Assembly (NCBI GenBank): GCA_036391815.1
Contig: DASVZD010000036.1
Span: 1 to 36,756 of the forward strand
From: Rhodocyclaceae bacterium
Lineage (GTDB): Bacteria > Pseudomonadota > Gammaproteobacteria > Burkholderiales > Rhodocyclaceae
DNA: 36,756 nucleotides
Direction: 5' to 3'
Shown here: positions 1-36,756 of the stretch, one piece after another
How positions within the stretch are numbered: the stretch's first letter is position 1
How the letters are laid out: the number at the start of each line of letters is the position of its first letter
The notes under the pieces: model-generated
What the model saw: the letters and a program-made list of their open reading frames with translations, nothing else
Databases searched by the model: none
Told to the model about the DNA's origin: nothing
Program-made: the position numbers and the translations under genes

Positions 1-1
1 G

Positions 2-3000
2 AGAGGCCGCATCCACCCCTGCCGAGACGCGCAGGATGAAACCCTTGGAGCCGGTGAAGTCGAAGTCGCCCTGGGAGTTGGCGCGCCCCGCCGGTATATG
101 GACGTTGATGTCGCCGAGCTTGAGGTCGGTCAGCCGCACCGAGCGCGGATCGAGGTTGGCGTCGAGTTGGGTGACGATGCGCAACTGTCCCGCGGGTTGC
201 TGGCTCGGGTTGTTGAACGACAGCTTGTACGGCAAGGCGGTGGCTGCCGGCACGTAGGCCGAGCCGTCAGCCGCCGCTGCGCCCTGGGGTGCGCGCACGG
301 CGATAACGGCCTGCGAGTCGACGTTCTGCTGGGCCGCCTGCTGCAGGTATTGCGTCAGGTTGAGGCTGGCGGCGGGCAGCGGATTGAACTCCGCGTCGAG
401 CAGGCCGATGTGGCGCAAGTACTCCATTTCGGCTTGGCCGCCGGCGAAGACGTCGAAGTTGAGGAAATGCGTGTCGTGCGTCGCGTTCTGATCGAAGGCG
501 GCCGGATCGGCCATGACGGGCACCGGGACCTCGACCGACTCGCCGTCGGACGTAGTGCGCGTTTCCATGTGGTCGGTCGCCACCTTGGCCGCATTCGGAT
601 CGCCCGCATACTTGGCCGTGTCCCCGTACCATTGCTGGACCTTGGCGAAGAAGCCGAGGAGATCGGCCTGGGTCTGGTAGCTCTCGCCGCTCTTCGACAG
701 CAGGATTCCGGTGGCGAGCGTGGCGTTGAGGCTCAATACCTCGGGGTTCTCGCGGATCGGAGGCGCCTGGTCGACCGGCCGCAGCAGGCCTGCGAGCTCG
801 AGCGCGCCCAGCCAGCCGTTCACCCATTGGCCTTCGTCGGCGGCGAGCACCGCGAGGCTCGACGGCGCCGTGGCATCGGCGAGGATCGCCTGACGCAACT
901 GCTTGGCATGCGCCGTCTGATCGGCGATGAATTCGTCGCGCGTGATGGGCGTCGCCGCGCCTACGATGTTGAACTGGAACGCCTCCGCCAAGGCTTCCTT
1001 CTTGGTGAGGTGCGTTTCGGGATCGGTCGACAGAAACTTCGCCGTCAGTCCCGCGGAGATGTTGTCGAGATCCTGCGGACCGCCGTCGAGCAGGCCCTGT
1101 GCCTTCCACTCGGGATGCAGGGCATACAGCTTGTCGCGCAGACCGGGGAAGTCGTAGGCCATCCATTCGGCCAGCCCCGGGTAGGTCTGGACGTTGAAGG
1201 TCATGCCGACGTAACCGTTCGCCGCCACGTCGAAAGCGTAGCCGGGCGCCAGATCGAAGCCGCTGGTGTTGTCGACGCCGTCGAGCTTGGCCCAGGGAAT
1301 GTCGGTGCGCGACATGCTGGTCGGCGTCTGGCCGTAGGTCTGGGTGTTGCCGGCCGTGTCGGTCGTCACGCCGGCGGGCCTGCCGCCGAGATTGGTGCCG
1401 AAGACGACGTAGGGCAGATTCAGGCCTTCGATCAGATCGGTGTTGTAGCCCATGTTCGACACGCCGTAGTCGAAGCGCACGTAGGGCGTGTCCACATTGG
1501 TGAGGCTCTGCAGCGACACCGAGAAGGTGTCGTTGTCGCCGGGGCCGATGTTGCGCAAGCCGCCGACGCCGATGGTCACGTCGGCTTCGATGCCGCGTTC
1601 GACGAGGTAGCGATTGGCTTCGGTGACGACCTGGCCGTCGGGATTGGCGACGCTGACGTCGTAGAGGCCGTGCGGCAGCTTGCGCATGTCGAAGACGGCA
1701 CGAATGTGGGTGGCGTCGAGGACTTGCCAGCGATCGGGCTCGACCTCATAGATGCCGGGGCGCGAGAGCTTGACCAGCGCGCCCGCCTTGAAGTGGGTGC
1801 CGTAGATGTCGAGCGTGACCCAGCGATGCGCGTCGTCCCCGGTACCGCCCTGATCCGGCGTGACCTGGGTGATCGACAGCGGCGCCAGATCGGCGCGGAT
1901 GGTGACGGGCGTCTCGGCGCCCTGGCGTGCACGCACCAGGACGTAGTAGTCGCCGGCCTGGGTGCTGGGGATCACCGCCTCCTGGTCGGCCGCGACGGGG
2001 TTGCTGTAGGCGGCGTCATAGGCGTAGGCGGTAGGAATGTCGCCGTAGCGGATGTACACCTCGTTGGAGCCGCTCTCGGCCGAGGAGTCGAGCAGCACGC
2101 GCAGGGTTTCGCCGGCGGCGACGCTGAGCTTGTAGAGCCGCGATTGGCCGGCGACCAGCGTCGTAGCGAGGGGGCTGCCCACCGTAAGCACGGGCACATG
2201 CACCTGCATGGCGTCGCCCGATGCCGTCCGGTTATTGGCTTCGCCCGGCGGCAGGTTGAGCCCGGTCGCCGTGTAGCTGATCTTGCCCTCGAAGACATCG
2301 TTATAGAGGTCCGGCCGCACGATGATGCGCCAGTTGCCGTCCTTCACGGGCGGCAGCTTGACCGTCAGGCTGCCGGTATAGCTGCCGTGCGCACCGAGAT
2401 CGCCGATATGGTCGACCTTGCCCAGCAGGACGTCGCCGAGGTCCCAGGCGTTGTCGCTGGAGAGATAGATCGCATCGGTCCAGCGGCCGTAGGCCGGGTT
2501 GATCGAGTCGTTGGTGATGGTGTAGTCGATGCGGATGTCGTCGCCGACATTCGCGCTCGCCGGCAAGGTGGCGCCGGTGACCTTGAGATCGGCCGGCGGC
2601 GGCGTCTGCACGACGATCGGCTGCGCGGCCGTGGTGGCGTTGTTCTGCTCCTTGCCGAACTCGCGCACGCGGCCGTACTCGCCGGTGCCCCAGGTGCGCG
2701 CCGGATCGGTGACGACGAAGACGTAGTACGGCCCTTCGAGGTCGCGCGGCGCCGTGACGGTGAGAGTGCCGCCATAGCTGCCGTTCGCGGCCAGTCCGCC
2801 GTTGTGCTGTATGTAGCCGAGGTAGCGGTCCTGCGAGACGTCGAGGAAGCGGTCCTTGGAGAGATAGACGAGGTCGTACCAGGAACTCTGGTCGCTCGGC
2901 GTGGCGCCGCCCGAGTTGACCACCGTATAGTTCACGGTGAACGCCTGGCCGGCAATCACTGAATCGGCGGCGGTGACCTGCGAGACCTGCAGGTCGGGCG

Positions 3001-6000
3001 GCGTCGCCAGCGTGATCGGCAGCGCGATGGACTTGACGTTGTTGCCCTCGTCCTTGAATTCCTTGACGGAATCGAAGTTCGGGTTGTTGTCCAGCACATC
3101 GAGGCCGTCGCGAACCGTGCTCGACACGTAGCCATAGTAGCTCTTGGTCGTCGACGTGTCGGTCTTGACAATGATATTGAAGTCGCCGCTGATCGACTCG
3201 GGCAGCGTGAACGTCTCCGACTGGGTATAGGACTCGCCCGGCTTCAGGTACTTCGGCTTGTTGTTCTCGTAAAGCGACACGAGCGATACCCGCAACTTGC
3301 CCTCCACCTCCGACCCGCGATCCACCAGCGGGTAGTCGGCGTTGTCGAGCGACGCGTCGCGCGACAGGTAGATGCCGTCGAACCAGGTATTGGTCCGCGT
3401 CTCGCGCGTACCGTAGTTCGTCACCGTCCAGGTCACCGTCACGGTCTCGCCCGAGTGCGGCGTCGGGTCGGAAACCGAGATGTTGTTGACCTGGAGATCG
3501 GGCTCGCGATAGGTGATGTTCAGGTCGCCGCGCGAGACGTTGTTGTCGTTGCGGAAGCCTTCGTACGCGCTTGCCGAATAGAACCCGGCACGGTCCAGGG
3601 TGCCGTCCGAGGTCACGTATTCGCGGGAAATTCTCTTGTTGGGCGATCCGCTCAGCGCCCCGTACGAATGCTCTGAGTCGGTCAGAATGTAGATGTAGTA
3701 CAGACCATCGGTGCCGGGCGGCAGTTTGACCTTGGCCGATGCCGTGTAGCTGGCGCCCGCCCCCAAGCCCTCCGCATTGGAATGCACGACCGCCCCCAGC
3801 GCGGTGGCGCGATCGGGGATGAAGGTCGGATCAGTGCTGATGAAGATGGAGTCTACCCAGCCCCTGGTGCCGGCCCAAACGGCTTCGCCCTGGTTGGTCA
3901 CCGTCCACGTGATCGTCGTGTCTTCGCCGGAGAAGTTCTCGGGCTGCGTCTCGACCGAGGTCACGACGAGGTCGGCAGGGTGAGCGGTGACGATCGAGCC
4001 GGCGTTGCCGGCGTTGTTCGATTCGTCGGTCTCTCGTACATTGCTGTTGGCATCGGTCTTGACCACCAGGTAGGCGCCATGCACCGCCGGGTCGAGGGCC
4101 ACGGTCTGCGTCACCGTGTAGCGCTCGCCATTCGCCATGGTGCGATTCTGTGTGCAGCTGCCGATCAGCCAGTAGAGTTTCGCCTTGCTGAGGTCCGGGT
4201 TGTCGGAGACGTAGTAGCTGTCGGTCCACGCGCCGCTGAAGACGTCGCCACGGTTCTGCACCGTGTAGCTGAAGCTATAGCTGCCGTCGCCGCCGTTCGC
4301 CGTCGCCGGCGCGGTGACCTCGGTCACTGCCAGATCCGGCGGGGTGAGGCCGAGCACGCTGATCGGCCGCGCCTTGTAGTTGTTGTTGTCGGTCTGATGC
4401 GGGTCGTCCGGATTCAGGTTCGTCGCCAGCGTGTCCTCGAGAATGGCGTCGTAGGTGTCGCTCCAGACGGTGATGTAGTAGTTGCCGGAGAGCGTACCGT
4501 CCGGAATGGTGACCTGCATGGTGCCGAGGTAGTCTTCGCCGATGGCGAGATTGCCCGTGTGCGTGACCTGACCGATCATCACGTCGCCCTTGCCGGGGCT
4601 CGGGCGGGTCCTGTCGCGCGTCAGCCAGACGCTGTCCGTCCAGCTGTTGGTGTTCGCCGCGATGCCGCGCGTCGTCGCGCTGCCGAGGTTGGCGACCTTG
4701 TAGCGCACCTCGATGCTGCTGCCGTGGATGGCCTGGTCGGGAGCCACGACGTCGCTGGTCACGAGGTCGGAGAACGGCACCGGATCGACGTAGATGTGGG
4801 CAGCCTTGACGTTGTTCGCCTCGTTCGGATACTCGTCGACGTTGTAGTTGCCGTCGGCGACGACGATCAGATAAGCGTCGCCGCGATAGGTGATCGGGAT
4901 GTCGACCGAGGCCGACTCGTTGGCATAGCTCTCCGTGGGCGCCAGCGCGCTGCCGTTGCCGAACTGGCCGACCAGGCGGTCATCGGCGCTCAAGGTGGCG
5001 TCGAGCGACAGGAAGACCTTGTCCGTCCAACGGCCGCTGGTGGCCGCGGCTCCCTGGTTGATGATGGTGTAGTTGACCGAGGCGCTGCCGCCCGCGATGA
5101 CGTGATCAGGAGCCGTGACGGTGCCGACGCGCAGGTCGGGGCGGTCGTTGAGATTCACCTGGGTCACGTCGGCCGACAGCAGCGCGTTGTTGCTGCGGGC
5201 GGCGCCGTGCTCGTAGACCTGGTTGCCGGAGCCGCCGAGGTTGGCGTTGGTCACCACCTTGATGCGGTAGAGCCCTTCGATCTTCGCCGGCAGTCGCACC
5301 TGCTCGGTCCGGCTGTAGCGGATGCCGGATTCCAGGCCGCGATCGTAGCTGAAGCTGCCAAGCGAGACGGGGCTGCCGACGCCGCTCGCTGGCACCAGCC
5401 AGACGCTATCCACCCAGACGCCGCTGGCCGCGGCTTCGCCTTGGTTGACGACCGTCCACGAGACGTCGATGACCGAACCTTCCTGGGCGCTGGCCGGCAG
5501 CGTCACGCTTTCGACGGCGAGGTCCGGCGACTTGGATAGGGTCACTGGCACGGCGACCGTGCGGTTGGTGTCGTTGTCTGTGAAGATGAATTCGAACGGA
5601 CCGCCGGTCCTGACGTTGACGTAGTAGTCGCCTTCGATGCCGTCAGGCAGCAGCACGTCGGCGCTGCGGGTGTAGCCGTCGCCGACGGCGAGCTGGCCGA
5701 TGTGATCGAAGCTGCCGAGTTGCTTGACGACGTCCTTGCCGTCGGGATTTCGGCTCAGCCAGACGGTGTCGGTCCACTCCGCGCTGTTGGTGATGCCGAT
5801 GCCGTCGTTGATTACGCTCCAGGTCACATGCAGCGGCCGTCCGCTGGCAGCTGCGGCGTCGGCCGTGACGGATTGGACCTGCAGATCGGCGTACGGAATC
5901 GCCATGACGTCGACGTCGTGGGCGACGCGCGCGATGTCGTTCGCCTCGAGGCCGTTCTCGAACACTTCCGACTTGGCGTCCGTGACCACGAACATCTTGT

Positions 6001-9000
6001 AGCGGCCGACGGTTGCGGGCGGCAGCAGCACCTGGACGTTGCGCGTATAGCTGTCCCCGGCGGCCAGCCCACCGTCGTGGCGGTACTCGCCGATCACCCA
6101 GTCGTCGCCGTTGCCGTAGGTATCGTCGCGCGACAGGACGATGCGGTCGGTCCAGCTGCCGGTCCGGCCGGCGCCGGTGCCCTGGTTCATCACCGTCCAG
6201 CTGACGTCGAGCGGCGCCGGGTCGTCGATCACCTGGGTCGGTGCGACGATCGACGTCACGGTCAGGTCGGCATAAGGTGCAAGGTCGACCGAGAGCGCTT
6301 TCGTGCTGCGGTTGTTGGTACGGTCGTGGTCGTTGATGACCTGCCCCGCGTCGGTAACGACGACGATTTCGTAGTCGCCCGAGTAGTCGAGCGGGATCGC
6401 AACGTCCGCGCTGGCGACATAGCTGTCGCCGCTGGCGAGCGGTCCCGAATGCGCGACGTCGGCGACCTTCTTCAGCGTGCCGCCCTTGGACAGGAAAACC
6501 TGGTCAACCCAGTTGGCCGTGGCGGTGCCGCCCTGGTTGGCGATGGTCCATTCGACGTGGACGGTGGTGCCCGACTGCACCAGCGCATCGGCGCGCACGT
6601 CGGTCACGGCAAGGTCGGTGCGCGAGATGCGCACGACGTCGGTCGATGATCCCTGGTTGTTGTCCTCCGCGTTGCGCTCGAAGACAGCGTTGTCGGTGTC
6701 GGTCCGGACCACCCAGCGGAAGTCGCCTTCCCAGAACCAGGTCGGGATCGCGACGTTCACCGTGCGCTGCTGCGTCGCGCCGACATCGAGGTTATCGGTG
6801 TTGAACACGCTGGCGATCTCGTAGAGGCCGCTGGCGCCGCGATCGATGTAGATGCGGTCGCGCCAGGGTGCCACCGCGGCAGCCGCGCCGTTGTTGGCCA
6901 GCGTATACGTGACCGATGCCGTGTCGCCGGGACGCAGCATGGTGCTGCCGGTGACCGCCGAGACGGTGAGATCCGGCGTGGGGGCCAGGCCGACGCGCAT
7001 CGCGACCGGCGTCGCCGTTGCATTGTTCGCCGTCAAGCCCTTTTCGTTGACGCTGCGGTTCGAGTTCGTGTCGACGATGACGTAGAACTGGCCTTGCAGG
7101 TCCCGCGGCAGGGTGATCGTCGCCTTGCCCGTATAGCTCTGGCCGGGCGACAGCAGCCCGGCATGCGTGATCGAGCCGGCAATGACGATATCGTCGCCGC
7201 TCGGCACCGGATCGGTGGACAGAATGACCCTGTCGTTCCATAGCGCCAAGTCGGTGGTCGCGTTGCCGTCGTTGCGGACCACCCACGTGACCAGAACGTT
7301 TTCGCCGCTCATGGCCGCCTCCGGCGCAGTGACCGAAAGTGTGTTCAGGTCGCTGTAGGCTTCCGCCAAATCGATGGCATGCGCGCCGCTGACGTTGTCG
7401 GCGCGCGTGTCGGGTTCGACGACTTCCGCGCCGCTGTCGGTCTTGACCGCCAAGTAGTAGCGTCCGGCACTGCGCATCGGCACGCGTACGGACGTCGTCT
7501 GCGCGTAGGAAGCGCCCTGCGCCAGGCCGCCCGTGTGGCGGACGGTGCCGATCACCACGTCGTCGGCGTTGCCGATCGTGGTGTCAGTGCTGAAGATGAT
7601 CTGGTCGTTCCAATCGCCGGTGGCATCCGCTTGGCCATTGTTGGCGACAGTCCAGCTGACGTTCACGGGCTCGCCGCCGACGCCGGCGACATCGCCACCG
7701 ACGCTCCCCGTCCGCAAGTCGGCATAGCTGCGGCCGGCCGCCGTGCCGGCCACGGAAGCAGTGTTGTTCTTTTCGGCGTCGTTGGTCAGGTTGGTTTCGT
7801 GAAGCACGCTCACGCCACCGGCATTCTGGTCCGCACTCACTGTGATGCCGATGTCTCCCGTGCCGCGCAATCCATCCGGCAGACGGAAGGTGAAGCTGCG
7901 CTGCCGCGATTGCCCCGGAAGGATCGGGCCGTTGTTCTGGAGCGCCGGATCGTAGGGCACGCTGGTGTCGAGCAGGACCGCGTTGCTGCCGAGATTACGC
8001 ACGGTGACGCGATCGTCGAATCCCATGCCCGTCGCGCTCGCGCCCAGGTTCCAGTCTTCCCACTGGATGGTGACGAAACCGCCGGCCTGCAGGTCGGTGG
8101 TGACAAGCTGCAGGTTGCGGATCTGAAGATCGGGGCCGACGTCGCGCAGGGCTTCGACGATGTCGTTGCTCTCGCCGGTGCCGCTTGAATTGGCCTCGGC
8201 GATCTCACCGGCCGCATCTAGCACGACGCGGATGGAGAACCGCCCGGAGGCATCCACGCCCGTGGGCCAGGCGAAGCTCGTGCTGCGCTGGCGAGTTGCG
8301 CCGGCGGCCAGCGCCCCGTCTGTCAGGTCATCGCGCATGGCGACACTGGCCACCAGGGCGTTGGTGCTCAGATTGCGCACTTCGAGGCGCTCGCTCCACG
8401 GCGCCGCCACCGCTACATTGCCGCGGTTCGCCGTGTTCCAAGAGACGCTGACGGTTTCTCCGGGCTGATAGTCGCCCGCGGGAGCGAGCACGAAGTCCTC
8501 GGCGACGAGGTCGGCGTACGGCGCGAGTTCGACCGTCGCCTCGACGGTCATCGCGTTGTTGCCTTCCGCGGTGCCCGTCAGGTTGCTTTCGCGGATCAGG
8601 TTGTCGGCATCGGCCATGATGGTGAACGACAACCGACCAACCGCATTGGAACCGTCTGGCAGCCGGATCGCTGCGCTGCGCGTGCGCGATTCGCCGCTGC
8701 CGATGGCGCCGTCCTGCGCGGCATCGTAGGGAACCGTGATGTTGGCGACGAGCTTGCCGGTGTCGAGGTTGCGCACGATGATGCGGTCGTTCCAGTTGGT
8801 CGCCGTGGCGACCTGTCCGCGGTTCTCCTCCACCCAGCCGATCGTCAGCTGCTGCCCGCTTTGCAGGCCGGCGGCGGGATCGAGCGTGACGTTGTTGATC
8901 GCGAGATCCGGCGCCGGGCGTATCAGCAGGGAGTCCAGCACCACCGGCGGATTGTTCGGCACCTTGACGACGTTGAACGTCAGCGGCGGCATGCTCGCCG

Positions 9001-12000
9001 TGCGGGAGTTGGCGCCCTCGAGGACAAGCGTGTAGGTGCCCGTCTTGCTGAGCGCGGCCGGCTCCTGGTCGTAGCCGTAGAGCTTGTAGCGATAGCGATA
9101 CGTACCCGTGGCGGGGTCCAGCATGTACGACTCGTAGTTGAAATAGCCCGTGTCGGTCGAGCCGAAGATGCGCTGTCCGAGCGGATCCAGCAGACTCCAG
9201 TAGGGCGTCGAATTGGAATCGAAGGAAAGCGACGACAGGACGTCGAAGTAGTAGCGTTCGCCAGCGACGGCGTCGAAGGTGAACAGGCGCGCGCCGTTGA
9301 CCGGCGTCACGCTCGCCGTCACCGGCGTTCCGGGCACGATTGGCGTGGCGCCGGACCGGTCGAGCACGCGGAACGAATACGGGCTCGTGCCGGTCCCCGA
9401 CACTTTGAGGATCAGGCTGTAGTCGCCCGCCGCAAGCGCCATGCCGTAGTCGGTGTTGCTGTACGATGTCATGGCGCGATCGAACACCACGCCGTTTGCG
9501 CCTTCCAACCGCCAATTGACGTTGCTGTTGCTGCCCAGGCTGTCGAAGACGAGGACGCCGTCCTGGTCGAGATGCAGGTTGAAGCGGCGCAGCGTCCCGC
9601 CGGGCACGCTGTCGCTCACCGTTGCGTTCAACGCAACCGTTCCCATGTCCACCGGCTTCACGACGGCGAACGAGTAGCTCTGCGCCGTGGTAACCGAGTT
9701 GCTGCCTTCGATCGAGAGAATGTAACTGCCCGTCTTCGCCAGGGTGATCGCGTTCTGGTCGGTGAGGCTGTAGCCGTTGAATATCTGGTTGCCGTCCGGG
9801 TCGAACAGTCGCCAGGCGCCGCTGATGCTTTGCAGGCCCCGGAAATAGTAAGTTTCTCCAGCCGTGGCATCGAGCCGATAGAGCTTGGTCGCGGATCCGG
9901 GATTCAGCGTGCCGCTGACCGTCGTTCCCGGCGTGACGGATTCCATGCCGGTGCGCGTCTGGATGCGGAACTGGTAGGCCGGGGAATACCAGTAGTAGTT
10001 GCTGTACAGCTTGAGCGTATAGTCACCGGCCGGCAGCATCCGGATCGGGTCGTTTTGGTACAGTGTCTGGGTTCCGAATACCTGGCCGTCCGATCCCGTC
10101 AGCGTCCAGTAGAGGTAGTAGTCGGCGTAGGAGAAAGAACCGGTCTTCAACGCATCGAACACCAACAGAGCGGGCTGGTCGAGGTGAATCGGGTAGGTCG
10201 CGGGAGAGTAGTAGCTCGCGTATCCACTGTAGAGCGTGTCGAGGGCAATCCGGTTGGTGCCGGCCGTGAAGGCGTAATGGATCGTCGACGAGGCGCTCGC
10301 CGAACCGTCGATAACGAGGTAGTAGCGCCCGCTGCCATAGGGAGAAAGGCTGTAGAGTCCGCCGGTAACCGACGCATCACCGCTCAGGATCTGCGATCCG
10401 GATGGACTGTAGAGCCGCCACACGACGCCGCTCGAATCGATGGCGGAGGAGATGAAGCGGAAGACGTCCGTCGCGGACGCGTCGAAGCTGTACACGGCGA
10501 CGCGGCTGGCGGAGTCGAGCGTCCCCTCCGTACGGACGTCCATCGAGATCGACACGGCGGCCGCCGCGAAGTCGAAGAGTCGCAGCGCGAGATCCCGGTT
10601 GCCGGCTGGCGGCAGCATGTTGGCCGCGATCGATAGGGTGTAGCTGCCGGCAGCCGCGATCCGGATCAGGCCACCGTCGGTATGATTGCCGCCGCCCGAG
10701 GCGATCACGCTACCCTGGGCATCCTCGACGTACCAAGTTCCGGCAAATCCGCTCTGCACCTCGAGCCAGAAGAGACCGGGGCCGTCAGTGTCGAAACTGA
10801 AGCGACGTGTGCCATCCTCGTCCAATGCGTCGGCAATACCGGTGGCGATCGTCATCGCAACGGGTGCGCTGGCTGAAACTCCGCCGAAACGGAACTGGAT
10901 ATTGGCGCTGGCGGCCGGCGAATCGGCAGCCGCATCGAGGACAAGGTAGTAATCTCCCGCGGGGAGTCCGCGAACGGCGGCAGGAGTATCGAAGGCGTAC
11001 CCGAGATACCGCTGTGCCCCGTTGGCATCCAATACGGCATAGCGGCCGGTCATGCCGCCGAAGTCGGCGGGGTCGAACACCAGGCTCTGACCTTCGGAAA
11101 TCGTACATTGATAGATCGCGGCGTTTCCAGCCGCGAGCGTGCCGGCAACGTCGCCCGCGGCCGCGGTCACGGAAGCCTGGACGTCCATCACGCGGAAGGA
11201 GACTTCTTCGCCCGAGAAGGGCGTGCCCATGAACCTCAGGACATAGTCCCCGGCGGCGAGCCGGTTGATGCTCGGGGAGTCCGTGTTGCCAGCCAGTACG
11301 AAGGTGCCGGCGTTGTCGAAAACCTGCCAGTCGCTGGCCGAGGAGAGGTTCAGCGCATCGACGTAAATCTGCGTATCGGCCTCCAAGTGCAGACTGAACC
11401 GAGCCGTGCCGTCGTCGGCCAGCGTTCCCGTCACCGGTTCGCCAAGCGCGGGTATGGCGACTGCGGGGGGCGGTGCCGTAACGTCGAGCGTAAAGGAATA
11501 GTCGACAGGCGCCGTGCTCTCGCCCGGATTCGCGGACCACACCAGGTAATACGATCCCGTGTAGGGAAGATCAAGGCAGGCGGAGTTGTTTCCGATGTCG
11601 TCGCCGGCGATGAAATTTCCGGATTCATCGAGCAGTTGCCAGTTTCCCGAGCCGTTGACGGATTCAGGCGCATAGAGGAAGGAGTCGCCGATCTGGCCAC
11701 CGACACGGCGAACGACACAGGTGCCCGGCGCCACCGTCACTGCCGTTTGCCCGCCCAATATGGCGTCTTCGGCCTGGGTAAGGTCGACGACGGTCAGGTC
11801 GTACTCGTAATCCCGGGTGGTCAGGCAGTAGTTGCCGGCATCAAGATAAAGAATGCTGTCGCCGCCCCAGTCGAATCCAGTTTGTGCCCAATAGCCGTCG
11901 GAGACCGGCTCGCCATCGCGGGTCAGCGACCACGGCACCCACCCCTGCGTCCGCGAGATATCGAACAGGAATGGGCGCCCCTCCGTCACCGAGAATGTGT

Positions 12001-15000
12001 AGCTGACCGAGTGCAGTTGGTCCGGCGTCCCCGTTACGGTGGTTCCCAGGGTCAGTTCCTGGACCTGCTCGGTAAACTGGCGCAACTCCAAGCTGGTGCC
12101 GTTCGCGCAGGCCGTGTAGTCGCGGGACAGCGTGATGTAATAGGTGCCGGCAATCGGCGCGGCGAAGCTCCCGTAGTTCTGCTCGTTAGAGTAGGCGCCC
12201 CCGGCATAATTGCCGTTCGGCCCGTAGATATCCCAACTGCCTTCGCCCGGACTGCGATAGAAGAGGGTTTGCCCGGCATCGAGATTGACCGCGAATAGGC
12301 GCGGCCCCGTCGTCACGATGTCGGCCTCGGGGGATACGACCGAGGCATGCAAGCCGTCTTCGATGCGCAGGGAAGCGTCGATGTCGGACGAGTTCGAGTT
12401 CTCGAAGCTGATTGCGTAGTCGCCCGCCGCCAGGAAGCATGAATTCGCGTAGATGCCCGGCTCATAGATGGAGCCCGTTGCCATCTCGTCCTCGAGCCCT
12501 TGAATCCTCCAAGGCGTATAGATATAGCCCGTATCTCCCGACACCGTGACGAGCGTCGCCTGCGCGAGCGTGAAGCGATACGTCAAGCCGCCGGGCGGAA
12601 TGATCGCGTCGATCGGCGCGCTGCCGAGTTCCAAGGTGTCGCCGGGCGGCCGCGTGTCTACCGGTGGCTGTACCGAAACCGTGAACTGATAGTCCACGGG
12701 GCCGGTGTTGCCGACATCGCCATCGACCAGCAGCGTGTAGCGGCCGGACTGCGTCACGCGGATGTTGCTGTTGCCCTCCCATCCATACCATCCGACGAGG
12801 TTGTTCGCGCTGTCGAGCAACCGCCAGGCGATGTCCCCGCCCTGCACGCTGTCCAGCGTCACGGATATCTTGTCGCCGGCGACCGCGTCGAAGCGGCGTG
12901 CGACGGATTCGCTACCGCGCACCAGCGTGCCGGTCAGCGGTACGCCGACGTCCGTGGGGCCTGTCTCGGCCTGGTCGAGCGACATGAGGCGGAAGGCGAC
13001 GTCCTCGGCGGTCGCAGCCTGAGCCGACGTATCGGGACGGAAGATTCGAAGGCGGTACGTCCGGGCATCGAGTCCGATCAGCCGGGTGCCGTATTGAGTG
13101 TCCGCGGTGAAATAGCCGCTGGCGACAGTCCATTGCGAAAACGGGTCGTAAATCTCGTACCGGAAGTTCGGCGAGCCGGCAAGCGCATCGAACATCACCT
13201 GCGTGGGAGACGGCAGCGAGAACTCGAAGTCGAGACAGTCGCCCGTGGCCGGGAAGGCCGTCGTCACCACGTCGCCGAGGGACATCGATGCCGCGCCAAT
13301 GGGTTGGAGCACAAGCGAGTAGTCCACGCTCTGTCCCTCGGCGCCCCGGCCATAGAGCACCAGCACGTAGTGCCCGGCTTCCAGGTCGTCCGTATCGCGG
13401 GCAATCCCGGCGTCGACGCTCTGAAGGCGGTAGCCGTCGCGATAAAGTGCCCAACTGAGTTGCGCCGGATCAGCGGTTGCCAGGTCGACGGTTACGCGCT
13501 GAGAAGACGCGAGATCGAAGGCGTAGGCGATCGCATCGCGGCCGTCGGCTAATACGGCGCTTGCCCCAGCCGGGTCGAGCGTGGTTGCGGCATCCAGGTC
13601 GAGCAACTGGACGCGGAAGGCGGTGGCGGCGGGATTGCCGGACGCGAAGGTCAGCGTGTATTCGCCCCCGGCGACGTATTGCGCGTCCGAATAGAAGCCG
13701 CTATCGGACAGGTTCTGCCACCCTGCCGGCACCGACCCGACGGGCGTCAGCCGCCAGCGCATGCCGGCATCGGAACCCGCATTCGAAATGACGAAGCGGG
13801 CGTTGCCGGCCAGATTCAGGCGGTAGCTGCGGAATGTGTTCGGTGTGTCGATCGTTGCAGCCAGGATGTCTCCCAGCGCGGCCGATTCCGTGATCTCGGT
13901 GGCACGGGTTGCAGTGAGCGTGTAGTCGATAGCCCCGGCATTGTCGATACTGTTATCGACGACGACGATGTAATCCTTGTCCTGGGATAGGGTCGGGATT
14001 TCCAGCGCCGAAGCCGGCATAGCCGGTGCGCCGACCAGTCCGCCGTTGGAGTCGAACACCCAGAGGCGGCCACCGCTTGCGGCAGTTTCCGCCGAGATGA
14101 ACCATGAAGTGCCGGCTGCTGCAGAAAGCCGGTAGAGCGCGGCGGCATGCGTTTCCGGCAGTGTCCCAGGGCTGGCGACGCTTTCCGCCAGATCCGCCGC
14201 ATCTGCGGCATCGAGCAGGCGGAAGCCATATGCGCCTGGAACGGTATAACCCGCGCCCGTGACGGCCAGCCGGTAGTCGCCGGCGCCGAGATCGAAGATG
14301 GCCGGCGAACGCATGTCGCCGCTGCGCAACGTCGTACCCGCAGCGTTCAGCAGGGACCACGACACGCCCGTGCCCGACAGGGCATCGAAGACGACCCGGC
14401 GGGAGGCGTTCAGGGTGAAATTCCATGTGTCGGAAAGCCCCTGCGCATCAATGCTTCCGACGGCATCGGTCCCGAACGCGAGGTCGCGTTCGTGGTTTCC
14501 GGATACCGCCACGGTCAGTCCTAGGTCCACGGCGGATGTGGAAGAAATGTCGGCTGACAGAATCAGATGGTAATGACCGGCGGCGAGCGATCGGGTGTAG
14601 TCGTAGCGGCTGTCGAACGAGCCGACATAGTTGCCCGAACTGTCAAGCAGGACGCAGGAAACGCTCGCCGAGGCCGCCAGCGTGCCGAACTTGTAGCTGA
14701 AGTACTGACCGGCAGCGACATCGAATCCGAAGATGCGGGTGCGATCCGCCGGCTCCAGCGTGACTGTGGACGCACCCACCGGCAGCGCTTGCGCCGCGCT
14801 CGCCACGTCGATCATGCGGAACGCGAACGGCTTGGCGGAGAAGCTTTGCGACGAAACCTTGAGCGCATAATGACCGGCCGTGGACAATGCCATCCTGATG
14901 TCATTGGAGGCAAAGCTGCCGCTACTGACGGAGCCGGACGGTCCCGTTAGTTGCCACACGAGGTCGGGATCGCTGCCGAGGCTTTCGAACATCACGATCG

Positions 15001-18000
15001 TACGGGCCGAAATGTCGAAGCTGTACGTATTCTCCTGGGCCGGCTGATCCAACTGATCGTCGATCCGCTGACCGAGCGGCAGGGCCGCGGACTTCGAGCT
15101 GTAGGTGCGGACCGCGAGGTCGAAGTCGGGTTGATCGACCGTGCCGCCGCAATAAACCAGGTAATAGGTCCCGGCAAGGAGGTTCAGGCGATTGAGGTTG
15201 TACAAATTGCCCGACGCCTGGACCTGCCCGAGTGCGTCGTAGACCCTCCAGCTGCTGTACGGATTGACGCCGCCTGCATCGAACGCGAGTTGGCCGTTCT
15301 CGGCGAGATCGAACCGCAGATACGCTTGCGAACGATCGTTCGAGGCCAGCGACATATGTGCCGCCGTATTGAGCGGGACGGCGACGATGCTGGCGAGATC
15401 GGTGATGCGGAAATGGAAGGAACCGAAGTTGAGCGAGTCGGCCGCGACGGTGAACTCGTAGTTCCCCGCCGGCAGCCGGAACAAGCGCGGCGAGTTGGAA
15501 AGGCTGTTGCCGCTCGCCTCGCTGCCACGCGGCCCCGATAGGCTCCACGAGAAGCCGGCACCGTCCCAGCCGTCGACGAGGATCTGGGCGGGGGCCGTCA
15601 GCGTGAAGCTGTACTTGACGCTTTCTGCGGGACGCGTAGTGGTTCCGCTCATGTCTTGCCCCAGCGTCAGCACGGCGTTCGTCGACGGCTTGAGCAACAG
15701 GTTGAACTTGGCGGTGCGTCCCGCTCCAGCTTGCGAGTAGTAGCTGGACGCGGGGTAGACCAGCATCAGGTACTCGCCGGTGGCCTGCAGCGCGAAGTCC
15801 GTCGTGTCGTTGGACGTAGAGTTCGAGAACACCAGCCTGCCGTAAGGATCGACAATCTTGCAGTAGCACAGCTCGTTGGTGCCGTAATAGTAGTTTTGAC
15901 CGTCGAAGTAGTAGTGCTCTCCCGCATTCCCGTTGAAGCGATAGAGGCGCGCTTCACCGGCCGGGAGGCTGTCGTTGACCGCCTCGCCCGGGATCAGTGC
16001 GACCGCGGCGTCGCGGTCCAGCACACGGAAACGATAATCGACTGCGGTGTCCTTGGCATTGCGCAGCACTAAGGAGTACTTGCCGGGTGGAAGCGCTCCC
16101 AGTATGGAAGCGCTGGTTGCCGTCGACCATCCGGCGACCGTCCCCTTCGGCCCGCGCAGCATCCATTGCACGTTGTTGTTGCCGCCCGTCGTGTCGAGCG
16201 AGTCGAACACCAGGCTCGTCGTGCGGTCGAGCGTGAAGTCATATTCGGCCAGGCTCTGGCGTCCGGCCAGAGTACCGCTGAGCTGGTCGTCGAAGACCAA
16301 CGGCGCGATAGAACGATCCTGCTCGCTCAGGGTGAAGGTGACGTTCGTGCTGCCGGACGCATAGTAGTAGCCTTCGTTGATGAGCGTGTACGTTCCCGAC
16401 GCACCGATGCCGTACGTCGTGCCGTAGCTATCGCCGTTAACCCCGGTAACCGCTCGACCGAAGGGATCGATGAGCGTCCACAGCGACGAATAACCTGAGT
16501 CGCTCCAGTTCAGGACAAGGTTGCTGCCCGCCGTCGCTTCGAATCGATAGCCCAGCGTGGCGTTGCTTGGCGTGCGCGTGGCCGTAACCTGTTGGCCCAG
16601 CATGAGCGATGAAAATGCCGAGGCGTCGAGCAGCCGGAACGAATAGGCTCCGCTGTTCCAAAAATACGTGTTCGAGCTTCCCTTCACCGTCAGCGCATAG
16701 TCCCCGGCCGGAAGCGCCAGGACTGGATTTGAGTACGAGGCATCGCTGGTATAGAGCTGCCGCTGGTCGACTTCCGTGCCGCGCGGCCCCACCAGCGTCC
16801 AGATGGCGCTGCTGCCATTCTGGTTCTGCGTATCCATCACCAGCAGCGAATCGGCGGTGAGCGTAAAGCGGTAGGTCTTCGTGGCATCCCAGGCCGCCAT
16901 CGTTCCGGAAGCGAGGGTTCCAAAAGCAAGCGCATCGCCGGCGGGCAGCGGGGTGGGCGCCTGGTTGCCGCTGGCGTTGAATTGCACGCTGAATTCGACG
17001 GCTGCCGTATTGGCGAGCGCCCCCTCGATGAGCAGCGTATAGTCGCCGCCGGTCGTCAGGACGAAAGCGGCACGTGCGCTGGCGAGGTTGTTGCTGCCCG
17101 CAACGTCGCGGCCGTAGCGGTCGATCAGGCGCCAGGTGGCGGAGCCGCCATTGACGCTGTTGCTCTGGAAGGCGATCTTGTCTCCGGCCGCGGCGGTAAG
17201 CCGGTAGGCCAGGCTGCCATTGCCCGGGGAAAGCGTTCCGGTGACCGGCACGTCGGTCGTGATGCCGGCGGCCGAGCCGAAGTCCAGCAATCGGAAGGCG
17301 AACGAGCCGGTCGCGCTACCCTTGCCCCGAACTGTCAGGCGATAGTTGCCGGCGGGCAACGGCAGGATGCCGACGCCGGTGCCCTCGCTCTGATCGAAGC
17401 GGCGATCCGACACTTCCGTTCCGCGCGGACCCGAGAGGCTCCATTGCAGATCGGATCGATTGCTGAGGCTGTCGAAAGCCAGTTGCGTCGATGCCGCGAG
17501 GGTGAACGAGTAGACGATCGCTTGGCCGGCAGTGTCGATGTTGCCATCCGCTTCGGTTCCGTCGGCGGTGATCGACTGCAGAACGTCGGGGACTTTGTTC
17601 AGTGCGAACCGGTAGCTGACTGCCGCATCGGCGGCGTTGGCTTCGCTGCCGTCGATCACCAGCCAGTAGTCGCCCGTCGCTTGCACCGTGACCGGGTCGA
17701 CAGCAGTCATGAGCGCCTGGCTGGCCAGCTTCGTGCCAAAGGGATCGATGAGACGCCAGTTGACGCCGCCGCCGGCGACGGCGCGACCATCGAAATAGAC
17801 CTTGTCCCCGGCGGACAGCGAAACCTTATAGAGCTGCGACCCGCGGGCGTTGTCCAGCGTTGCGCTGACTTCGGCGCCGCTCGCGAGATCCTGCGCGCCC
17901 GCGGCTGTCAGAAGACGGAAGCCGTAGCTTCCCGTCGTCGCATAGCTGGCATCGACGGAAAGAGTGTAATCGCCGGCCGGCAGCAGGAAGCGCTCGAAGC

Positions 18001-19027
18001 CATTGGTGTAGCTCGTGTCATCGGACCACAGATGCCGCGAAACCTGCTGTCCCGCGGGCCCGGTGAGCGACCAGTAGAATGCGGACGAACTGAGGCTGTC
18101 GAACAATACCGGCGTCTCTTCCGACAGGGTGAACGTGTAATTGGCCGTCTTGCCCGCCTGGTCGATGTTGGCGGTGGTCGCGGTATTGAGCGCCAGGGGC
18201 GCGGTCGTATCCGAAACCGTCTGCAGATTGAACTGGTAGGACACCGGAGCGGTATTGCTGCCGGCACCCTCGACCAGCAGCAGGTATTCGCCGGTGCACT
18301 GGACCGAAAACGCATCTCGGTCCTGGGTCAGGTTTCCGGTGCCGCCTTCCTGGCGTCCGTACGGATCGATCAGGCGCCAGTCGGCATAGGGATACGAGCC
18401 GGTGCTTTGCAGCGCGCCGCCTTTGAAGTAGAACTTGTCGCCCGCAGTTGCCGAGAAGCGATAGACGTCGGTCTTGTTGCCGCCGTCCAGTGTTCCCGTA
18501 ACCGCCGTCCCGGGAGTGAGATCGGCGGCCGCATCGGCGTCGACCACCCGCAACGAATAGTCGCCGACGGCATCCTGGGATCCATCGACGGTGAGGACGT
18601 ACTTGCCGGGCGTCAATTCGAAGGCAGGCGAACTGGCGTTGTAATCGGTATTGCTGAAGCTGCGGCTCGTCACGGAGCCGGCTGGGCCGTCTAGCTTCCA
18701 GCTGAGATCGCTACGGTTGGTGAGACTGTCGAAGACGACTCGCCGCGACTCCTCGACGGTGAACTGGTACTGATCCTGTTCGCCCGGAACCCCGATGGTC
18801 CCGTTAACCGTGAGCGCGGCAGGATTCGCGTCGGAGAGCAGCACGCGCGGCTCGATGGGCTCGAACCGTACTGCTGCCGCCGGCGCCACTTGCGCCGGTT
18901 TCCTGGAAGGCTGCCTCGCAAGCCTGCCCAATTCGCCGAGGGCGCCGCGCATGGCGGAGACCAGCGGAGACAGCAAGGGGCTCTTGATCCGGTCGGGACG
19001 GTCGTTCCTGATCGATGACTTTCGCAT
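2..19027 (-). CDS. Giant repetitive surface/secreted protein; 19,026 nt (6,342 codons) are in the window and the C-terminus lies beyond the left edge; absent from the supplied ORF track
   Basis: ATG at 19027-19025 is preceded by GAGG at 19036-19033 (5-nt spacer). An in-frame TGA lies at 19069-19067 with no other start codon in between. Hand translation of the minus frame whose codon first bases sit at coordinates = 1 mod 3 gave continuous protein-like sequence from MRKSSIRNDRPDRIK... to ...GDFDFTGSKGFILRVSAGVDAAS at position 2. The same frame was recovered independently at 18865, 8911, 8515, 8134, 2998 and 118-2. None of the minus-strand ORFs the track lists between 1 and 19083 is in this frame (their start coordinates are all 0 or 2 mod 3), as expected for a stop-free frame. 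PPC-like, CARDB and IPT/TIG motifs recur with a regular period. Confidence 0.85.
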   Translation of the reverse strand, partial: MRKSSIRNDRPDRIKSPLLSPLVSAMRGALGELGRLARQPSRKPAQVAPAAAVRFEPIEPRVLLSDANPAALTVNGTIGVPGEQDQYQFTVEESRRVVFDSLTNRSDLSWKLDGPAGSVTSRSFSNTDYNASSPAFELTPGKYVLTVDGSQDAVGDYSLRVVDADAAADLTPGTAVTGTLDGGNKTDVYRFSATAGDKFYFKGGALQSTGSYPYADWRLIDPYGRQEGGTGNLTQDRDAFSVQCTGEYLLLVEGAGSNTAPVSYQFNLQTVSDTTAPLALNTATTANIDQAGKTANYTFTLSEETPVLFDSLSSSAFYWSLTGPAGQQVSRHLWSDDTSYTNGFERFLLPAGDYTLSVDASYATTGSYGFRLLTAAGAQDLASGAEVSATLDNARGSQLYKVSLSAGDKVYFDGRAVAGGGVNWRLIDPFGTKLASQALMTAVDPVTVQATGDYWLVIDGSEANAADAAVSYRFALNKVPDVLQSITADGTEADGNIDTAGQAIVYSFTLAASTQLAFDSLSNRSDLQWSLSGPRGTEVSDRRFDQSEGTGVGILPLPAGNYRLTVRGKGSATGSFAFRLLDFGSAAGITTDVPVTGTLSPGNGSLAYRLTAAAGDKIAFQSNSVNGGSATWRLIDRYGRDVAGSNNLASARAAFVLTTGGDYTLLIEGALANTAAVEFSVQFNASGNQAPTPLPAGDALAFGTLASGTMAAWDATKTYRFTLTADSLLVMDTQNQNGSSAIWTLVGPRGTEVDQRQLYTSDASYSNPVLALPAGDYALTVKGSSNTYFWNSGAYSFRLLDASAFSSLMLGQQVTATRTPSNATLGYRFEATAGSNLVLNWSDSGYSSLWTLIDPFGRAVTGVNGDSYGTTYGIGASGTYTLINEGYYYASGSTNVTFTLSEQDRSIAPLVFDDQLSGTLAGRQSLAEYDFTLDRTTSLVFDSLDTTGGNNNVQWMLRGPKGTVAGWSTATSASILGALPPGKYSLVLRNAKDTAVDYRFRVLDRDAAVALIPGEAVNDSLPAGEARLYRFNGNAGEHYYFDGQNYYYGTNELCYCKIVDPYGRLVFSNSTSNDTTDFALQATGEYLMLVYPASSYYSQAGAGRTAKFNLLLKPSTNAVLTLGQDMSGTTTRPAESVKYSFTLTAPAQILVDGWDGAGFSWSLSGPRGSEASGNSLSNSPRLFRLPAGNYEFTVAADSLNFGSFHFRITDLASIVAVPLNTAAHMSLASNDRSQAYLRFDLAENGQLAFDAGGVNPYSSWRVYDALGQVQASGNLYNLNRLNLLAGTYYLVYCGGTVDQPDFDLAVRTYSSKSAALPLGQRIDDQLDQPAQENTYSFDISARTIVMFESLGSDPDLVWQLTGPSGSVSSGSFASNDIRMALSTAGHYALKVSSQSFSAKPFAFRMIDVASAAQALPVGASTVTLEPADRTRIFGFDVAAGQYFSYKFGTLAASASVSCVLLDSSGNYVGSFDSRYDYTRSLAAGHYHLILSADISSTSAVDLGLTVAVSGNHERDLAFGTDAVGSIDAQGLSDTWNFTLNASRRVVFDALSGTGVSWSLLNAAGTTLRSGDMRSPAIFDLGAGDYRLAVTGAGYTVPGAYGFRLLDAADAADLAESVASPGTLPETHAAALYRLSAAAGTSWFISAETAASGGRLWVFDSNGGLVGAPAMPASALEIPTLSQDKDYIVVVDNSIDNAGAIDYTLTATRATEITESAALGDILAATIDTPNTFRSYRLNLAGNARFVISNAGSDAGMRWRLTPVGSVPAGWQNLSDSGFYSDAQYVAGGEYTLTFASGNPAATAFRVQLLDLDAATTLDPAGASAVLADGRDAIAYAFDLASSQRVTVDLATADPAQLSWALYRDGYRLQSVDAGIARDTDDLEAGHYVLVLYGRGAEGQSVDYSLVLQPIGAASMSLGDVVTTAFPATGDCLDFEFSLPSPTQVMFDALAGSPNFRYEIYDPFSQWTVASGYFTADTQYGTRLIGLDARTYRLRIFRPDTSAQAATAEDVAFRLMSLDQAETGPTDVGVPLTGTLVRGSESVARRFDAVAGDKISVTLDSVQGGDIAWRLLDSANNLVGWYGWEGNSNIRVTQSGRYTLLVDGDVGNTGPVDYQFTVSVQPPVDTRPPGDTLELGSAPIDAIIPPGGLTYRFTLAQATLVTVSGDTGYIYTPWRIQGLEDEMATGSIYEPGIYANSCFLAAGDYAISFENSNSSDIDASLRIEDGLHASVVSPEADIVTTGPRLFAVNLDAGQTLFYRSPGEGSWDIYGPNGNYAGGAYSNEQNYGSFAAPIAGTYYITLSRDYTACANGTSLELRQFTEQVQELTLGTTVTGTPDQLHSVSYTFSVTEGRPFLFDISRTQGWVPWSLTRDGEPVSDGYWAQTGFDWGGDSILYLDAGNYCLTTRDYEYDLTVVDLTQAEDAILGGQTAVTVAPGTCVVRRVGGQIGDSFLYAPESVNGSGNWQLLDESGNFIAGDDIGNNSACLDLPYTGSYYLVWSANPGESTAPVDYSFTLDVTAPPPAVAIPALGEPVTGTLADDGTARFSLHLEADTQIYVDALNLSSASDWQVFDNAGTFVLAGNTDSPSINRLAAGDYVLRFMGTPFSGEEVSFRVMDVQASVTAAAGDVAGTLAAGNAAIYQCTISEGQSLVFDPADFGGMTGRYAVLDANGAQRYLGYAFDTPAAVRGLPAGDYYLVLDAAADSPAASANIQFRFGGVSASAPVAMTIATGIADALDEDGTRRFSFDTDGPGLFWLEVQSGFAGTWYVEDAQGSVIASGGGNHTDGGLIRIAAAGSYTLSIAANMLPPAGNRDLALRLFDFAAAAVSISMDVRTEGTLDSASRVAVYSFDASATDVFRFISSAIDSSGVVWRLYSPSGSQILSGDASVTGGLYSLSPYGSGRYYLVIDGSASASSTIHYAFTAGTNRIALDTLYSGYASYYSPATYPIHLDQPALLVFDALKTGSFSYADYYLYWTLTGSDGQVFGTQTLYQNDPIRMLPAGDYTLKLYSNYYWYSPAYQFRIQTRTGMESVTPGTTVSGTLNPGSATKLYRLDATAGETYYFRGLQSISGAWRLFDPDGNQIFNGYSLTDQNAITLAKTGSYILSIEGSNSVTTAQSYSFAVVKPVDMGTVALNATVSDSVPGGTLRRFNLHLDQDGVLVFDSLGSNSNVNWRLEGANGVVFDRAMTSYSNTDYGMALAAGDYSLILKVSGTGTSPYSFRVLDRSGATPIVPGTPVTASVTPVNGARLFTFDAVAGERYYFDVLSSLSFDSNSTPYWSLLDPLGQRIFGSTDTGYFNYESYMLDPATGTYRYRYKLYGYDQEPAALSKTGTYTLVLEGANSRTASMPPLTFNVVKVPNNPPVVLDSLLIRPAPDLAINNVTLDPAAGLQSGQQLTIGWVEENRGQVATATNWNDRIIVRNLDTGKLVANITVPYDAAQDGAIGSGESRTRSAAIRLPDGSNAVGRLSFTIMADADNLIRESNLTGTAEGNNAMTVEATVELAPYADLVAEDFVLAPAGDYQPGETVSVSWNTANRGNVAVAAPWSERLEVRNLSTNALVASVAMRDDLTDGALAAGATRQRSTSFAWPTGVDASGRFSIRVVLDAAGEIAEANSSGTGESNDIVEALRDVGPDLQIRNLQLVTTDLQAGGFVTIQWEDWNLGASATGMGFDDRVTVRNLGSNAVLLDTSVPYDPALQNNGPILPGQSRQRSFTFRLPDGLRGTGDIGITVSADQNAGGVSVLHETNLTNDAEKNNTASVAGTAAGRSYADLRTGSVGGDVAGVGGEPVNVSWTVANNGQADATGDWNDQIIFSTDTTIGNADDVVIGTVRHTGGLAQGASYAQTTSVRVPMRSAGRYYLAVKTDSGAEVVEPDTRADNVSGAHAIDLAEAYSDLNTLSVTAPEAAMSGENVLVTWVVRNDGNATTDLALWNDRVILSTDPVPSGDDIVIAGSITHAGLLSPGQSYTGKATITLPRDLQGQFYVIVDTNSNRSVNEKGLTANNATATPVAMRVGLAPTPDLTVSAVTGSTMLRPGDTASVTYTLANNGAAAAVAPWRDRIYIDRGASGLYEIASVFNTDNLDVGATQQRTVNVAIPTWFWEGDFRWVVRTDTDNAVFERNAEDNNQGSSTDVVRISRTDLAVTDVRADALVQSGTTVHVEWTIANQGGTATANWVDQVFLSKGGTLKKVADVAHSGPLASGDSYVASADVAIPLDYSGDYEIVVVTDAGQVINDHDRTNNRSTKALSVDLAPYADLTVTSIVAPTQVIDDPAPLDVSWTVMNQGTGAGRTGSWTDRIVLSRDDTYGNGDDWVIGEYRHDGGLAAGDSYTRNVQVLLPPATVGRYKMFVVTDAKSEVFENGLEANDIARVAHDVDVMAIPYADLQVQSVTADAAAASGRPLHVTWSVINDGIGITNSAEWTDTVWLSRNPDGKDVVKQLGSFDHIGQLAVGDGYTRSADVLLPDGIEGDYYVNVRTGGPFEFIFTDNDTNRTVAVPVTLSKSPDLAVESVTLPASAQEGSVIDVSWTVVNQGEAAASGVWVDSVWLVPASGVGSPVSLGSFSYDRGLESGIRYSRTEQVRLPAKIEGLYRIKVVTNANLGGSGNQVYEHGAARSNNALLSADVTQVNLNDRPDLRVGTVTAPDHVIAGGSASVNYTIINQGAAATSGRWTDKVFLSLDATLSADDRLVGQFGNGSALAPTESYANESASVDIPITYRGDAYLIVVADGNYNVDEYPNEANNVKAAHIYVDPVPFSDLVTSDVVAPDQAIHGSSIEVRYKVANLGSATTRGIAANTNSWTDSVWLTRDRTRPSPGKGDVMIGQVTHTGNLAIGEDYLGTMQVTIPDGTLSGNYYITVWSDTYDAILEDTLATNLNPDDPHQTDNNNYKARPISVLGLTPPDLAVTEVTAPATANGGDGSYSFSYTVQNRGDVFSGAWTDSYYVSDNPDLSKAKLYWLIGSCTQNRTMANGERYTVTQTVALDPAVHGAYLVVKTDANSNVRETDESNNAGNAGSIVTAHPADLVVTSVETQPENFSGEDTTITWTVTNQGEAVWAGTRGWVDSIFISTDPTFIPDRATALGAVVHSNAEGLGAGASYTASAKVKLPPGTDGLYYIYILTDSEHSYGALSGSPNKRISREYVTSDGTLDRAGFYSASAYEGFRNDNNVSRGDLNITYREPDLQVNNISVSDPTPHSGETVTVTWTVTNYGTRETRTNTWFDGIYLSRDASLDNADYPLVDRGSEVEGKLRVSLVSLYENNKPKYLKPGESYTQSETFTLPESISGDFNIIVKTDTSTTKSYYGYVSSTVRDGLDVLDNNPNFDSVKEFKDEGNNVKSIALPITLATPPDLQVSQVTAADSVIAGQAFTVNYTVVNSGGATPSDQSSWYDLVYLSKDRFLDVSQDRYLGYIQHNGGLAANGSYGGTLTVTAPRDLEGPYYVFVVTDPARTWGTGEYGRVREFGKEQNNATTAAQPIVVQTPPPADLKVTGATLPASANVGDDIRIDYTITNDSINPAYGRWTDAIYLSSDNAWDLGDVLLGKVDHIGDLGAHGSYTGSLTVKLPPVKDGNWRIIVRPDLYNDVFEGKISYTATGLNLPPGEANNRTASGDAMQVHVPVLTVGSPLATTLVAGQSRLYKLSVAAGETLRVLLDSSAESGSNEVYIRYGDIPTAYAYDAAYSNPVAADQEAVIPSTQAGDYYVLVRARQGAETPVTIRADLAPLSITQVTPDQGGTGDDAHRWVTLDIYGTHFKAGALVKLSRPGIYEVEPDRWQVLDATHIRAVFDMRKLPHGLYDVSVANPDGQVVTEANRYLVERGIEADVTIGVGGLRNIGPGDNDTFSVSLQSLTNVDTPYVRFDYGVSNMGYNTDLIEGLNLPYVVFGTNLGGRPAGVTTDTAGNTQTYGQTPTSMSRTDIPWAKLDGVDNTSGFDLAPGYAFDVAANGYVGMTFNVQTYPGLAEWMAYDFPGLRDKLYALHPEWKAQGLLDGGPQDLDNISAGLTAKFLSTDPETHLTKKEALAEAFQFNIVGAATPITRDEFIADQTAHAKQLRQAILADATAPSSLAVLAADEGQWVNGWLGALELAGLLRPVDQAPPIRENPEVLSLNATLATGILLSKSGESYQTQADLLGFFAKVQQWYGDTAKYAGDPNAAKVATDHMETRTTSDGESVEVPVPVMADPAAFDQNATHDTHFLNFDVFAGGQAEMEYLRHIGLLDAEFNPLPAASLNLTQYLQQAAQQNVDSQAVIAVRAPQGAAAADGSAYVPAATALPYKLSFNNPSQQPAGQLRIVTQLDANLDPRSVRLTDLKLGDINVHIPAGRANSQGDFDFTGSKGFILRVSAGVDAAS
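1600..2197 (-). other. Domains inside the giant CDS: a single PPC-like domain (about 2197-1890) followed by an IPT/TIG Ig-like domain (about 1882-1600)
   Basis: Translated: LTVGSPLATTLVAGQSRLYKLSVAAGETLRVLLDS...GDYYVLVRARQGAETPVTIRADL, then ITQVTPDQGGTGDDAHRWVTLDIYGTHFKAGALVKLSRPG...THIRAVFDMRKLPHGLYDVSVANPDGQVVTEANRYLV. Family assignment is by remembered motif pattern only. Confidence 0.5.
2225..8911 (-). repeat. Protein-level tandem array of 17 CARDB-type domains (about 120-165 aa each) inside the giant CDS
   Basis: Each unit opens with [PAST]DL.V. Exact positions: PDLAINNV at 8911, ADLVAEDF at 8515, PDLQIRNL at 8134. Further units start at about 7720, 7350, 6975, 6615, 6270, 5885, 5525, 5140, 4760, 4335, 3965, 3495, 2998 and 2590. 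Each continues G....V.W.V.N.G...A...W.D.V.LS.D ... G..Y......LP....G.Y.I.V..D....V.E.....NN, the pattern I associate with Pfam CARDB. Counted by hand; boundaries are approximate. Confidence 0.65.
8960..18817 (-). repeat. Protein-level tandem array of about 16 A/B di-domain units (about 32 PPC-like, pre-peptidase C-terminal-type beta-sandwich domains of ~103 aa) inside the giant CDS
   Basis: A-type example: GTIGVPGEQDQYQFTVEESRRVVFDSL..SWKLDGPAG..GKYVLTVDG..YSLRVVDA. B-type example: GTLDGGNKTDVYRFSATAGDKFYF..DWRLIDPYG..GEYLLLVEG..YQFNLQ. The B-type W.LIDP.G codons recur near 18370, 17750, 17125, 16470 and 15850 (period about 625-650 nt). The A/B alternation held through all 16 pairs read by hand. 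The units are diverged at DNA level. Confidence 0.65.
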
Positions 19028-19112
19028 GACAGCCTCATATATAGAAGTCGCAAGAATGCCTCGGCCTCATGGCCGGCAACCAATTGCAGATAAATCGCTT
19101 ACCGCCGGACGG

Positions 19113-20063
19113 TCAGTTCTTGGGCCGGACAGGGTCATGCGTCGAATCGACGAGGCCGGGGAAAGCCGCCCGGCACTTCACGCCGGCCGGAATATCCAGC
19201 TTCGGATTCGGCATTTCTAGGAGAACGACGAAGGTGCCGCTTGCTGCATCGATCAGCCGATCGATGCTTTTGAGCTTCGCGACATACCTCCCGTTCGCGG
19301 GAATCTCCGGCGACACATCGACCTGGGTGCCGATGGAGAGTTTGCCGAAAATCGTCTTCGGCAATATGACGTGGACACGGAGTGGATCGAGCTGAGCCAG
19401 TTTGAGGATGGCTTTCTTGTTGCCCCCGGGCTCCACCACCTCGCCGGGGTAGGCGAGCTGGTCGACCACCACGCCGTCGAAGGGGCTGCGCAAGGTACGC
19501 AAGCCGAGCAGCGCGCTTTGCTGCTGGAATTCGATGCGGGCAATCTGGCGGTTCTCCTGGGCAACCTGGAGTTCGGATTCAGCCAGGCGGTGCTCGACCT
19601 CGGCATCGTCGCTGTCCTGAACTGCCATGAGCTTTTCGCTCGCCAATTGGCGGCGGCGCTCGAACTTCCGCTTGGAAAACTCGATCTTGTTCTCGGCCGT
19701 GTGGATCGGCCCCACCTGTTCCGACTTATACCTAGCAAGCTCGGCGGCAGCGTGTTCCGCCCGGGATTCGAGCTGCGCGACAGTCTGTCCCTTGGAAACG
19801 CGATCGCCCCGCTTCACGGAAACCCGGTCGAGGAGCCCGGTCACGGGACTGCCCAGTTCGACCATCTGAGTGGGCTCGATGAGGCAGTCGAAGGTAGCTC
19901 CGGCATGCGACGGGAACGGCATCGCCGCCAATCCGAAGGCAGCGGCGGCCGCCCGCCAATTTCGAAGGTGGGCGCGGCAATGAAGCACTGGGCGACGAAG
20001 AACAAGGGGAAGCGCGGCCGTGGAAGCGCCGGTGGGCAAACTGGCAAGGCTCTGCAACGACAT
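19113..20063 (-). CDS. HlyD-family / efflux-type periplasmic adaptor (membrane fusion protein); start uncertain
   Basis: Track ORF 19113..20084. Lipoyl-like hairpin VELGSPVTGLLDRVSVKRGDRVSKGQTVAQLES; an alpha-helical hairpin of about 80 aa (AELARYKSEQ...QIARIEFQQ); LRSPFDGVVVDQ beta-barrel motif; N-terminal hydrophobic anchor or signal WRAAAAAFGLAAMPFPSHA. The track start at 20084 is TTG. The first ATG is at 20063 (its GGGGAG is directly adjacent, which is poor spacing); GTG at 19987 is also possible. Confidence 0.75.
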   Translation of the reverse strand: MSLQSLASLPTGASTAALPLVLRRPVLHCRAHLRNWRAAAAAFGLAAMPFPSHAGATFDCLIEPTQMVELGSPVTGLLDRVSVKRGDRVSKGQTVAQLESRAEHAAAELARYKSEQVGPIHTAENKIEFSKRKFERRRQLASEKLMAVQDSDDAEVEHRLAESELQVAQENRQIARIEFQQQSALLGLRTLRSPFDGVVVDQLAYPGEVVEPGGNKKAILKLAQLDPLRVHVILPKTIFGKLSIGTQVDVSPEIPANGRYVAKLKSIDRLIDAASGTFVVLLEMPNPKLDIPAGVKCRAAFPGLVDSTHDPVRPKN

Positions 20064-20127
20064 CTCCCCTAGTCGAACCGTCAACCCGCCCCTTTGCGGG
20101 CAGTCTCAACAGCAAATGCGGGTCACG

Positions 20128-20156
20128 ATGCTAAGCGAATATGCAATGCAGATCAA
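20128..20156 (-). promoter_or_regulatory. Candidate sigma70-type promoter upstream of the adaptor and giant gene
   Basis: Minus strand reads TTGATC (20156-20151), 17 nt, TAGCAT (20133-20128). It lies in the locally AT-richest stretch between the STAS stop (20312) and the adaptor start. Pattern match only. Confidence 0.25.
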
Positions 20157-20311
20157 TCACACTAACGGAATAGGTGTATTCAAGCAGCTTCTTCTCGCGT
20201 CCCAGCATGGAACGGGCCGGCACCGTGCCGATCGCACCCGATTTCCGCAATATCGCCTAGGGCGTAGAGTTTGCGCAGTTCTCAGCGGGCCGCCGCGGCC
20301 CCCTGCACTTG

Positions 20312-20620
20312 CTAGAAATTGAACAGTCGGTCGACGGACAGTACCTTGAACAGTCTCAATACCTTGTCGTTGCAGTTCCGGACCACCATTTCCTTGCCGC
20401 GCTCCTCGCAGAACTTGTGCCACGCGACGAGGGTCCCGATACCGCAGCTGTCCACATAGTCCACCGCCGAGAGATTGAGCACGATCCGGTCCGTCGCGGG
20501 ATCGTTCAGCAGTTGCACGAAAGGCACGCGAAATTTCGCGGAACTGGTGAAGTCGAAGCTCGCGGGAAGGTCGATGTGGGCCGCTTCCGCAGAAGCCAAA
20601 GTGGGACTCGCAGCTAGCAT
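20312..20620 (-). CDS. STAS-domain protein (SpoIIAA/RsbV-like anti-sigma-factor antagonist), 102 aa
   Basis: C-terminal part of track ORF 20312..20731. The internal ATG at 20620 is preceded by GGAGG (20631-20627, 6-nt spacer). The sequence ...RIVLNLSAVDYVDSCGIGTLVAWHKFCEERGKEMVVRNCNDKVLRLFKVLSVDRLF matches the STAS pattern. Ser58 in VDSCG (codon 20449-20447) aligns with the phosphorylatable Ser of RsbV/SpoIIAA. Confidence 0.8.
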   Translation of the reverse strand: MLAASPTLASAEAAHIDLPASFDFTSSAKFRVPFVQLLNDPATDRIVLNLSAVDYVDSCGIGTLVAWHKFCEERGKEMVVRNCNDKVLRLFKVLSVDRLFNF

Positions 20621-20860
20621 GATTGGCCTCCTTGTTTGGCGCGCCGCAATACCCATGAGAGTGAGCGCGGCGAGGGTCGAAACGACAAGTCCACGATAGT
20701 GCGTTTGCCCGCTTTTGCCACTATGCCGCACACGTACGGCTTTCGGCGTAGTCCTTGCACCGATCGCGAAATCATCCGATTCCCGTCGCCGAGCACTGGC
20801 GATCGGTTCGCGAGTGGGCTACGTTGATGGTTCCCGAAGCAACGCCGGGTCGCAACGACG

Positions 20861-23524
20861 ATGCGCGATATCCACCTGAAGAGTGCCGCCCAGCCGAACC
20901 TGGCGCGAATGCGCCTGGCGATGAAGAACGCCGGCACCACACGCCGTCTGCGCGGCTCTCGCCACCGCAAGGAAGCTGCCGGCGCCGCGCAGTTCGACCC
21001 GGTGCGCCACGAATACACCGCGGCCGTCGAGATGATCCACACCGTGCTGGCATCGGAAGGCGCCATTCCCGACTCGCGCGTGCGCTACTGGGTGCAACCG
21101 TTCAGCAAGGTGAGCGGCGACTTCTTCTGCCACGCAGTGCACGAGAAGCGCGGCTGGTTCGGTCTGTTCGCCGATGCCGCCGGCCACGGGCTGCCGGCCG
21201 CCATCTATGCGCTGCACATCCCCGTGCTGTTTCGCGAAGCGGTGCTGCTCGGCATGCCGCTCGCCGGCATCTACGACCACCTCAACCGCTTCCTGCTGCG
21301 CCAGCAAGTGTTCAGCGAATACGTGTGCGGCGCACTCGTGCACATCCATGAACGCGAGGTGGCCGTCATCAACGCCGGCGTGCCTGAAGTCCTGCTGACC
21401 TCCCACGAGGGCCGCATCCTCGAGACCTTCGGACCCAGGCGCTTTCCCATGGGCATCCGCCCGACCGAAGGAGACATCGAACCGCAGCGCTACCGGCTGC
21501 CCCGCGACCAGCACGGTTCGCTGTTCCTCTGCTCGGATGGGCTCGCTGAACTCGGCATCCGCTGCGGCGCCGAGGGACTGGGCATCAAGCGCATACGCAA
21601 GGCGCTCAGCGAAGGCACCGAGGAGGCGTTCGAACGGCTGAAGGCCGAGGCCACGCGCCATGCGGACTGCGTCCATGACGACGTCAGCCTGGCGCTGGTG
21701 CCGGTGCCGCTCGCCCGCTGCGACCTCGCGGCCGACGAGGAGCTGTCTCCGGCGCCGCGGCTGCAGGTGGCCGAAGTGATGCCGCGCATCGTGGAGAGCC
21801 TCGAATACGGCGTCTTCCTGACGGACGCCGATCTGCGCATCCTCTACGCCAATCCATCGCTGGCGGCGGCGACCGGCCTCGCCGCCGACGGCATCGTCGG
21901 CAAGTCGCCCAGCATGCTGCACGCGGGGCGGCGGCGCGAGGAGCTGTTCGACTCGATGCAGCGGTCATTGCGCGACGAAGGGCACTGGAGTGCCGAGGTG
22001 TGGAACCGCGACGCCAACGGAGCGCTGCGCCCCTATCGCATGGTGCTCGACGCGCTGCCCGGGGATGACGGCGGCATCGGCCACTTTCTCGGCACCTACA
22101 CCGCGATCGAGTCCGCCAAGGGCACGGGCGAGGCGGCCTACGGCTCGCTGACGCTGCCCGACCCGCTCACCGGCCTGCCCAGCCGCGACCTGCTCAACGA
22201 CCGCGGCCAGGTCGCCGTCGCCCGCACGCACCGCGGCTCGCGCAGCCTGGCGGTGCTGTTCATCGATCTCGACCGCTTCTCGTCCATCAACGAAAGCCTC
22301 GGCCTCGACGTCGGCGACGAAGTGCTGCTGGTCGCCGCGCGAAGGCTGGCGAGCACCCTGCGCGAGGACGACACCATCTCGCGCTACGGCAACGACGAGT
22401 TCGTCTGCCTGCTGTCCGACATCGCCGAGCAGCACGATGCCGCCATCGTCGCTCACAAGGTGCTGGCGGCCCTCGCCGAGCCGATCAGCGTCGTCGGCCA
22501 TGCCATCAAGATCGGGGCCTCCATCGGCGTCAGCATCCTGTCGCGGGATTGCAGTTCCTTCGAGGACCTCATCGTGCAGGCGGCGCGCGCCATGCACCGT
22601 TCGCGCGAAGCGGGCGGCAACCTGGTCACCTTCTTCGACGCCGAGATGGACAAGTCGATGGGCCGCCACTTCGACCTCGAAACGCGCCTCAACTCGGCCG
22701 TGGACGCCGGGCAGCTCGAGGTCTTCCTGCAGCCGAAGGTCGATCTCTCCGAGGGCGGCATCATCGGCGCGGAAGCGCTGGTCCGCTGGCGCGATCCGCA
22801 AGAGGGCCTGGTGTCGCCCGGACTGTTCATCCCGATCGCGGAGAAGAGCGACTTGATCTCGCGCATCGGCCAATGGGTGCTCAATCGCGTGTGCGCGCTG
22901 CTGGCCGAGCGCCATGCCGACCTGCCGCAGCACTTCCATATCGCGGTCAACGTGTCGCCCAAGCAGTTCGAGCGCGACGACGTGGCAGGGACGGTGGCGC
23001 AGGCGCTGCGCGATACCGGCGTGCCGCCGCAGCGGCTGCAGATCGAGGTCACCGAATCGATGTTCATCCGCGACATCCAGCGCGTCGTGCAGACGCTCAA
23101 CGACATCGTCGGACTGGGCGTCACCGTGGCGCTCGACGACTTCGGCACCGGCTACTCCAATCTCGCCTCCCTGAGCCGCCTGCCGCTCGGCACCTTCAAG
23201 CTCGACCAGAGCCTGGTGCGCGGCGTCGACCGCGATTCCTCGAATGCCTCGATCGCGCGCTCGGTCTGGCATCTCGCCGACGGGCTCAACAAGGAGCTGG
23301 TGGCGGAAGGCATCGAGACCTGCGCCGAATGCAGCCACCTGAAGGGAATCGGCTATCGGCTCGGCCAGGGATACCGTTTCGGCAAGCCGATGCCCGAAGA
23401 GGAATTCTTCTCCCATCTGGGCGCATGGTCGTCGACTTGCAGATGTCCGGGCCAGGAACCGGAATGCGCGGGCGGCTGCTGCAGCGGGCAGTGCATCCGC
23501 GCATCGGACGCTCCGCTCCAATAG
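20861..23524 (+). CDS. Multidomain signalling protein: PP2C/SpoIIE-type phosphatase, PAS, GGDEF (degenerate GNDEF, I-site kept), EAL (catalytic motifs intact)
   Basis: PP2C motifs: SGDFFCHAV, LFADAAGHGLPAA, LFLCSDGLAEL, HDDVSLALV. PAS: IVESLEYGVFLTDADLRILYANPS.... GGDEF domain: LTGLPSRDLL...REDDTISRYGNDEF (REDD 22361-22372, GNDEF 22388-22402). EAL domain: GAEALVRW, NVSPKQF, EVTES, DDFGTGYSNL, KLDQS, EGIET, GQGYRFGKP. The start could be ATG 20861, 20909 or 20921. Confidence 0.9.
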   Translation: MRDIHLKSAAQPNLARMRLAMKNAGTTRRLRGSRHRKEAAGAAQFDPVRHEYTAAVEMIHTVLASEGAIPDSRVRYWVQPFSKVSGDFFCHAVHEKRGWFGLFADAAGHGLPAAIYALHIPVLFREAVLLGMPLAGIYDHLNRFLLRQQVFSEYVCGALVHIHEREVAVINAGVPEVLLTSHEGRILETFGPRRFPMGIRPTEGDIEPQRYRLPRDQHGSLFLCSDGLAELGIRCGAEGLGIKRIRKALSEGTEEAFERLKAEATRHADCVHDDVSLALVPVPLARCDLAADEELSPAPRLQVAEVMPRIVESLEYGVFLTDADLRILYANPSLAAATGLAADGIVGKSPSMLHAGRRREELFDSMQRSLRDEGHWSAEVWNRDANGALRPYRMVLDALPGDDGGIGHFLGTYTAIESAKGTGEAAYGSLTLPDPLTGLPSRDLLNDRGQVAVARTHRGSRSLAVLFIDLDRFSSINESLGLDVGDEVLLVAARRLASTLREDDTISRYGNDEFVCLLSDIAEQHDAAIVAHKVLAALAEPISVVGHAIKIGASIGVSILSRDCSSFEDLIVQAARAMHRSREAGGNLVTFFDAEMDKSMGRHFDLETRLNSAVDAGQLEVFLQPKVDLSEGGIIGAEALVRWRDPQEGLVSPGLFIPIAEKSDLISRIGQWVLNRVCALLAERHADLPQHFHIAVNVSPKQFERDDVAGTVAQALRDTGVPPQRLQIEVTESMFIRDIQRVVQTLNDIVGLGVTVALDDFGTGYSNLASLSRLPLGTFKLDQSLVRGVDRDSSNASIARSVWHLADGLNKELVAEGIETCAECSHLKGIGYRLGQGYRFGKPMPEEEFFSHLGAWSSTCRCPGQEPECAGGCCSGQCIRASDAPLQ

Positions 23525-23615
23525 CCGCGCCTTCCCGCGTGCTAGCATCGAACGCACGGCTTCCGGCAACGGAGGCCGTTCGCGTTTTGGAACGGAGGAC
23601 GCCCTGGATTTCGAT

Positions 23616-24761
23616 GTGGTCATCGTCGGCGGCGGCTTGGCGGGCCTGGCTCTCGCCGTTGCCATGCGCACGGCGCGCCTGCGCGTCGCGCTGGTGGAGA
23701 GCCAGCCGGTGCCCGCGAGGCACGACGGCTGGGACGCGCGCGTCTATGCCATCAGCCCCGCCAACGTCCGCTTCCTGGAGCAGATCGGCGTCTGGCGCCG
23801 CCTCGATGCCGCGCGCATGGCGCCCATCGCCGCCATGGAGATCCACGGCGACCGCGGCGGGCGTCTCGACTTCTCCGCCGGCGCCGTCGGCGTCCCGGCA
23901 CTCGCCTGGATCGTCGAGTCGTCGCTGATGCAGCGCGAGCTCCTCGCATCGGCGAAGCGACAGTCGAATCTCGAGTTGCTCTGCCCGGCGCGGCCCGCCC
24001 GCCTGTCGTTCGCGGCCGACCGCGCGACGCTGCACCTGCAAGACGGGCGCACGCTGGCCGCGAAGCTGGTCGTGGCGGCCGACGGTGCCGATTCCTGGAC
24101 CCGCCGGGCCGCCGGCATCGAGGTCGCGTTCCACCCCTACCGCCAGCATGGCGTCGTCGCCAACTTCGCCTGCGAGCGGCCGCCCGCGGGCATGGCCTGC
24201 CAGTGGTTCCGCGACGGCGGGACCCTGGCCTACCTGCCGCTGCCGGGGAAGCTGATGTCGATGGTGTGGGCGACCTCGCCCGAGCATGCGGCGCAACTGC
24301 TGGCCCTCGACGCCGCCGGGCTCTGCGCGCGGGTGGCCGAGGCCGGCCGGCACCGCTTCGGTTCGCTGGCGCCGCTCACGCCGCCGGCGGCCTTCCCGCT
24401 GCGCCTGATGCGCGCACCCGGCGTCGTGGCGCCGCACCTCGCCCTCATCGGCGACGCCGCCCACACCATCCATCCGCTCTCGGGCCACGGCATCAACCTC
24501 GGCTTCCAGGATGCGCGCGTGCTGGCCGAGGTGCTGGCGGCCTGTCCCGGCCATGTCCATTGCGGCGACGTACGGTGGCTGCGGCGCTACGAGCGCCTCC
24601 GCAGGGAAGAGGTGGTCGCGCTACAATCGGTCACCGACGGCTTGCAGAAGTTGTTCGCCCACCGCGGCCAGCCGGTTTCCCTGCTGCGCAATTTCGGCCT
24701 GACCCTCACCAACCATCTTCCCTTCGTGCGCAATGCGCTGGCGCGCTACGCGATGGGCTGA
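23616..24761 (+). CDS. UbiH/UbiF/VisC/COQ6-family FAD-dependent monooxygenase (ubiquinone-biosynthesis hydroxylase type)
   Basis: VIVGGGLAGLALA dinucleotide-binding motif; VVAADGADS; GDAAHTIHPLSGHGINLGFQDA. The track start is GTG 23616, inside the first beta strand (upstream in frame: ALDFDV). The true start may be a non-canonical codon just upstream: GGAGG at 23594-23598, then CTG at 23604. Confidence 0.85.
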   Translation: MVIVGGGLAGLALAVAMRTARLRVALVESQPVPARHDGWDARVYAISPANVRFLEQIGVWRRLDAARMAPIAAMEIHGDRGGRLDFSAGAVGVPALAWIVESSLMQRELLASAKRQSNLELLCPARPARLSFAADRATLHLQDGRTLAAKLVVAADGADSWTRRAAGIEVAFHPYRQHGVVANFACERPPAGMACQWFRDGGTLAYLPLPGKLMSMVWATSPEHAAQLLALDAAGLCARVAEAGRHRFGSLAPLTPPAAFPLRLMRAPGVVAPHLALIGDAAHTIHPLSGHGINLGFQDARVLAEVLAACPGHVHCGDVRWLRRYERLRREEVVALQSVTDGLQKLFAHRGQPVSLLRNFGLTLTNHLPFVRNALARYAMG

Positions 24762-24777
24762 CACTACCGGAGACTCC

Positions 24778-25494
24778 ATGATCAAACGTATTCTGCTGGC
24801 CGTCCTGGCCGCCGCCTGGATGCTGGCCGCCCACGCGCAGACCGGCGACACGGCCGACATCAAGAAGGCGGTCGAGGCCTCGCTCGGCAAGGGCACCAAG
24901 GTCGACAGCGTGCGCGAAGCCGGCGTGCTCGGCCTCTATGAAGTCGTCGTCGGCGGCGAGATCCTGTACACCGACAAGAAGGCCAGCCACTTCTTCATCG
25001 GCGAGATCATGGACGCCAAGACGCACCGCAACCTCACCGAGGACCGCAAGAACAAGCTGGCGCAGATCAAGTTCAGCGACCTGCCGTTCGACCTCGCCAT
25101 CAAGCAGGTGCGCGGCAACGGCAAGCGGGTCTTCGCCACCTTCGAGGATCCGCACTGCGGCTACTGCAAGAAGCTCGCGCACGAACTGAAGGGCATGAAC
25201 GACGTCACCATCTACACCTTCCTGTTCCCGATCCTGTCGCCCGACTCGACCGAGAAGTCGAAGGGCATCTGGTGCGCGCCGGACCGCGCCAAGGCCTGGA
25301 ACGACTGGATGCAGAACGGCGTCGAGCCGCCGGTCGGCAAGTGCGACGCGCCGATCGAGAAGGTGCTGGCCCTGGGCCGCAAGCTGAACATCCGCGGCAC
25401 CCCGACCATCTTCTTCCCCGACGGCAGCCGCGTGCCCGGCTTCATTCCGGCCGCCGCCATCGAGCAGTCGCTGGCCAAGGCCGGCGGCGGCTAA
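24778..25494 (+). CDS. dsbC: Thiol:disulfide interchange protein DsbC (periplasmic disulfide isomerase)
   Basis: ATG 24778 follows GGAG. Signal peptide MIKRILLAVLAAAWMLAAHA; dimerisation-domain-like N-terminus; CGYC active site in FEDPHCGYCKKL; GTPT cis-Pro loop (IRGTPTIFF). The 15-codon extension in the track overlaps the end of the preceding gene and is rejected. Confidence 0.85.
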   Translation: MIKRILLAVLAAAWMLAAHAQTGDTADIKKAVEASLGKGTKVDSVREAGVLGLYEVVVGGEILYTDKKASHFFIGEIMDAKTHRNLTEDRKNKLAQIKFSDLPFDLAIKQVRGNGKRVFATFEDPHCGYCKKLAHELKGMNDVTIYTFLFPILSPDSTEKSKGIWCAPDRAKAWNDWMQNGVEPPVGKCDAPIEKVLALGRKLNIRGTPTIFFPDGSRVPGFIPAAAIEQSLAKAGGG

Positions 25495-26918
25495 CGCCGC
25501 AGCAGCAGGGGCCGCAGCCGCTGATCGAAGCGCGCCTCCCACGGCGCGTCCGCTTCGTCGGCATGCGCGAGCCGGGCCTCCGGCTCGCCGGCCAGCAGCG
25601 CGCTCAGGCTGAAGTACTTGGCCTCGCGCGCGGATCCGAGCCGGCGCTGCAGCTTCCCTTCGAGGCCGCTCCAGCGGAACAGCTGGAGCCCGCGGCCGCT
25701 GTCGCCGAACTCGACGGCAAGCACGTCGTCGATGCGCAGCAGCAGCGCGGCCTCGTCGTCGCCCGCCGCATCGGTCAGCAGCAGGCAGCCGGCCGACCGG
25801 CGGACGAAGCGGCCCTGGCGGTTGTCGCGCCGCTCCATGGCCTTGCTGTCCAGCCCGATCCAGAGCGAGGTGATGAACGGCGCGTAGCGCTGCCAGTAGG
25901 CGGCGCGCCGGTCGTCGGCGTCGGCGGAATGCAGGCGGAAGAACTGCGCGATCAGCCAGTCCTTGAGCCAGCCGTTGACCATTTCGCGCGCCAGCTCGTC
26001 CGGCTTGCCCTGCGCGTCGAGCACCTGCGCATCCCACGCCGGCCTGCGCTGCCAGGGATTGCCGATGGCGGCGATGGCGGCGTCGAGCAGCGCTTCGTGG
26101 CGCCCCACGGTCTCGCAGCGCGCGTGGCGCGACAGGTAGAGCGCCACGCAGCGCTGCGCCAGGCGCGCGGATACCTCGACCCCGGCCTTCCCTGCCGCGA
26201 TGTCGAGCAGCTGGGGCAGCACCGCCAGCCACTCGCTGTCGGGTAGCGCCGCCGCCGCCTTCGCCTGCGCCAGCACGGCTTCCTGCTTCACCCACGAATC
26301 GGCGGGGATCGCCAGGCCGTCGATGACCGCCTGCAGCTCGCCGGCATCGCCGCGCAGCAGCGCCGGACCGTAGCGCTCGCACGGCGATTCGCCGAGCAGA
26401 TTGAGATGCCTGCCGAGCAGCGTGAACCAGGTCGGCCTCCCGCCGCCGCCCGAAAGCAGCTGGCCATAGCGGCGCGCCAGCCAGCCGCGCAGCGCCTCCA
26501 TGCCGATCGCCGCCGCCGGCGCCTCCTGGTAGCGCGGAAACGACCAGTAGCCGCGCAGCAGTGCCTGGAAGCACTTGAGCTGCCGGCGCGCGCCCGGGAC
26601 CGTCTCGGCGAGATCGAACAGCCGGGCACGCAAGGCAGGCTCGGCCAGCAGGCAGCGGCCCTCGGCATCGAGCGTGGCCGCGCCGAGGCAGACGTAGCGC
26701 AGTTGCGCGAGGTCGGCGACCTTCGAGCGCCGCCGGAAGGCCGCCACTGCCCGCGAAATCCTGTCCGCGGCGACCGGCCGTCCCGCCGCGTTGTCGTGGC
26801 GCCGCCGCACGTCCTCGAGCGCTGCCGTCATCGCCCGCGGCTCGCCCCAGCCGGCGGCGCGGCCGAGTTCGAGCGCGCCCGCCAGCCGGGCCCGCAGCGC
26901 ATCGATCGCCGGCCTCAC
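25491..26918 (-). CDS. zorC: ZorC-like protein (candidate EH-signature domain), 475 aa
   Basis: GTG at 26918-26916 overlaps the zorB stop (GTGA, 26918-26915). The longer track ORF (to 27242) would run inside zorB with an Arg/Pro-rich prefix. The C-terminal region reads RRAAYWQRYAPF...LLRIDDVLAVEFGDSGRGLQLFRW...ARLAHADEADAPWEARF (Glu codon 25712-25710, His codon 25565-25563). This fits my memory of the EH-signature domain, and the gene occupies the third position after zorA and zorB. The family call is not verified by any search. Confidence 0.6.
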   Translation of the reverse strand: MRPAIDALRARLAGALELGRAAGWGEPRAMTAALEDVRRRHDNAAGRPVAADRISRAVAAFRRRSKVADLAQLRYVCLGAATLDAEGRCLLAEPALRARLFDLAETVPGARRQLKCFQALLRGYWSFPRYQEAPAAAIGMEALRGWLARRYGQLLSGGGGRPTWFTLLGRHLNLLGESPCERYGPALLRGDAGELQAVIDGLAIPADSWVKQEAVLAQAKAAAALPDSEWLAVLPQLLDIAAGKAGVEVSARLAQRCVALYLSRHARCETVGRHEALLDAAIAAIGNPWQRRPAWDAQVLDAQGKPDELAREMVNGWLKDWLIAQFFRLHSADADDRRAAYWQRYAPFITSLWIGLDSKAMERRDNRQGRFVRRSAGCLLLTDAAGDDEAALLLRIDDVLAVEFGDSGRGLQLFRWSGLEGKLQRRLGSAREAKYFSLSALLAGEPEARLAHADEADAPWEARFDQRLRPLLLRR

Positions 26919-27634
26919 GCCTTGTCGAGCGGGCACTTGGGATCCTCGTCCCAGGGAATTTCCGGCGGGCTTTCCTGCTTCTCGTCCAGTTCGCGGAATT
27001 CCATCTTCAACTCGACGCGGCGGCTCTCCTCGGCGCTGGCCTTCAGCGCGTTGAACGACGAGCCGCCGACGAGGAACAGCTTGCGTATGGTGCGGCGATC
27101 GTCCCGGCTGGGCGCATCCGCCGCCTGGGGGTCGAGCAGCACGCACAGCACGCGCTGCGAGCGCTGCAGGCTCAGGTTGAGGTTGTAGAGATACGAGCCT
27201 TCCTGGCTCGCGAAGCCTTCGACGACGACGCGCTTGAGCCACTTGCCGCAGTTGCCGCCGCGCGCGACTTCCACCATCTGCGGCACGAAGCGCCGCAAGA
27301 AGCTGCGCCGTTCGGGGCTGAGGTCATAGCCGCGCCGCTCGAACTCGGCCAGCGCGCCGAATTCGATCGAGTTCTCCCTGACCCGCACGCCGCTGAACTC
27401 CGGCCTCGCGGCCAACGCGGCCATGTCCGCCATGCAGGCCTTGATCGCTTCCTGCCGCGCCTGCTTCTGCGCCTCGACGCGCTGCAGTCCCTGCGTCACC
27501 GCCATCAGCGCCACCGCCATGGCGACCAGGAACAGCACCATCAGCGCCGTCATCAGGTCGGAGAACGAAATCCAGAAGGGCTTCTCGGCCGGGTCGCGCG
27601 CCGGCCGCCGCGGCAGCGTCTTCAGTCCGATCAC
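26915..27634 (-). CDS. zorB: ZorB-like MotB/OmpA-family stator protein, 239 aa
   Basis: GTG 27634 overlaps the zorA stop (GTGA). A single TM with the conserved Asp: KPFWISFSDLMTALMVLFLVAMAV (D26, codon 27559-27557). OmpA-like peptidoglycan-binding C-terminal part: VVVEGFASQEGSYLYNLNLSLQRSQRV. Confidence 0.8.
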   Translation of the reverse strand: MIGLKTLPRRPARDPAEKPFWISFSDLMTALMVLFLVAMAVALMAVTQGLQRVEAQKQARQEAIKACMADMAALAARPEFSGVRVRENSIEFGALAEFERRGYDLSPERRSFLRRFVPQMVEVARGGNCGKWLKRVVVEGFASQEGSYLYNLNLSLQRSQRVLCVLLDPQAADAPSRDDRRTIRKLFLVGGSSFNALKASAEESRRVELKMEFRELDEKQESPPEIPWDEDPKCPLDKA

Positions 27635-29529
27635 GAGGACGCCTTTGGCCGCGCCGGGATGTCCTCGATCAGGTCGCCGAGGTCCTGGATGGCGCCGGAG
27701 AGCAAACCGACCGCCTGCGACAGCTCGGCCTGGAACTGCCGGTTGCTCTCGCGCAACGTGCGCTCGATGCCGTCGGCGAACGACTGGTGCGCCTGCACCA
27801 GCACGTCATTGACGCCGCGCAGGTAATCCTCGGCCTTGCGCTGGGCCGCCGAGAGCTGTGCCGCCGCGCCGTGCAGCCGGTCGACCAGCTCGGCGCTGAC
27901 CGAGGCGTCGCGCTTCGCGGTCTCCACCGTGGCCCGCAGATCGGACACCAGGGCCGCGAACACCTCATGGGCCTGCACGTGCGTCTCCAGCGCACGCTGC
28001 GAGGCGACCGTGGCGGCGGACAGCGCGTTGGCGGCGAAGCTGATGGTCTCCGTCGCGCCCTCGGCGGCATGCAGGGTCTGGGTGACGCCCTGCCCCGCCT
28101 GCGCGAAGTCCCGGGCCGCCGTGGCCAGCGTGTCGGCACCGGCGTTCATGCCCGCGATGGCGTCCGCCGTCGCGGCGCCCAGCCGGTCGACCGCCGCCTG
28201 CACCGATTGGCTCGCCTCGATGGAGCGCGCGATCAGGCGCTCCATCTGGCCGGCCATGCTGCCGACGGCGTCGCCCGCCTGGCTGGCGATGCGCTCCGCC
28301 TGCTGCTGCTGGACCTCGGTGGTCGTGCGCGTCTGGTCCTGCAGCTGCTGGACGGCGACCGCCACCCGGTCGCCCAGCCTCGCCAGCGCGGCCTCCAGCA
28401 TCTCGCCCGATTGCGACTGCGCCTGCAGGGTCGCCGCGCGCATCTGCGCGACGAATTCCGCCATCTGGCGGACGGCGTCCTGCTGGCGTTCGCCGGTCGT
28501 GGCCACGGCGGCGTTGGTCCGCTGCAGCAGTTCGCTGCTGTCGCGCATCTGCGCCGCGAATAGGCCCTGCATCTGCGCGCTGAAGCCGGCCAGCACCTCG
28601 GCCACCATCCGGCCGACCACCTGCTCCTGGCGCGCGGTGACCGTGTCGACGGCGCGCGCGATGTTCTCGATCGGCTGCCCGAGGCGCTCGCCGACGATGC
28701 GCCCGATGTCGGCGGCCAGCTGCTCGCCGTGGCGCGCCGAGGCATTCACCTGCCGCGTGCTCACCTCGGTGAAGATCTCGCGCAGCTGGTCGGCCAGCGC
28801 GTCCTTGATGCGCTCGGCCTGCGCCGCCGAGGTCTCGGCCGCCACCACCAGGCGCTCGAGGTACTCGTAGTCGGCGCCGACGTCGAACATGCCGTCGATC
28901 AGCTCGCGCAGCTGCTCGACCTGCCGGTAGCGCAGGGTCAGCATCGACTTCTCGACCCAGGTGAACAGCATCGCCAGGGTGATCGCCACGGCGGAGACGA
29001 AGAAGGCGTGGCCGACCGAGTTGATCAGGTTGCGCAGCTGCGTCTGCGCCTGGTTCGGGTCGAGCGACACGTCGAAGTTCACCAGCCCGATGATGAGCCC
29101 GGTGAAGGTGCCGATGATGCCCAGGCCGGTGAGGATGCCGGGGAGATGCTTGTAGAACTCGGTCTTGAGCGGCGAGTCGACCAGCGCCTCCTCGCTGAAG
29201 AACGAGGCCGCCAGCGTCGTGGCGCGCCAGCGCTGGCGCCCCGCCTCGGCCTGCGGGTGCAGGGTCTGCCGGTATTCCTGCCAGAGGTGGGCCAGGCGCG
29301 GCGGCTTCATCGCGGTCGCCGCGATGTCGTCGATGGCGGCCGCGCTGCCGTCGGCGCGCGTCTCCTTGATCACCCGCAGCGCCTCGACGGCGTCGCCGAG
29401 TTCCACGCCCAGCCGCAGCGAGGGGAGCACGAAGCGGAACAGGAAACCGATGGCGATGCCCGCCAGCAGAACGCCGACGGCCCAGGCATACCAGTAGTGG
29501 ATCAGCAGTTCCAGCGGCGATTCCGTCAT
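27631..29529 (-). CDS. zorA: ZorA-like MotA/ExbB-family proton-channel protein with a long C-terminal helical tail, 632 aa
   Basis: Three predicted TM helices (YWYAWAVGVLLAGIAIGFLF; LPGILTGLGIIGTFTGLIIGLV; VGHAFFVSAVAITLAMLFTWV, the MotA_ExbB signature region). They are followed by about 400 aa of Ala/Gln/Glu/Arg-rich, apparently coiled-coil sequence. The gene is followed by coupled MotB-like and EH-like genes. Confidence 0.8.
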   Translation of the reverse strand: MTESPLELLIHYWYAWAVGVLLAGIAIGFLFRFVLPSLRLGVELGDAVEALRVIKETRADGSAAAIDDIAATAMKPPRLAHLWQEYRQTLHPQAEAGRQRWRATTLAASFFSEEALVDSPLKTEFYKHLPGILTGLGIIGTFTGLIIGLVNFDVSLDPNQAQTQLRNLINSVGHAFFVSAVAITLAMLFTWVEKSMLTLRYRQVEQLRELIDGMFDVGADYEYLERLVVAAETSAAQAERIKDALADQLREIFTEVSTRQVNASARHGEQLAADIGRIVGERLGQPIENIARAVDTVTARQEQVVGRMVAEVLAGFSAQMQGLFAAQMRDSSELLQRTNAAVATTGERQQDAVRQMAEFVAQMRAATLQAQSQSGEMLEAALARLGDRVAVAVQQLQDQTRTTTEVQQQQAERIASQAGDAVGSMAGQMERLIARSIEASQSVQAAVDRLGAATADAIAGMNAGADTLATAARDFAQAGQGVTQTLHAAEGATETISFAANALSAATVASQRALETHVQAHEVFAALVSDLRATVETAKRDASVSAELVDRLHGAAAQLSAAQRKAEDYLRGVNDVLVQAHQSFADGIERTLRESNRQFQAELSQAVGLLSGAIQDLGDLIEDIPARPKASS

Positions 29530-29620
29530 CGGCTCGGTTCTTGTCGGCGTACCGGGCGCAGTATACCGAGGGCCGACCGGCGTATCCTCCGGCCTCGACC
29601 CTGCTGAGAGCGAGGAAAGC

Positions 29621-30100
29621 GTGAACCGATACCTGCTGCTGCTGGAAACCCTTTACGCCGTGGCCAAGAAGACGCGCGTCGACGGGCTCAAGTCGCTCGT
29701 CAAGCATCTCGACGATCCGGCCCGCTCGCTGTTCTTCTCGGCGGCCATGGCCCAGGAACCGGCCGCCACCGCCTTCATGTGCGATTCGCTGCAGATGGTC
29801 GCCGCCGGCATGAGCCTGGACGAAGTGACGTTCTACATGGACGGCTACCGCCTGCGCCTGATCAGCGCCGACAAGGCGGACAGCCACCTGGTCAACCTGG
29901 TGTTCCGCACGGTGTGGGCGATCGCCCATTCGGGCTGGGACCCGATCGCCTGCACGGAATTCGGCCGCGCCGCCGTTCCCGCCGCCCAGTCGATGGGCCG
30001 CAAGGAATGGATCGCCTACTGCAACAGCCTGGAGATCGAGCGCACCCAGACCAACATCAACTGGGACGCGCTGCTGAAGGAAATCAAGCCGGGCGCCTAG
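29621..30100 (+). CDS. Soluble 159-aa protein resembling the cytoplasmic portions of MotA, with all transmembrane helices missing
   Basis: GTG 29621 is preceded by GAGGA (29612-29616). There is no hydrophobic stretch long enough for a TM helix. An ungapped match to the E. coli MotA loop (recalled sequence, residues ~82-148): LYAVAKKTRVDGLKSLVKHLDDPARSLFF...FMCDSLQMVAAGMSLDEVTFYMD against LYRLMAKSRQMGMFSLERDIENPRESEIF...FIVDYLRLIISGHMNTFEIEALMD. A second match, SGWDPIACTEFGRA against NGYAPPIAVEFGRK, aligns with the MotA C-terminal cytoplasmic segment. Confidence 0.7.
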   Translation: MNRYLLLLETLYAVAKKTRVDGLKSLVKHLDDPARSLFFSAAMAQEPAATAFMCDSLQMVAAGMSLDEVTFYMDGYRLRLISADKADSHLVNLVFRTVWAIAHSGWDPIACTEFGRAAVPAAQSMGRKEWIAYCNSLEIERTQTNINWDALLKEIKPGA

Positions 30101-30114
30101 CGGCGCCGCGAAAG

Positions 30115-30140
30115 ACAAGGCCCGGCGGTCCGGGCCTTGT
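30115..30140. terminator. Bidirectional stem-loop between the convergent 159-aa gene and csbD
   Basis: acaaggcccgg (30115-30125), loop cggt, ccgggccttgt (30130-30140): a perfect 11-bp stem. On the minus strand it is followed by TCTTTCG. Confidence 0.55.
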
Positions 30141-30145
30141 TGCCG

Positions 30146-30319
30146 CTAGTGCTTCTTGGCGTCTTCCTTGAGGTCGCCGTAATCGCGCTGGATGCGGCCT
30201 TCCACCTGCTTCTTGGCGCCCTTGAGCTGCTGTTCGGTGCTGCCGGTCATCTCGCCGGTCTTCTGCTGCACCTTGCCGGCGACGTGCTTCGTCGCACCCT
30301 TCACTTGGTCCTTGTTCAT
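30146..30319 (-). CDS. csbD: CsbD-family general stress protein, 57 aa
   Basis: Internal ATG 30319 with GGAG upstream. MNKDQVKGATKHVAGKVQQKTGEMTGSTEQQLKGAKKQVEGRIQRDYGDLKEDAKKH is the typical CsbD pattern (KG..K...G......TG......G......G..Q..YG). Confidence 0.85.
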   Translation of the reverse strand: MNKDQVKGATKHVAGKVQQKTGEMTGSTEQQLKGAKKQVEGRIQRDYGDLKEDAKKH

Positions 30320-30386
30320 GCTGAGCTCCGTTGCGATGCGGCCGCGAGGGCCGGGCTGGGTGTGACACCACGATCGCAAAGCGAGT

Positions 30387-30671
30387 TCAACCGGACGCCT
30401 TGGTCTGTTCGCCCGCCAGGATGCGGCGCGCGCGCTCGCCGAGCGAGCGGTAGGAGCGCTCCCACTCGCCGTCGCGCGGCGTCGTGTAGGCGATCTGGCG
30501 GGCAAGCTTCTCGAGGGCGTCGAGCCGCTGCCGCAGCGCGGAGACTGCCTGCTCATGCTCGTCGGCATAGACGAATTCCACGCGGCGGTCCTGGCACACG
30601 CCGACGCAGGTCTGCGGCGCCTCGATCTTGCCGCAACCGATGCACTGCCATGCCTTGACGATCGTCGTCAT
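30387..30671 (-). CDS. Small hypothetical protein with an N-terminal 4-Cys cluster (C-x2-C-x8-C-x3-C), 94 aa
   Basis: ATG 30671 with GAGGAGGAG upstream. KAWQCIGCGKIEAPQTCVGVCQDRR is followed by a helical C-terminal half. The family is not recognised. Confidence 0.6.
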   Translation of the reverse strand: MTTIVKAWQCIGCGKIEAPQTCVGVCQDRRVEFVYADEHEQAVSALRQRLDALEKLARQIAYTTPRDGEWERSYRSLGERARRILAGEQTKASG

Positions 30672-30726
30672 GATGCCCGCTCCTCCTCGGCCCGATTCAA
30701 AGTTGACGCGCCCGCGGACCGGTGGT

Positions 30727-31323
30727 TCAGCCCGCCCCGGCCGCCGAGAAGACGTCGATGCCTGCCAGGCGCACCAACTTTTCGATGCTCGCCGGGACGT
30801 TCTCGATCCGCTTGCCGCGTTCCAGCGCGATGATCAGGAAACCCGCGCCGGCCAGTTCCATGCCGAGACAGCGGGAGAGGTCGATGGCGGCGATGTCCGG
30901 CCGCCGGATCAGGCGCATCGCGCGGATGGCGACCGCCATGGTCAGCATCCCCACGACGCAGATCGTCGGGCCCTGCAGGCGGATCGCGCCGCCGACCTTG
31001 CGCAGCCCGGCGAAGAAGTCGGCGGGCATCGACGGTACGGTCATGCCCAGTTCGACGCGCGTGCCGAGGACCTTCGAGCGGATGATGCTGACGTCGAACC
31101 GGAAGTCGCCGGCCGTGACGCTGGCATCGTGGCCGACGCGCAGGCGCAACTGCCCCTTGCGGGTCACGAAGCAGCAGCCGTTCGTCGATACGTCGTTCAG
31201 GTAGCCGGATGCCGTTTGGCCGTCGCCCGTGGTCAGGACGGCTTCGCATTTCCCGATGGAGATCAGGTAGCGGTCGCCGCTCCGTGCATCGGCGGGCGGG
31301 GGAGCATTCTTGGATTCGTTCAC
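30727..31323 (-). CDS. PilZ-domain protein with a STAS-like C-terminal domain; start uncertain
   Basis: Both PilZ c-di-GMP-binding motifs are intact: RSGDR (RxxxR, 31284-31270) and DVSTNG (DxSxxG, 31194-31177). The C-terminal ~95 aa (IRLQGPTICVVGMLTMAVAIRAMRLIRRPDIAAIDLSRCLGMELAGAGFLIIALERGKRIENVPASIEKLVRLAGIDVF) resemble a STAS/MlaB-like fold. The track start (TTG 31455) overlaps the next gene's RBS and start. GTG 31323 is taken as a provisional start. Confidence 0.65.
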   Translation of the reverse strand: MNESKNAPPPADARSGDRYLISIGKCEAVLTTGDGQTASGYLNDVSTNGCCFVTRKGQLRLRVGHDASVTAGDFRFDVSIIRSKVLGTRVELGMTVPSMPADFFAGLRKVGGAIRLQGPTICVVGMLTMAVAIRAMRLIRRPDIAAIDLSRCLGMELAGAGFLIIALERGKRIENVPASIEKLVRLAGIDVFSAAGAG

Positions 31324-31454
31324 AGCAGGTACAGGGCTGTCCGGGGACGGCGGGCAGTCTATCAGCAAAGGCCATATCCGCCGGGAGGACCAGCCGCCGT
31401 CATCGCCGGCCAAAGGCCGGTTCCTAGAATGTCCCAACCAAAGGGAGGACCGCA

Positions 31455-32558
31455 ATGGGCCTGTTGCGATGGTGGCTGGTTGCGCTGGCGCTGCTTTCCA
31501 ACATCGCCGCGGCGGCGCCCCGGTTGCCGCTCGATCGCATCAGGCTGCCGCCCGGCTTTGCCATCGAGCTTCTCGCCCGTGTCCCGAACGCGCGGGAAAT
31601 GGCGCTCGGCGACAAGCGCGTGCTGTTCGTCGGTTCGATGGACGCCGGCAAGGTGTTCGCGCTGGAACTGGACGACCGGTATCGGGCCGGCCCGCTGCAC
31701 GTCGTCGCCAGCGGCCTCGAGATGCCGGTGGGCGTCGCCTATCGCGACGGCAGCCTCTACGTCTCGGCGGTCAGCCGCATCCTTCGCTTCGATCGCATCG
31801 TCGAGCGGCTGGACGATCCGCCCCAGCCAGTGGTGGTGCGCGGCGACTTTCCCGCCGAGAAGGCGCACGGATGGAAGTTCATCGCCTTCGGTCCGGACGG
31901 CTGGCTCTACGTTCCCGTCGGCGCGCCGTGCAACATTTGCGCGCCGGACCCCGATCGCTACGCCGTCATCATGCGGATGAAGCCCGACGGCTCGCGGCTG
32001 GAAACCTTCGCACGCGGCATCCGCAATAGCGTGGGCTTCGACTGGCATCCGGCGACGCACGAACTTTGGTTCACCGACAACGGCCGCGACTGGCTGGGCG
32101 ACGACCGGCCGCCGGACGAGCTCAACCGGGCGCCCCGCCCGGGCATGCACTTCGGCTATCCCTATTGCCATGCCGGAATTGCCGATCCCGAATTTGGCGC
32201 CGGGCATGCGTGCCGCGAATTCACGCCGCCGGTCCAGCCTCTCGGACCGCACGTCGCGGCGCTTGGCATGCGGTTCTACACGGGACGGCAATTTCCGGCC
32301 GAATATCGAAATGCGATCTTCATCGCGGAGCACGGTTCCTGGAACCGTTCCCGCAAGATCGGCTATCGGGTTAGCGTGGTCAGACTCGATGGCGACCGCC
32401 CGCTCTCCTATGCCGCCTTCGCCTCGGGTTGGCTGCAAGGACAGCAAGCCTGGGGACGGCCGGCCGACGTGCTGGTGCTGCCCGATGGTTCGCTGCTGGT
32501 GTCCGACGACTATGCCGGTGCGATCTATCGGATCCGCTATGGCGCCGGCAAGCAATAA
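31455..32558 (+). CDS. PQQ-dependent sugar dehydrogenase (soluble aldose / sorbosone dehydrogenase, YliI-like beta-propeller), secreted
   Basis: Strong RBS AAGGGAGGA (31441-31449). Signal peptide MGLLRWWLVALALLSNIAAAAP. Family-typical stretches: GWKFIAFGPDGWLYVPVGAPCN, ARGIRNSVGFDWHP.T.ELWFTDNGRDWLGDD.PPDELN, GMHFGYPYCH, PHVAALGMRFY. Confidence 0.85.
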   Translation: MGLLRWWLVALALLSNIAAAAPRLPLDRIRLPPGFAIELLARVPNAREMALGDKRVLFVGSMDAGKVFALELDDRYRAGPLHVVASGLEMPVGVAYRDGSLYVSAVSRILRFDRIVERLDDPPQPVVVRGDFPAEKAHGWKFIAFGPDGWLYVPVGAPCNICAPDPDRYAVIMRMKPDGSRLETFARGIRNSVGFDWHPATHELWFTDNGRDWLGDDRPPDELNRAPRPGMHFGYPYCHAGIADPEFGAGHACREFTPPVQPLGPHVAALGMRFYTGRQFPAEYRNAIFIAEHGSWNRSRKIGYRVSVVRLDGDRPLSYAAFASGWLQGQQAWGRPADVLVLPDGSLLVSDDYAGAIYRIRYGAGKQ

Positions 32559-32639
32559 CCTTGATGCGGCAGCCCTTGATACGCAATTTTCACGGCGGCA
32601 GAATCGATCACTCCATCACTGCTCTTCAAACAACGACCC

Positions 32640-33098
32640 ATGCCAAATCTCACGTCGACACTCAAGCAGGAAATCTCTCGTCTCGCCCGCAAGGAACTGC
32701 GCAACGAAACCGAGAACCTCAAGAAGAATTCCGCGCGCTACCGGTCGGAAATCGCGACGCTGAAGCGCCGCATCGACGACCTCGAGCGCCACATCGGCCT
32801 GTCGAAGCGCGCGGCGCGAAGCGCCACGGCGAAGGTGAACGGCGCCGAGCACGAGGAGGCCGAAGCGGGGCAGAACGGCAGCGCCAGGGTCCGCTACAGC
32901 GCGCGCAGCCTTGCCGCGCACCGCAAGCGCCTGGGCCTGTCGGCGGCCGAATTCGGCAAGCTGGTGGGAGTCTCGGCGCAGAGCGTCTACAACTGGGAGG
33001 CCGAGAAGGCGCGTCCGCGCGAAAAGCAGCTCGCGGCCCTGGCCGCCGTCCGCCAGATGGGCAAGCGCGACGCCGCGACGCTGTTGAACGGAGCGTAA
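32640..33098 (+). CDS. XRE/Cro-C1-type helix-turn-helix protein with an N-terminal coiled coil, 152 aa
   Basis: C-terminal RKRLGLSAAEFGKLVGVSAQSVYNWEAEKARP matches the HTH_XRE pattern. The N-terminal heptad-like stretch is LKQEISRLARKELRNETENLKKNSARYRSEIATLKRRIDDLERHI. The RBS is weak. Confidence 0.7.
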   Translation: MPNLTSTLKQEISRLARKELRNETENLKKNSARYRSEIATLKRRIDDLERHIGLSKRAARSATAKVNGAEHEEAEAGQNGSARVRYSARSLAAHRKRLGLSAAEFGKLVGVSAQSVYNWEAEKARPREKQLAALAAVRQMGKRDAATLLNGA

Positions 33099-33104
33099 AA
33101 ATCA

Positions 33105-33131
33105 AGCGCGGCAGCGTTGCGCTGCCGCGCT
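33105..33131. terminator. Stem-loop between the convergent HTH gene and the small secreted-protein gene
   Basis: gcgcggcagc (33106-33115), loop gttgc, gctgccgcgc (33121-33130), with an extra A-T pair at 33105/33131. On the minus strand it is followed by TGATTTTTA, which gives a good intrinsic terminator for the minus-strand gene. Confidence 0.6.
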
Positions 33132-33147
33132 GTTCCGGGGACAGGCC

Positions 33148-33420
33148 TCAGGCGTGCTTGCTGTCCTTCTTGGCGACCTTCTTGGCCAGCGGCGCGTGAC
33201 CGGCGCTGCTGTGCTTCTCGGGCGTCTTCGCCTCCGCCTTGCCCTTGGTCTTCTTGGGTGCCTTGGCGGCCGGCGCCTTCACGTCCTTCTTGGCTTCGGC
33301 GGCGGGCGCCGCGGCCGCGGGCTTGGCTTCCGGAGCCTTGGTTTCGGTCTTCGGCGCATCGGCGGCGAAGGCGGTGGCGGCAAAAGCGGTGGCGATCAGG
33401 GCAGCGAGGACTTTCGACAT
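33148..33420 (-). CDS. Small secreted, highly basic Ala/Lys/Pro-rich low-complexity protein, 90 aa
   Basis: Internal ATG 33420 with AAGGAGAA 6-7 nt upstream. Signal peptide MSKVLAALIATAFAATAFA, then ADAPKTETKAPEAKPAAAAPAAEAKKDVKAPAAKAPKKTKGKAEAKTPEKH.... Confidence 0.7.
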   Translation of the reverse strand: MSKVLAALIATAFAATAFAADAPKTETKAPEAKPAAAAPAAEAKKDVKAPAAKAPKKTKGKAEAKTPEKHSSAGHAPLAKKVAKKDSKHA

Positions 33421-33613
33421 TTTGTTTCTCCTTTGACATGGCAACGGGGTCGTTGCTTGTGTCGAATAACGCGGCGCGCCTTCCGCCCGGTGACGACTTT
33501 TACAATGCATTACAAACGGCCGCCGGCGCAAGCCCGCATCGGCGCCGCGGCATTCTTGCTACCATAGCGGCGACGATGTCACCGTAGGCGCCGCCCCTGC
33601 CGCGGCGCCGGCA

Positions 33614-34768
33614 TTGGAGGTAGCCGCCTTGGCCCACCGGATCATCACCAACGAGATCCACGTCGGCAAGCCCTTGCCGTGGAACGTCTTCGATGCGGGC
33701 GGCGTACTGCTGCTGAGGCGCGGCGTCGTCATCACCTCCCAACATGCGCTCGACCGCCTGATCGAAGAGGGCATCTATCTCGACGAGCAGGATTCGCAGG
33801 GACTCGGCCGCAGCGGGCCGGCAGCGGTCGCGGAGCCGGAGAAGCCGAGCGCGCTGCAGCTGGTCACCGACGCCCGGCGGCTGTTCGGCACGCTGCTCAA
33901 CGAACTGCGCAGCGTTTCCGATTTCCCGGCGCGCATCCGCCGCATCGCGCTGCTGGTCGACCTCGCCTGCCAGACCAACCCGGAAGTCGCGCTCGCCACC
34001 ATCCTGCTGCTGCAGGACGACAGCTACGCCGTGCGCCACCACCTGAACACGGCGATCATGGCGAACCTGCTGTGCCGCGCCATGGCGCTGCCGGACGAGC
34101 AGGCGCAGGCGGTGCTGGCCGCCGCGCTGACCATGAACGCCAGCATGTACGAGGTGCAGGACAAGCTGAACGACGTCAAGGGTCCGCTGAACGACAAGCT
34201 GCGCGCGCTGATCGCGTCGCATCCCGAGCAGAGCGAGCAGCGCCTGCGCCAGCTGGGCGTCGCCGACGCGCTGTGGCTGCGCTGCGTCGCGCAGCATCAT
34301 GAGTGCGAGAACGGCGCCGGCTATCCCGGGCACCTGACGGGGGACGCCATCGAGCAGGGCGCCAAGATCATCGGCCTCGCCGACCGCTACTGCGCGCAGG
34401 TGTCGAATCGCCACTACCATCCGGCGCGCGCGCCCGGCATCGTGTTGAAGGAACTCTATGCGGAGAAGGGCGCCGAGATCGATACGACCGTCGCCGCCCA
34501 CCTGGTGCGCGTCGTCGGGATCTATCCGCCGGGCACCATCGTGCGCCTGAAGAACGGCGAAGTCGCCGTGGTGGTCGCGCCCACCGACAACGCGGACAGC
34601 CCGCTCGCCTGCGCCGTGCTCGGCGCCAACCGCATCGCGTTCACCGTGCCGGCGATGCGCAAGACCATCAAGAGCGACTTCAAGATCACCGAAGTGATGA
34701 CGCTCGACAAGATCGATTTCCCGATCCAGATGTCGCGGATCTGGGGAGACGCGGCGCGGATCGGCTGA
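33614..34768 (+). CDS. HD-GYP-family protein with a degenerate metal site (MN-GYP) and a DUF3391-like N-terminal domain
   Basis: HHECENGAGYPGHL (GYP codons 34319-34327) and the first His (SYAVRHHLNTA) are present. The LHDIGK position reads LTMNAS (Met-Asn codons 34133-34138). The N-terminus IHVGKPLPWNVFDAGGVLLLRRGVVITSQHALDRLIEEGIYLD fits the usual HD-GYP N-terminal module. The track start is TTG 33614. TTG 33629 has a better RBS (GGAGG 33616-33620, 8-nt spacer). Confidence 0.8.
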   Translation: MEVAALAHRIITNEIHVGKPLPWNVFDAGGVLLLRRGVVITSQHALDRLIEEGIYLDEQDSQGLGRSGPAAVAEPEKPSALQLVTDARRLFGTLLNELRSVSDFPARIRRIALLVDLACQTNPEVALATILLLQDDSYAVRHHLNTAIMANLLCRAMALPDEQAQAVLAAALTMNASMYEVQDKLNDVKGPLNDKLRALIASHPEQSEQRLRQLGVADALWLRCVAQHHECENGAGYPGHLTGDAIEQGAKIIGLADRYCAQVSNRHYHPARAPGIVLKELYAEKGAEIDTTVAAHLVRVVGIYPPGTIVRLKNGEVAVVVAPTDNADSPLACAVLGANRIAFTVPAMRKTIKSDFKITEVMTLDKIDFPIQMSRIWGDAARIG

Positions 34769-35523
34769 TGCGCGGCGGCACAGCCGCGGCCGCCATGCTG
34801 CCCCATCGTTGCAGCACTGGTACGAAACTGGCTTTCGGAAAGGCAGTGAACCGCGCCAAACTACCCCGTTGGCGGCCAGCCCGAAAAGTGCGGCGGTCGT
34901 GGCCGATACTGATCGTCGCCACGCTTCTCGCCTCGGTGGGATGTTCTAGCGTCGACCGTTCCCGCGCGCTCGACAACCCCGCCGTGCCGGCGGAGGCGAT
35001 CGCCCGGCAGGTTTGCGGCAACTGCCATGGCACGGCGGGACGCTCCGTCAGTCCCAATTTCCCGAACCTGGCGGGCCAGGTGCGCGATTACCTGATCGAG
35101 GAATTGATGGATTTCCGCGCGAGGAATCGCCGCGATCCGGCGGCGATCGACTACATGTGGGGAATGGCGCACGGTCTCACCGACGTCCAGATCCTCGGCT
35201 TGGCCGAATACTTTTCCCGCCAGCGGCCTGCTGCGTCCGTCCGCGCCGATGAGGGAATGACGGCCGTCGGCAGGCGGATCTACGAGAGGAACTTCCCCGA
35301 CAAGGACGTCCCCGCATGCGGCAGTTGCCACGGCGTCAAGGGCGAAGGGAGCGAACAGTTTCCGCGGCTTGCGGCCCAGCACGCCGACTATCTGATCAAG
35401 CAGATCCAGGTATTCAAGAAGACGGACGAGCGCCCGGACGGAGCCGTGACGCGACAGAAGGCGCACGATCTCTCGCCGGCCGAAACAGAAGCGGTGAGCG
35501 TCTACCTGCAGTCCCTTCCCTGA
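34768..35523 (+). CDS. Dihaem c-type cytochrome (cytochrome c4-like), probable lipoprotein; start uncertain
   Basis: Two CxxCH motifs, CGNCHG (from 35014) and CGSCHG. Hydrophobic leader ending in a lipobox-like LLASVGC. ATG 34768 overlaps the HD-GYP stop by 1 nt (TGATG); ATG 34795 is an alternative. The track ORF start at 34303 runs through the HD-GYP gene in another frame and is rejected. Confidence 0.8.
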   Translation: MRGGTAAAAMLPHRCSTGTKLAFGKAVNRAKLPRWRPARKVRRSWPILIVATLLASVGCSSVDRSRALDNPAVPAEAIARQVCGNCHGTAGRSVSPNFPNLAGQVRDYLIEELMDFRARNRRDPAAIDYMWGMAHGLTDVQILGLAEYFSRQRPAASVRADEGMTAVGRRIYERNFPDKDVPACGSCHGVKGEGSEQFPRLAAQHADYLIKQIQVFKKTDERPDGAVTRQKAHDLSPAETEAVSVYLQSLP

Positions 35524-35542
35524 GCGCCGGACTCCCGGTTCC

Positions 35543-35570
35543 GAGAAAGCGCGACGGCGCTTCTCATTTT
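35543..35570 (+). terminator. Intrinsic terminator after the cytochrome c gene
   Basis: gagaaagcgc (35543-35552), loop gacg, gcgcttctc (35557-35565): a 9-bp stem with one bulged A, followed by ATTTT (35566-35570). Confidence 0.55.
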
Positions 35571-35712
35571 CGGCAAAGCCCAGCGCCGTGCCCTGCCGAG
35601 CGAACGCCGTCTGGGGCGTTGTCGCAACGCATACTCTTTGCCGAACTCCGTGGCAGGATTTTTGCAGACAGGCCGGTGCAGGTCTCTGCCACTACTCAGG
35701 AAAGGAAATTAC

Positions 35713-36000
35713 ATGCAAGGAAAGTTCAAGTCGGACCGCCGCCAGATGCTGAAGATCGGTGGCCTTGCCCTGGCCGCCATCCCGGTGCTTGCCCTGACCG
35801 GCAAGGCGAACGCCGCCACGAACGCCGCCATGCGCGGCTCGATGAAGTATCAGGAAAAGCCAGGGCCCGATGGCAAGGAATGCGGCAAGTGCATGCAGTA
35901 CGTGCCCGGCAAGCCGCTTGGCGGCTGCAAGCTGTTCCCCGGCGACACGGAAATCTCGCCGACCGGCTACTGCGTTGCCTGGGCGGCTGCGCAGAAGTAA
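35713..36000 (+). CDS. High-potential iron-sulfur protein (HiPIP) with a Tat signal, 95 aa
   Basis: ATG 35713 after AGGAAAGGAAA. Twin-arginine leader SDRRQMLKIGGLALAAIPVLA. Four Cys in HiPIP spacing: CGKC...GGCKLFPG...PTGYCVAW. Confidence 0.85.
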   Translation: MQGKFKSDRRQMLKIGGLALAAIPVLALTGKANAATNAAMRGSMKYQEKPGPDGKECGKCMQYVPGKPLGGCKLFPGDTEISPTGYCVAWAAAQK

Positions 36001-36018
36001 CCGGAGAACACCGCGAAG

Positions 36019-36042
36019 AACGGCACCCCGCGGGGTGCCGTT
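36019..36042. terminator. Bidirectional stem-loop between the convergent HiPIP and hemerythrin genes
   Basis: aacggcaccc (36019-36028), loop cgcg, gggtgccgtt (36033-36042), followed by cccTTTTc on the plus strand. Confidence 0.6.
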
Positions 36043-36058
36043 CCCTTTTCATCGCCGC

Positions 36059-36475
36059 TCACGCGGCACCCGCCGCCTTGCCTTCCGGCGCAAGGCTGTT
36101 GAGGAACCGGCCCAGCGCCTTGTCCTCATCGCAGATATGCTCGATGTAGCGGGTGACGAGAAACTTCAGCAGTTCCGCCGGCGGCAGCGACTCGAACGAG
36201 ATTGCCTGCATCAGGTCCTTGAGCGCGGCCAGCAACATCCTGTGCAATTCGCGGTGGGCGTCGGCCTCGGGAAAGGCGATCGCATCCATGAGACGTTCCT
36301 CGTTCTGGAAATGGCTCTCGGAATACTGCCGGATCTGCCGCAGCACCTCCTCGAGCGATTCGAGCGAAGTTCCGCGTTCGATTTCCTGATCGAAGGCGCC
36401 GATCAGTTCGAGGAGCCGCCGGTGCTCTGCGTCAAGACGGGTTTGACCCGTTTCAAAATTGGTATTCCATTCCAT
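36059..36475 (-). CDS. Bacteriohemerythrin (hemerythrin-like metal-binding protein), 138 aa
   Basis: Start at MEWNTNFETGQTRLDAEHRRLLELI (ATG 36475). His/Glu ligand pattern: SHFQNEERLM....HRELH...YIEHICDED. Confidence 0.85.
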   Translation of the reverse strand: MEWNTNFETGQTRLDAEHRRLLELIGAFDQEIERGTSLESLEEVLRQIRQYSESHFQNEERLMDAIAFPEADAHRELHRMLLAALKDLMQAISFESLPPAELLKFLVTRYIEHICDEDKALGRFLNSLAPEGKAAGAA

Positions 36476-36572
36476 AAGTCTCTTTCGGTGCAATGGTCGC
36501 GAAGTCAGGGCGCACTGCAGCTTTCATTCGCCGAGGCGGGCCCCCGATCGGGGCCACCATAGTACAAACAGA

Positions 36573-36591
36573 GCTGACGCCGGCTGTCAGC
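36573..36591 (-). terminator. Possible terminator hairpin downstream of petC
   Basis: gctgac (36573-36578), 7-nt loop, gtcagc (36586-36591). On the minus strand it is followed by TCTGTTTGT. The stem is short, so this is weak. Confidence 0.3.
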
Positions 36592-36617
36592 CTCGAATCA
36601 GCGGGCGACTCCGTGCC

Positions 36618-36756
36618 TCAGTGGATGTCTTTCCAGTACTCTTTCTTCAGCGCATAGGCGAAGACGAAGATTACCGCCAAAGCGATGAGCACCACAACAC
36701 CCAGGCGCTTGCGGAACTCGGCAACCGGCTCGCCCATGTAGTTGAGGTAGCCGACC
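36618..36756 (-). CDS. petC: 3' end of the cytochrome c1 gene (bc1 complex), partial; N-terminus beyond the right edge
   Basis: Minus-strand translation: ...VGYLNYMGEPVAEFRKRLGVVVLIALAVIFVFAYALKKEYWKDIH, then stop (TGA at 36620-36618). The C-terminal TM anchor plus a KKEYWKD(I/V)H ending is what I recall for betaproteobacterial cytochrome c1. It is too short to appear in the ORF track. Confidence 0.6.
   Translation of the reverse strand, partial: VGYLNYMGEPVAEFRKRLGVVVLIALAVIFVFAYALKKEYWKDIH

What the first reader, a model, noticed from the sequence alone, without database searches (positions are those of the whole stretch)
2..19027. The ORF track misses a single >19-kb open reading frame that fills half the window
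Every ORF the track offers between 1 and 19083 is an Arg/Gly/Val- or Arg/Pro-rich shadow. The real gene is the third minus-strand frame, which has no stop in the window and therefore was not reported. Its start is well defined: GAGG, 5 nt, ATG at 19027, with an in-frame stop 14 codons upstream. The frame is the same at the start and at position 2. More than 6,342 codons are visible and the gene is still open at the edge, which puts it among the largest bacterial genes. An automated pipeline that requires complete ORFs, or that trusts the longest ORFs, would annotate this region with spurious antisense proteins.
Basis: seen in the sequence. Interest (0 to 1): 0.7.

Follow-up and report, generated by a model that had tools for sequence, protein, structure and literature searches.

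The report
Truncated giant surface-fibre gene
Half of this contig is one real, unbroken gene: the first 6,342 codons of a giant repetitive extracellular protein whose full-length relatives in other bacteria reach 10,000 to 13,000 amino acids. The family is widespread and already sits in databases under generic names, but nobody has studied it.

Summary
The minus-strand frame from ATG 19027 to base 2 has 6,342 codons and no stop. The other five frames have 24 to 261 stops. GC3 is 0.84, and every domain and homology signal falls in this frame. The listed ORFs are antisense or out-of-frame shadows with no Pfam hit.

The protein has:
- a 53-aa hydrophilic leader with no signal peptide
- a LEPR-XLL motif
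- 32 alternating PPC (collagenase collagen-binding-domain-like) repeats
- 17 CARDB repeats
- one further PPC domain and two beta-sandwich domains
- a strongly conserved alpha/beta core of about 300 aa with no Pfam or PDB match

The window is the whole contig, so the gene is cut by the assembly. Complete relatives have 12,948 aa (Undibacterium plasmid), 10,518 aa (Mesorhizobium) and 10,051 aa (Rhizobium). They continue into beta-propeller-like sequence, He_PIG, dockerin, matrixin-like and cadherin-like domains.

A HlyD-type periplasmic adaptor of about 300 aa sits next to the gene here and in most related loci. A TolC-like gene is sometimes present too.

Best reading: the proximal stalk half of an acidic extracellular fibre or adhesin, exported by an adaptor/TolC-dependent route that does not use Sec. 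It is a new member of a known but uncharacterised kind, of moderate interest.

The parts
2..19027 (-). Giant gene, 5' part only: 6,342 codons (674 kDa, pI 4.4, 13 Cys), cut by the end of the contig.
   Evidence: No stop. GC3 0.84. Composition. Identical to the partial protein P0086. 58-74% identical relatives in 59 genomes.
19033..19036 (-). Shine-Dalgarno-like GAGG, 5 nt before the ATG. The in-frame TGA lies at 19067-19069.
   Evidence: Read from the sequence. The stop-free frame ends at 19066.
18869..19027 (-). Hydrophilic N-terminal leader, aa 1-53 (MRKSSIRNDRPDRIKSPLLSPLVSAM...). It has no hydrophobic core.
   Evidence: Highest Kyte-Doolittle 19-aa average in the first 80 aa is 0.99. In relatives the leader is 14-60 aa long and variable.
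18833..18868 (-). LEPR-XLL motif, aa 54-65 (RFEPIEPRVLLS).
   Evidence: NCBIfam NF012209: 17.9 bits against a cut-off of 17. Nearly invariant RFEALEPRVLLSGDVNPAA in relatives.
8969..18817 (-). 32 tandem PPC/collagen-binding-domain-like beta-sandwich repeats of about 104 aa, with A and B types alternating (aa 71-3353).
   Evidence: A self-built HMM finds 32 copies plus the Pfam-supported PPC domain at aa 5628-5711. Alternating identities of about 18% and 36%. The repeat profile matches ColG/ColH collagen-binding domains: 5iku E 3e-11, also 3jqw and 1nqd.
2276..8890 (-). 17 tandem CARDB domains (aa 3380-5584).
   Evidence: PF07705, E 4e-96. Self-built HMM finds 17 copies, mean pairwise identity 35%. 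Most related loci whose stored sequence spans the block also have 17.
1895..2146 (-). Single PPC domain (aa 5628-5711).
   Evidence: PF04151 at 24.5 bits, just under the gathering score of 25.9, in the window. Above the cut-off in orthologues.
1184..1894 (-). Two beta-sandwich domains (aa 5712-5948). The first is IPT/TIG-like by eye.
   Evidence: AF2 model: strands at residues 7-100 and 106-237, pLDDT about 85-94. Foldseek matches only Ig-like tandem domains such as integrin legs and MSCRAMMs.
308..1180 (-). Conserved alpha/beta core (aa about 5950-6240). It is the best conserved part of the family and its fold and function are unknown.
   Evidence: 58-74% identity across Beta- and Gammaproteobacteria. 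1,101 library hits, 209 at E <= 1e-30. No PDB sequence hit. No Pfam hit. AF2 pLDDT 75-77, best Foldseek E 0.16.
2..247 (-). Start of a DUF7619-like beta domain (aa 6261-6342), cut by the end of the contig.
   Evidence: PF24595 is weak in the window (15 bits) and reaches or nearly reaches its 27-bit cut-off in the orthologues scanned.
19113..20084 (-). HlyD/CzcB-type periplasmic adaptor (MFP). Its stop codon lies 85 nt upstream of the giant gene's ATG, on the same strand. The source called it as 269 aa.
   Evidence: TIGR01730: 132 bits against a cut-off of 94.9. HlyD_3 and HlyD_D23. No terminator-like site between the two genes. Orthologue directly upstream on the same strand in 21 of 34 N-terminus loci, opposite strand in 1 more, and upstream of the giant gene in all 4 look-ups that started from adaptor homologues. 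Downstream of the giant gene in Mesorhizobium and Rhizobium.

Best explanation
The region encodes the N-terminal (proximal) half of a giant, acidic, cysteine-poor extracellular fibre protein. It belongs to a family defined by this order of parts: LEPR-XLL motif, a variable run of PPC-like repeats, about 17 CARDB domains, PPC, beta-sandwich domains, then a conserved alpha/beta core.

Shown:
- The gene is real and intact up to the contig end.
- About 52 consecutive beta-sandwich domains form the visible part.
- There is no Sec or Tat signal and no transmembrane segment.
- Complete relatives are 10,051-12,948 aa. After the core they run into beta-propeller-like sequence, He_PIG, dockerin, Big_2, a matrixin-like HExxH region and 8-9 cadherin-like repeats.
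- A dedicated adaptor gene of about 300 aa travels with the giant gene across Alpha-, Beta- and Gammaproteobacteria.

Inferred:
- The PPC and CARDB arrays act as a long stalk. At roughly 4 nm per domain the visible half would span on the order of 200 nm.
- The stalk holds the distal binding and possibly proteolytic modules, which are missing here, away from the cell.
- Export does not use Sec. It uses an envelope-spanning adaptor/TolC-type conduit, as type I secretion does.
- The invariant LEPR-XLL segment serves as a recognition, retention or processing site at the cell-proximal end.

The confidence given is for the whole package. That this is a real gene for part of a giant extracellular repetitive protein is about 0.95. 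The adhesin role plus adaptor-dependent export is about 0.45.
For: Gene reality.

Architecture.

Conservation and collinearity:
- 59 genome loci at 58-74% identity. In nearly all of the 35 checked, the ORF is open across the whole stored locus, up to 10 kb on each side of the anchor.
- The few apparent ends are frameshifts or a single in-frame stop.
- 17 CARDB domains in most loci that span the block.
- One 4,199-column BLASTP alignment to the Undibacterium protein, and 56% identity over 3,337 columns to P0087.

Full lengths and distal domains: Undibacterium 12,948 aa. Mesorhizobium 10,518 aa and Rhizobium 10,051 aa. Niveibacterium and Polaromonas downstream parts.

Extracellular character: pI 4.4, net charge -300, 13 Cys in 6,342 aa, and no 19-aa window above 1.46 on the Kyte-Doolittle scale.

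Adaptor linkage.

TolC-like OEP gene beside the pair in 4 loci.
Against: - No inner-membrane ABC or other energising component was found next to any member.
- The adaptor is short (about 270-320 aa). It scores best as an RND/MacA-type adaptor and poorly against the type I HlyD model (24 bits against a cut-off of 209).
- Complete relatives have almost no RTX GGxGxD repeats (1 and 0).
- 12 of 34 N-terminus loci lack the adaptor. Some have too little upstream sequence to hold it, and one carries a transposase-like ORF upstream.
- The window's own C-terminal half is absent, so its distal domains are extrapolated.
- One close relative is called as only 6,670 aa inside a 189-kb contig. That is either a shorter form or a frameshift.
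- No expression or localisation data exist.
Confidence: 0.55

Rival explanations
1. The protein is a giant polymorphic-toxin or effector delivery protein used in contact-dependent antagonism. The repeats would form the delivery stalk, and a C-terminal processed toxin or protease module (not visible here) would be the payload.
For: The Undibacterium relative has N-terminal RHS/YD-like repeats (read by eye) and an internal pretoxin-HINT domain. It is followed by a small ORF that also carries PT-HINT. A matrixin-like HExxH region is shared by the Undibacterium and Mesorhizobium proteins.
Against: PT-HINT was not found in Mesorhizobium. It was also absent from the 3,300 aa after the anchor in Niveibacterium and Polaromonas. 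In Undibacterium more than 2,000 aa follow the HINT domain, which is not a terminal toxin layout. The window protein starts with LEPR-XLL, not RHS. No immunity-like gene was identified.
Confidence: 0.12
2. The protein is a scaffold for substrate capture and degradation, or a matrix protein, rather than an adhesin. The PPC domains (which usually occur on secreted peptidases) and the CARDB domains would bind polymers, and the distal matrixin-like and dockerin modules would act on them or recruit partners, in the manner of a cellulosome.
For: The PPC-like repeats match collagenase collagen-binding domains. Relatives carry Dockerin_1 and Peptidase_M10-like regions. Dockerin-bearing giant proteins are a described class (bioRxiv 10.1101/2023.11.21.568195; PMC11573180).
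Against: The matrixin hit covers only about 35 profile positions around HExxH. No cohesin partner was identified. Cadherin-like repeats (both relatives) and ice-binding-like adhesive domains (Undibacterium only) dominate the distal end, which fits adhesion.
Confidence: 0.2
3. The long ORF is not a functional gene. It would be a pseudogene remnant, an assembly chimera, or a chance open frame in high-GC DNA.
For: The contig ends inside the ORF. Several relatives in databases are broken by frameshifts.
Against: No stops against an expectation of 24 or more. GC3 of 0.84. Collinear homology along the whole length. A conserved start, leader and adaptor gene. No repeated DNA that could cause misassembly.
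Confidence: 0.02

Closest known systems
RefSeq giant proteins annotated generically: WP_162044930.1 'tandem-95 repeat protein' (Undibacterium sp. YM2 pUYM01, 12,948 aa), WP_255337275.1 and WP_326913003.1 'Ig-like domain-containing protein' (Mesorhizobium ciceri 10,518 aa, Rhizobium johnstonii 10,051 aa)
   Same: Collinear homologues. They share the PPC-like array, 16-17 CARDB domains, PPC, beta-sandwich domains and the conserved core: 62% identity (Undibacterium) and 44% (Mesorhizobium, Rhizobium) in the 742-aa anchor, and 42% over a 4,199-column alignment for Undibacterium. Mesorhizobium has the LEPR-XLL start. Mesorhizobium and Rhizobium have a homologous adaptor of about 300 aa next to the gene.
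   Different: Undibacterium starts with RHS/YD-like repeats instead of LEPR-XLL, carries PT-HINT, and has no annotated adaptor nearby. In the alphaproteobacterial loci the adaptor lies downstream, together with DUF3467 and a GAF-HlyD gene. Mesorhizobium also has a PqqD-M50-HlyD gene; the stored Rhizobium sequence ends within the GAF-HlyD gene. The number of PPC-like repeats differs: 32 here, about 17-20 there.
Type I-secreted giant repeat adhesins (LapA of Pseudomonas, MpIBP of Marinomonas, SiiE of Salmonella); comparison from my own knowledge of these systems
   Same: Very large, acidic, Cys-poor chains of beta-sandwich repeats with no N-terminal Sec signal. Ligand-binding modules sit distally. 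The gene lies next to a membrane-fusion adaptor, and sometimes a TolC-like gene.
   Different: No ABC transporter gene is seen. There are no RTX repeats in complete relatives. The adaptor is short and RND/MacA-like. The repeats are PPC and CARDB rather than BIg or the LapA type. The N-terminus is LEPR-XLL rather than a LapG-cleavable retention module.
LEPR-XLL domain-containing proteins (NCBIfam NF012209, 'LEPR-8K')
   Same: The motif passes the curated cut-off and sits near the N-terminus of a very large repetitive protein.
   Different: This family is defined by a short motif only, with no known function. The library held only two papers that mention it, both in passing.
Clostridial collagenase collagen-binding domains (ColG s3a/s3b, ColH s3; PDB 5iku, 1nqd, 3jqw)
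   Same: The profile of the 32 repeats matches these domains, best E 3e-11. The match places the repeats in the PPC family.
   Different: There are 32 copies in tandem with no catalytic collagenase module in the visible part. Collagen binding was not tested.

Membership tests
LEPR-XLL domain-containing protein (NCBIfam NF012209) | LEPRxLL-type motif near the N-terminus of a very large protein, scoring above the curated cut-off | tested here: met
   aa 54-65 score 17.9 bits against a cut-off of 17. The same motif occurs in P0087, P0090, P0126, P0138, P0146, Mesorhizobium and 24 of the N-terminus loci.
CARDB domain proteins (Pfam PF07705) | One or more CARDB domains above the gathering score | tested here: met
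   316 bits, E 4e-96, 11 separate stretches. A self-built HMM finds 17 copies.
PPC / bacterial pre-peptidase C-terminal domain (Pfam PF04151) | Match to the PPC model above the gathering score | tested here: inconclusive
   Only aa 5628-5711 hits, at 24.5 bits against a gathering score of 25.9. Orthologous positions pass at 26.8-33.6 bits. The 32 N-terminal repeats are linked to PPC through the self-built HMM and through PDB collagen-binding domains at E 3e-11, not through Pfam directly.
Type I secretion (RTX/LapA-type) adhesin | C-terminal secretion signal with RTX GGxGxD repeats | not testable with these tools
   The C-terminus is not in the window. In complete relatives the GGxGxD count is 1 (Mesorhizobium) and 0 (Rhizobium), which argues against the classical RTX type.
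Type I secretion (RTX/LapA-type) adhesin | Adjacent ABC transporter, membrane-fusion protein and TolC-like outer-membrane factor | tested here: inconclusive
   The MFP is present and conserved. A TolC-like OEP gene appears in 4 loci. No ABC gene was seen in any flank examined.
tandem-95 repeat protein (NCBI product name of the Undibacterium relative) | Tandem cadherin-like repeats of about 95 aa | tested here: not met
   No such hit in the visible 6,342 aa. In relatives these repeats lie in the last 3,000 aa or so, beyond the contig end.
Huge or giant prokaryotic proteins (5,000 aa or more; PMC11573180) | Length of at least 5,000 aa | tested here: met
   At least 6,342 aa are visible.
Polymorphic toxin systems (RHS/PT-HINT type; PMC3482391) | N-terminal trafficking domain, repeats, pretoxin/HINT processing domain, C-terminal toxin, and an immunity gene | tested here: not met
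   No RHS, HINT or toxin domain in the visible part. PT-HINT occurs only in Undibacterium and not in Mesorhizobium. The window's own C-terminus cannot be tested.

The most novel reading that the evidence does not exclude
LEPR-XLL giant proteins and their co-inherited short HlyD-type adaptor may form a dedicated, so far undescribed export and anchoring pathway for 10-13k-aa fibres that lack a signal peptide. Partner genes would vary by lineage: a TolC-like gene in some loci, and DUF3467 and GAF-HlyD in Mesorhizobium and Rhizobium, with PqqD-M50-HlyD also seen in Mesorhizobium. In this reading the invariant RFEALEPRVLLSGDVNPAA segment is the recognition or processing site. The strongly conserved alpha/beta core of about 300 aa, which has no PDB or Pfam match, would be a new functional domain (enzymatic, ligand-binding or self-processing) and the reason for the fixed 17-CARDB-PPC-core module.
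Probability: 0.3. Interest if true: 0.7.

Novelty: new member of a known kind. Interest (0 to 1): 0.4.

Why it matters
Practical side: half of this contig would be mis-annotated by any ORF step that needs a stop codon at both ends. The same gene breaks assemblies repeatedly. Many relatives end at contig edges or are split by frameshifts, so the family is under-represented and fragmented in protein databases.

Biological side: the family is widespread. The genome scan found 59 related loci, and the protein library search returned 1,101 hits, 209 of them at E <= 1e-30. Named hits span Alpha-, Beta- and Gammaproteobacteria, Cyanobacteria and Planctomycetes. It has three features that can be tested directly:
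- an almost fixed block of 17 CARDB domains
- a conserved core with no known fold
- a dedicated adaptor gene

Working out how a protein of 1 MDa or more without a signal peptide leaves the cell would add to what is known about secretion of giant adhesins.

Tried and rejected
- **Finding the source record.** Exact look-up of two neighbouring proteins and of P0086 found nothing on record. The gene could not be extended leftwards, because the window is the whole contig.
- **Full-length relatives by word-indexed search.** The search for homologous proteins with the anchor returned only fragments of 1,300 aa or less. Full-length relatives came instead from the representatives library and from the plasmid collection.
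- **C-terminus in the 59 genome loci.** None ends cleanly within 10 kb of the anchor. The apparent ends are frameshifts or a lone in-frame stop.
- **Function of the conserved core.** No PDB sequence hit. Pfam gives only a weak DUF7619 match at its end. Two AF2 models were searched with Foldseek. The 631-aa model matched only generic Ig-like tandems at TM about 0.15. The 331-aa core matched nothing better than E 0.16.
- **Flagellar type III export.** The Undibacterium gene sits beside a flagellar gene cluster. I rejected this link: an integrase-domain gene and a small PT-HINT ORF lie between them, no flagellar genes flank the N-terminal side in any locus, and Cyanobacteria also have the family.
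- **Regulatory neighbours.** The STAS and SpoIIE-PAS-GGDEF-EAL genes next to the operon are not conserved in related loci.
- **Rfam and signal scans.** No Rfam match in the window, and no promoter-like or terminator-like site in 18900-20900.
- **Literature.** 'LEPR-XLL' and 'tandem-95 repeat' gave only passing mentions, and 'giant genes' with CARDB gave nothing.
Full report
**Observation**

Translating the minus strand from the ATG at 19027 gives 6,342 codons down to base 2 with no stop. Over the same stretch the other five frames contain 24, 44, 145, 244 and 261 stops. At the lowest of those rates, the probability of an open frame this long is about 4e-11. GC by codon position is 0.61/0.49/0.84, the pattern expected of coding sequence in a 66% GC genome.

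GAGG lies at 19033-19036, followed by a 5-nt spacer and the ATG. An in-frame TGA lies at 19067-19069, and no alternative start codon lies between it and the ATG.

The ORF list omits this frame only because it does not list ORFs that run off an end. The 16 listed ORFs of 150 aa or more in 1-19083 have GC1 of 0.75-0.90 and Arg/Gly/Val/Ala-rich products. The nine largest have no Pfam hit.

**Source**

The window is the complete contig. The source's own calls for two neighbouring proteins sit on a 'longest contig' of 36,756 nt. A gene caller that allows open ends had already produced exactly this 6,342-aa partial protein (P0086). The neighbouring UbiH/UbiF hydroxylase is closest, among named hits, to Rhodocyclaceae genomes assembled from metagenomes (75-76% identity). 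The organism is therefore probably an uncultured betaproteobacterium.

**Anatomy of the visible protein** (674 kDa, pI 4.4, net charge -300, 13 Cys, no hydrophobic segment)

- **aa 1-53:** a hydrophilic leader with no signal-peptide core.
- **aa 54-65:** RFEPIEPRVLLS, which passes the NCBIfam LEPR-XLL model (17.9 bits against 17).
- **aa 71-3353:** 32 tandem repeats of about 104 aa. An HMM built from the protein itself finds them and also picks up the Pfam-supported PPC domain at aa 5628-5711. The repeats alternate between two subtypes. Their profile matches the collagen-binding domains of clostridial collagenases in the PDB (5iku, E 3e-11).
- **aa 3380-5584:** 17 CARDB domains (PF07705, E 4e-96).
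- **aa 5628-5711:** one PPC domain.
- **aa 5712-5948:** two beta-sandwich domains.
- **aa about 5950-6240:** an alpha/beta core.
- **aa 6261-6342:** the start of a DUF7619-like domain, cut by the contig end.

The repeats are only about 35% identical to each other, and there is no DNA-level tandem repeat in the gene worth noting. Repeat collapse is therefore not a concern.

**Relatives**

The last 742 aa were used as an anchor. A scan of one genome per species found 59 loci at 58-74% identity in Beta- and Gammaproteobacteria, including Methylobacter, Polaromonas, Pseudomonas, Dyella, Rhodanobacter, Massilia and Pelomonas.

In nearly all of the 35 loci checked, the frame is open across the whole stored locus, that is, up to 10 kb before and 10 kb after the anchor. 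The few apparent ends are frameshifts or a single in-frame stop followed by more open frame. Most loci whose stored sequence spans the CARDB block have exactly 17 CARDB domains. In contrast, the number of detected PPC-like repeats varies from 0 to about 34.

The representatives library gave 1,101 hits to the core, 209 of them at E <= 1e-30. The longest are 7,100-7,700 aa, and the two that were looked up are cut by contig ends.

Complete, annotated relatives turned up on plasmids:

| Organism | Length | RefSeq product name |
|---|---|---|
| Undibacterium sp. YM2 pUYM01 | 12,948 aa | tandem-95 repeat protein |
| Mesorhizobium ciceri | 10,518 aa | Ig-like domain-containing protein |
| Rhizobium johnstonii | 10,051 aa | Ig-like domain-containing protein |
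| Gloeothece PCC 7822 | 6,062 + 4,762 aa (overlapping pair) | CARDB / PKD domain-containing protein |

The window protein aligns with the Undibacterium protein in one 4,199-column BLASTP alignment (42% identity). It aligns with P0087 at 56% over 3,337 columns.

After the core, Undibacterium and Mesorhizobium run in the same order: He_PIG, dockerin, Big_9/Big_2, a matrixin-like HExxH region, then 8-9 cadherin-like repeats. Beta-propeller-like sequence follows the core in several relatives. Undibacterium also has PT-HINT and two ice-binding-like adhesive domains.

The window's gene therefore most likely continues for another 3,000-6,500 codons. One caveat: a close relative inside a 189-kb contig is called as 6,670 aa. 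That could be a shorter form or a frameshift.

**Linked gene**

An HlyD/CzcB-type periplasmic adaptor gene ends 85 nt upstream of the giant gene's ATG, on the same strand (TIGR01730, 132 bits). No terminator-like site lies between the two genes.

- Its orthologue (43-73% identity) lies directly upstream on the same strand in 21 of 34 loci that contain the N-terminus, and on the opposite strand in one more.
- It is the only conserved upstream gene.
- In all four look-ups that started from adaptor homologues and found a record, the giant gene's N-terminus follows the adaptor.
- In Mesorhizobium and Rhizobium a homologous adaptor (37% identity, E 2e-54 for Mesorhizobium) lies just downstream of the giant gene, with DUF3467 and a GAF-HlyD gene. 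Mesorhizobium also has a PqqD-M50-HlyD gene; the stored Rhizobium sequence ends within the GAF-HlyD gene.
- A TolC-like outer-membrane factor gene sits beside the pair in four loci.
- No ABC transporter gene was seen in any flank.

**N-terminus across the family**

A variable hydrophilic leader of 14-60 aa is followed by an almost invariant RFEALEPRVLLSGDVNPAA segment. There is no Sec-type or Tat-type hydrophobic core.

**The conserved core**

This is the most conserved part of the family, yet it has no PDB sequence match and no Pfam family. AlphaFold2 models built with 37 homologues reach mean pLDDT of 75-77, with helical segments above 90. Foldseek against the PDB matches only the flanking Ig-like domains, at TM about 0.15. 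For the core alone it finds nothing better than E 0.16. The function of the core is unknown.

**Interpretation**

I take as shown that this is a real gene for the first half of a giant, acidic, extracellular-type chain of about 52 beta-sandwich domains, and that it belongs to a conserved, collinear family of 10-13k-aa proteins.

I infer three further points:
- The PPC and CARDB arrays form a stalk on the order of 200 nm for the visible half, assuming about 4 nm per domain.
- The distal, missing half carries the binding and possibly proteolytic modules.
- Export is independent of Sec and depends on the co-inherited adaptor together with a TolC-like channel, in a type-I-like manner. The LEPR-XLL segment would act as a recognition, retention or processing site.

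Weak points of this reading: no inner-membrane energising partner was found, the adaptor is short and RND/MacA-like, complete relatives lack RTX repeats, and there are no experimental data.

Rival readings:
- A polymorphic-toxin-like delivery protein. The support is specific to Undibacterium and was not seen in Mesorhizobium.
- A substrate-capture or degradation scaffold.
- A non-functional ORF, which the evidence effectively excludes.

**Novelty and interest**

Giant repetitive surface proteins are a recognised class (PMC11573180; bioRxiv 10.1101/2023.11.21.568195). Members of this family already sit in RefSeq under generic names. The finding is therefore a new member of a known, uncharacterised kind.

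Three things raise it above the routine: the fixed 17-CARDB-PPC-core module, a conserved domain with no known fold, and the dedicated adaptor gene. I score interest at 0.4.

The most novel reading not excluded is a distinct export and anchoring pathway for LEPR-XLL giants, combined with a new functional core domain. I give that a probability of about 0.3 and an interest of 0.7 if true.

Noticed in passing
window 25491-29529 (-): A type I Zorya anti-phage module: zorA (27631-29529, PADLOC ZorA1 E 3e-186), zorB (26915-27634, E 2e-90) and zorC (25491 to about 26910, EH-signature, E 3e-121). No zorD is in the expected downstream position; a plus-strand DsbC gene follows instead. This could be an incomplete or variant Zorya system.
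   Followed up: partly
window 20312-20620 (-) and 20861-23524 (+): A small STAS-domain protein, and a divergently transcribed SpoIIE(PP2C)-PAS-GGDEF-EAL protein, lie directly upstream of the adaptor-giant gene pair. This looks like a partner-switching and c-di-GMP module, of the kind that often controls surface adhesins. It is not conserved next to the giant gene in other loci.
   Followed up: partly
L104 (Mesorhizobium ciceri NZ_CP088148.1 48597-53952); L103 (Rhizobium johnstonii): In Mesorhizobium the giant gene is followed by a conserved set: DUF3467, a 297-aa adaptor, a GAF-HlyD fusion (516 aa) and a PqqD-like/peptidase-M50/HlyD fusion (715 aa). Rhizobium shows the first two and the start of the third before the stored sequence ends. 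This could be a processing or export module of unknown function.
   Followed up: partly
L063/L064 (Undibacterium sp. YM2 pUYM01, NZ_AP018442.1 111808-129671): Downstream of the 12,948-aa gene lie a small PT-HINT ORF, an integrase-domain gene, and then a flagellar type III gene cluster (fliQ, fliR, an EscU/YscU-family export switch gene, flhA, flgG, flgA, flgH, flgI, flgB, flgC, fliE, fliF, fliI, flgD) on a plasmid. I judged the adjacency coincidental, but did not test it in other genomes.
   Followed up: no
L097 7553-9040: A LuxR/LuxI quorum-sensing pair lies just upstream of the adaptor-giant gene pair in one metagenomic relative.
   Followed up: no
L101 10951 onwards (JGI Ga0062442_1001097): A close relative (60% identity over the first 1,200 aa, same leader) is called as 6,670 aa in the interior of a 189-kb contig. 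That is much shorter than the 10-13k-aa relatives. It is either a real short form or a frameshift.
   Followed up: no
L060 1067-5725: A 1,552-aa PilY1-like protein lies upstream of the adaptor-giant gene pair in one relative.
   Followed up: no
output (P0001-P0085): The word-indexed protein search returned only fragments of 1,300 aa or less for this family. Some end in out-of-frame tails (for example P0001 from Chitinimonas koreensis). This shows how badly the family is fragmented, or filtered by length, in protein collections.
   Followed up: no

Follow-up and report, generated by a model that had tools for sequence, protein, structure and literature searches.

Can a Zorya system operate without its nuclease? 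In Escherichia coli Zorya, deletion of any gene or of the ZorC C-terminal domain, which is required for DNA binding, abolishes defence (PMC11946911), and ZorD is essential in both type I systems studied (PMC11946911, PMC11890865). By that standard, a locus consisting only of zorA, zorB and zorC should be inactive. Such a locus lies in the stretch of DNA analyzed here in full (the window), a 36.8-kb metagenome contig. An earlier note on this DNA had left three options for it: a decayed type I system, a system with its effector encoded in trans, or a three-gene variant with a different output. Here, we conclude that the ZorD-less ZorABC is a conserved variant kept across a group of Rhodocyclales, and not a product of decay. 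No paper describing a Zorya variant without ZorD and with a short ZorC was found in the literature, and this module is a candidate undescribed Zorya subtype.

Organization of the Locus

The zor module occupies positions 25491-29529 of the window on the minus strand, in the order zorA (27631..29529; 632 aa), zorB (26915..27634; 239 aa) and a short form of zorC (25491..26918; 475 aa). The three ORFs are positioned as the earlier note had given them, and the GTGA stop/start overlaps by which it saw them chained can be read in the sequence at 27631-27634 (zorA/zorB) and 26915-26918 (zorB/zorC). The start of zorC is slightly uncertain, as a public gene call takes a GTG located 18 nt upstream (26936) that results in a protein of 481 aa. 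The slot after zorC is indeed filled by dsbC (24733-25494, plus strand), which converges on zorC, the stop codons of both genes overlapping. On the 5' side of zorA, a promoter-like element (29560..29588, minus strand; AGGATAC, 16 nt, TATACT) lies within a 91-bp divergent intergenic region. A scan for the sigma-70 consensus did not call it. When five diverged loci were aligned, none of its bases varied, and this conservation suggests that it may act as the zorA promoter. A single giant minus-strand ORF takes up the left 19 kb of the window, and the plus-strand entries of the ORF list in this part are antisense artefacts.

When plausible ORFs were scanned with Pfam and PADLOC and a ZorD query was run with tblastn, the window yielded no gene for ZorD, a helicase, a nuclease, an HNH protein or an integrase, in line with what had been noted before. 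In the same profile scans, no HNH domain such as that of ZorE was found in the window ORFs, and no neighbouring ORF matched ZorF (DUF3348) or ZorG (DUF2894). The window also contained neither flagellar genes nor defence neighbours. The zorC/dsbC junction was identical in six independent assemblies. The absence of ZorD is thus not an assembly artefact. The divergent 159-aa MotA-like gene, once considered as possibly involved, was rejected as part of the system because five further contexts in which the variant occurs (L003, L006, L012, L018, and L074) do not have it, and because homologues of it are found in L072 and L073, where zor genes are absent.

ZorA, ZorB, and the Short ZorC

ZorA is a MotA/ExbB-like channel subunit, and its translation shows three hydrophobic segments and then a cytoplasmic helical tail some 400 aa long. 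It matched the PADLOC ZorA1 profile (PDLC00598; E 2.7e-186) and E. coli ZorA (PDB 8qyd_A; E 1.8e-67), and passed the NCBIfam antiphage_ZorA_3 cut-off (332 bits vs 250). ZorB is MotB-like, with transmembrane Asp26 and an OmpA-like peptidoglycan-binding domain. It matched PADLOC ZorB1 (E 2.1e-90) and PDB 8qyd_F (E 4.9e-50), its D26 aligning to D26 of E. coli ZorB, and scored 219 bits against the NCBIfam ZorB1 equivalog, under the 400-bit cut-off. The ZorA2, ZorB2, ZorA3, and ZorB3 profiles gave far weaker scores than the type I profiles. The earlier assignment of genes 1 and 2 to a three-segment, long-tailed ZorA and a MotB-like ZorB therefore stands. Among the Pfam profiles it had suggested as a check, EH_Signature passed for ZorC, but MotA_ExbB did not match ZorA in the profile scan, and ZorB scored slightly under the cut-offs for OmpA (26.5 bits) and MotB_plug (23.3 bits). 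The transmembrane Asp and the FWISFSDLMT motif of ZorB were kept in all short-clade loci checked. Alignment showed that ZorA lacks a 33-residue mid-tail block of canonical ZorA and has a conserved tail tip; median ZorA length is 617 aa in the short clade and 667 aa in canonical systems.

Gene 3 had been taken for a ZorC with an EH signature whose Glu and His lie 49 residues apart, and this was borne out. It scored 83.8 bits against Pfam EH_Signature (PF15611; cut-off 27.5), and E. coli ZorC (PDB 8r68) was its sole significant match in both sequence and fold (fold E 1.7e-10; AF2 model pLDDT 86.8). It retains E403 and H452 at that spacing, as well as R338, W342, and W460. The PADLOC ZorC1 match (E 1.4e-121) is limited to positions 3-470 of the 551 in the profile. 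The protein consists of N-terminal helices and an EH-signature core and ends right behind a WExRFDxxLRP motif, at the point where the structured part of the E. coli ZorC core stops in the alignment. [quoted passage not shown] The shortening itself had been overlooked in the earlier note.

Within the core, the equivalents of E. coli ZorC R335, W339, E400, H443, and W458 are retained by 19-21 of the 21 sequences from the short clade. The equivalent of Asp332 is invariant in canonical ZorC (44/44) and present in 8/21 short sequences. Mean net charge of the core is +1.1 in the short clade against +4.3 in canonical proteins, in which the tail adds another +4.6. These residue and charge shifts would fit a core that has changed its role and does not bind DNA in the canonical way. 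In one subclade (P0043), the E and H residues are gone and ZorAB is still intact.

Distribution and Selection

ZorD and the ZorC C-terminal domain were absent from the window and from 17/17 related loci with short-clade ZorC. With the window included, this set comprises L001-L006, L009-L014, L018, L046, L074, L075, and the contigs of P0036 and P0040, and it spans at least nine genomic contexts and eight GTDB species assemblies. Over the 17-37 kb inspected around each cassette, tblastn with ZorD was negative (E <= 1e-4) for the window and for every other short-clade locus. In loci with other ZorC proteins, zorD was immediately downstream in 52 of 53 cases, and the ZorC C-terminal domain was nearly always also present. 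Compared to canonical type I loci, the missing stretch begins with the ZorC linker and extends to the end of zorD. The 24 short ZorC sequences were monophyletic among 86 sequences with an NJ bootstrap of 98/100, their clade lying inside type I, and the ZorA and ZorB trees recovered the same clade. The earlier observation of a ZorABC without ZorD, ZorE or ZorF/G holds, and its ZorD-less state is common to a monophyletic clade with shortened ZorC.

The dN/dS ratios of zorA, zorB, and zorC were 0.16-0.42, compared to 0.25-0.57 for the neighbouring dsbC, and ZorB was more conserved than DsbC. All short-clade ORFs were intact, with the exception of a truncated zorB in L012. ZorC has diverged to as little as about 42% identity, and at least 10 lineages have kept the ORFs intact. 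Judged by these ratios, the cassette is under purifying selection in Rhodocyclales. Rather than the sporadic degraded remnants that the earlier note had named as evidence against a subtype, the loci form one clade in several contexts, with ORFs intact except in L012.

The cassette keeps stable synteny with housekeeping genes, being inherited vertically at the dsbC site and found also at several other sites. In L003 it lies beside NERD-UvrD, HEC-05, AbiE, and HsdM, and in L074 beside a PDC-S60-like NACHT-HEAT protein and SoFic. Thiol-redox genes are neighbours in three separate contexts (DsbC; DsbB with AhpC, AhpF, and MsrAB; MsrA with MsrB). Comparison of the short-clade loci revealed no fourth gene common across contexts. 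A scan of the eight species assemblies, which are incomplete MAGs searched with a pattern of limited sensitivity, found no second ZorC-containing locus.

Discussion

We favor, with a probability of roughly 0.6, a working form that one lineage has derived from type I Zorya and that is reduced to three co-transcribed genes, with a non-canonical output and probably still acting in defence. Among the options of the earlier note, a three-gene variant with a different output best fits the joint loss of ZorD and the ZorC domain, the monophyly and the purifying selection. By homology with E. coli, ZorA5B2 would be a peptidoglycan-anchored, proton-driven rotary motor operating through ZorB Asp26, and perturbation of the envelope would be relayed by the motor and the conserved ZorA tail tip to the ZorC core. 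Since both the ZorD nuclease and the ZorC DNA-binding domain are missing, canonical ZorC/ZorD degradation of incoming DNA would not be the output, which probably differs from ZorD-type DNA degradation. Most likely, the ZorC core would serve as an adaptor or effector with a partner that is not fixed in the operon, although this is among the least certain parts of the model. Candidates for this role would be ZorC itself, host factors, and variable neighbours, for example an RNase H-like gene in L006 or the NACHT-HEAT protein of L074. The idea of variable partners builds on single examples.

The cassette probably still has a role in defence, and two independent contexts of it are defence islands. 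Against this, the window has no defence neighbours, and stable synteny with housekeeping genes, which is uncommon among defence systems, would suit another function as well. A co-opted cassette, in which ZorAB senses envelope or oxidative stress and signals through ZorC with no nucleic-acid target, would explain its stable inheritance, the conservation of ZorB, the recurring redox neighbours, the relaxed EH-network residue and lower core charge, and the subclade that has lost E and H with ZorAB intact. We consider it improbable, as the redox neighbours are common genes that are convergent to or separated from the operon and lacking in other contexts, and the cassette has no linked regulator or output domain. 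A role outside defence is not known for any Zorya relative, which also counts against co-option.

Retention of type I function, with a ZorD-like SNF2/Mrr nuclease or other effector elsewhere in the genome recruited in trans by ZorAB and ZorC, is somewhat easier to accept but still unlikely. It would agree with ZorD being essential in the systems studied, and only the surroundings of each cassette were inspected, the window being a single contig. However, an unlinked arrangement was never seen among the loci outside the short clade, ZorD was not detected in the short-clade loci, and simple relocation of zorD leaves the clade-wide loss of the ZorC C-terminal domain unexplained. None of the eight species assemblies (0/8) had a second ZorC locus, a point weakened by their incompleteness and by the limited sensitivity of the pattern. 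As to a type I remnant with its ZorC tail and zorD deleted and the surviving genes functionless, what is missing is exactly what one 3' deletion would remove, and zorB is truncated in L012. Nevertheless, decay is effectively refuted: ORFs have stayed intact during extensive divergence, dN/dS is well under 1 and matches neighbouring genes, catalytic and structural residues and the promoter-like element are conserved, and the cassette has moved as a unit between at least nine contexts within a single clade.

The working-derivative reading matters because present models, which derive from two type I systems and a single type II system, regard ZorAB as a sensor whose sole task is to recruit and activate a nuclease. 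Here is a natural, old and selected clade without precisely the two parts that are indispensable in E. coli, ZorD and the ZorC C-terminal domain. Their paired loss is comparative evidence that this domain works with ZorD, and leaves a minimal ZorAB-to-ZorC-core system for asking what the EH core does alone. That a Zorya output may be non-nucleolytic, or not fixed in the operon, is testable. Tentatively, ZorAB and the EH core could even be a self-sufficient sensing and output unit with no dedicated nuclease or ZorC DNA-binding domain, acting by non-nucleolytic protection (at genome entry or the membrane), through interchangeable partners, or in envelope/redox sensing. If true, this would overturn the rule that Zorya always equals ZorAB plus a nuclease. 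There is also a consequence for classification: a four-gene type I rule misses these loci, and a rule tolerating a missing gene labels them ordinary type I.

Comparison with Known Systems

The 5:2 motors of flagellar MotAB and ExbBD/TolQR share a distant common fold with the variant, whose ZorB has weak Pfam plug and OmpA matches, and proton-driven 5:2 rotation would be expected by analogy. In contrast to them, the variant has no flagellar or Ton/Tol partner genes, and its ZorA has a Zorya-specific tail and no MotA_ExbB match. Zorya types II (ZorAB with HNH ZorE) and III (ZorAB with ZorF and ZorG) have in common with it the ZorAB motor and soluble cytoplasmic partners. They differ in that the variant lacks HNH, DUF3348, and DUF2894, and that its third gene carries the EH signature, which is absent from types II and III.

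The closest system is type I (E. coli NCTC9026 ZorABCD; PDB 8QYD for ZorAB and 8R68 for ZorC). ZorA, ZorB, and the ZorC core are orthologous, gene order is identical, with overlapping genes, the variant is nested in the type I ZorC tree, and the two have in common Asp26 and the peptidoglycan-binding domain of ZorB, a long ZorA tail with conserved tip, and the E/H residues. Differences are the loss of ZorD and of the ZorC linker and C-terminal globular domain, an Asp332 equivalent that is no longer conserved, and a shorter ZorA without the mid-tail block. In gene content, the variant equals laboratory knock-outs of the E. coli and Shewanella type I systems, in which ZorABC lacks ZorD or ZorC lacks the C-terminal domain (PMC11890865, PMC11946911). 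Whereas such knock-outs abolish defence in E. coli, the variant is natural, old and under selection.

Identity of the cassette genes

The three genes of the cassette are orthologues of type I ZorA, ZorB and ZorC. They are read from the minus strand as zorA (27631-29529; 632 aa), zorB (26915-27634; 239 aa) and zorC (25491-26918; 475 aa), and GTGA stop/start overlaps at the zorA/zorB and zorB/zorC junctions can be seen directly in the sequence, as an earlier note had described. Its assignment of the three genes is borne out by matches to the PADLOC profiles ZorA1 (E 2.7e-186), ZorB1 (2.1e-90) and ZorC1 (1.4e-121). The ZorA product also scores above the cut-off of the NCBIfam ZorA subfamily model and matches E. 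coli ZorA in a PDB sequence search (8qyd_A, 1.8e-67), as ZorB matches E. coli ZorB (8qyd_F, 4.9e-50), the D26 residues of the two ZorB proteins being aligned. The EH-signature proposed by the earlier reader is present in ZorC as a Pfam EH_Signature domain (83.8 bits; cut-off, 27.5). ZorC matches its E. coli counterpart in sequence (8r68_A, 1.7e-11), and 8r68 is the sole significant fold match of its AlphaFold2 model (pLDDT 86.8). A promoter-like element upstream of zorA (AGGATAC, 16 nt, TATACT) is invariant in five loci.

The slot after zorC is indeed taken by the end of convergent dsbC (24733-25494, plus strand), the stop codons of both genes overlapping. Further left are genes for a UbiH-like flavoprotein (23616-24761, plus), a SpoIIE-PAS-GGDEF-EAL protein (20861-23524, plus), a STAS-domain protein (20312-20731, minus) and an HlyD-family protein (19113-20084, minus), then an open minus-strand frame (2-19066) that is 6355 codons long or longer, carries CARDB and PPC-type domains and runs past the left window end. 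CARDB, PPC and Y_Y_Y-type domains were found in 1000-aa pieces sampled from this frame, and the HlyD-family gene just upstream suggests that its product is a giant secreted or surface protein. To the right of the cassette lie a gene for a 159-aa protein (29621-30100, plus) and CsbD, sorbosone-dehydrogenase-like, HTH, HD-domain and cytochrome c genes on both strands (30146-35523). The absence of a helicase, nuclease, HNH protein or integrase from the window, already claimed from reading alone, stands after profile scans of the window ORFs; tblastn with a ZorD query gave no match in the window, and PADLOC recognized no defence proteins there beyond the three zor genes. Large plus-strand ORFs at 1-19 kb were considered as a hidden effector and rejected, having no Pfam hits and being antisense to the giant minus-strand ORF.

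Joint absence of ZorD and the ZorC C-terminal domain

Of the 551 positions of the ZorC1 profile, the match of the window protein reaches no further than 470. When 42 homologues are aligned, this ZorC and those most closely related to it (466-494 aa) terminate right after a WExRFDxxLRP motif, whereas in more distant ZorCs (about 545-585 aa) a linker comes next and then a small domain with the ending ...GGALWV...WGFRYKxGKGWWKE. The E. coli protein has a structured core up to Pro478; beyond it lie a linker and a C-terminal globular domain, and when this domain is deleted, DNA binding and defence are both lost (PMC11946911). Because the window ZorC ends where this structured core ends, it is, judged from the alignment, made up of the N-terminal helices and EH core only.

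This shortening goes together with the absence of ZorD. We collected 75 loci, and 73 of them have a ZorC gene: 10 were retrieved by looking up the contigs of individual proteins, and species-representative genomes supplied the other 63. The remaining two, L072 and L073, were included because of the 159-aa gene and carry no zor genes. Both the ZorC C-terminal domain and ZorD are missing from the window and from all related loci whose ZorC belongs to the clade of short ZorCs, here called the short clade (L001-L006, L009-L014, L018, L046, L074, L075 and the contigs of proteins P0036 and P0040, the latter two seen as gene tables only). The ZorC of 53 loci falls outside this clade, and in 52 of them zorD (about 1250 aa, SNF2 plus Mrr) begins a few bases after zorC. 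These 52 represent Burkholderiales, Nitrosospira, Acidobacteriota, Magnetococcales and other groups, and their ZorC nearly always has the C-terminal domain. The proposal of zorABC without ZorD as a candidate subtype is thereby strengthened. The sole exception among the 53 is L066, which has a distant ZorC of 529 aa and, in the next position, a nucleotide cyclase-FHA gene.

In L066 (5159-10418 of WGLP01000005, a Gammaproteobacteria MAG), zorA-zorB-zorC likewise stand without ZorD, and the next gene encodes an adenylate/guanylate cyclase plus FHA protein of 304 aa with matches to Pycsar PycC profiles. The locus may represent a further variant of Zorya in which the partner differs.

Changes in the retained proteins

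Several differences in the short proteins hint that the role of ZorC has changed. The EH electrostatic network described for E. coli has six residues, and five of them (R338, W342, E403, H452 and W460 in window numbering) are kept in 19-21 of 21 short-clade sequences. The equivalent of Asp332 is found in 44/44 canonical ZorCs vs 8/21 short ones. Mean core net charge is +1.1 in the short proteins (range -11 to +11) vs +4.3 in canonical ZorCs, whose tail carries a further +4.6; in this comparison, no positive charge on the short core makes up for the missing tail. In one subclade (P0043, P0071, P0072 and P0083) the E and H of the EH-signature are gone, and yet the locus of P0043 (L074, 8001-9404) retains intact zorA and zorB with the conserved Asp. 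The zorAB genes of L074 adjoin genes for a NACHT-HEAT STAND protein and a SoFic-like protein.

ZorA is also shorter in this clade (median 617 aa vs 667 aa). A 33-residue mid-tail block of canonical ZorA is missing (after residue 346 of the window protein) and the tail tip is conserved. Corresponding to three 11-residue repeats, the gap would keep the right-handed coiled-coil register.

Genomic contexts

The cassette has moved between differing contexts as a unit, and the gene after zorC varies. Convergent dsbC is found there in the window, L001, L002, L005, L009 and L010; AhpC, AhpF and MsrAB genes and then a defence island (NERD-UvrD, HEC-05, AbiE, HsdM) in L003; an apparently LysR-type gene, so named from its sequence, in L011; enoyl-CoA hydratase and then MsrA and MsrB genes in the P0036 contig; genes for a PDC-S60-like NACHT-HEAT protein and SoFic in L074; and small convergent ORFs in the P0040 contig. 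In L006 (the same as L013, from an uncultured Rhodocyclaceae MAG), zorC is translationally coupled through an ATGA start/stop overlap to a gene (6578-7051) for a 157-aa RNase H-like protein (RVT_3) with D-E-D-D catalytic residues. This gene is a candidate replacement nuclease by its sequence; it was found in one sublineage only and in no other locus. Tabulating the fourth gene, as the earlier note had advised, thus gave none conserved across the short-cassette contexts.

The 159-aa gene was suspected of being a partner, and this idea is rejected. It accompanies the cassette in the dsbC context only, being absent from L003, L006, L012, L018 and L074, and homologues with about 60% identity lie in unrelated neighbourhoods without zor genes (L072, L073). 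Its product is soluble and all-helical, has no similarity to ZorA and resembles the MotA cytoplasmic domain weakly (TIGR03818, E 5e-7; MotA structures as top Foldseek matches, E 0.3-0.4). The family comprises 18 clusters, its three members with a named taxon are from Rhodocyclaceae, and the gene is under purifying selection (dN/dS 0.13-0.30).

Short-clade taxa are mostly Rhodocyclaceae and Sterolibacterium. Sequence sets that contain the cassette include GCA_036391735.1, GCA_964632965.1, JAHFRE01, DAIDAU01, JAQTNK01 and the 486-kb contig Ga0453684_0000063. Among 1.84 billion representative proteins, the ZorC family forms about 800 clusters at 50% identity and the short clade about six of them, so that this is a rare, lineage-restricted variant. 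A scan of viral contigs returned no relatives, and a plasmid collection returned distant EH-domain proteins only. L009 (JBLNBJ010000082.1), labelled an Ignavibacteria MAG, has 67% G+C and the same synteny of 159-aa gene, zorABC and dsbC as in Rhodocyclaceae, and is probably mis-binned.

Origin and selection

In a neighbour-joining tree of the ZorC core, the 24 short ZorCs group together as one clade inside type I (bootstrap 98/100). ZorB and the motor region of ZorA yielded this clade too, all trees being distance-based. L016 is an example of the sister clade and has a full-length ZorC. Other short ZorCs were also encountered (P0141, P0144, P0091 and P0095). The cassette is conserved under selection. 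Pairwise Nei-Gojobori dN/dS with the window as reference, in which dS is probably underestimated for these GC-rich genes, was 0.17 for zorA, 0.16 for zorB, 0.25 for zorC and 0.25 for dsbC against L001, and 0.38, 0.21, 0.42 and 0.57, respectively, against L005. At least 10 diverged lineages, with ZorC identity down to about 42%, have intact ORFs, a shortened zorB being seen in L012 only, and the proton-relay Asp of ZorB lies within an invariant FWISFSDLMT motif. A decayed type I system, one of the options first considered, is therefore rejected. So is an assembly artefact, since the zorC/dsbC junction has identical architecture in six independent assemblies.

Function and relation to known systems

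The E. coli ZorA5B2 complex is a peptidoglycan-binding, proton-driven rotary motor activated by envelope perturbation (PMC11946911). By analogy, the ZorAB proteins of the cassette would form a peptidoglycan-bound, proton-driven ZorA5B2 motor triggered in the same way, and its signal would pass through the ZorA tail to recruit a soluble partner. With the nuclease and the DNA-binding domain of ZorC both gone, local degradation of incoming DNA would be unavailable, and the ZorC core would therefore act alone or with a partner encoded outside the fixed operon. A role in defence with a non-canonical or outsourced effector is, in our analysis, the most likely overall reading, with a probability of roughly 0.6.

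A dedicated effector encoded elsewhere in the genome is a less probable alternative. Less probable still is a non-defence role in the envelope or in redox processes. Thiol-redox and oxidative-repair genes flank the short cassette in three separate contexts, with DsbC in the window (24733-25494), DsbB together with AhpC, AhpF and MsrAB in L003 (5705-6292 and 11571-15064), and MsrA and MsrB in the P0036 contig. Their recurrence could be due to chance or hint at a link to envelope or oxidative stress. Functionless decay, which would also account for the missing parts, is contradicted by dN/dS and the comparison of related loci and is very improbable.

Full-text literature searches returned no paper on a natural subtype that lacks ZorD together with the C-terminal domain of ZorC. 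A 'zorABC' has been reported for V. cholerae; it was considered and set aside, as it is a cloned fragment ending after zorC. The cassette carries none of the markers of Zorya type II or type III. It shares ZorA, ZorB and the ZorC core with type I, and two features that define this type are absent, ZorD and the C-terminal domain of ZorC. It is thus, as far as gene content and sequence indicate, a variant of type I Zorya that is absent from the searched literature as a natural form. It resembles mutants made in the laboratory, which are inactive in E. coli, but occurs naturally.

What the first reader, a model, noticed from the sequence alone, without database searches (positions are those of the whole stretch)
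29621..30100. TM-less MotA: a soluble protein that looks like the MotA cytoplasmic loop fused to the MotA C-terminal segment
The 159-aa product aligns without gaps to my recalled E. coli MotA residues ~82-148 (LY..AK.R..G..SL.....P..S..F ... F..D.L.....G.M...E....MD). This includes an Arg at the position of MotA R90, one of the rotor (FliG)-contacting charges. It then aligns to the post-TM4 segment (G..P.IA.EFGR). The four TM helices that form the channel are simply absent. I do not know of a described family of free-standing MotA cytoplasmic domains. It is transcribed divergently from zorA (91-bp spacer), next to a MotA-family motor of a defence-type system, in a window with no flagellar genes. 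Possible roles are a decoy or regulator for a MotA-interacting partner, or an accessory or adaptor component of the ZorAB-like complex. The role is pure inference.
Basis: partly seen in the sequence, partly recalled or inferred. Interest (0 to 1): 0.7.

Follow-up and report, generated by a model that had tools for sequence, protein, structure and literature searches.

The report
Soluble, membrane-less copy of MotA's cytoplasmic domain
This small gene encodes only the cytoplasmic, rotor-facing part of the flagellar stator protein MotA, with all four membrane helices missing; it belongs to a conserved family that no library tested describes, and its position next to a Zorya defence motor looks like lineage-specific synteny, not a functional link.

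Summary
Window 29621-30100 (+) is a real 159-aa gene. It has GC3 of 0.92, dN/dS of 0.12-0.5 against 10 orthologues, a Shine-Dalgarno (SD) sequence and a strong terminator hairpin. A profile of the stand-alone family that includes it aligns to MotA, E. coli MotA included, as residues 71-156 plus 231-286, with one gap over TM3-TM4 (hhalign E 2.5e-30). TM1-TM2 are also absent and no membrane segment is predicted. Arg19 matches MotA R90, but the E98 position is hydrophobic in this subfamily.

About 18 orthologues exist, all 158-195 aa, from Rhodocyclaceae and Sterolibacterium genome bins (MAGs). A wider stand-alone family of about 20 clusters also exists. No Pfam, NCBIfam, PADLOC or PHROGs model covers either.

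The Zorya link is weak. Only one closely related clade has the gene beside zorABC, and there the whole neighbourhood is syntenic. More distant orthologues sit in at least four other contexts without Zor genes; one lies just downstream of a YcgR-type PilZ gene. Distant family members are fused to, or directly follow, FliG_C-like proteins.

Best reading, by inference: a soluble mimic of the stator's rotor-facing surface that binds a MotA partner (FliG or a YcgR-type brake). It is a new variant of a known kind and of moderate to high interest.

The parts
29621..30100 (+). Gene for the 159-aa TM-less MotA cytoplasmic-domain protein. Residues ~3-82 correspond to the MotA loop 74-156 (five predicted helices). 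Residues 83-87 are a new turn where the TM3-TM4 hairpin would be. Residues 88-145 correspond to the MotA post-TM4 segment 231-286. Residues 146-159 are a subfamily-specific tail.
29612..29616 (+). Shine-Dalgarno-like GAGGA, 4 nt before the GTG start. The CGAGG core is invariant in the six Zor-linked orthologous loci.
29558..29588 (.). Conserved elements in the 91-bp divergent intergenic region: GCAGTATACCGA (29558-29569; reads TATACT on the minus strand, -10-like for zorA) and GTATCCT (29582-29588; TATCCT, -10-like for the + strand gene). Both are invariant in all six Zor-linked loci and absent upstream of the orthologues that lack Zor. Reading them as promoters is inference; the consensus sigma-70 scan found nothing.
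30097..30149 (.). Strong GC-rich hairpin between the convergent ends of this gene and csbD. It looks like a bidirectional terminator (dG -36.2 kcal/mol, z -4.7), so the gene appears monocistronic.
27631..29529 (-). Context only: zorA (632 aa), divergently transcribed.
26915..27634 (-). Context only: zorB.
25491..26903 (-). Context only: zorC (EH-signature protein). The true start is probably near 26903, not the 27242 of the maximal ORF. No zorD follows; dsbC (24733-25494, +) converges on it.
30727..31455 (-). Context only: 242-aa ORF with a weak PilZ match (17 bits, below the cut-off). Its L005 orthologue passes the PilZ cut-off and has a STAS-like C-terminus. Present in the window and L005 only.

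Best explanation
Shown: the gene encodes a soluble, all-helical paralogue of the cytoplasmic torque-generating domain of flagellar MotA. It consists of the TM2-TM3 loop joined directly to the post-TM4 segment. TM1-TM2 and the TM3-TM4 channel hairpin are absent. The gene is kept intact under purifying selection in a group of Rhodocyclaceae and Sterolibacterium genomes.

Inferred: without a channel or a MotB partner it cannot be a motor, so it must act by protein binding. It keeps most of the helix that full-length MotA presents to the rotor and to brake proteins: K16-K17-x-R19(=R90)-x-x-G22(=G93)-x-x-S25(=S96). It also keeps the conserved EFGR core.

The most likely mode of action is as a free mimic of the stator's cytoplasmic face. 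It would bind a natural MotA ligand, either FliG's C-terminal domain or a YcgR-type c-di-GMP brake, and so tune stator-rotor engagement or titrate the brake. The position next to zorABC is most likely inherited synteny, not a functional coupling.

Confidence is split. Identity as a TM-less MotA cytoplasmic domain is about 0.95. The decoy or adaptor mechanism at the flagellar motor is about 0.35-0.4.
For: Identity:
- hhalign E 2.5e-30 with a single gap over TM3-TM4, and E 1.5e-20 for the subfamily alone against TM-excised MotA.
- TIGR03818 hit.
- Full-length MotAs recovered from 1.84 billion proteins.
- AF2 model with pLDDT 89.8, all helical, five helices before the junction.
- The top three PDB fold hits are MotA chains.
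- No hydrophobic segment.

Real gene:
- 18 orthologues of 158-195 aa.
- dN/dS 0.12-0.5.
- SD sequence and terminator.

Partner-binding logic:
- R90, G93, S96, P104, S107, D128, P254, E259 and R262 equivalents are conserved.
- In the wider stand-alone family the domain is fused to Pfam FliG_C (P0039, P0046, P0049).
- In that family it is also immediately preceded by a FliG_C-like gene (L016, L023, L024). The MotA-FliG_C pairing therefore persists in soluble form.
- In the Sterolibacterium orthologue locus L021 the upstream gene on the same strand is a YcgR-type PilZNR+PilZ protein.
- The window and L005 carry a PilZ-like gene two genes away.
- The isolated E. coli MotA cytoplasmic domain (residues 70-170) is soluble and binds YcgR in vitro (PMC10140304).
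- R90 and E98 are the FliG-contacting charges (PMC12505986; PMC7564593 abstract).
Against: - The E98-equivalent position is V/S/L in this subfamily, although it is E/D in every MotA and in the distant stand-alone family. The RPSF motif (MotA 270-273) is also lost. The classical two-charge interface with FliG is therefore not intact.
- No FliG_C-like ORF lies in the window or in any orthologous locus.
- Gene contexts of the orthologues are heterogeneous: ArfB/RNase D, Ser/Thr kinase, FMN reductase/deacetylase, YcgR-like/M20 peptidase, ZorABC.
- The YcgR adjacency is a single case found post hoc.
- No flagellar gene was found among the window ORFs I scanned, and I could not check whether these genomes encode flagella.
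- Subfamily-specific invariant His, Cys and Trp residues (H89, H103, C111, C134, W99, W106, W130, W148) suggest a function acquired after divergence from MotA.
Confidence: 0.4

Rival explanations
1. Exapted scaffold. The domain descends from MotA but has acquired a function unrelated to the flagellar motor. It might bind a different partner, or a metal or redox cofactor through the subfamily-specific conserved His/Cys residues. The MotA-like surface would then be only a structural relic.
For: - This subfamily is the most divergent branch: the distant stand-alone family against MotA gives E 1.3e-35, while this subfamily gives 1.5e-20.
- The E98 equivalent and the RPSF motif are lost.
- New invariant residues have appeared: H89, H103, C111, C134, four Trp, and the FYMDGxRxRL...DKADxHLVN junction motif.
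- Contexts are heterogeneous and non-flagellar, including apparent operons with RNase D (L010, L013) and an M20 peptidase (L021), each with a 4-bp overlap.
Against: The R90, G93 and S96 helix and the other MotA-invariant cytoplasmic residues are still strictly conserved, which would be unexpected if that surface had no role. I could not test whether the His/Cys residues cluster in space, because no model coordinates were available.
Confidence: 0.3
2. Zorya accessory. The protein is a component, regulator or cytoplasmic partner of the adjacent ZorD-less ZorABC motor.
For: - Divergent arrangement with a 91-95-bp spacer in all six Zor-linked loci.
- Sequence elements in that spacer are invariant.
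- The locus lacks ZorD, so a non-canonical partner is conceivable (PMC11946911).
Against: - Adjacency is confined to one clade in which DsbC, FAD monooxygenase, GSDH and HTH neighbours are co-linear and equally diverged. Shared descent explains it.
- Every orthologue of 66% identity or less lacks Zor neighbours.
- No PADLOC model matches the protein.
- The distant stand-alone family is not next to Zor genes either.
- ZorA's cytoplasmic domain is described as structurally different from MotA's torque-generating interface (PMC12505986).
Confidence: 0.12
3. Decaying remnant of a disrupted motA gene, or a chance ORF.
For: None beyond the partial MotA similarity.
Against: - Full-length conservation in 18 orthologues across several genera-level lineages.
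- dN/dS well below 1.
- Coding GC3 signature.
- No TM-coding remnants in the flanks.
- Confident compact AF2 fold.
- The same two-deletion architecture in about 20 further clusters.
Confidence: 0.01

Closest known systems
Flagellar stator protein MotA, E. coli type (NCBIfam TIGR03818 'MotA1'; the five-helix 'TGI5' torque-generating interface class of PMC12505986)
   Same: Homologous over the whole cytoplasmic part, MotA 71-156 and 231-286. R90, G93, S96, P104, S107, D128, G251, P254, E259 and R262 equivalents are conserved. Five predicted helices precede the junction, as in TGI5.
   Different: TM1-TM4 are absent, so there is no proton channel, no MotB-binding core and no Pfam MotA_ExbB or MotA_N match. 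The E98 equivalent is hydrophobic and the RPSF motif is lost. There are new invariant His/Cys/Trp residues and a C-terminal tail. It cannot be a stator.
Recombinant MotA cytoplasmic fragment 'MotAc' (E. coli residues 70-170), used in vitro
   Same: A soluble MotA loop domain. It was shown to bind YcgR in a FRET assay (PMC10140304). The natural protein covers the same region.
   Different: MotAc is a laboratory construct. The natural protein also carries the post-TM4 segment, is a separately evolving gene, and its binding partners are untested.
Wider family of stand-alone MotA-cytoplasmic-domain proteins (P0020-P0048, 140-196 aa) and their FliG_C fusions (P0039, P0046/P0049)
   Same: The same two-deletion architecture: hhalign E 6e-25 over 145 columns and alignment A2. 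None matches Pfam above threshold.
   Different: - Only about 25% identical.
- They keep E98 and the RPSF motif.
- They are paired with or fused to FliG_C-like proteins.
- They lie in loci that look like mobile elements or defence islands: integrase, DUF2779, WYL, DnaB, UvrD/PD-(D/E)XK, MZB helicase + PLD.
- Whether the two groups arose from one TM-loss event or two is unresolved.
Type I Zorya (ZorABCD)
   Same: Physical neighbour only. zorA, zorB and zorC are confidently identified next to the gene.
   Different: The protein matches no Zorya model. Its family is mostly not Zor-linked. The local system also lacks ZorD.

Membership tests
MotA/TolQ/ExbB proton-channel family (Pfam PF01618; functional stator subunit) | TM3-TM4 channel-forming hairpin (MotA_ExbB domain) | tested here: not met
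   No PF01618 hit at E<=1. The alignment shows a gap over MotA ~157-230. Kyte-Doolittle maximum is 1.16.
MotA/TolQ/ExbB proton-channel family (Pfam PF01618; functional stator subunit) | N-terminal TM1-TM2 (Pfam MotA_N, PF20560) | tested here: not met
   No PF20560 hit. The protein starts at the MotA residue ~72 equivalent.
MotA/TolQ/ExbB proton-channel family (Pfam PF01618; functional stator subunit) | Adjacent motB/exbD/tolR-type partner gene in the same operon | tested here: not met
   The gene is monocistronic, lying between the divergent zorA and the convergent csbD. zorB belongs to the zorA operon on the other strand.
Flagellar MotA cytoplasmic torque-generating domain (homology at domain level) | Significant profile similarity to the MotA loop and to the post-TM4 segment, collinear | tested here: met
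   hhalign E 2.5e-30 and E 1.5e-20. TIGR03818 E 5.3e-7.
Flagellar MotA cytoplasmic torque-generating domain (homology at domain level) | Both FliG-contacting charges (E. coli R90 and E98) | tested here: not met
   The R90 equivalent (R19) is invariant. The E98 equivalent is V/S/L in this subfamily.
Flagellar MotA cytoplasmic torque-generating domain (homology at domain level) | Fold superposes on the solved MotA cytoplasmic domain | tested here: inconclusive
   The top three Foldseek PDB hits are MotA (8ucs_C, 8gqy_A, 6ykm_A), but with E 0.35-0.63 and TM 0.33-0.36. Those chains are the shorter ~253-255-residue MotAs, and the domain is discontinuous in them.
Flagellar MotA cytoplasmic torque-generating domain (homology at domain level) | Binds FliG C-terminal domain and/or YcgR | not testable with these tools
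   Needs pull-down, two-hybrid or ITC. The only evidence is indirect: FliG_C fusions and adjacency in distant relatives, and a YcgR-type neighbour in L021.
Type I Zorya defence system component | Matches a ZorA/B/C/D model | tested here: not met
   No PADLOC or NCBIfam Zor hit for this protein.
Type I Zorya defence system component | Conserved co-localisation with zorAB across the protein's family | tested here: not met
   Zor-linked only in the clade of 74% identity or more, with whole-neighbourhood synteny. Absent in L002, L010, L012, L013, L021 and L027.

The most novel reading that the evidence does not exclude
The stator-rotor interface may have been lifted out of the flagellum and reused as a free-standing soluble protein-protein module. 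In the wider family it appears as MotA-cytoplasmic-domain / FliG_C-like pairs and fusions in loci that look like mobile elements or defence islands. In this Rhodocyclaceae clade the soluble MotA domain would be the functional cytoplasmic partner of a ZorD-less ZorABC motor. It might, for example, be engaged or released by the rotating ZorA, which would link a Zorya-type sensor to motility or c-di-GMP output instead of to a nuclease.
Probability: 0.08. Interest if true: 0.85.

Novelty: new variant of a known kind. Interest (0 to 1): 0.6.

Why it matters
MotA has been studied as an integral-membrane rotary stator, and its cytoplasmic domain is known in soluble form only as a laboratory fragment. 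A naturally occurring, selectively maintained, soluble copy of exactly that domain would be a ready-made probe of the stator-rotor and stator-brake interfaces. Its relatives fused to or paired with FliG_C-like domains add to this. If it acts as a decoy, it would be a new class of flagellar motor regulator. If it does not, it is a clear case of a motor interface being exapted for another role. It also gives annotators a concrete family: JGI labels some members 'flagellar motor component MotA', which is misleading for a protein that cannot conduct protons.

Tried and rejected
- The PDB sequence-profile search gave no MotA hit; only chance-level cytochrome bc1 matches appeared (E 0.14).
- Pairwise BLASTP against E. 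coli MotA is not significant by itself (E 0.11).
- The Foldseek viral library gave nothing meaningful.
- tblastn of P0024 against 50,697 phage records and of the window protein against 72,556 plasmids gave no match. I therefore do not claim that either family is phage- or plasmid-borne.
- Two metagenome-contig scans found no confirmed relative.
- The viral-contig scan could not be run with the divergent alignment.
- The sigma-70 consensus scan found no promoter in the spacer.
- I looked for FliG_C-like ORFs in the window and all orthologous loci and found none.
- I looked for MotA TM remnants in the flanks and found none.
- I considered that the subfamily-specific His/Cys residues form a metal site. 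I could not test this because model coordinates are not exposed.
- I tried to decide whether this subfamily and the distant stand-alone family share one TM-loss event. Scores against TM-excised MotAs and against the distant family interleave, so this is unresolved.
- Literature searches for a described soluble MotA-domain family, or for FliG-like/MotA-like pairs in phages or defence islands, found nothing relevant. The 2025 MotAB evolution paper does not mention soluble or stand-alone forms.

Full report
**1. What is at the coordinates**

Window 29621-30100 (+) is an ORF of 159 codons that starts at a GTG, the first start after an in-frame stop.
- Codon-position GC is 0.61/0.43/0.92, the same pattern as the confidently identified neighbours in this 66% GC window.
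- A GAGGA Shine-Dalgarno (SD) sequence lies 4 nt upstream.
- A very stable hairpin at 30097-30149 (dG -36.2 kcal/mol, z -4.7) separates the gene from the convergent csbD gene.
- The gene is transcribed divergently from zorA, whose start codon ends at 29529, across a 91-bp spacer.

**2. Is it MotA-like beyond chance? Yes.**

- NCBIfam TIGR03818 (MotA1) matches residues 3-69 to profile positions 74-143 at E 5.3e-7. Pfam, PADLOC and PHROGs give nothing.
- A profile of 18 orthologues, searched against 1.84 billion representative proteins, recovered 31 proteins. These were about 20 stand-alone proteins of 140-196 aa, five full-length MotAs of 281-291 aa hit at their residues ~73-158, and a few fusion proteins. 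Pfam confirmed MotA_N + MotA_ExbB for the two full-length proteins scanned, P0028 and P0043.
- A multiple alignment shows that the stand-alone proteins are MotA minus the first ~73 residues (TM1-TM2) and minus a ~73-column block containing TM3-TM4.
- Profile-profile comparison of the stand-alone family with a MotA alignment headed by E. coli K-12 MotA (fetched from NC_000913.3) gives probability 99.8 and E 2.5e-30. Query 5-146 maps to MotA 71-286 with a single gap over ~157-230.
- The Rhodocyclaceae subfamily alone, against MotA with the TM columns cut out, gives E 1.5e-20 over 139 columns.
- R19 aligns with R90, G22 with G93, S25 with S96, P33 with P104, S36 with S107, D55 with D128, P108 with P254, and E113-F-G-R116 with E259-F-G-R262.
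- The maximum 19-residue hydropathy is 1.16, against 2.2 for E. coli MotA. tblastn with six MotAs finds no TM remnants in the flanks.
- The AF2 model is confident (pLDDT 89.8, pTM 0.81) and all helical. It has five helices before the junction, a short turn at 83-87 where the TM hairpin would be, and four helices after.
- Foldseek against the PDB ranks three MotA chains first (8ucs_C, 8gqy_A, 6ykm_A), but with weak statistics: E 0.35-0.63 and TM 0.33-0.36. The fold evidence agrees with the sequence evidence but is not independent proof.

**3. Is it a functional gene? Yes.**

- Eighteen homologues of 56-89% identity are all 158-195 aa. The longer ones carry non-conserved N-terminal extensions from gene calling.
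- Forty columns are invariant.
- Pairwise dN/dS among 11 orthologues is 0.12-0.5.
- In 185,579 species genomes the subfamily was confirmed in only five MAGs. Three are Rhodocyclaceae and one is Sterolibacterium. The fifth is labelled Ignavibacteria, but its contig is syntenic with the Rhodocyclaceae ones and is probably mis-binned.

**4. The Zorya neighbourhood**

- ZorA (27631-29529), ZorB (26915-27634) and ZorC (25491-~26903) are identified by PADLOC and NCBIfam with strong scores.
- No ZorD is present in the window or within 10 kb in L001. The L019 and L020 flanks were compared only with the window's own proteins, so that search cannot show a ZorD gene is absent there.
- Type I Zorya is defined as ZorABCD, with ZorD as the nuclease (PMC11946911).
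- All orthologues of 74% identity or more have the same arrangement: FAD monooxygenase, DsbC, ZorC-B-A, then the divergent gene, a variable segment, and orf94, GSDH and HTH. Every neighbour is diverged to a similar degree, 65-89%.
- All orthologues of 66% identity or less lack Zor genes. Their contexts are:
  - ArfB - gene - RNase D, with a 4-bp overlap (L010, L013, L014).
  - Convergent with a Ser/Thr kinase (L012, L027).
  - FMN reductase - gene - polysaccharide deacetylase - ProQ (L002).
  - YcgR-type PilZNR+PilZ protein - gene - M20 peptidase (L021).
- The Zor adjacency is therefore one of at least five contexts and is explained by descent within one clade.
- The spacer does contain two invariant motifs, GCAGTATACCGA and GTATCCT. 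They look like the -10 regions of the two divergent promoters and occur only in the Zor-linked loci. This shows conserved regulation of the pair of promoters, not a shared function.

**5. What the wider family adds**

- The distant stand-alone proteins are about 25% identical and keep both R90 and E98 equivalents and the RPSF motif.
- They are fused to Pfam FliG_C in P0039 (FliG_C then MotA-cyt) and in P0046/P0049 (MotA-cyt then FliG_C).
- In L016, L023 and L024 they are immediately preceded by a FliG_C-like gene. L023 carries three further FliG_C-like paralogues.
- Their loci carry an integrase, DUF2779, WYL/WCX, RNase T-like genes, DnaB, UvrD + PD-(D/E)XK, and an MZB helicase + PLD.
- This gene-fusion and adjacency signal shows that the MotA-cytoplasmic / FliG_C partnership has been carried over into soluble proteins.
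- The window's subfamily has no such partner nearby and has replaced E98. It is the more derived branch: the distant family against MotA gives E 1.3e-35, against 1.5e-20 for this subfamily.
- Whether the two groups share one TM-loss event is unresolved.

**6. Mechanism**

Shown: the protein is a soluble MotA cytoplasmic domain with no channel, and it is under selection.

Inferred: it acts by binding.
- The conserved R90-G93-S96 helix is the face that MotA presents to FliG (PMC12505986; PMC7564593 abstract).
- The isolated E. coli MotA cytoplasmic fragment is soluble and binds the c-di-GMP brake YcgR in vitro (PMC10140304).
- There are also the FliG_C fusions in relatives, the YcgR-type neighbour in L021, and a c-di-GMP-rich neighbourhood in the window. 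That neighbourhood has PP2C-PAS-GGDEF-EAL at 20861-23524, a PilZ-like orf242, and an HD-GYP-type protein at 33614-34768.
- Together these make a stator-mimicking decoy or adaptor for FliG or a YcgR-type brake the most likely mechanism. I put it at about 0.35-0.4.

The main rival, at about 0.3, is that the scaffold has been exapted for something else. This is suggested by the lost E98 and RPSF, the new invariant His/Cys/Trp residues and the heterogeneous contexts. A Zorya-accessory role is about 0.12. A pseudogene is about 0.01.

**7. Comparison with what is known, and novelty**

- It works like, and descends from, the MotA torque-generating domain. It fails the defining features of a MotA-family stator subunit: no TM hairpins, no MotB partner, no Pfam MotA_ExbB or MotA_N match. 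It is not a MotA in the functional sense.
- No curated library tested has a model for it.
- The literature I could search does not describe free-standing MotA cytoplasmic domains.
- JGI labels a few members 'flagellar motor component MotA' or 'chemotaxis protein MotA'.
- I rate it a new variant of a known kind, with interest 0.6. The identity is solid and surprising to a motor specialist, and the FliG_C pairing in relatives adds to that. The function remains inferred, and the Zorya angle that made the finding attractive is not supported.

Noticed in passing
L016 7450-8528; L023 5578-11338; L024 8275-10519; proteins P0039, P0046, P0049: In the distant stand-alone MotA-cytoplasmic family, the gene is fused to, or directly follows, a FliG_C-like protein. 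L023 has four FliG_C-like genes around a DnaB gene. The loci carry integrase, DUF2779, WYL/WCX, RNase T-like, UvrD + PD-(D/E)XK and MZB-helicase + PLD genes. This looks like soluble stator/rotor-interface pairs in mobile elements or defence islands. No match was found in the phage genome collection.
   Followed up: partly
window 25491-29529 (and L001, L005, L006, L019, L020): A ZorA-ZorB-ZorC locus without ZorD, flanked by dsbC and conserved in six syntenic genomes at 65-89% protein identity. No ZorD-like gene is in the window or within 10 kb in L001. Canonical type I Zorya needs the ZorD nuclease, so this may be a non-canonical or ZorD-in-trans system.
   Followed up: partly
L021 2272-3273: In a Sterolibacterium MAG, the gene directly upstream on the same strand (400-bp gap) of the MotA-cytoplasmic orthologue is a YcgR-type protein. 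It has PilZNR at E 4e-16 and PilZ at E 5e-9, with a ~118-aa N-terminal extension.
   Followed up: partly
window 30727-31455 (-): A 242-aa ORF with RxxxR and DxSxxG-like motifs and a weak PilZ hit. Its L005 orthologue passes the PilZ threshold and has a STAS-like C-terminus. This would be a PilZ-STAS architecture. It is present only in the window and L005.
   Followed up: partly
window 1-19027 (-): A giant ORF of more than 6,342 codons that runs off the window start. It has CARDB, PPC and Y_Y_Y-type domains and is followed by a HlyD-family membrane-fusion gene (19113-20084, -). It is probably a very large secreted or surface protein with its export system.
   Followed up: partly
window 20312-23524: A STAS-domain gene (20312-20731, -) lies divergent from an 887-aa SpoIIE(PP2C)-PAS-GGDEF-EAL protein (20861-23524, +). 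This is a partner-switching module wired to c-di-GMP turnover. An HD-GYP-type protein lies at 33614-34768.
   Followed up: no
window 29558-29588: Two motifs in the zorA/MotA-cyt spacer, GCAGTATACCGA and GTATCCT, are invariant in six genomes while the rest of the spacer has diverged. GTATAC is palindromic. They could be -10 boxes or an operator.
   Followed up: partly
L019 (JBLNBJ010000082.1): A contig assigned to an 'Ignavibacteria' MAG is syntenic with the Rhodocyclaceae loci, and its proteins are 70-87% identical to the window's. It is probably mis-binned.
   Followed up: no
PHROGs phrog_21194: The distant stand-alone proteins hit positions ~70-155 of a 295-position phage protein family of unknown function. 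The length and the matched positions suggest a phage-encoded full-length MotA homologue, but I did not scan the family itself.
   Followed up: no
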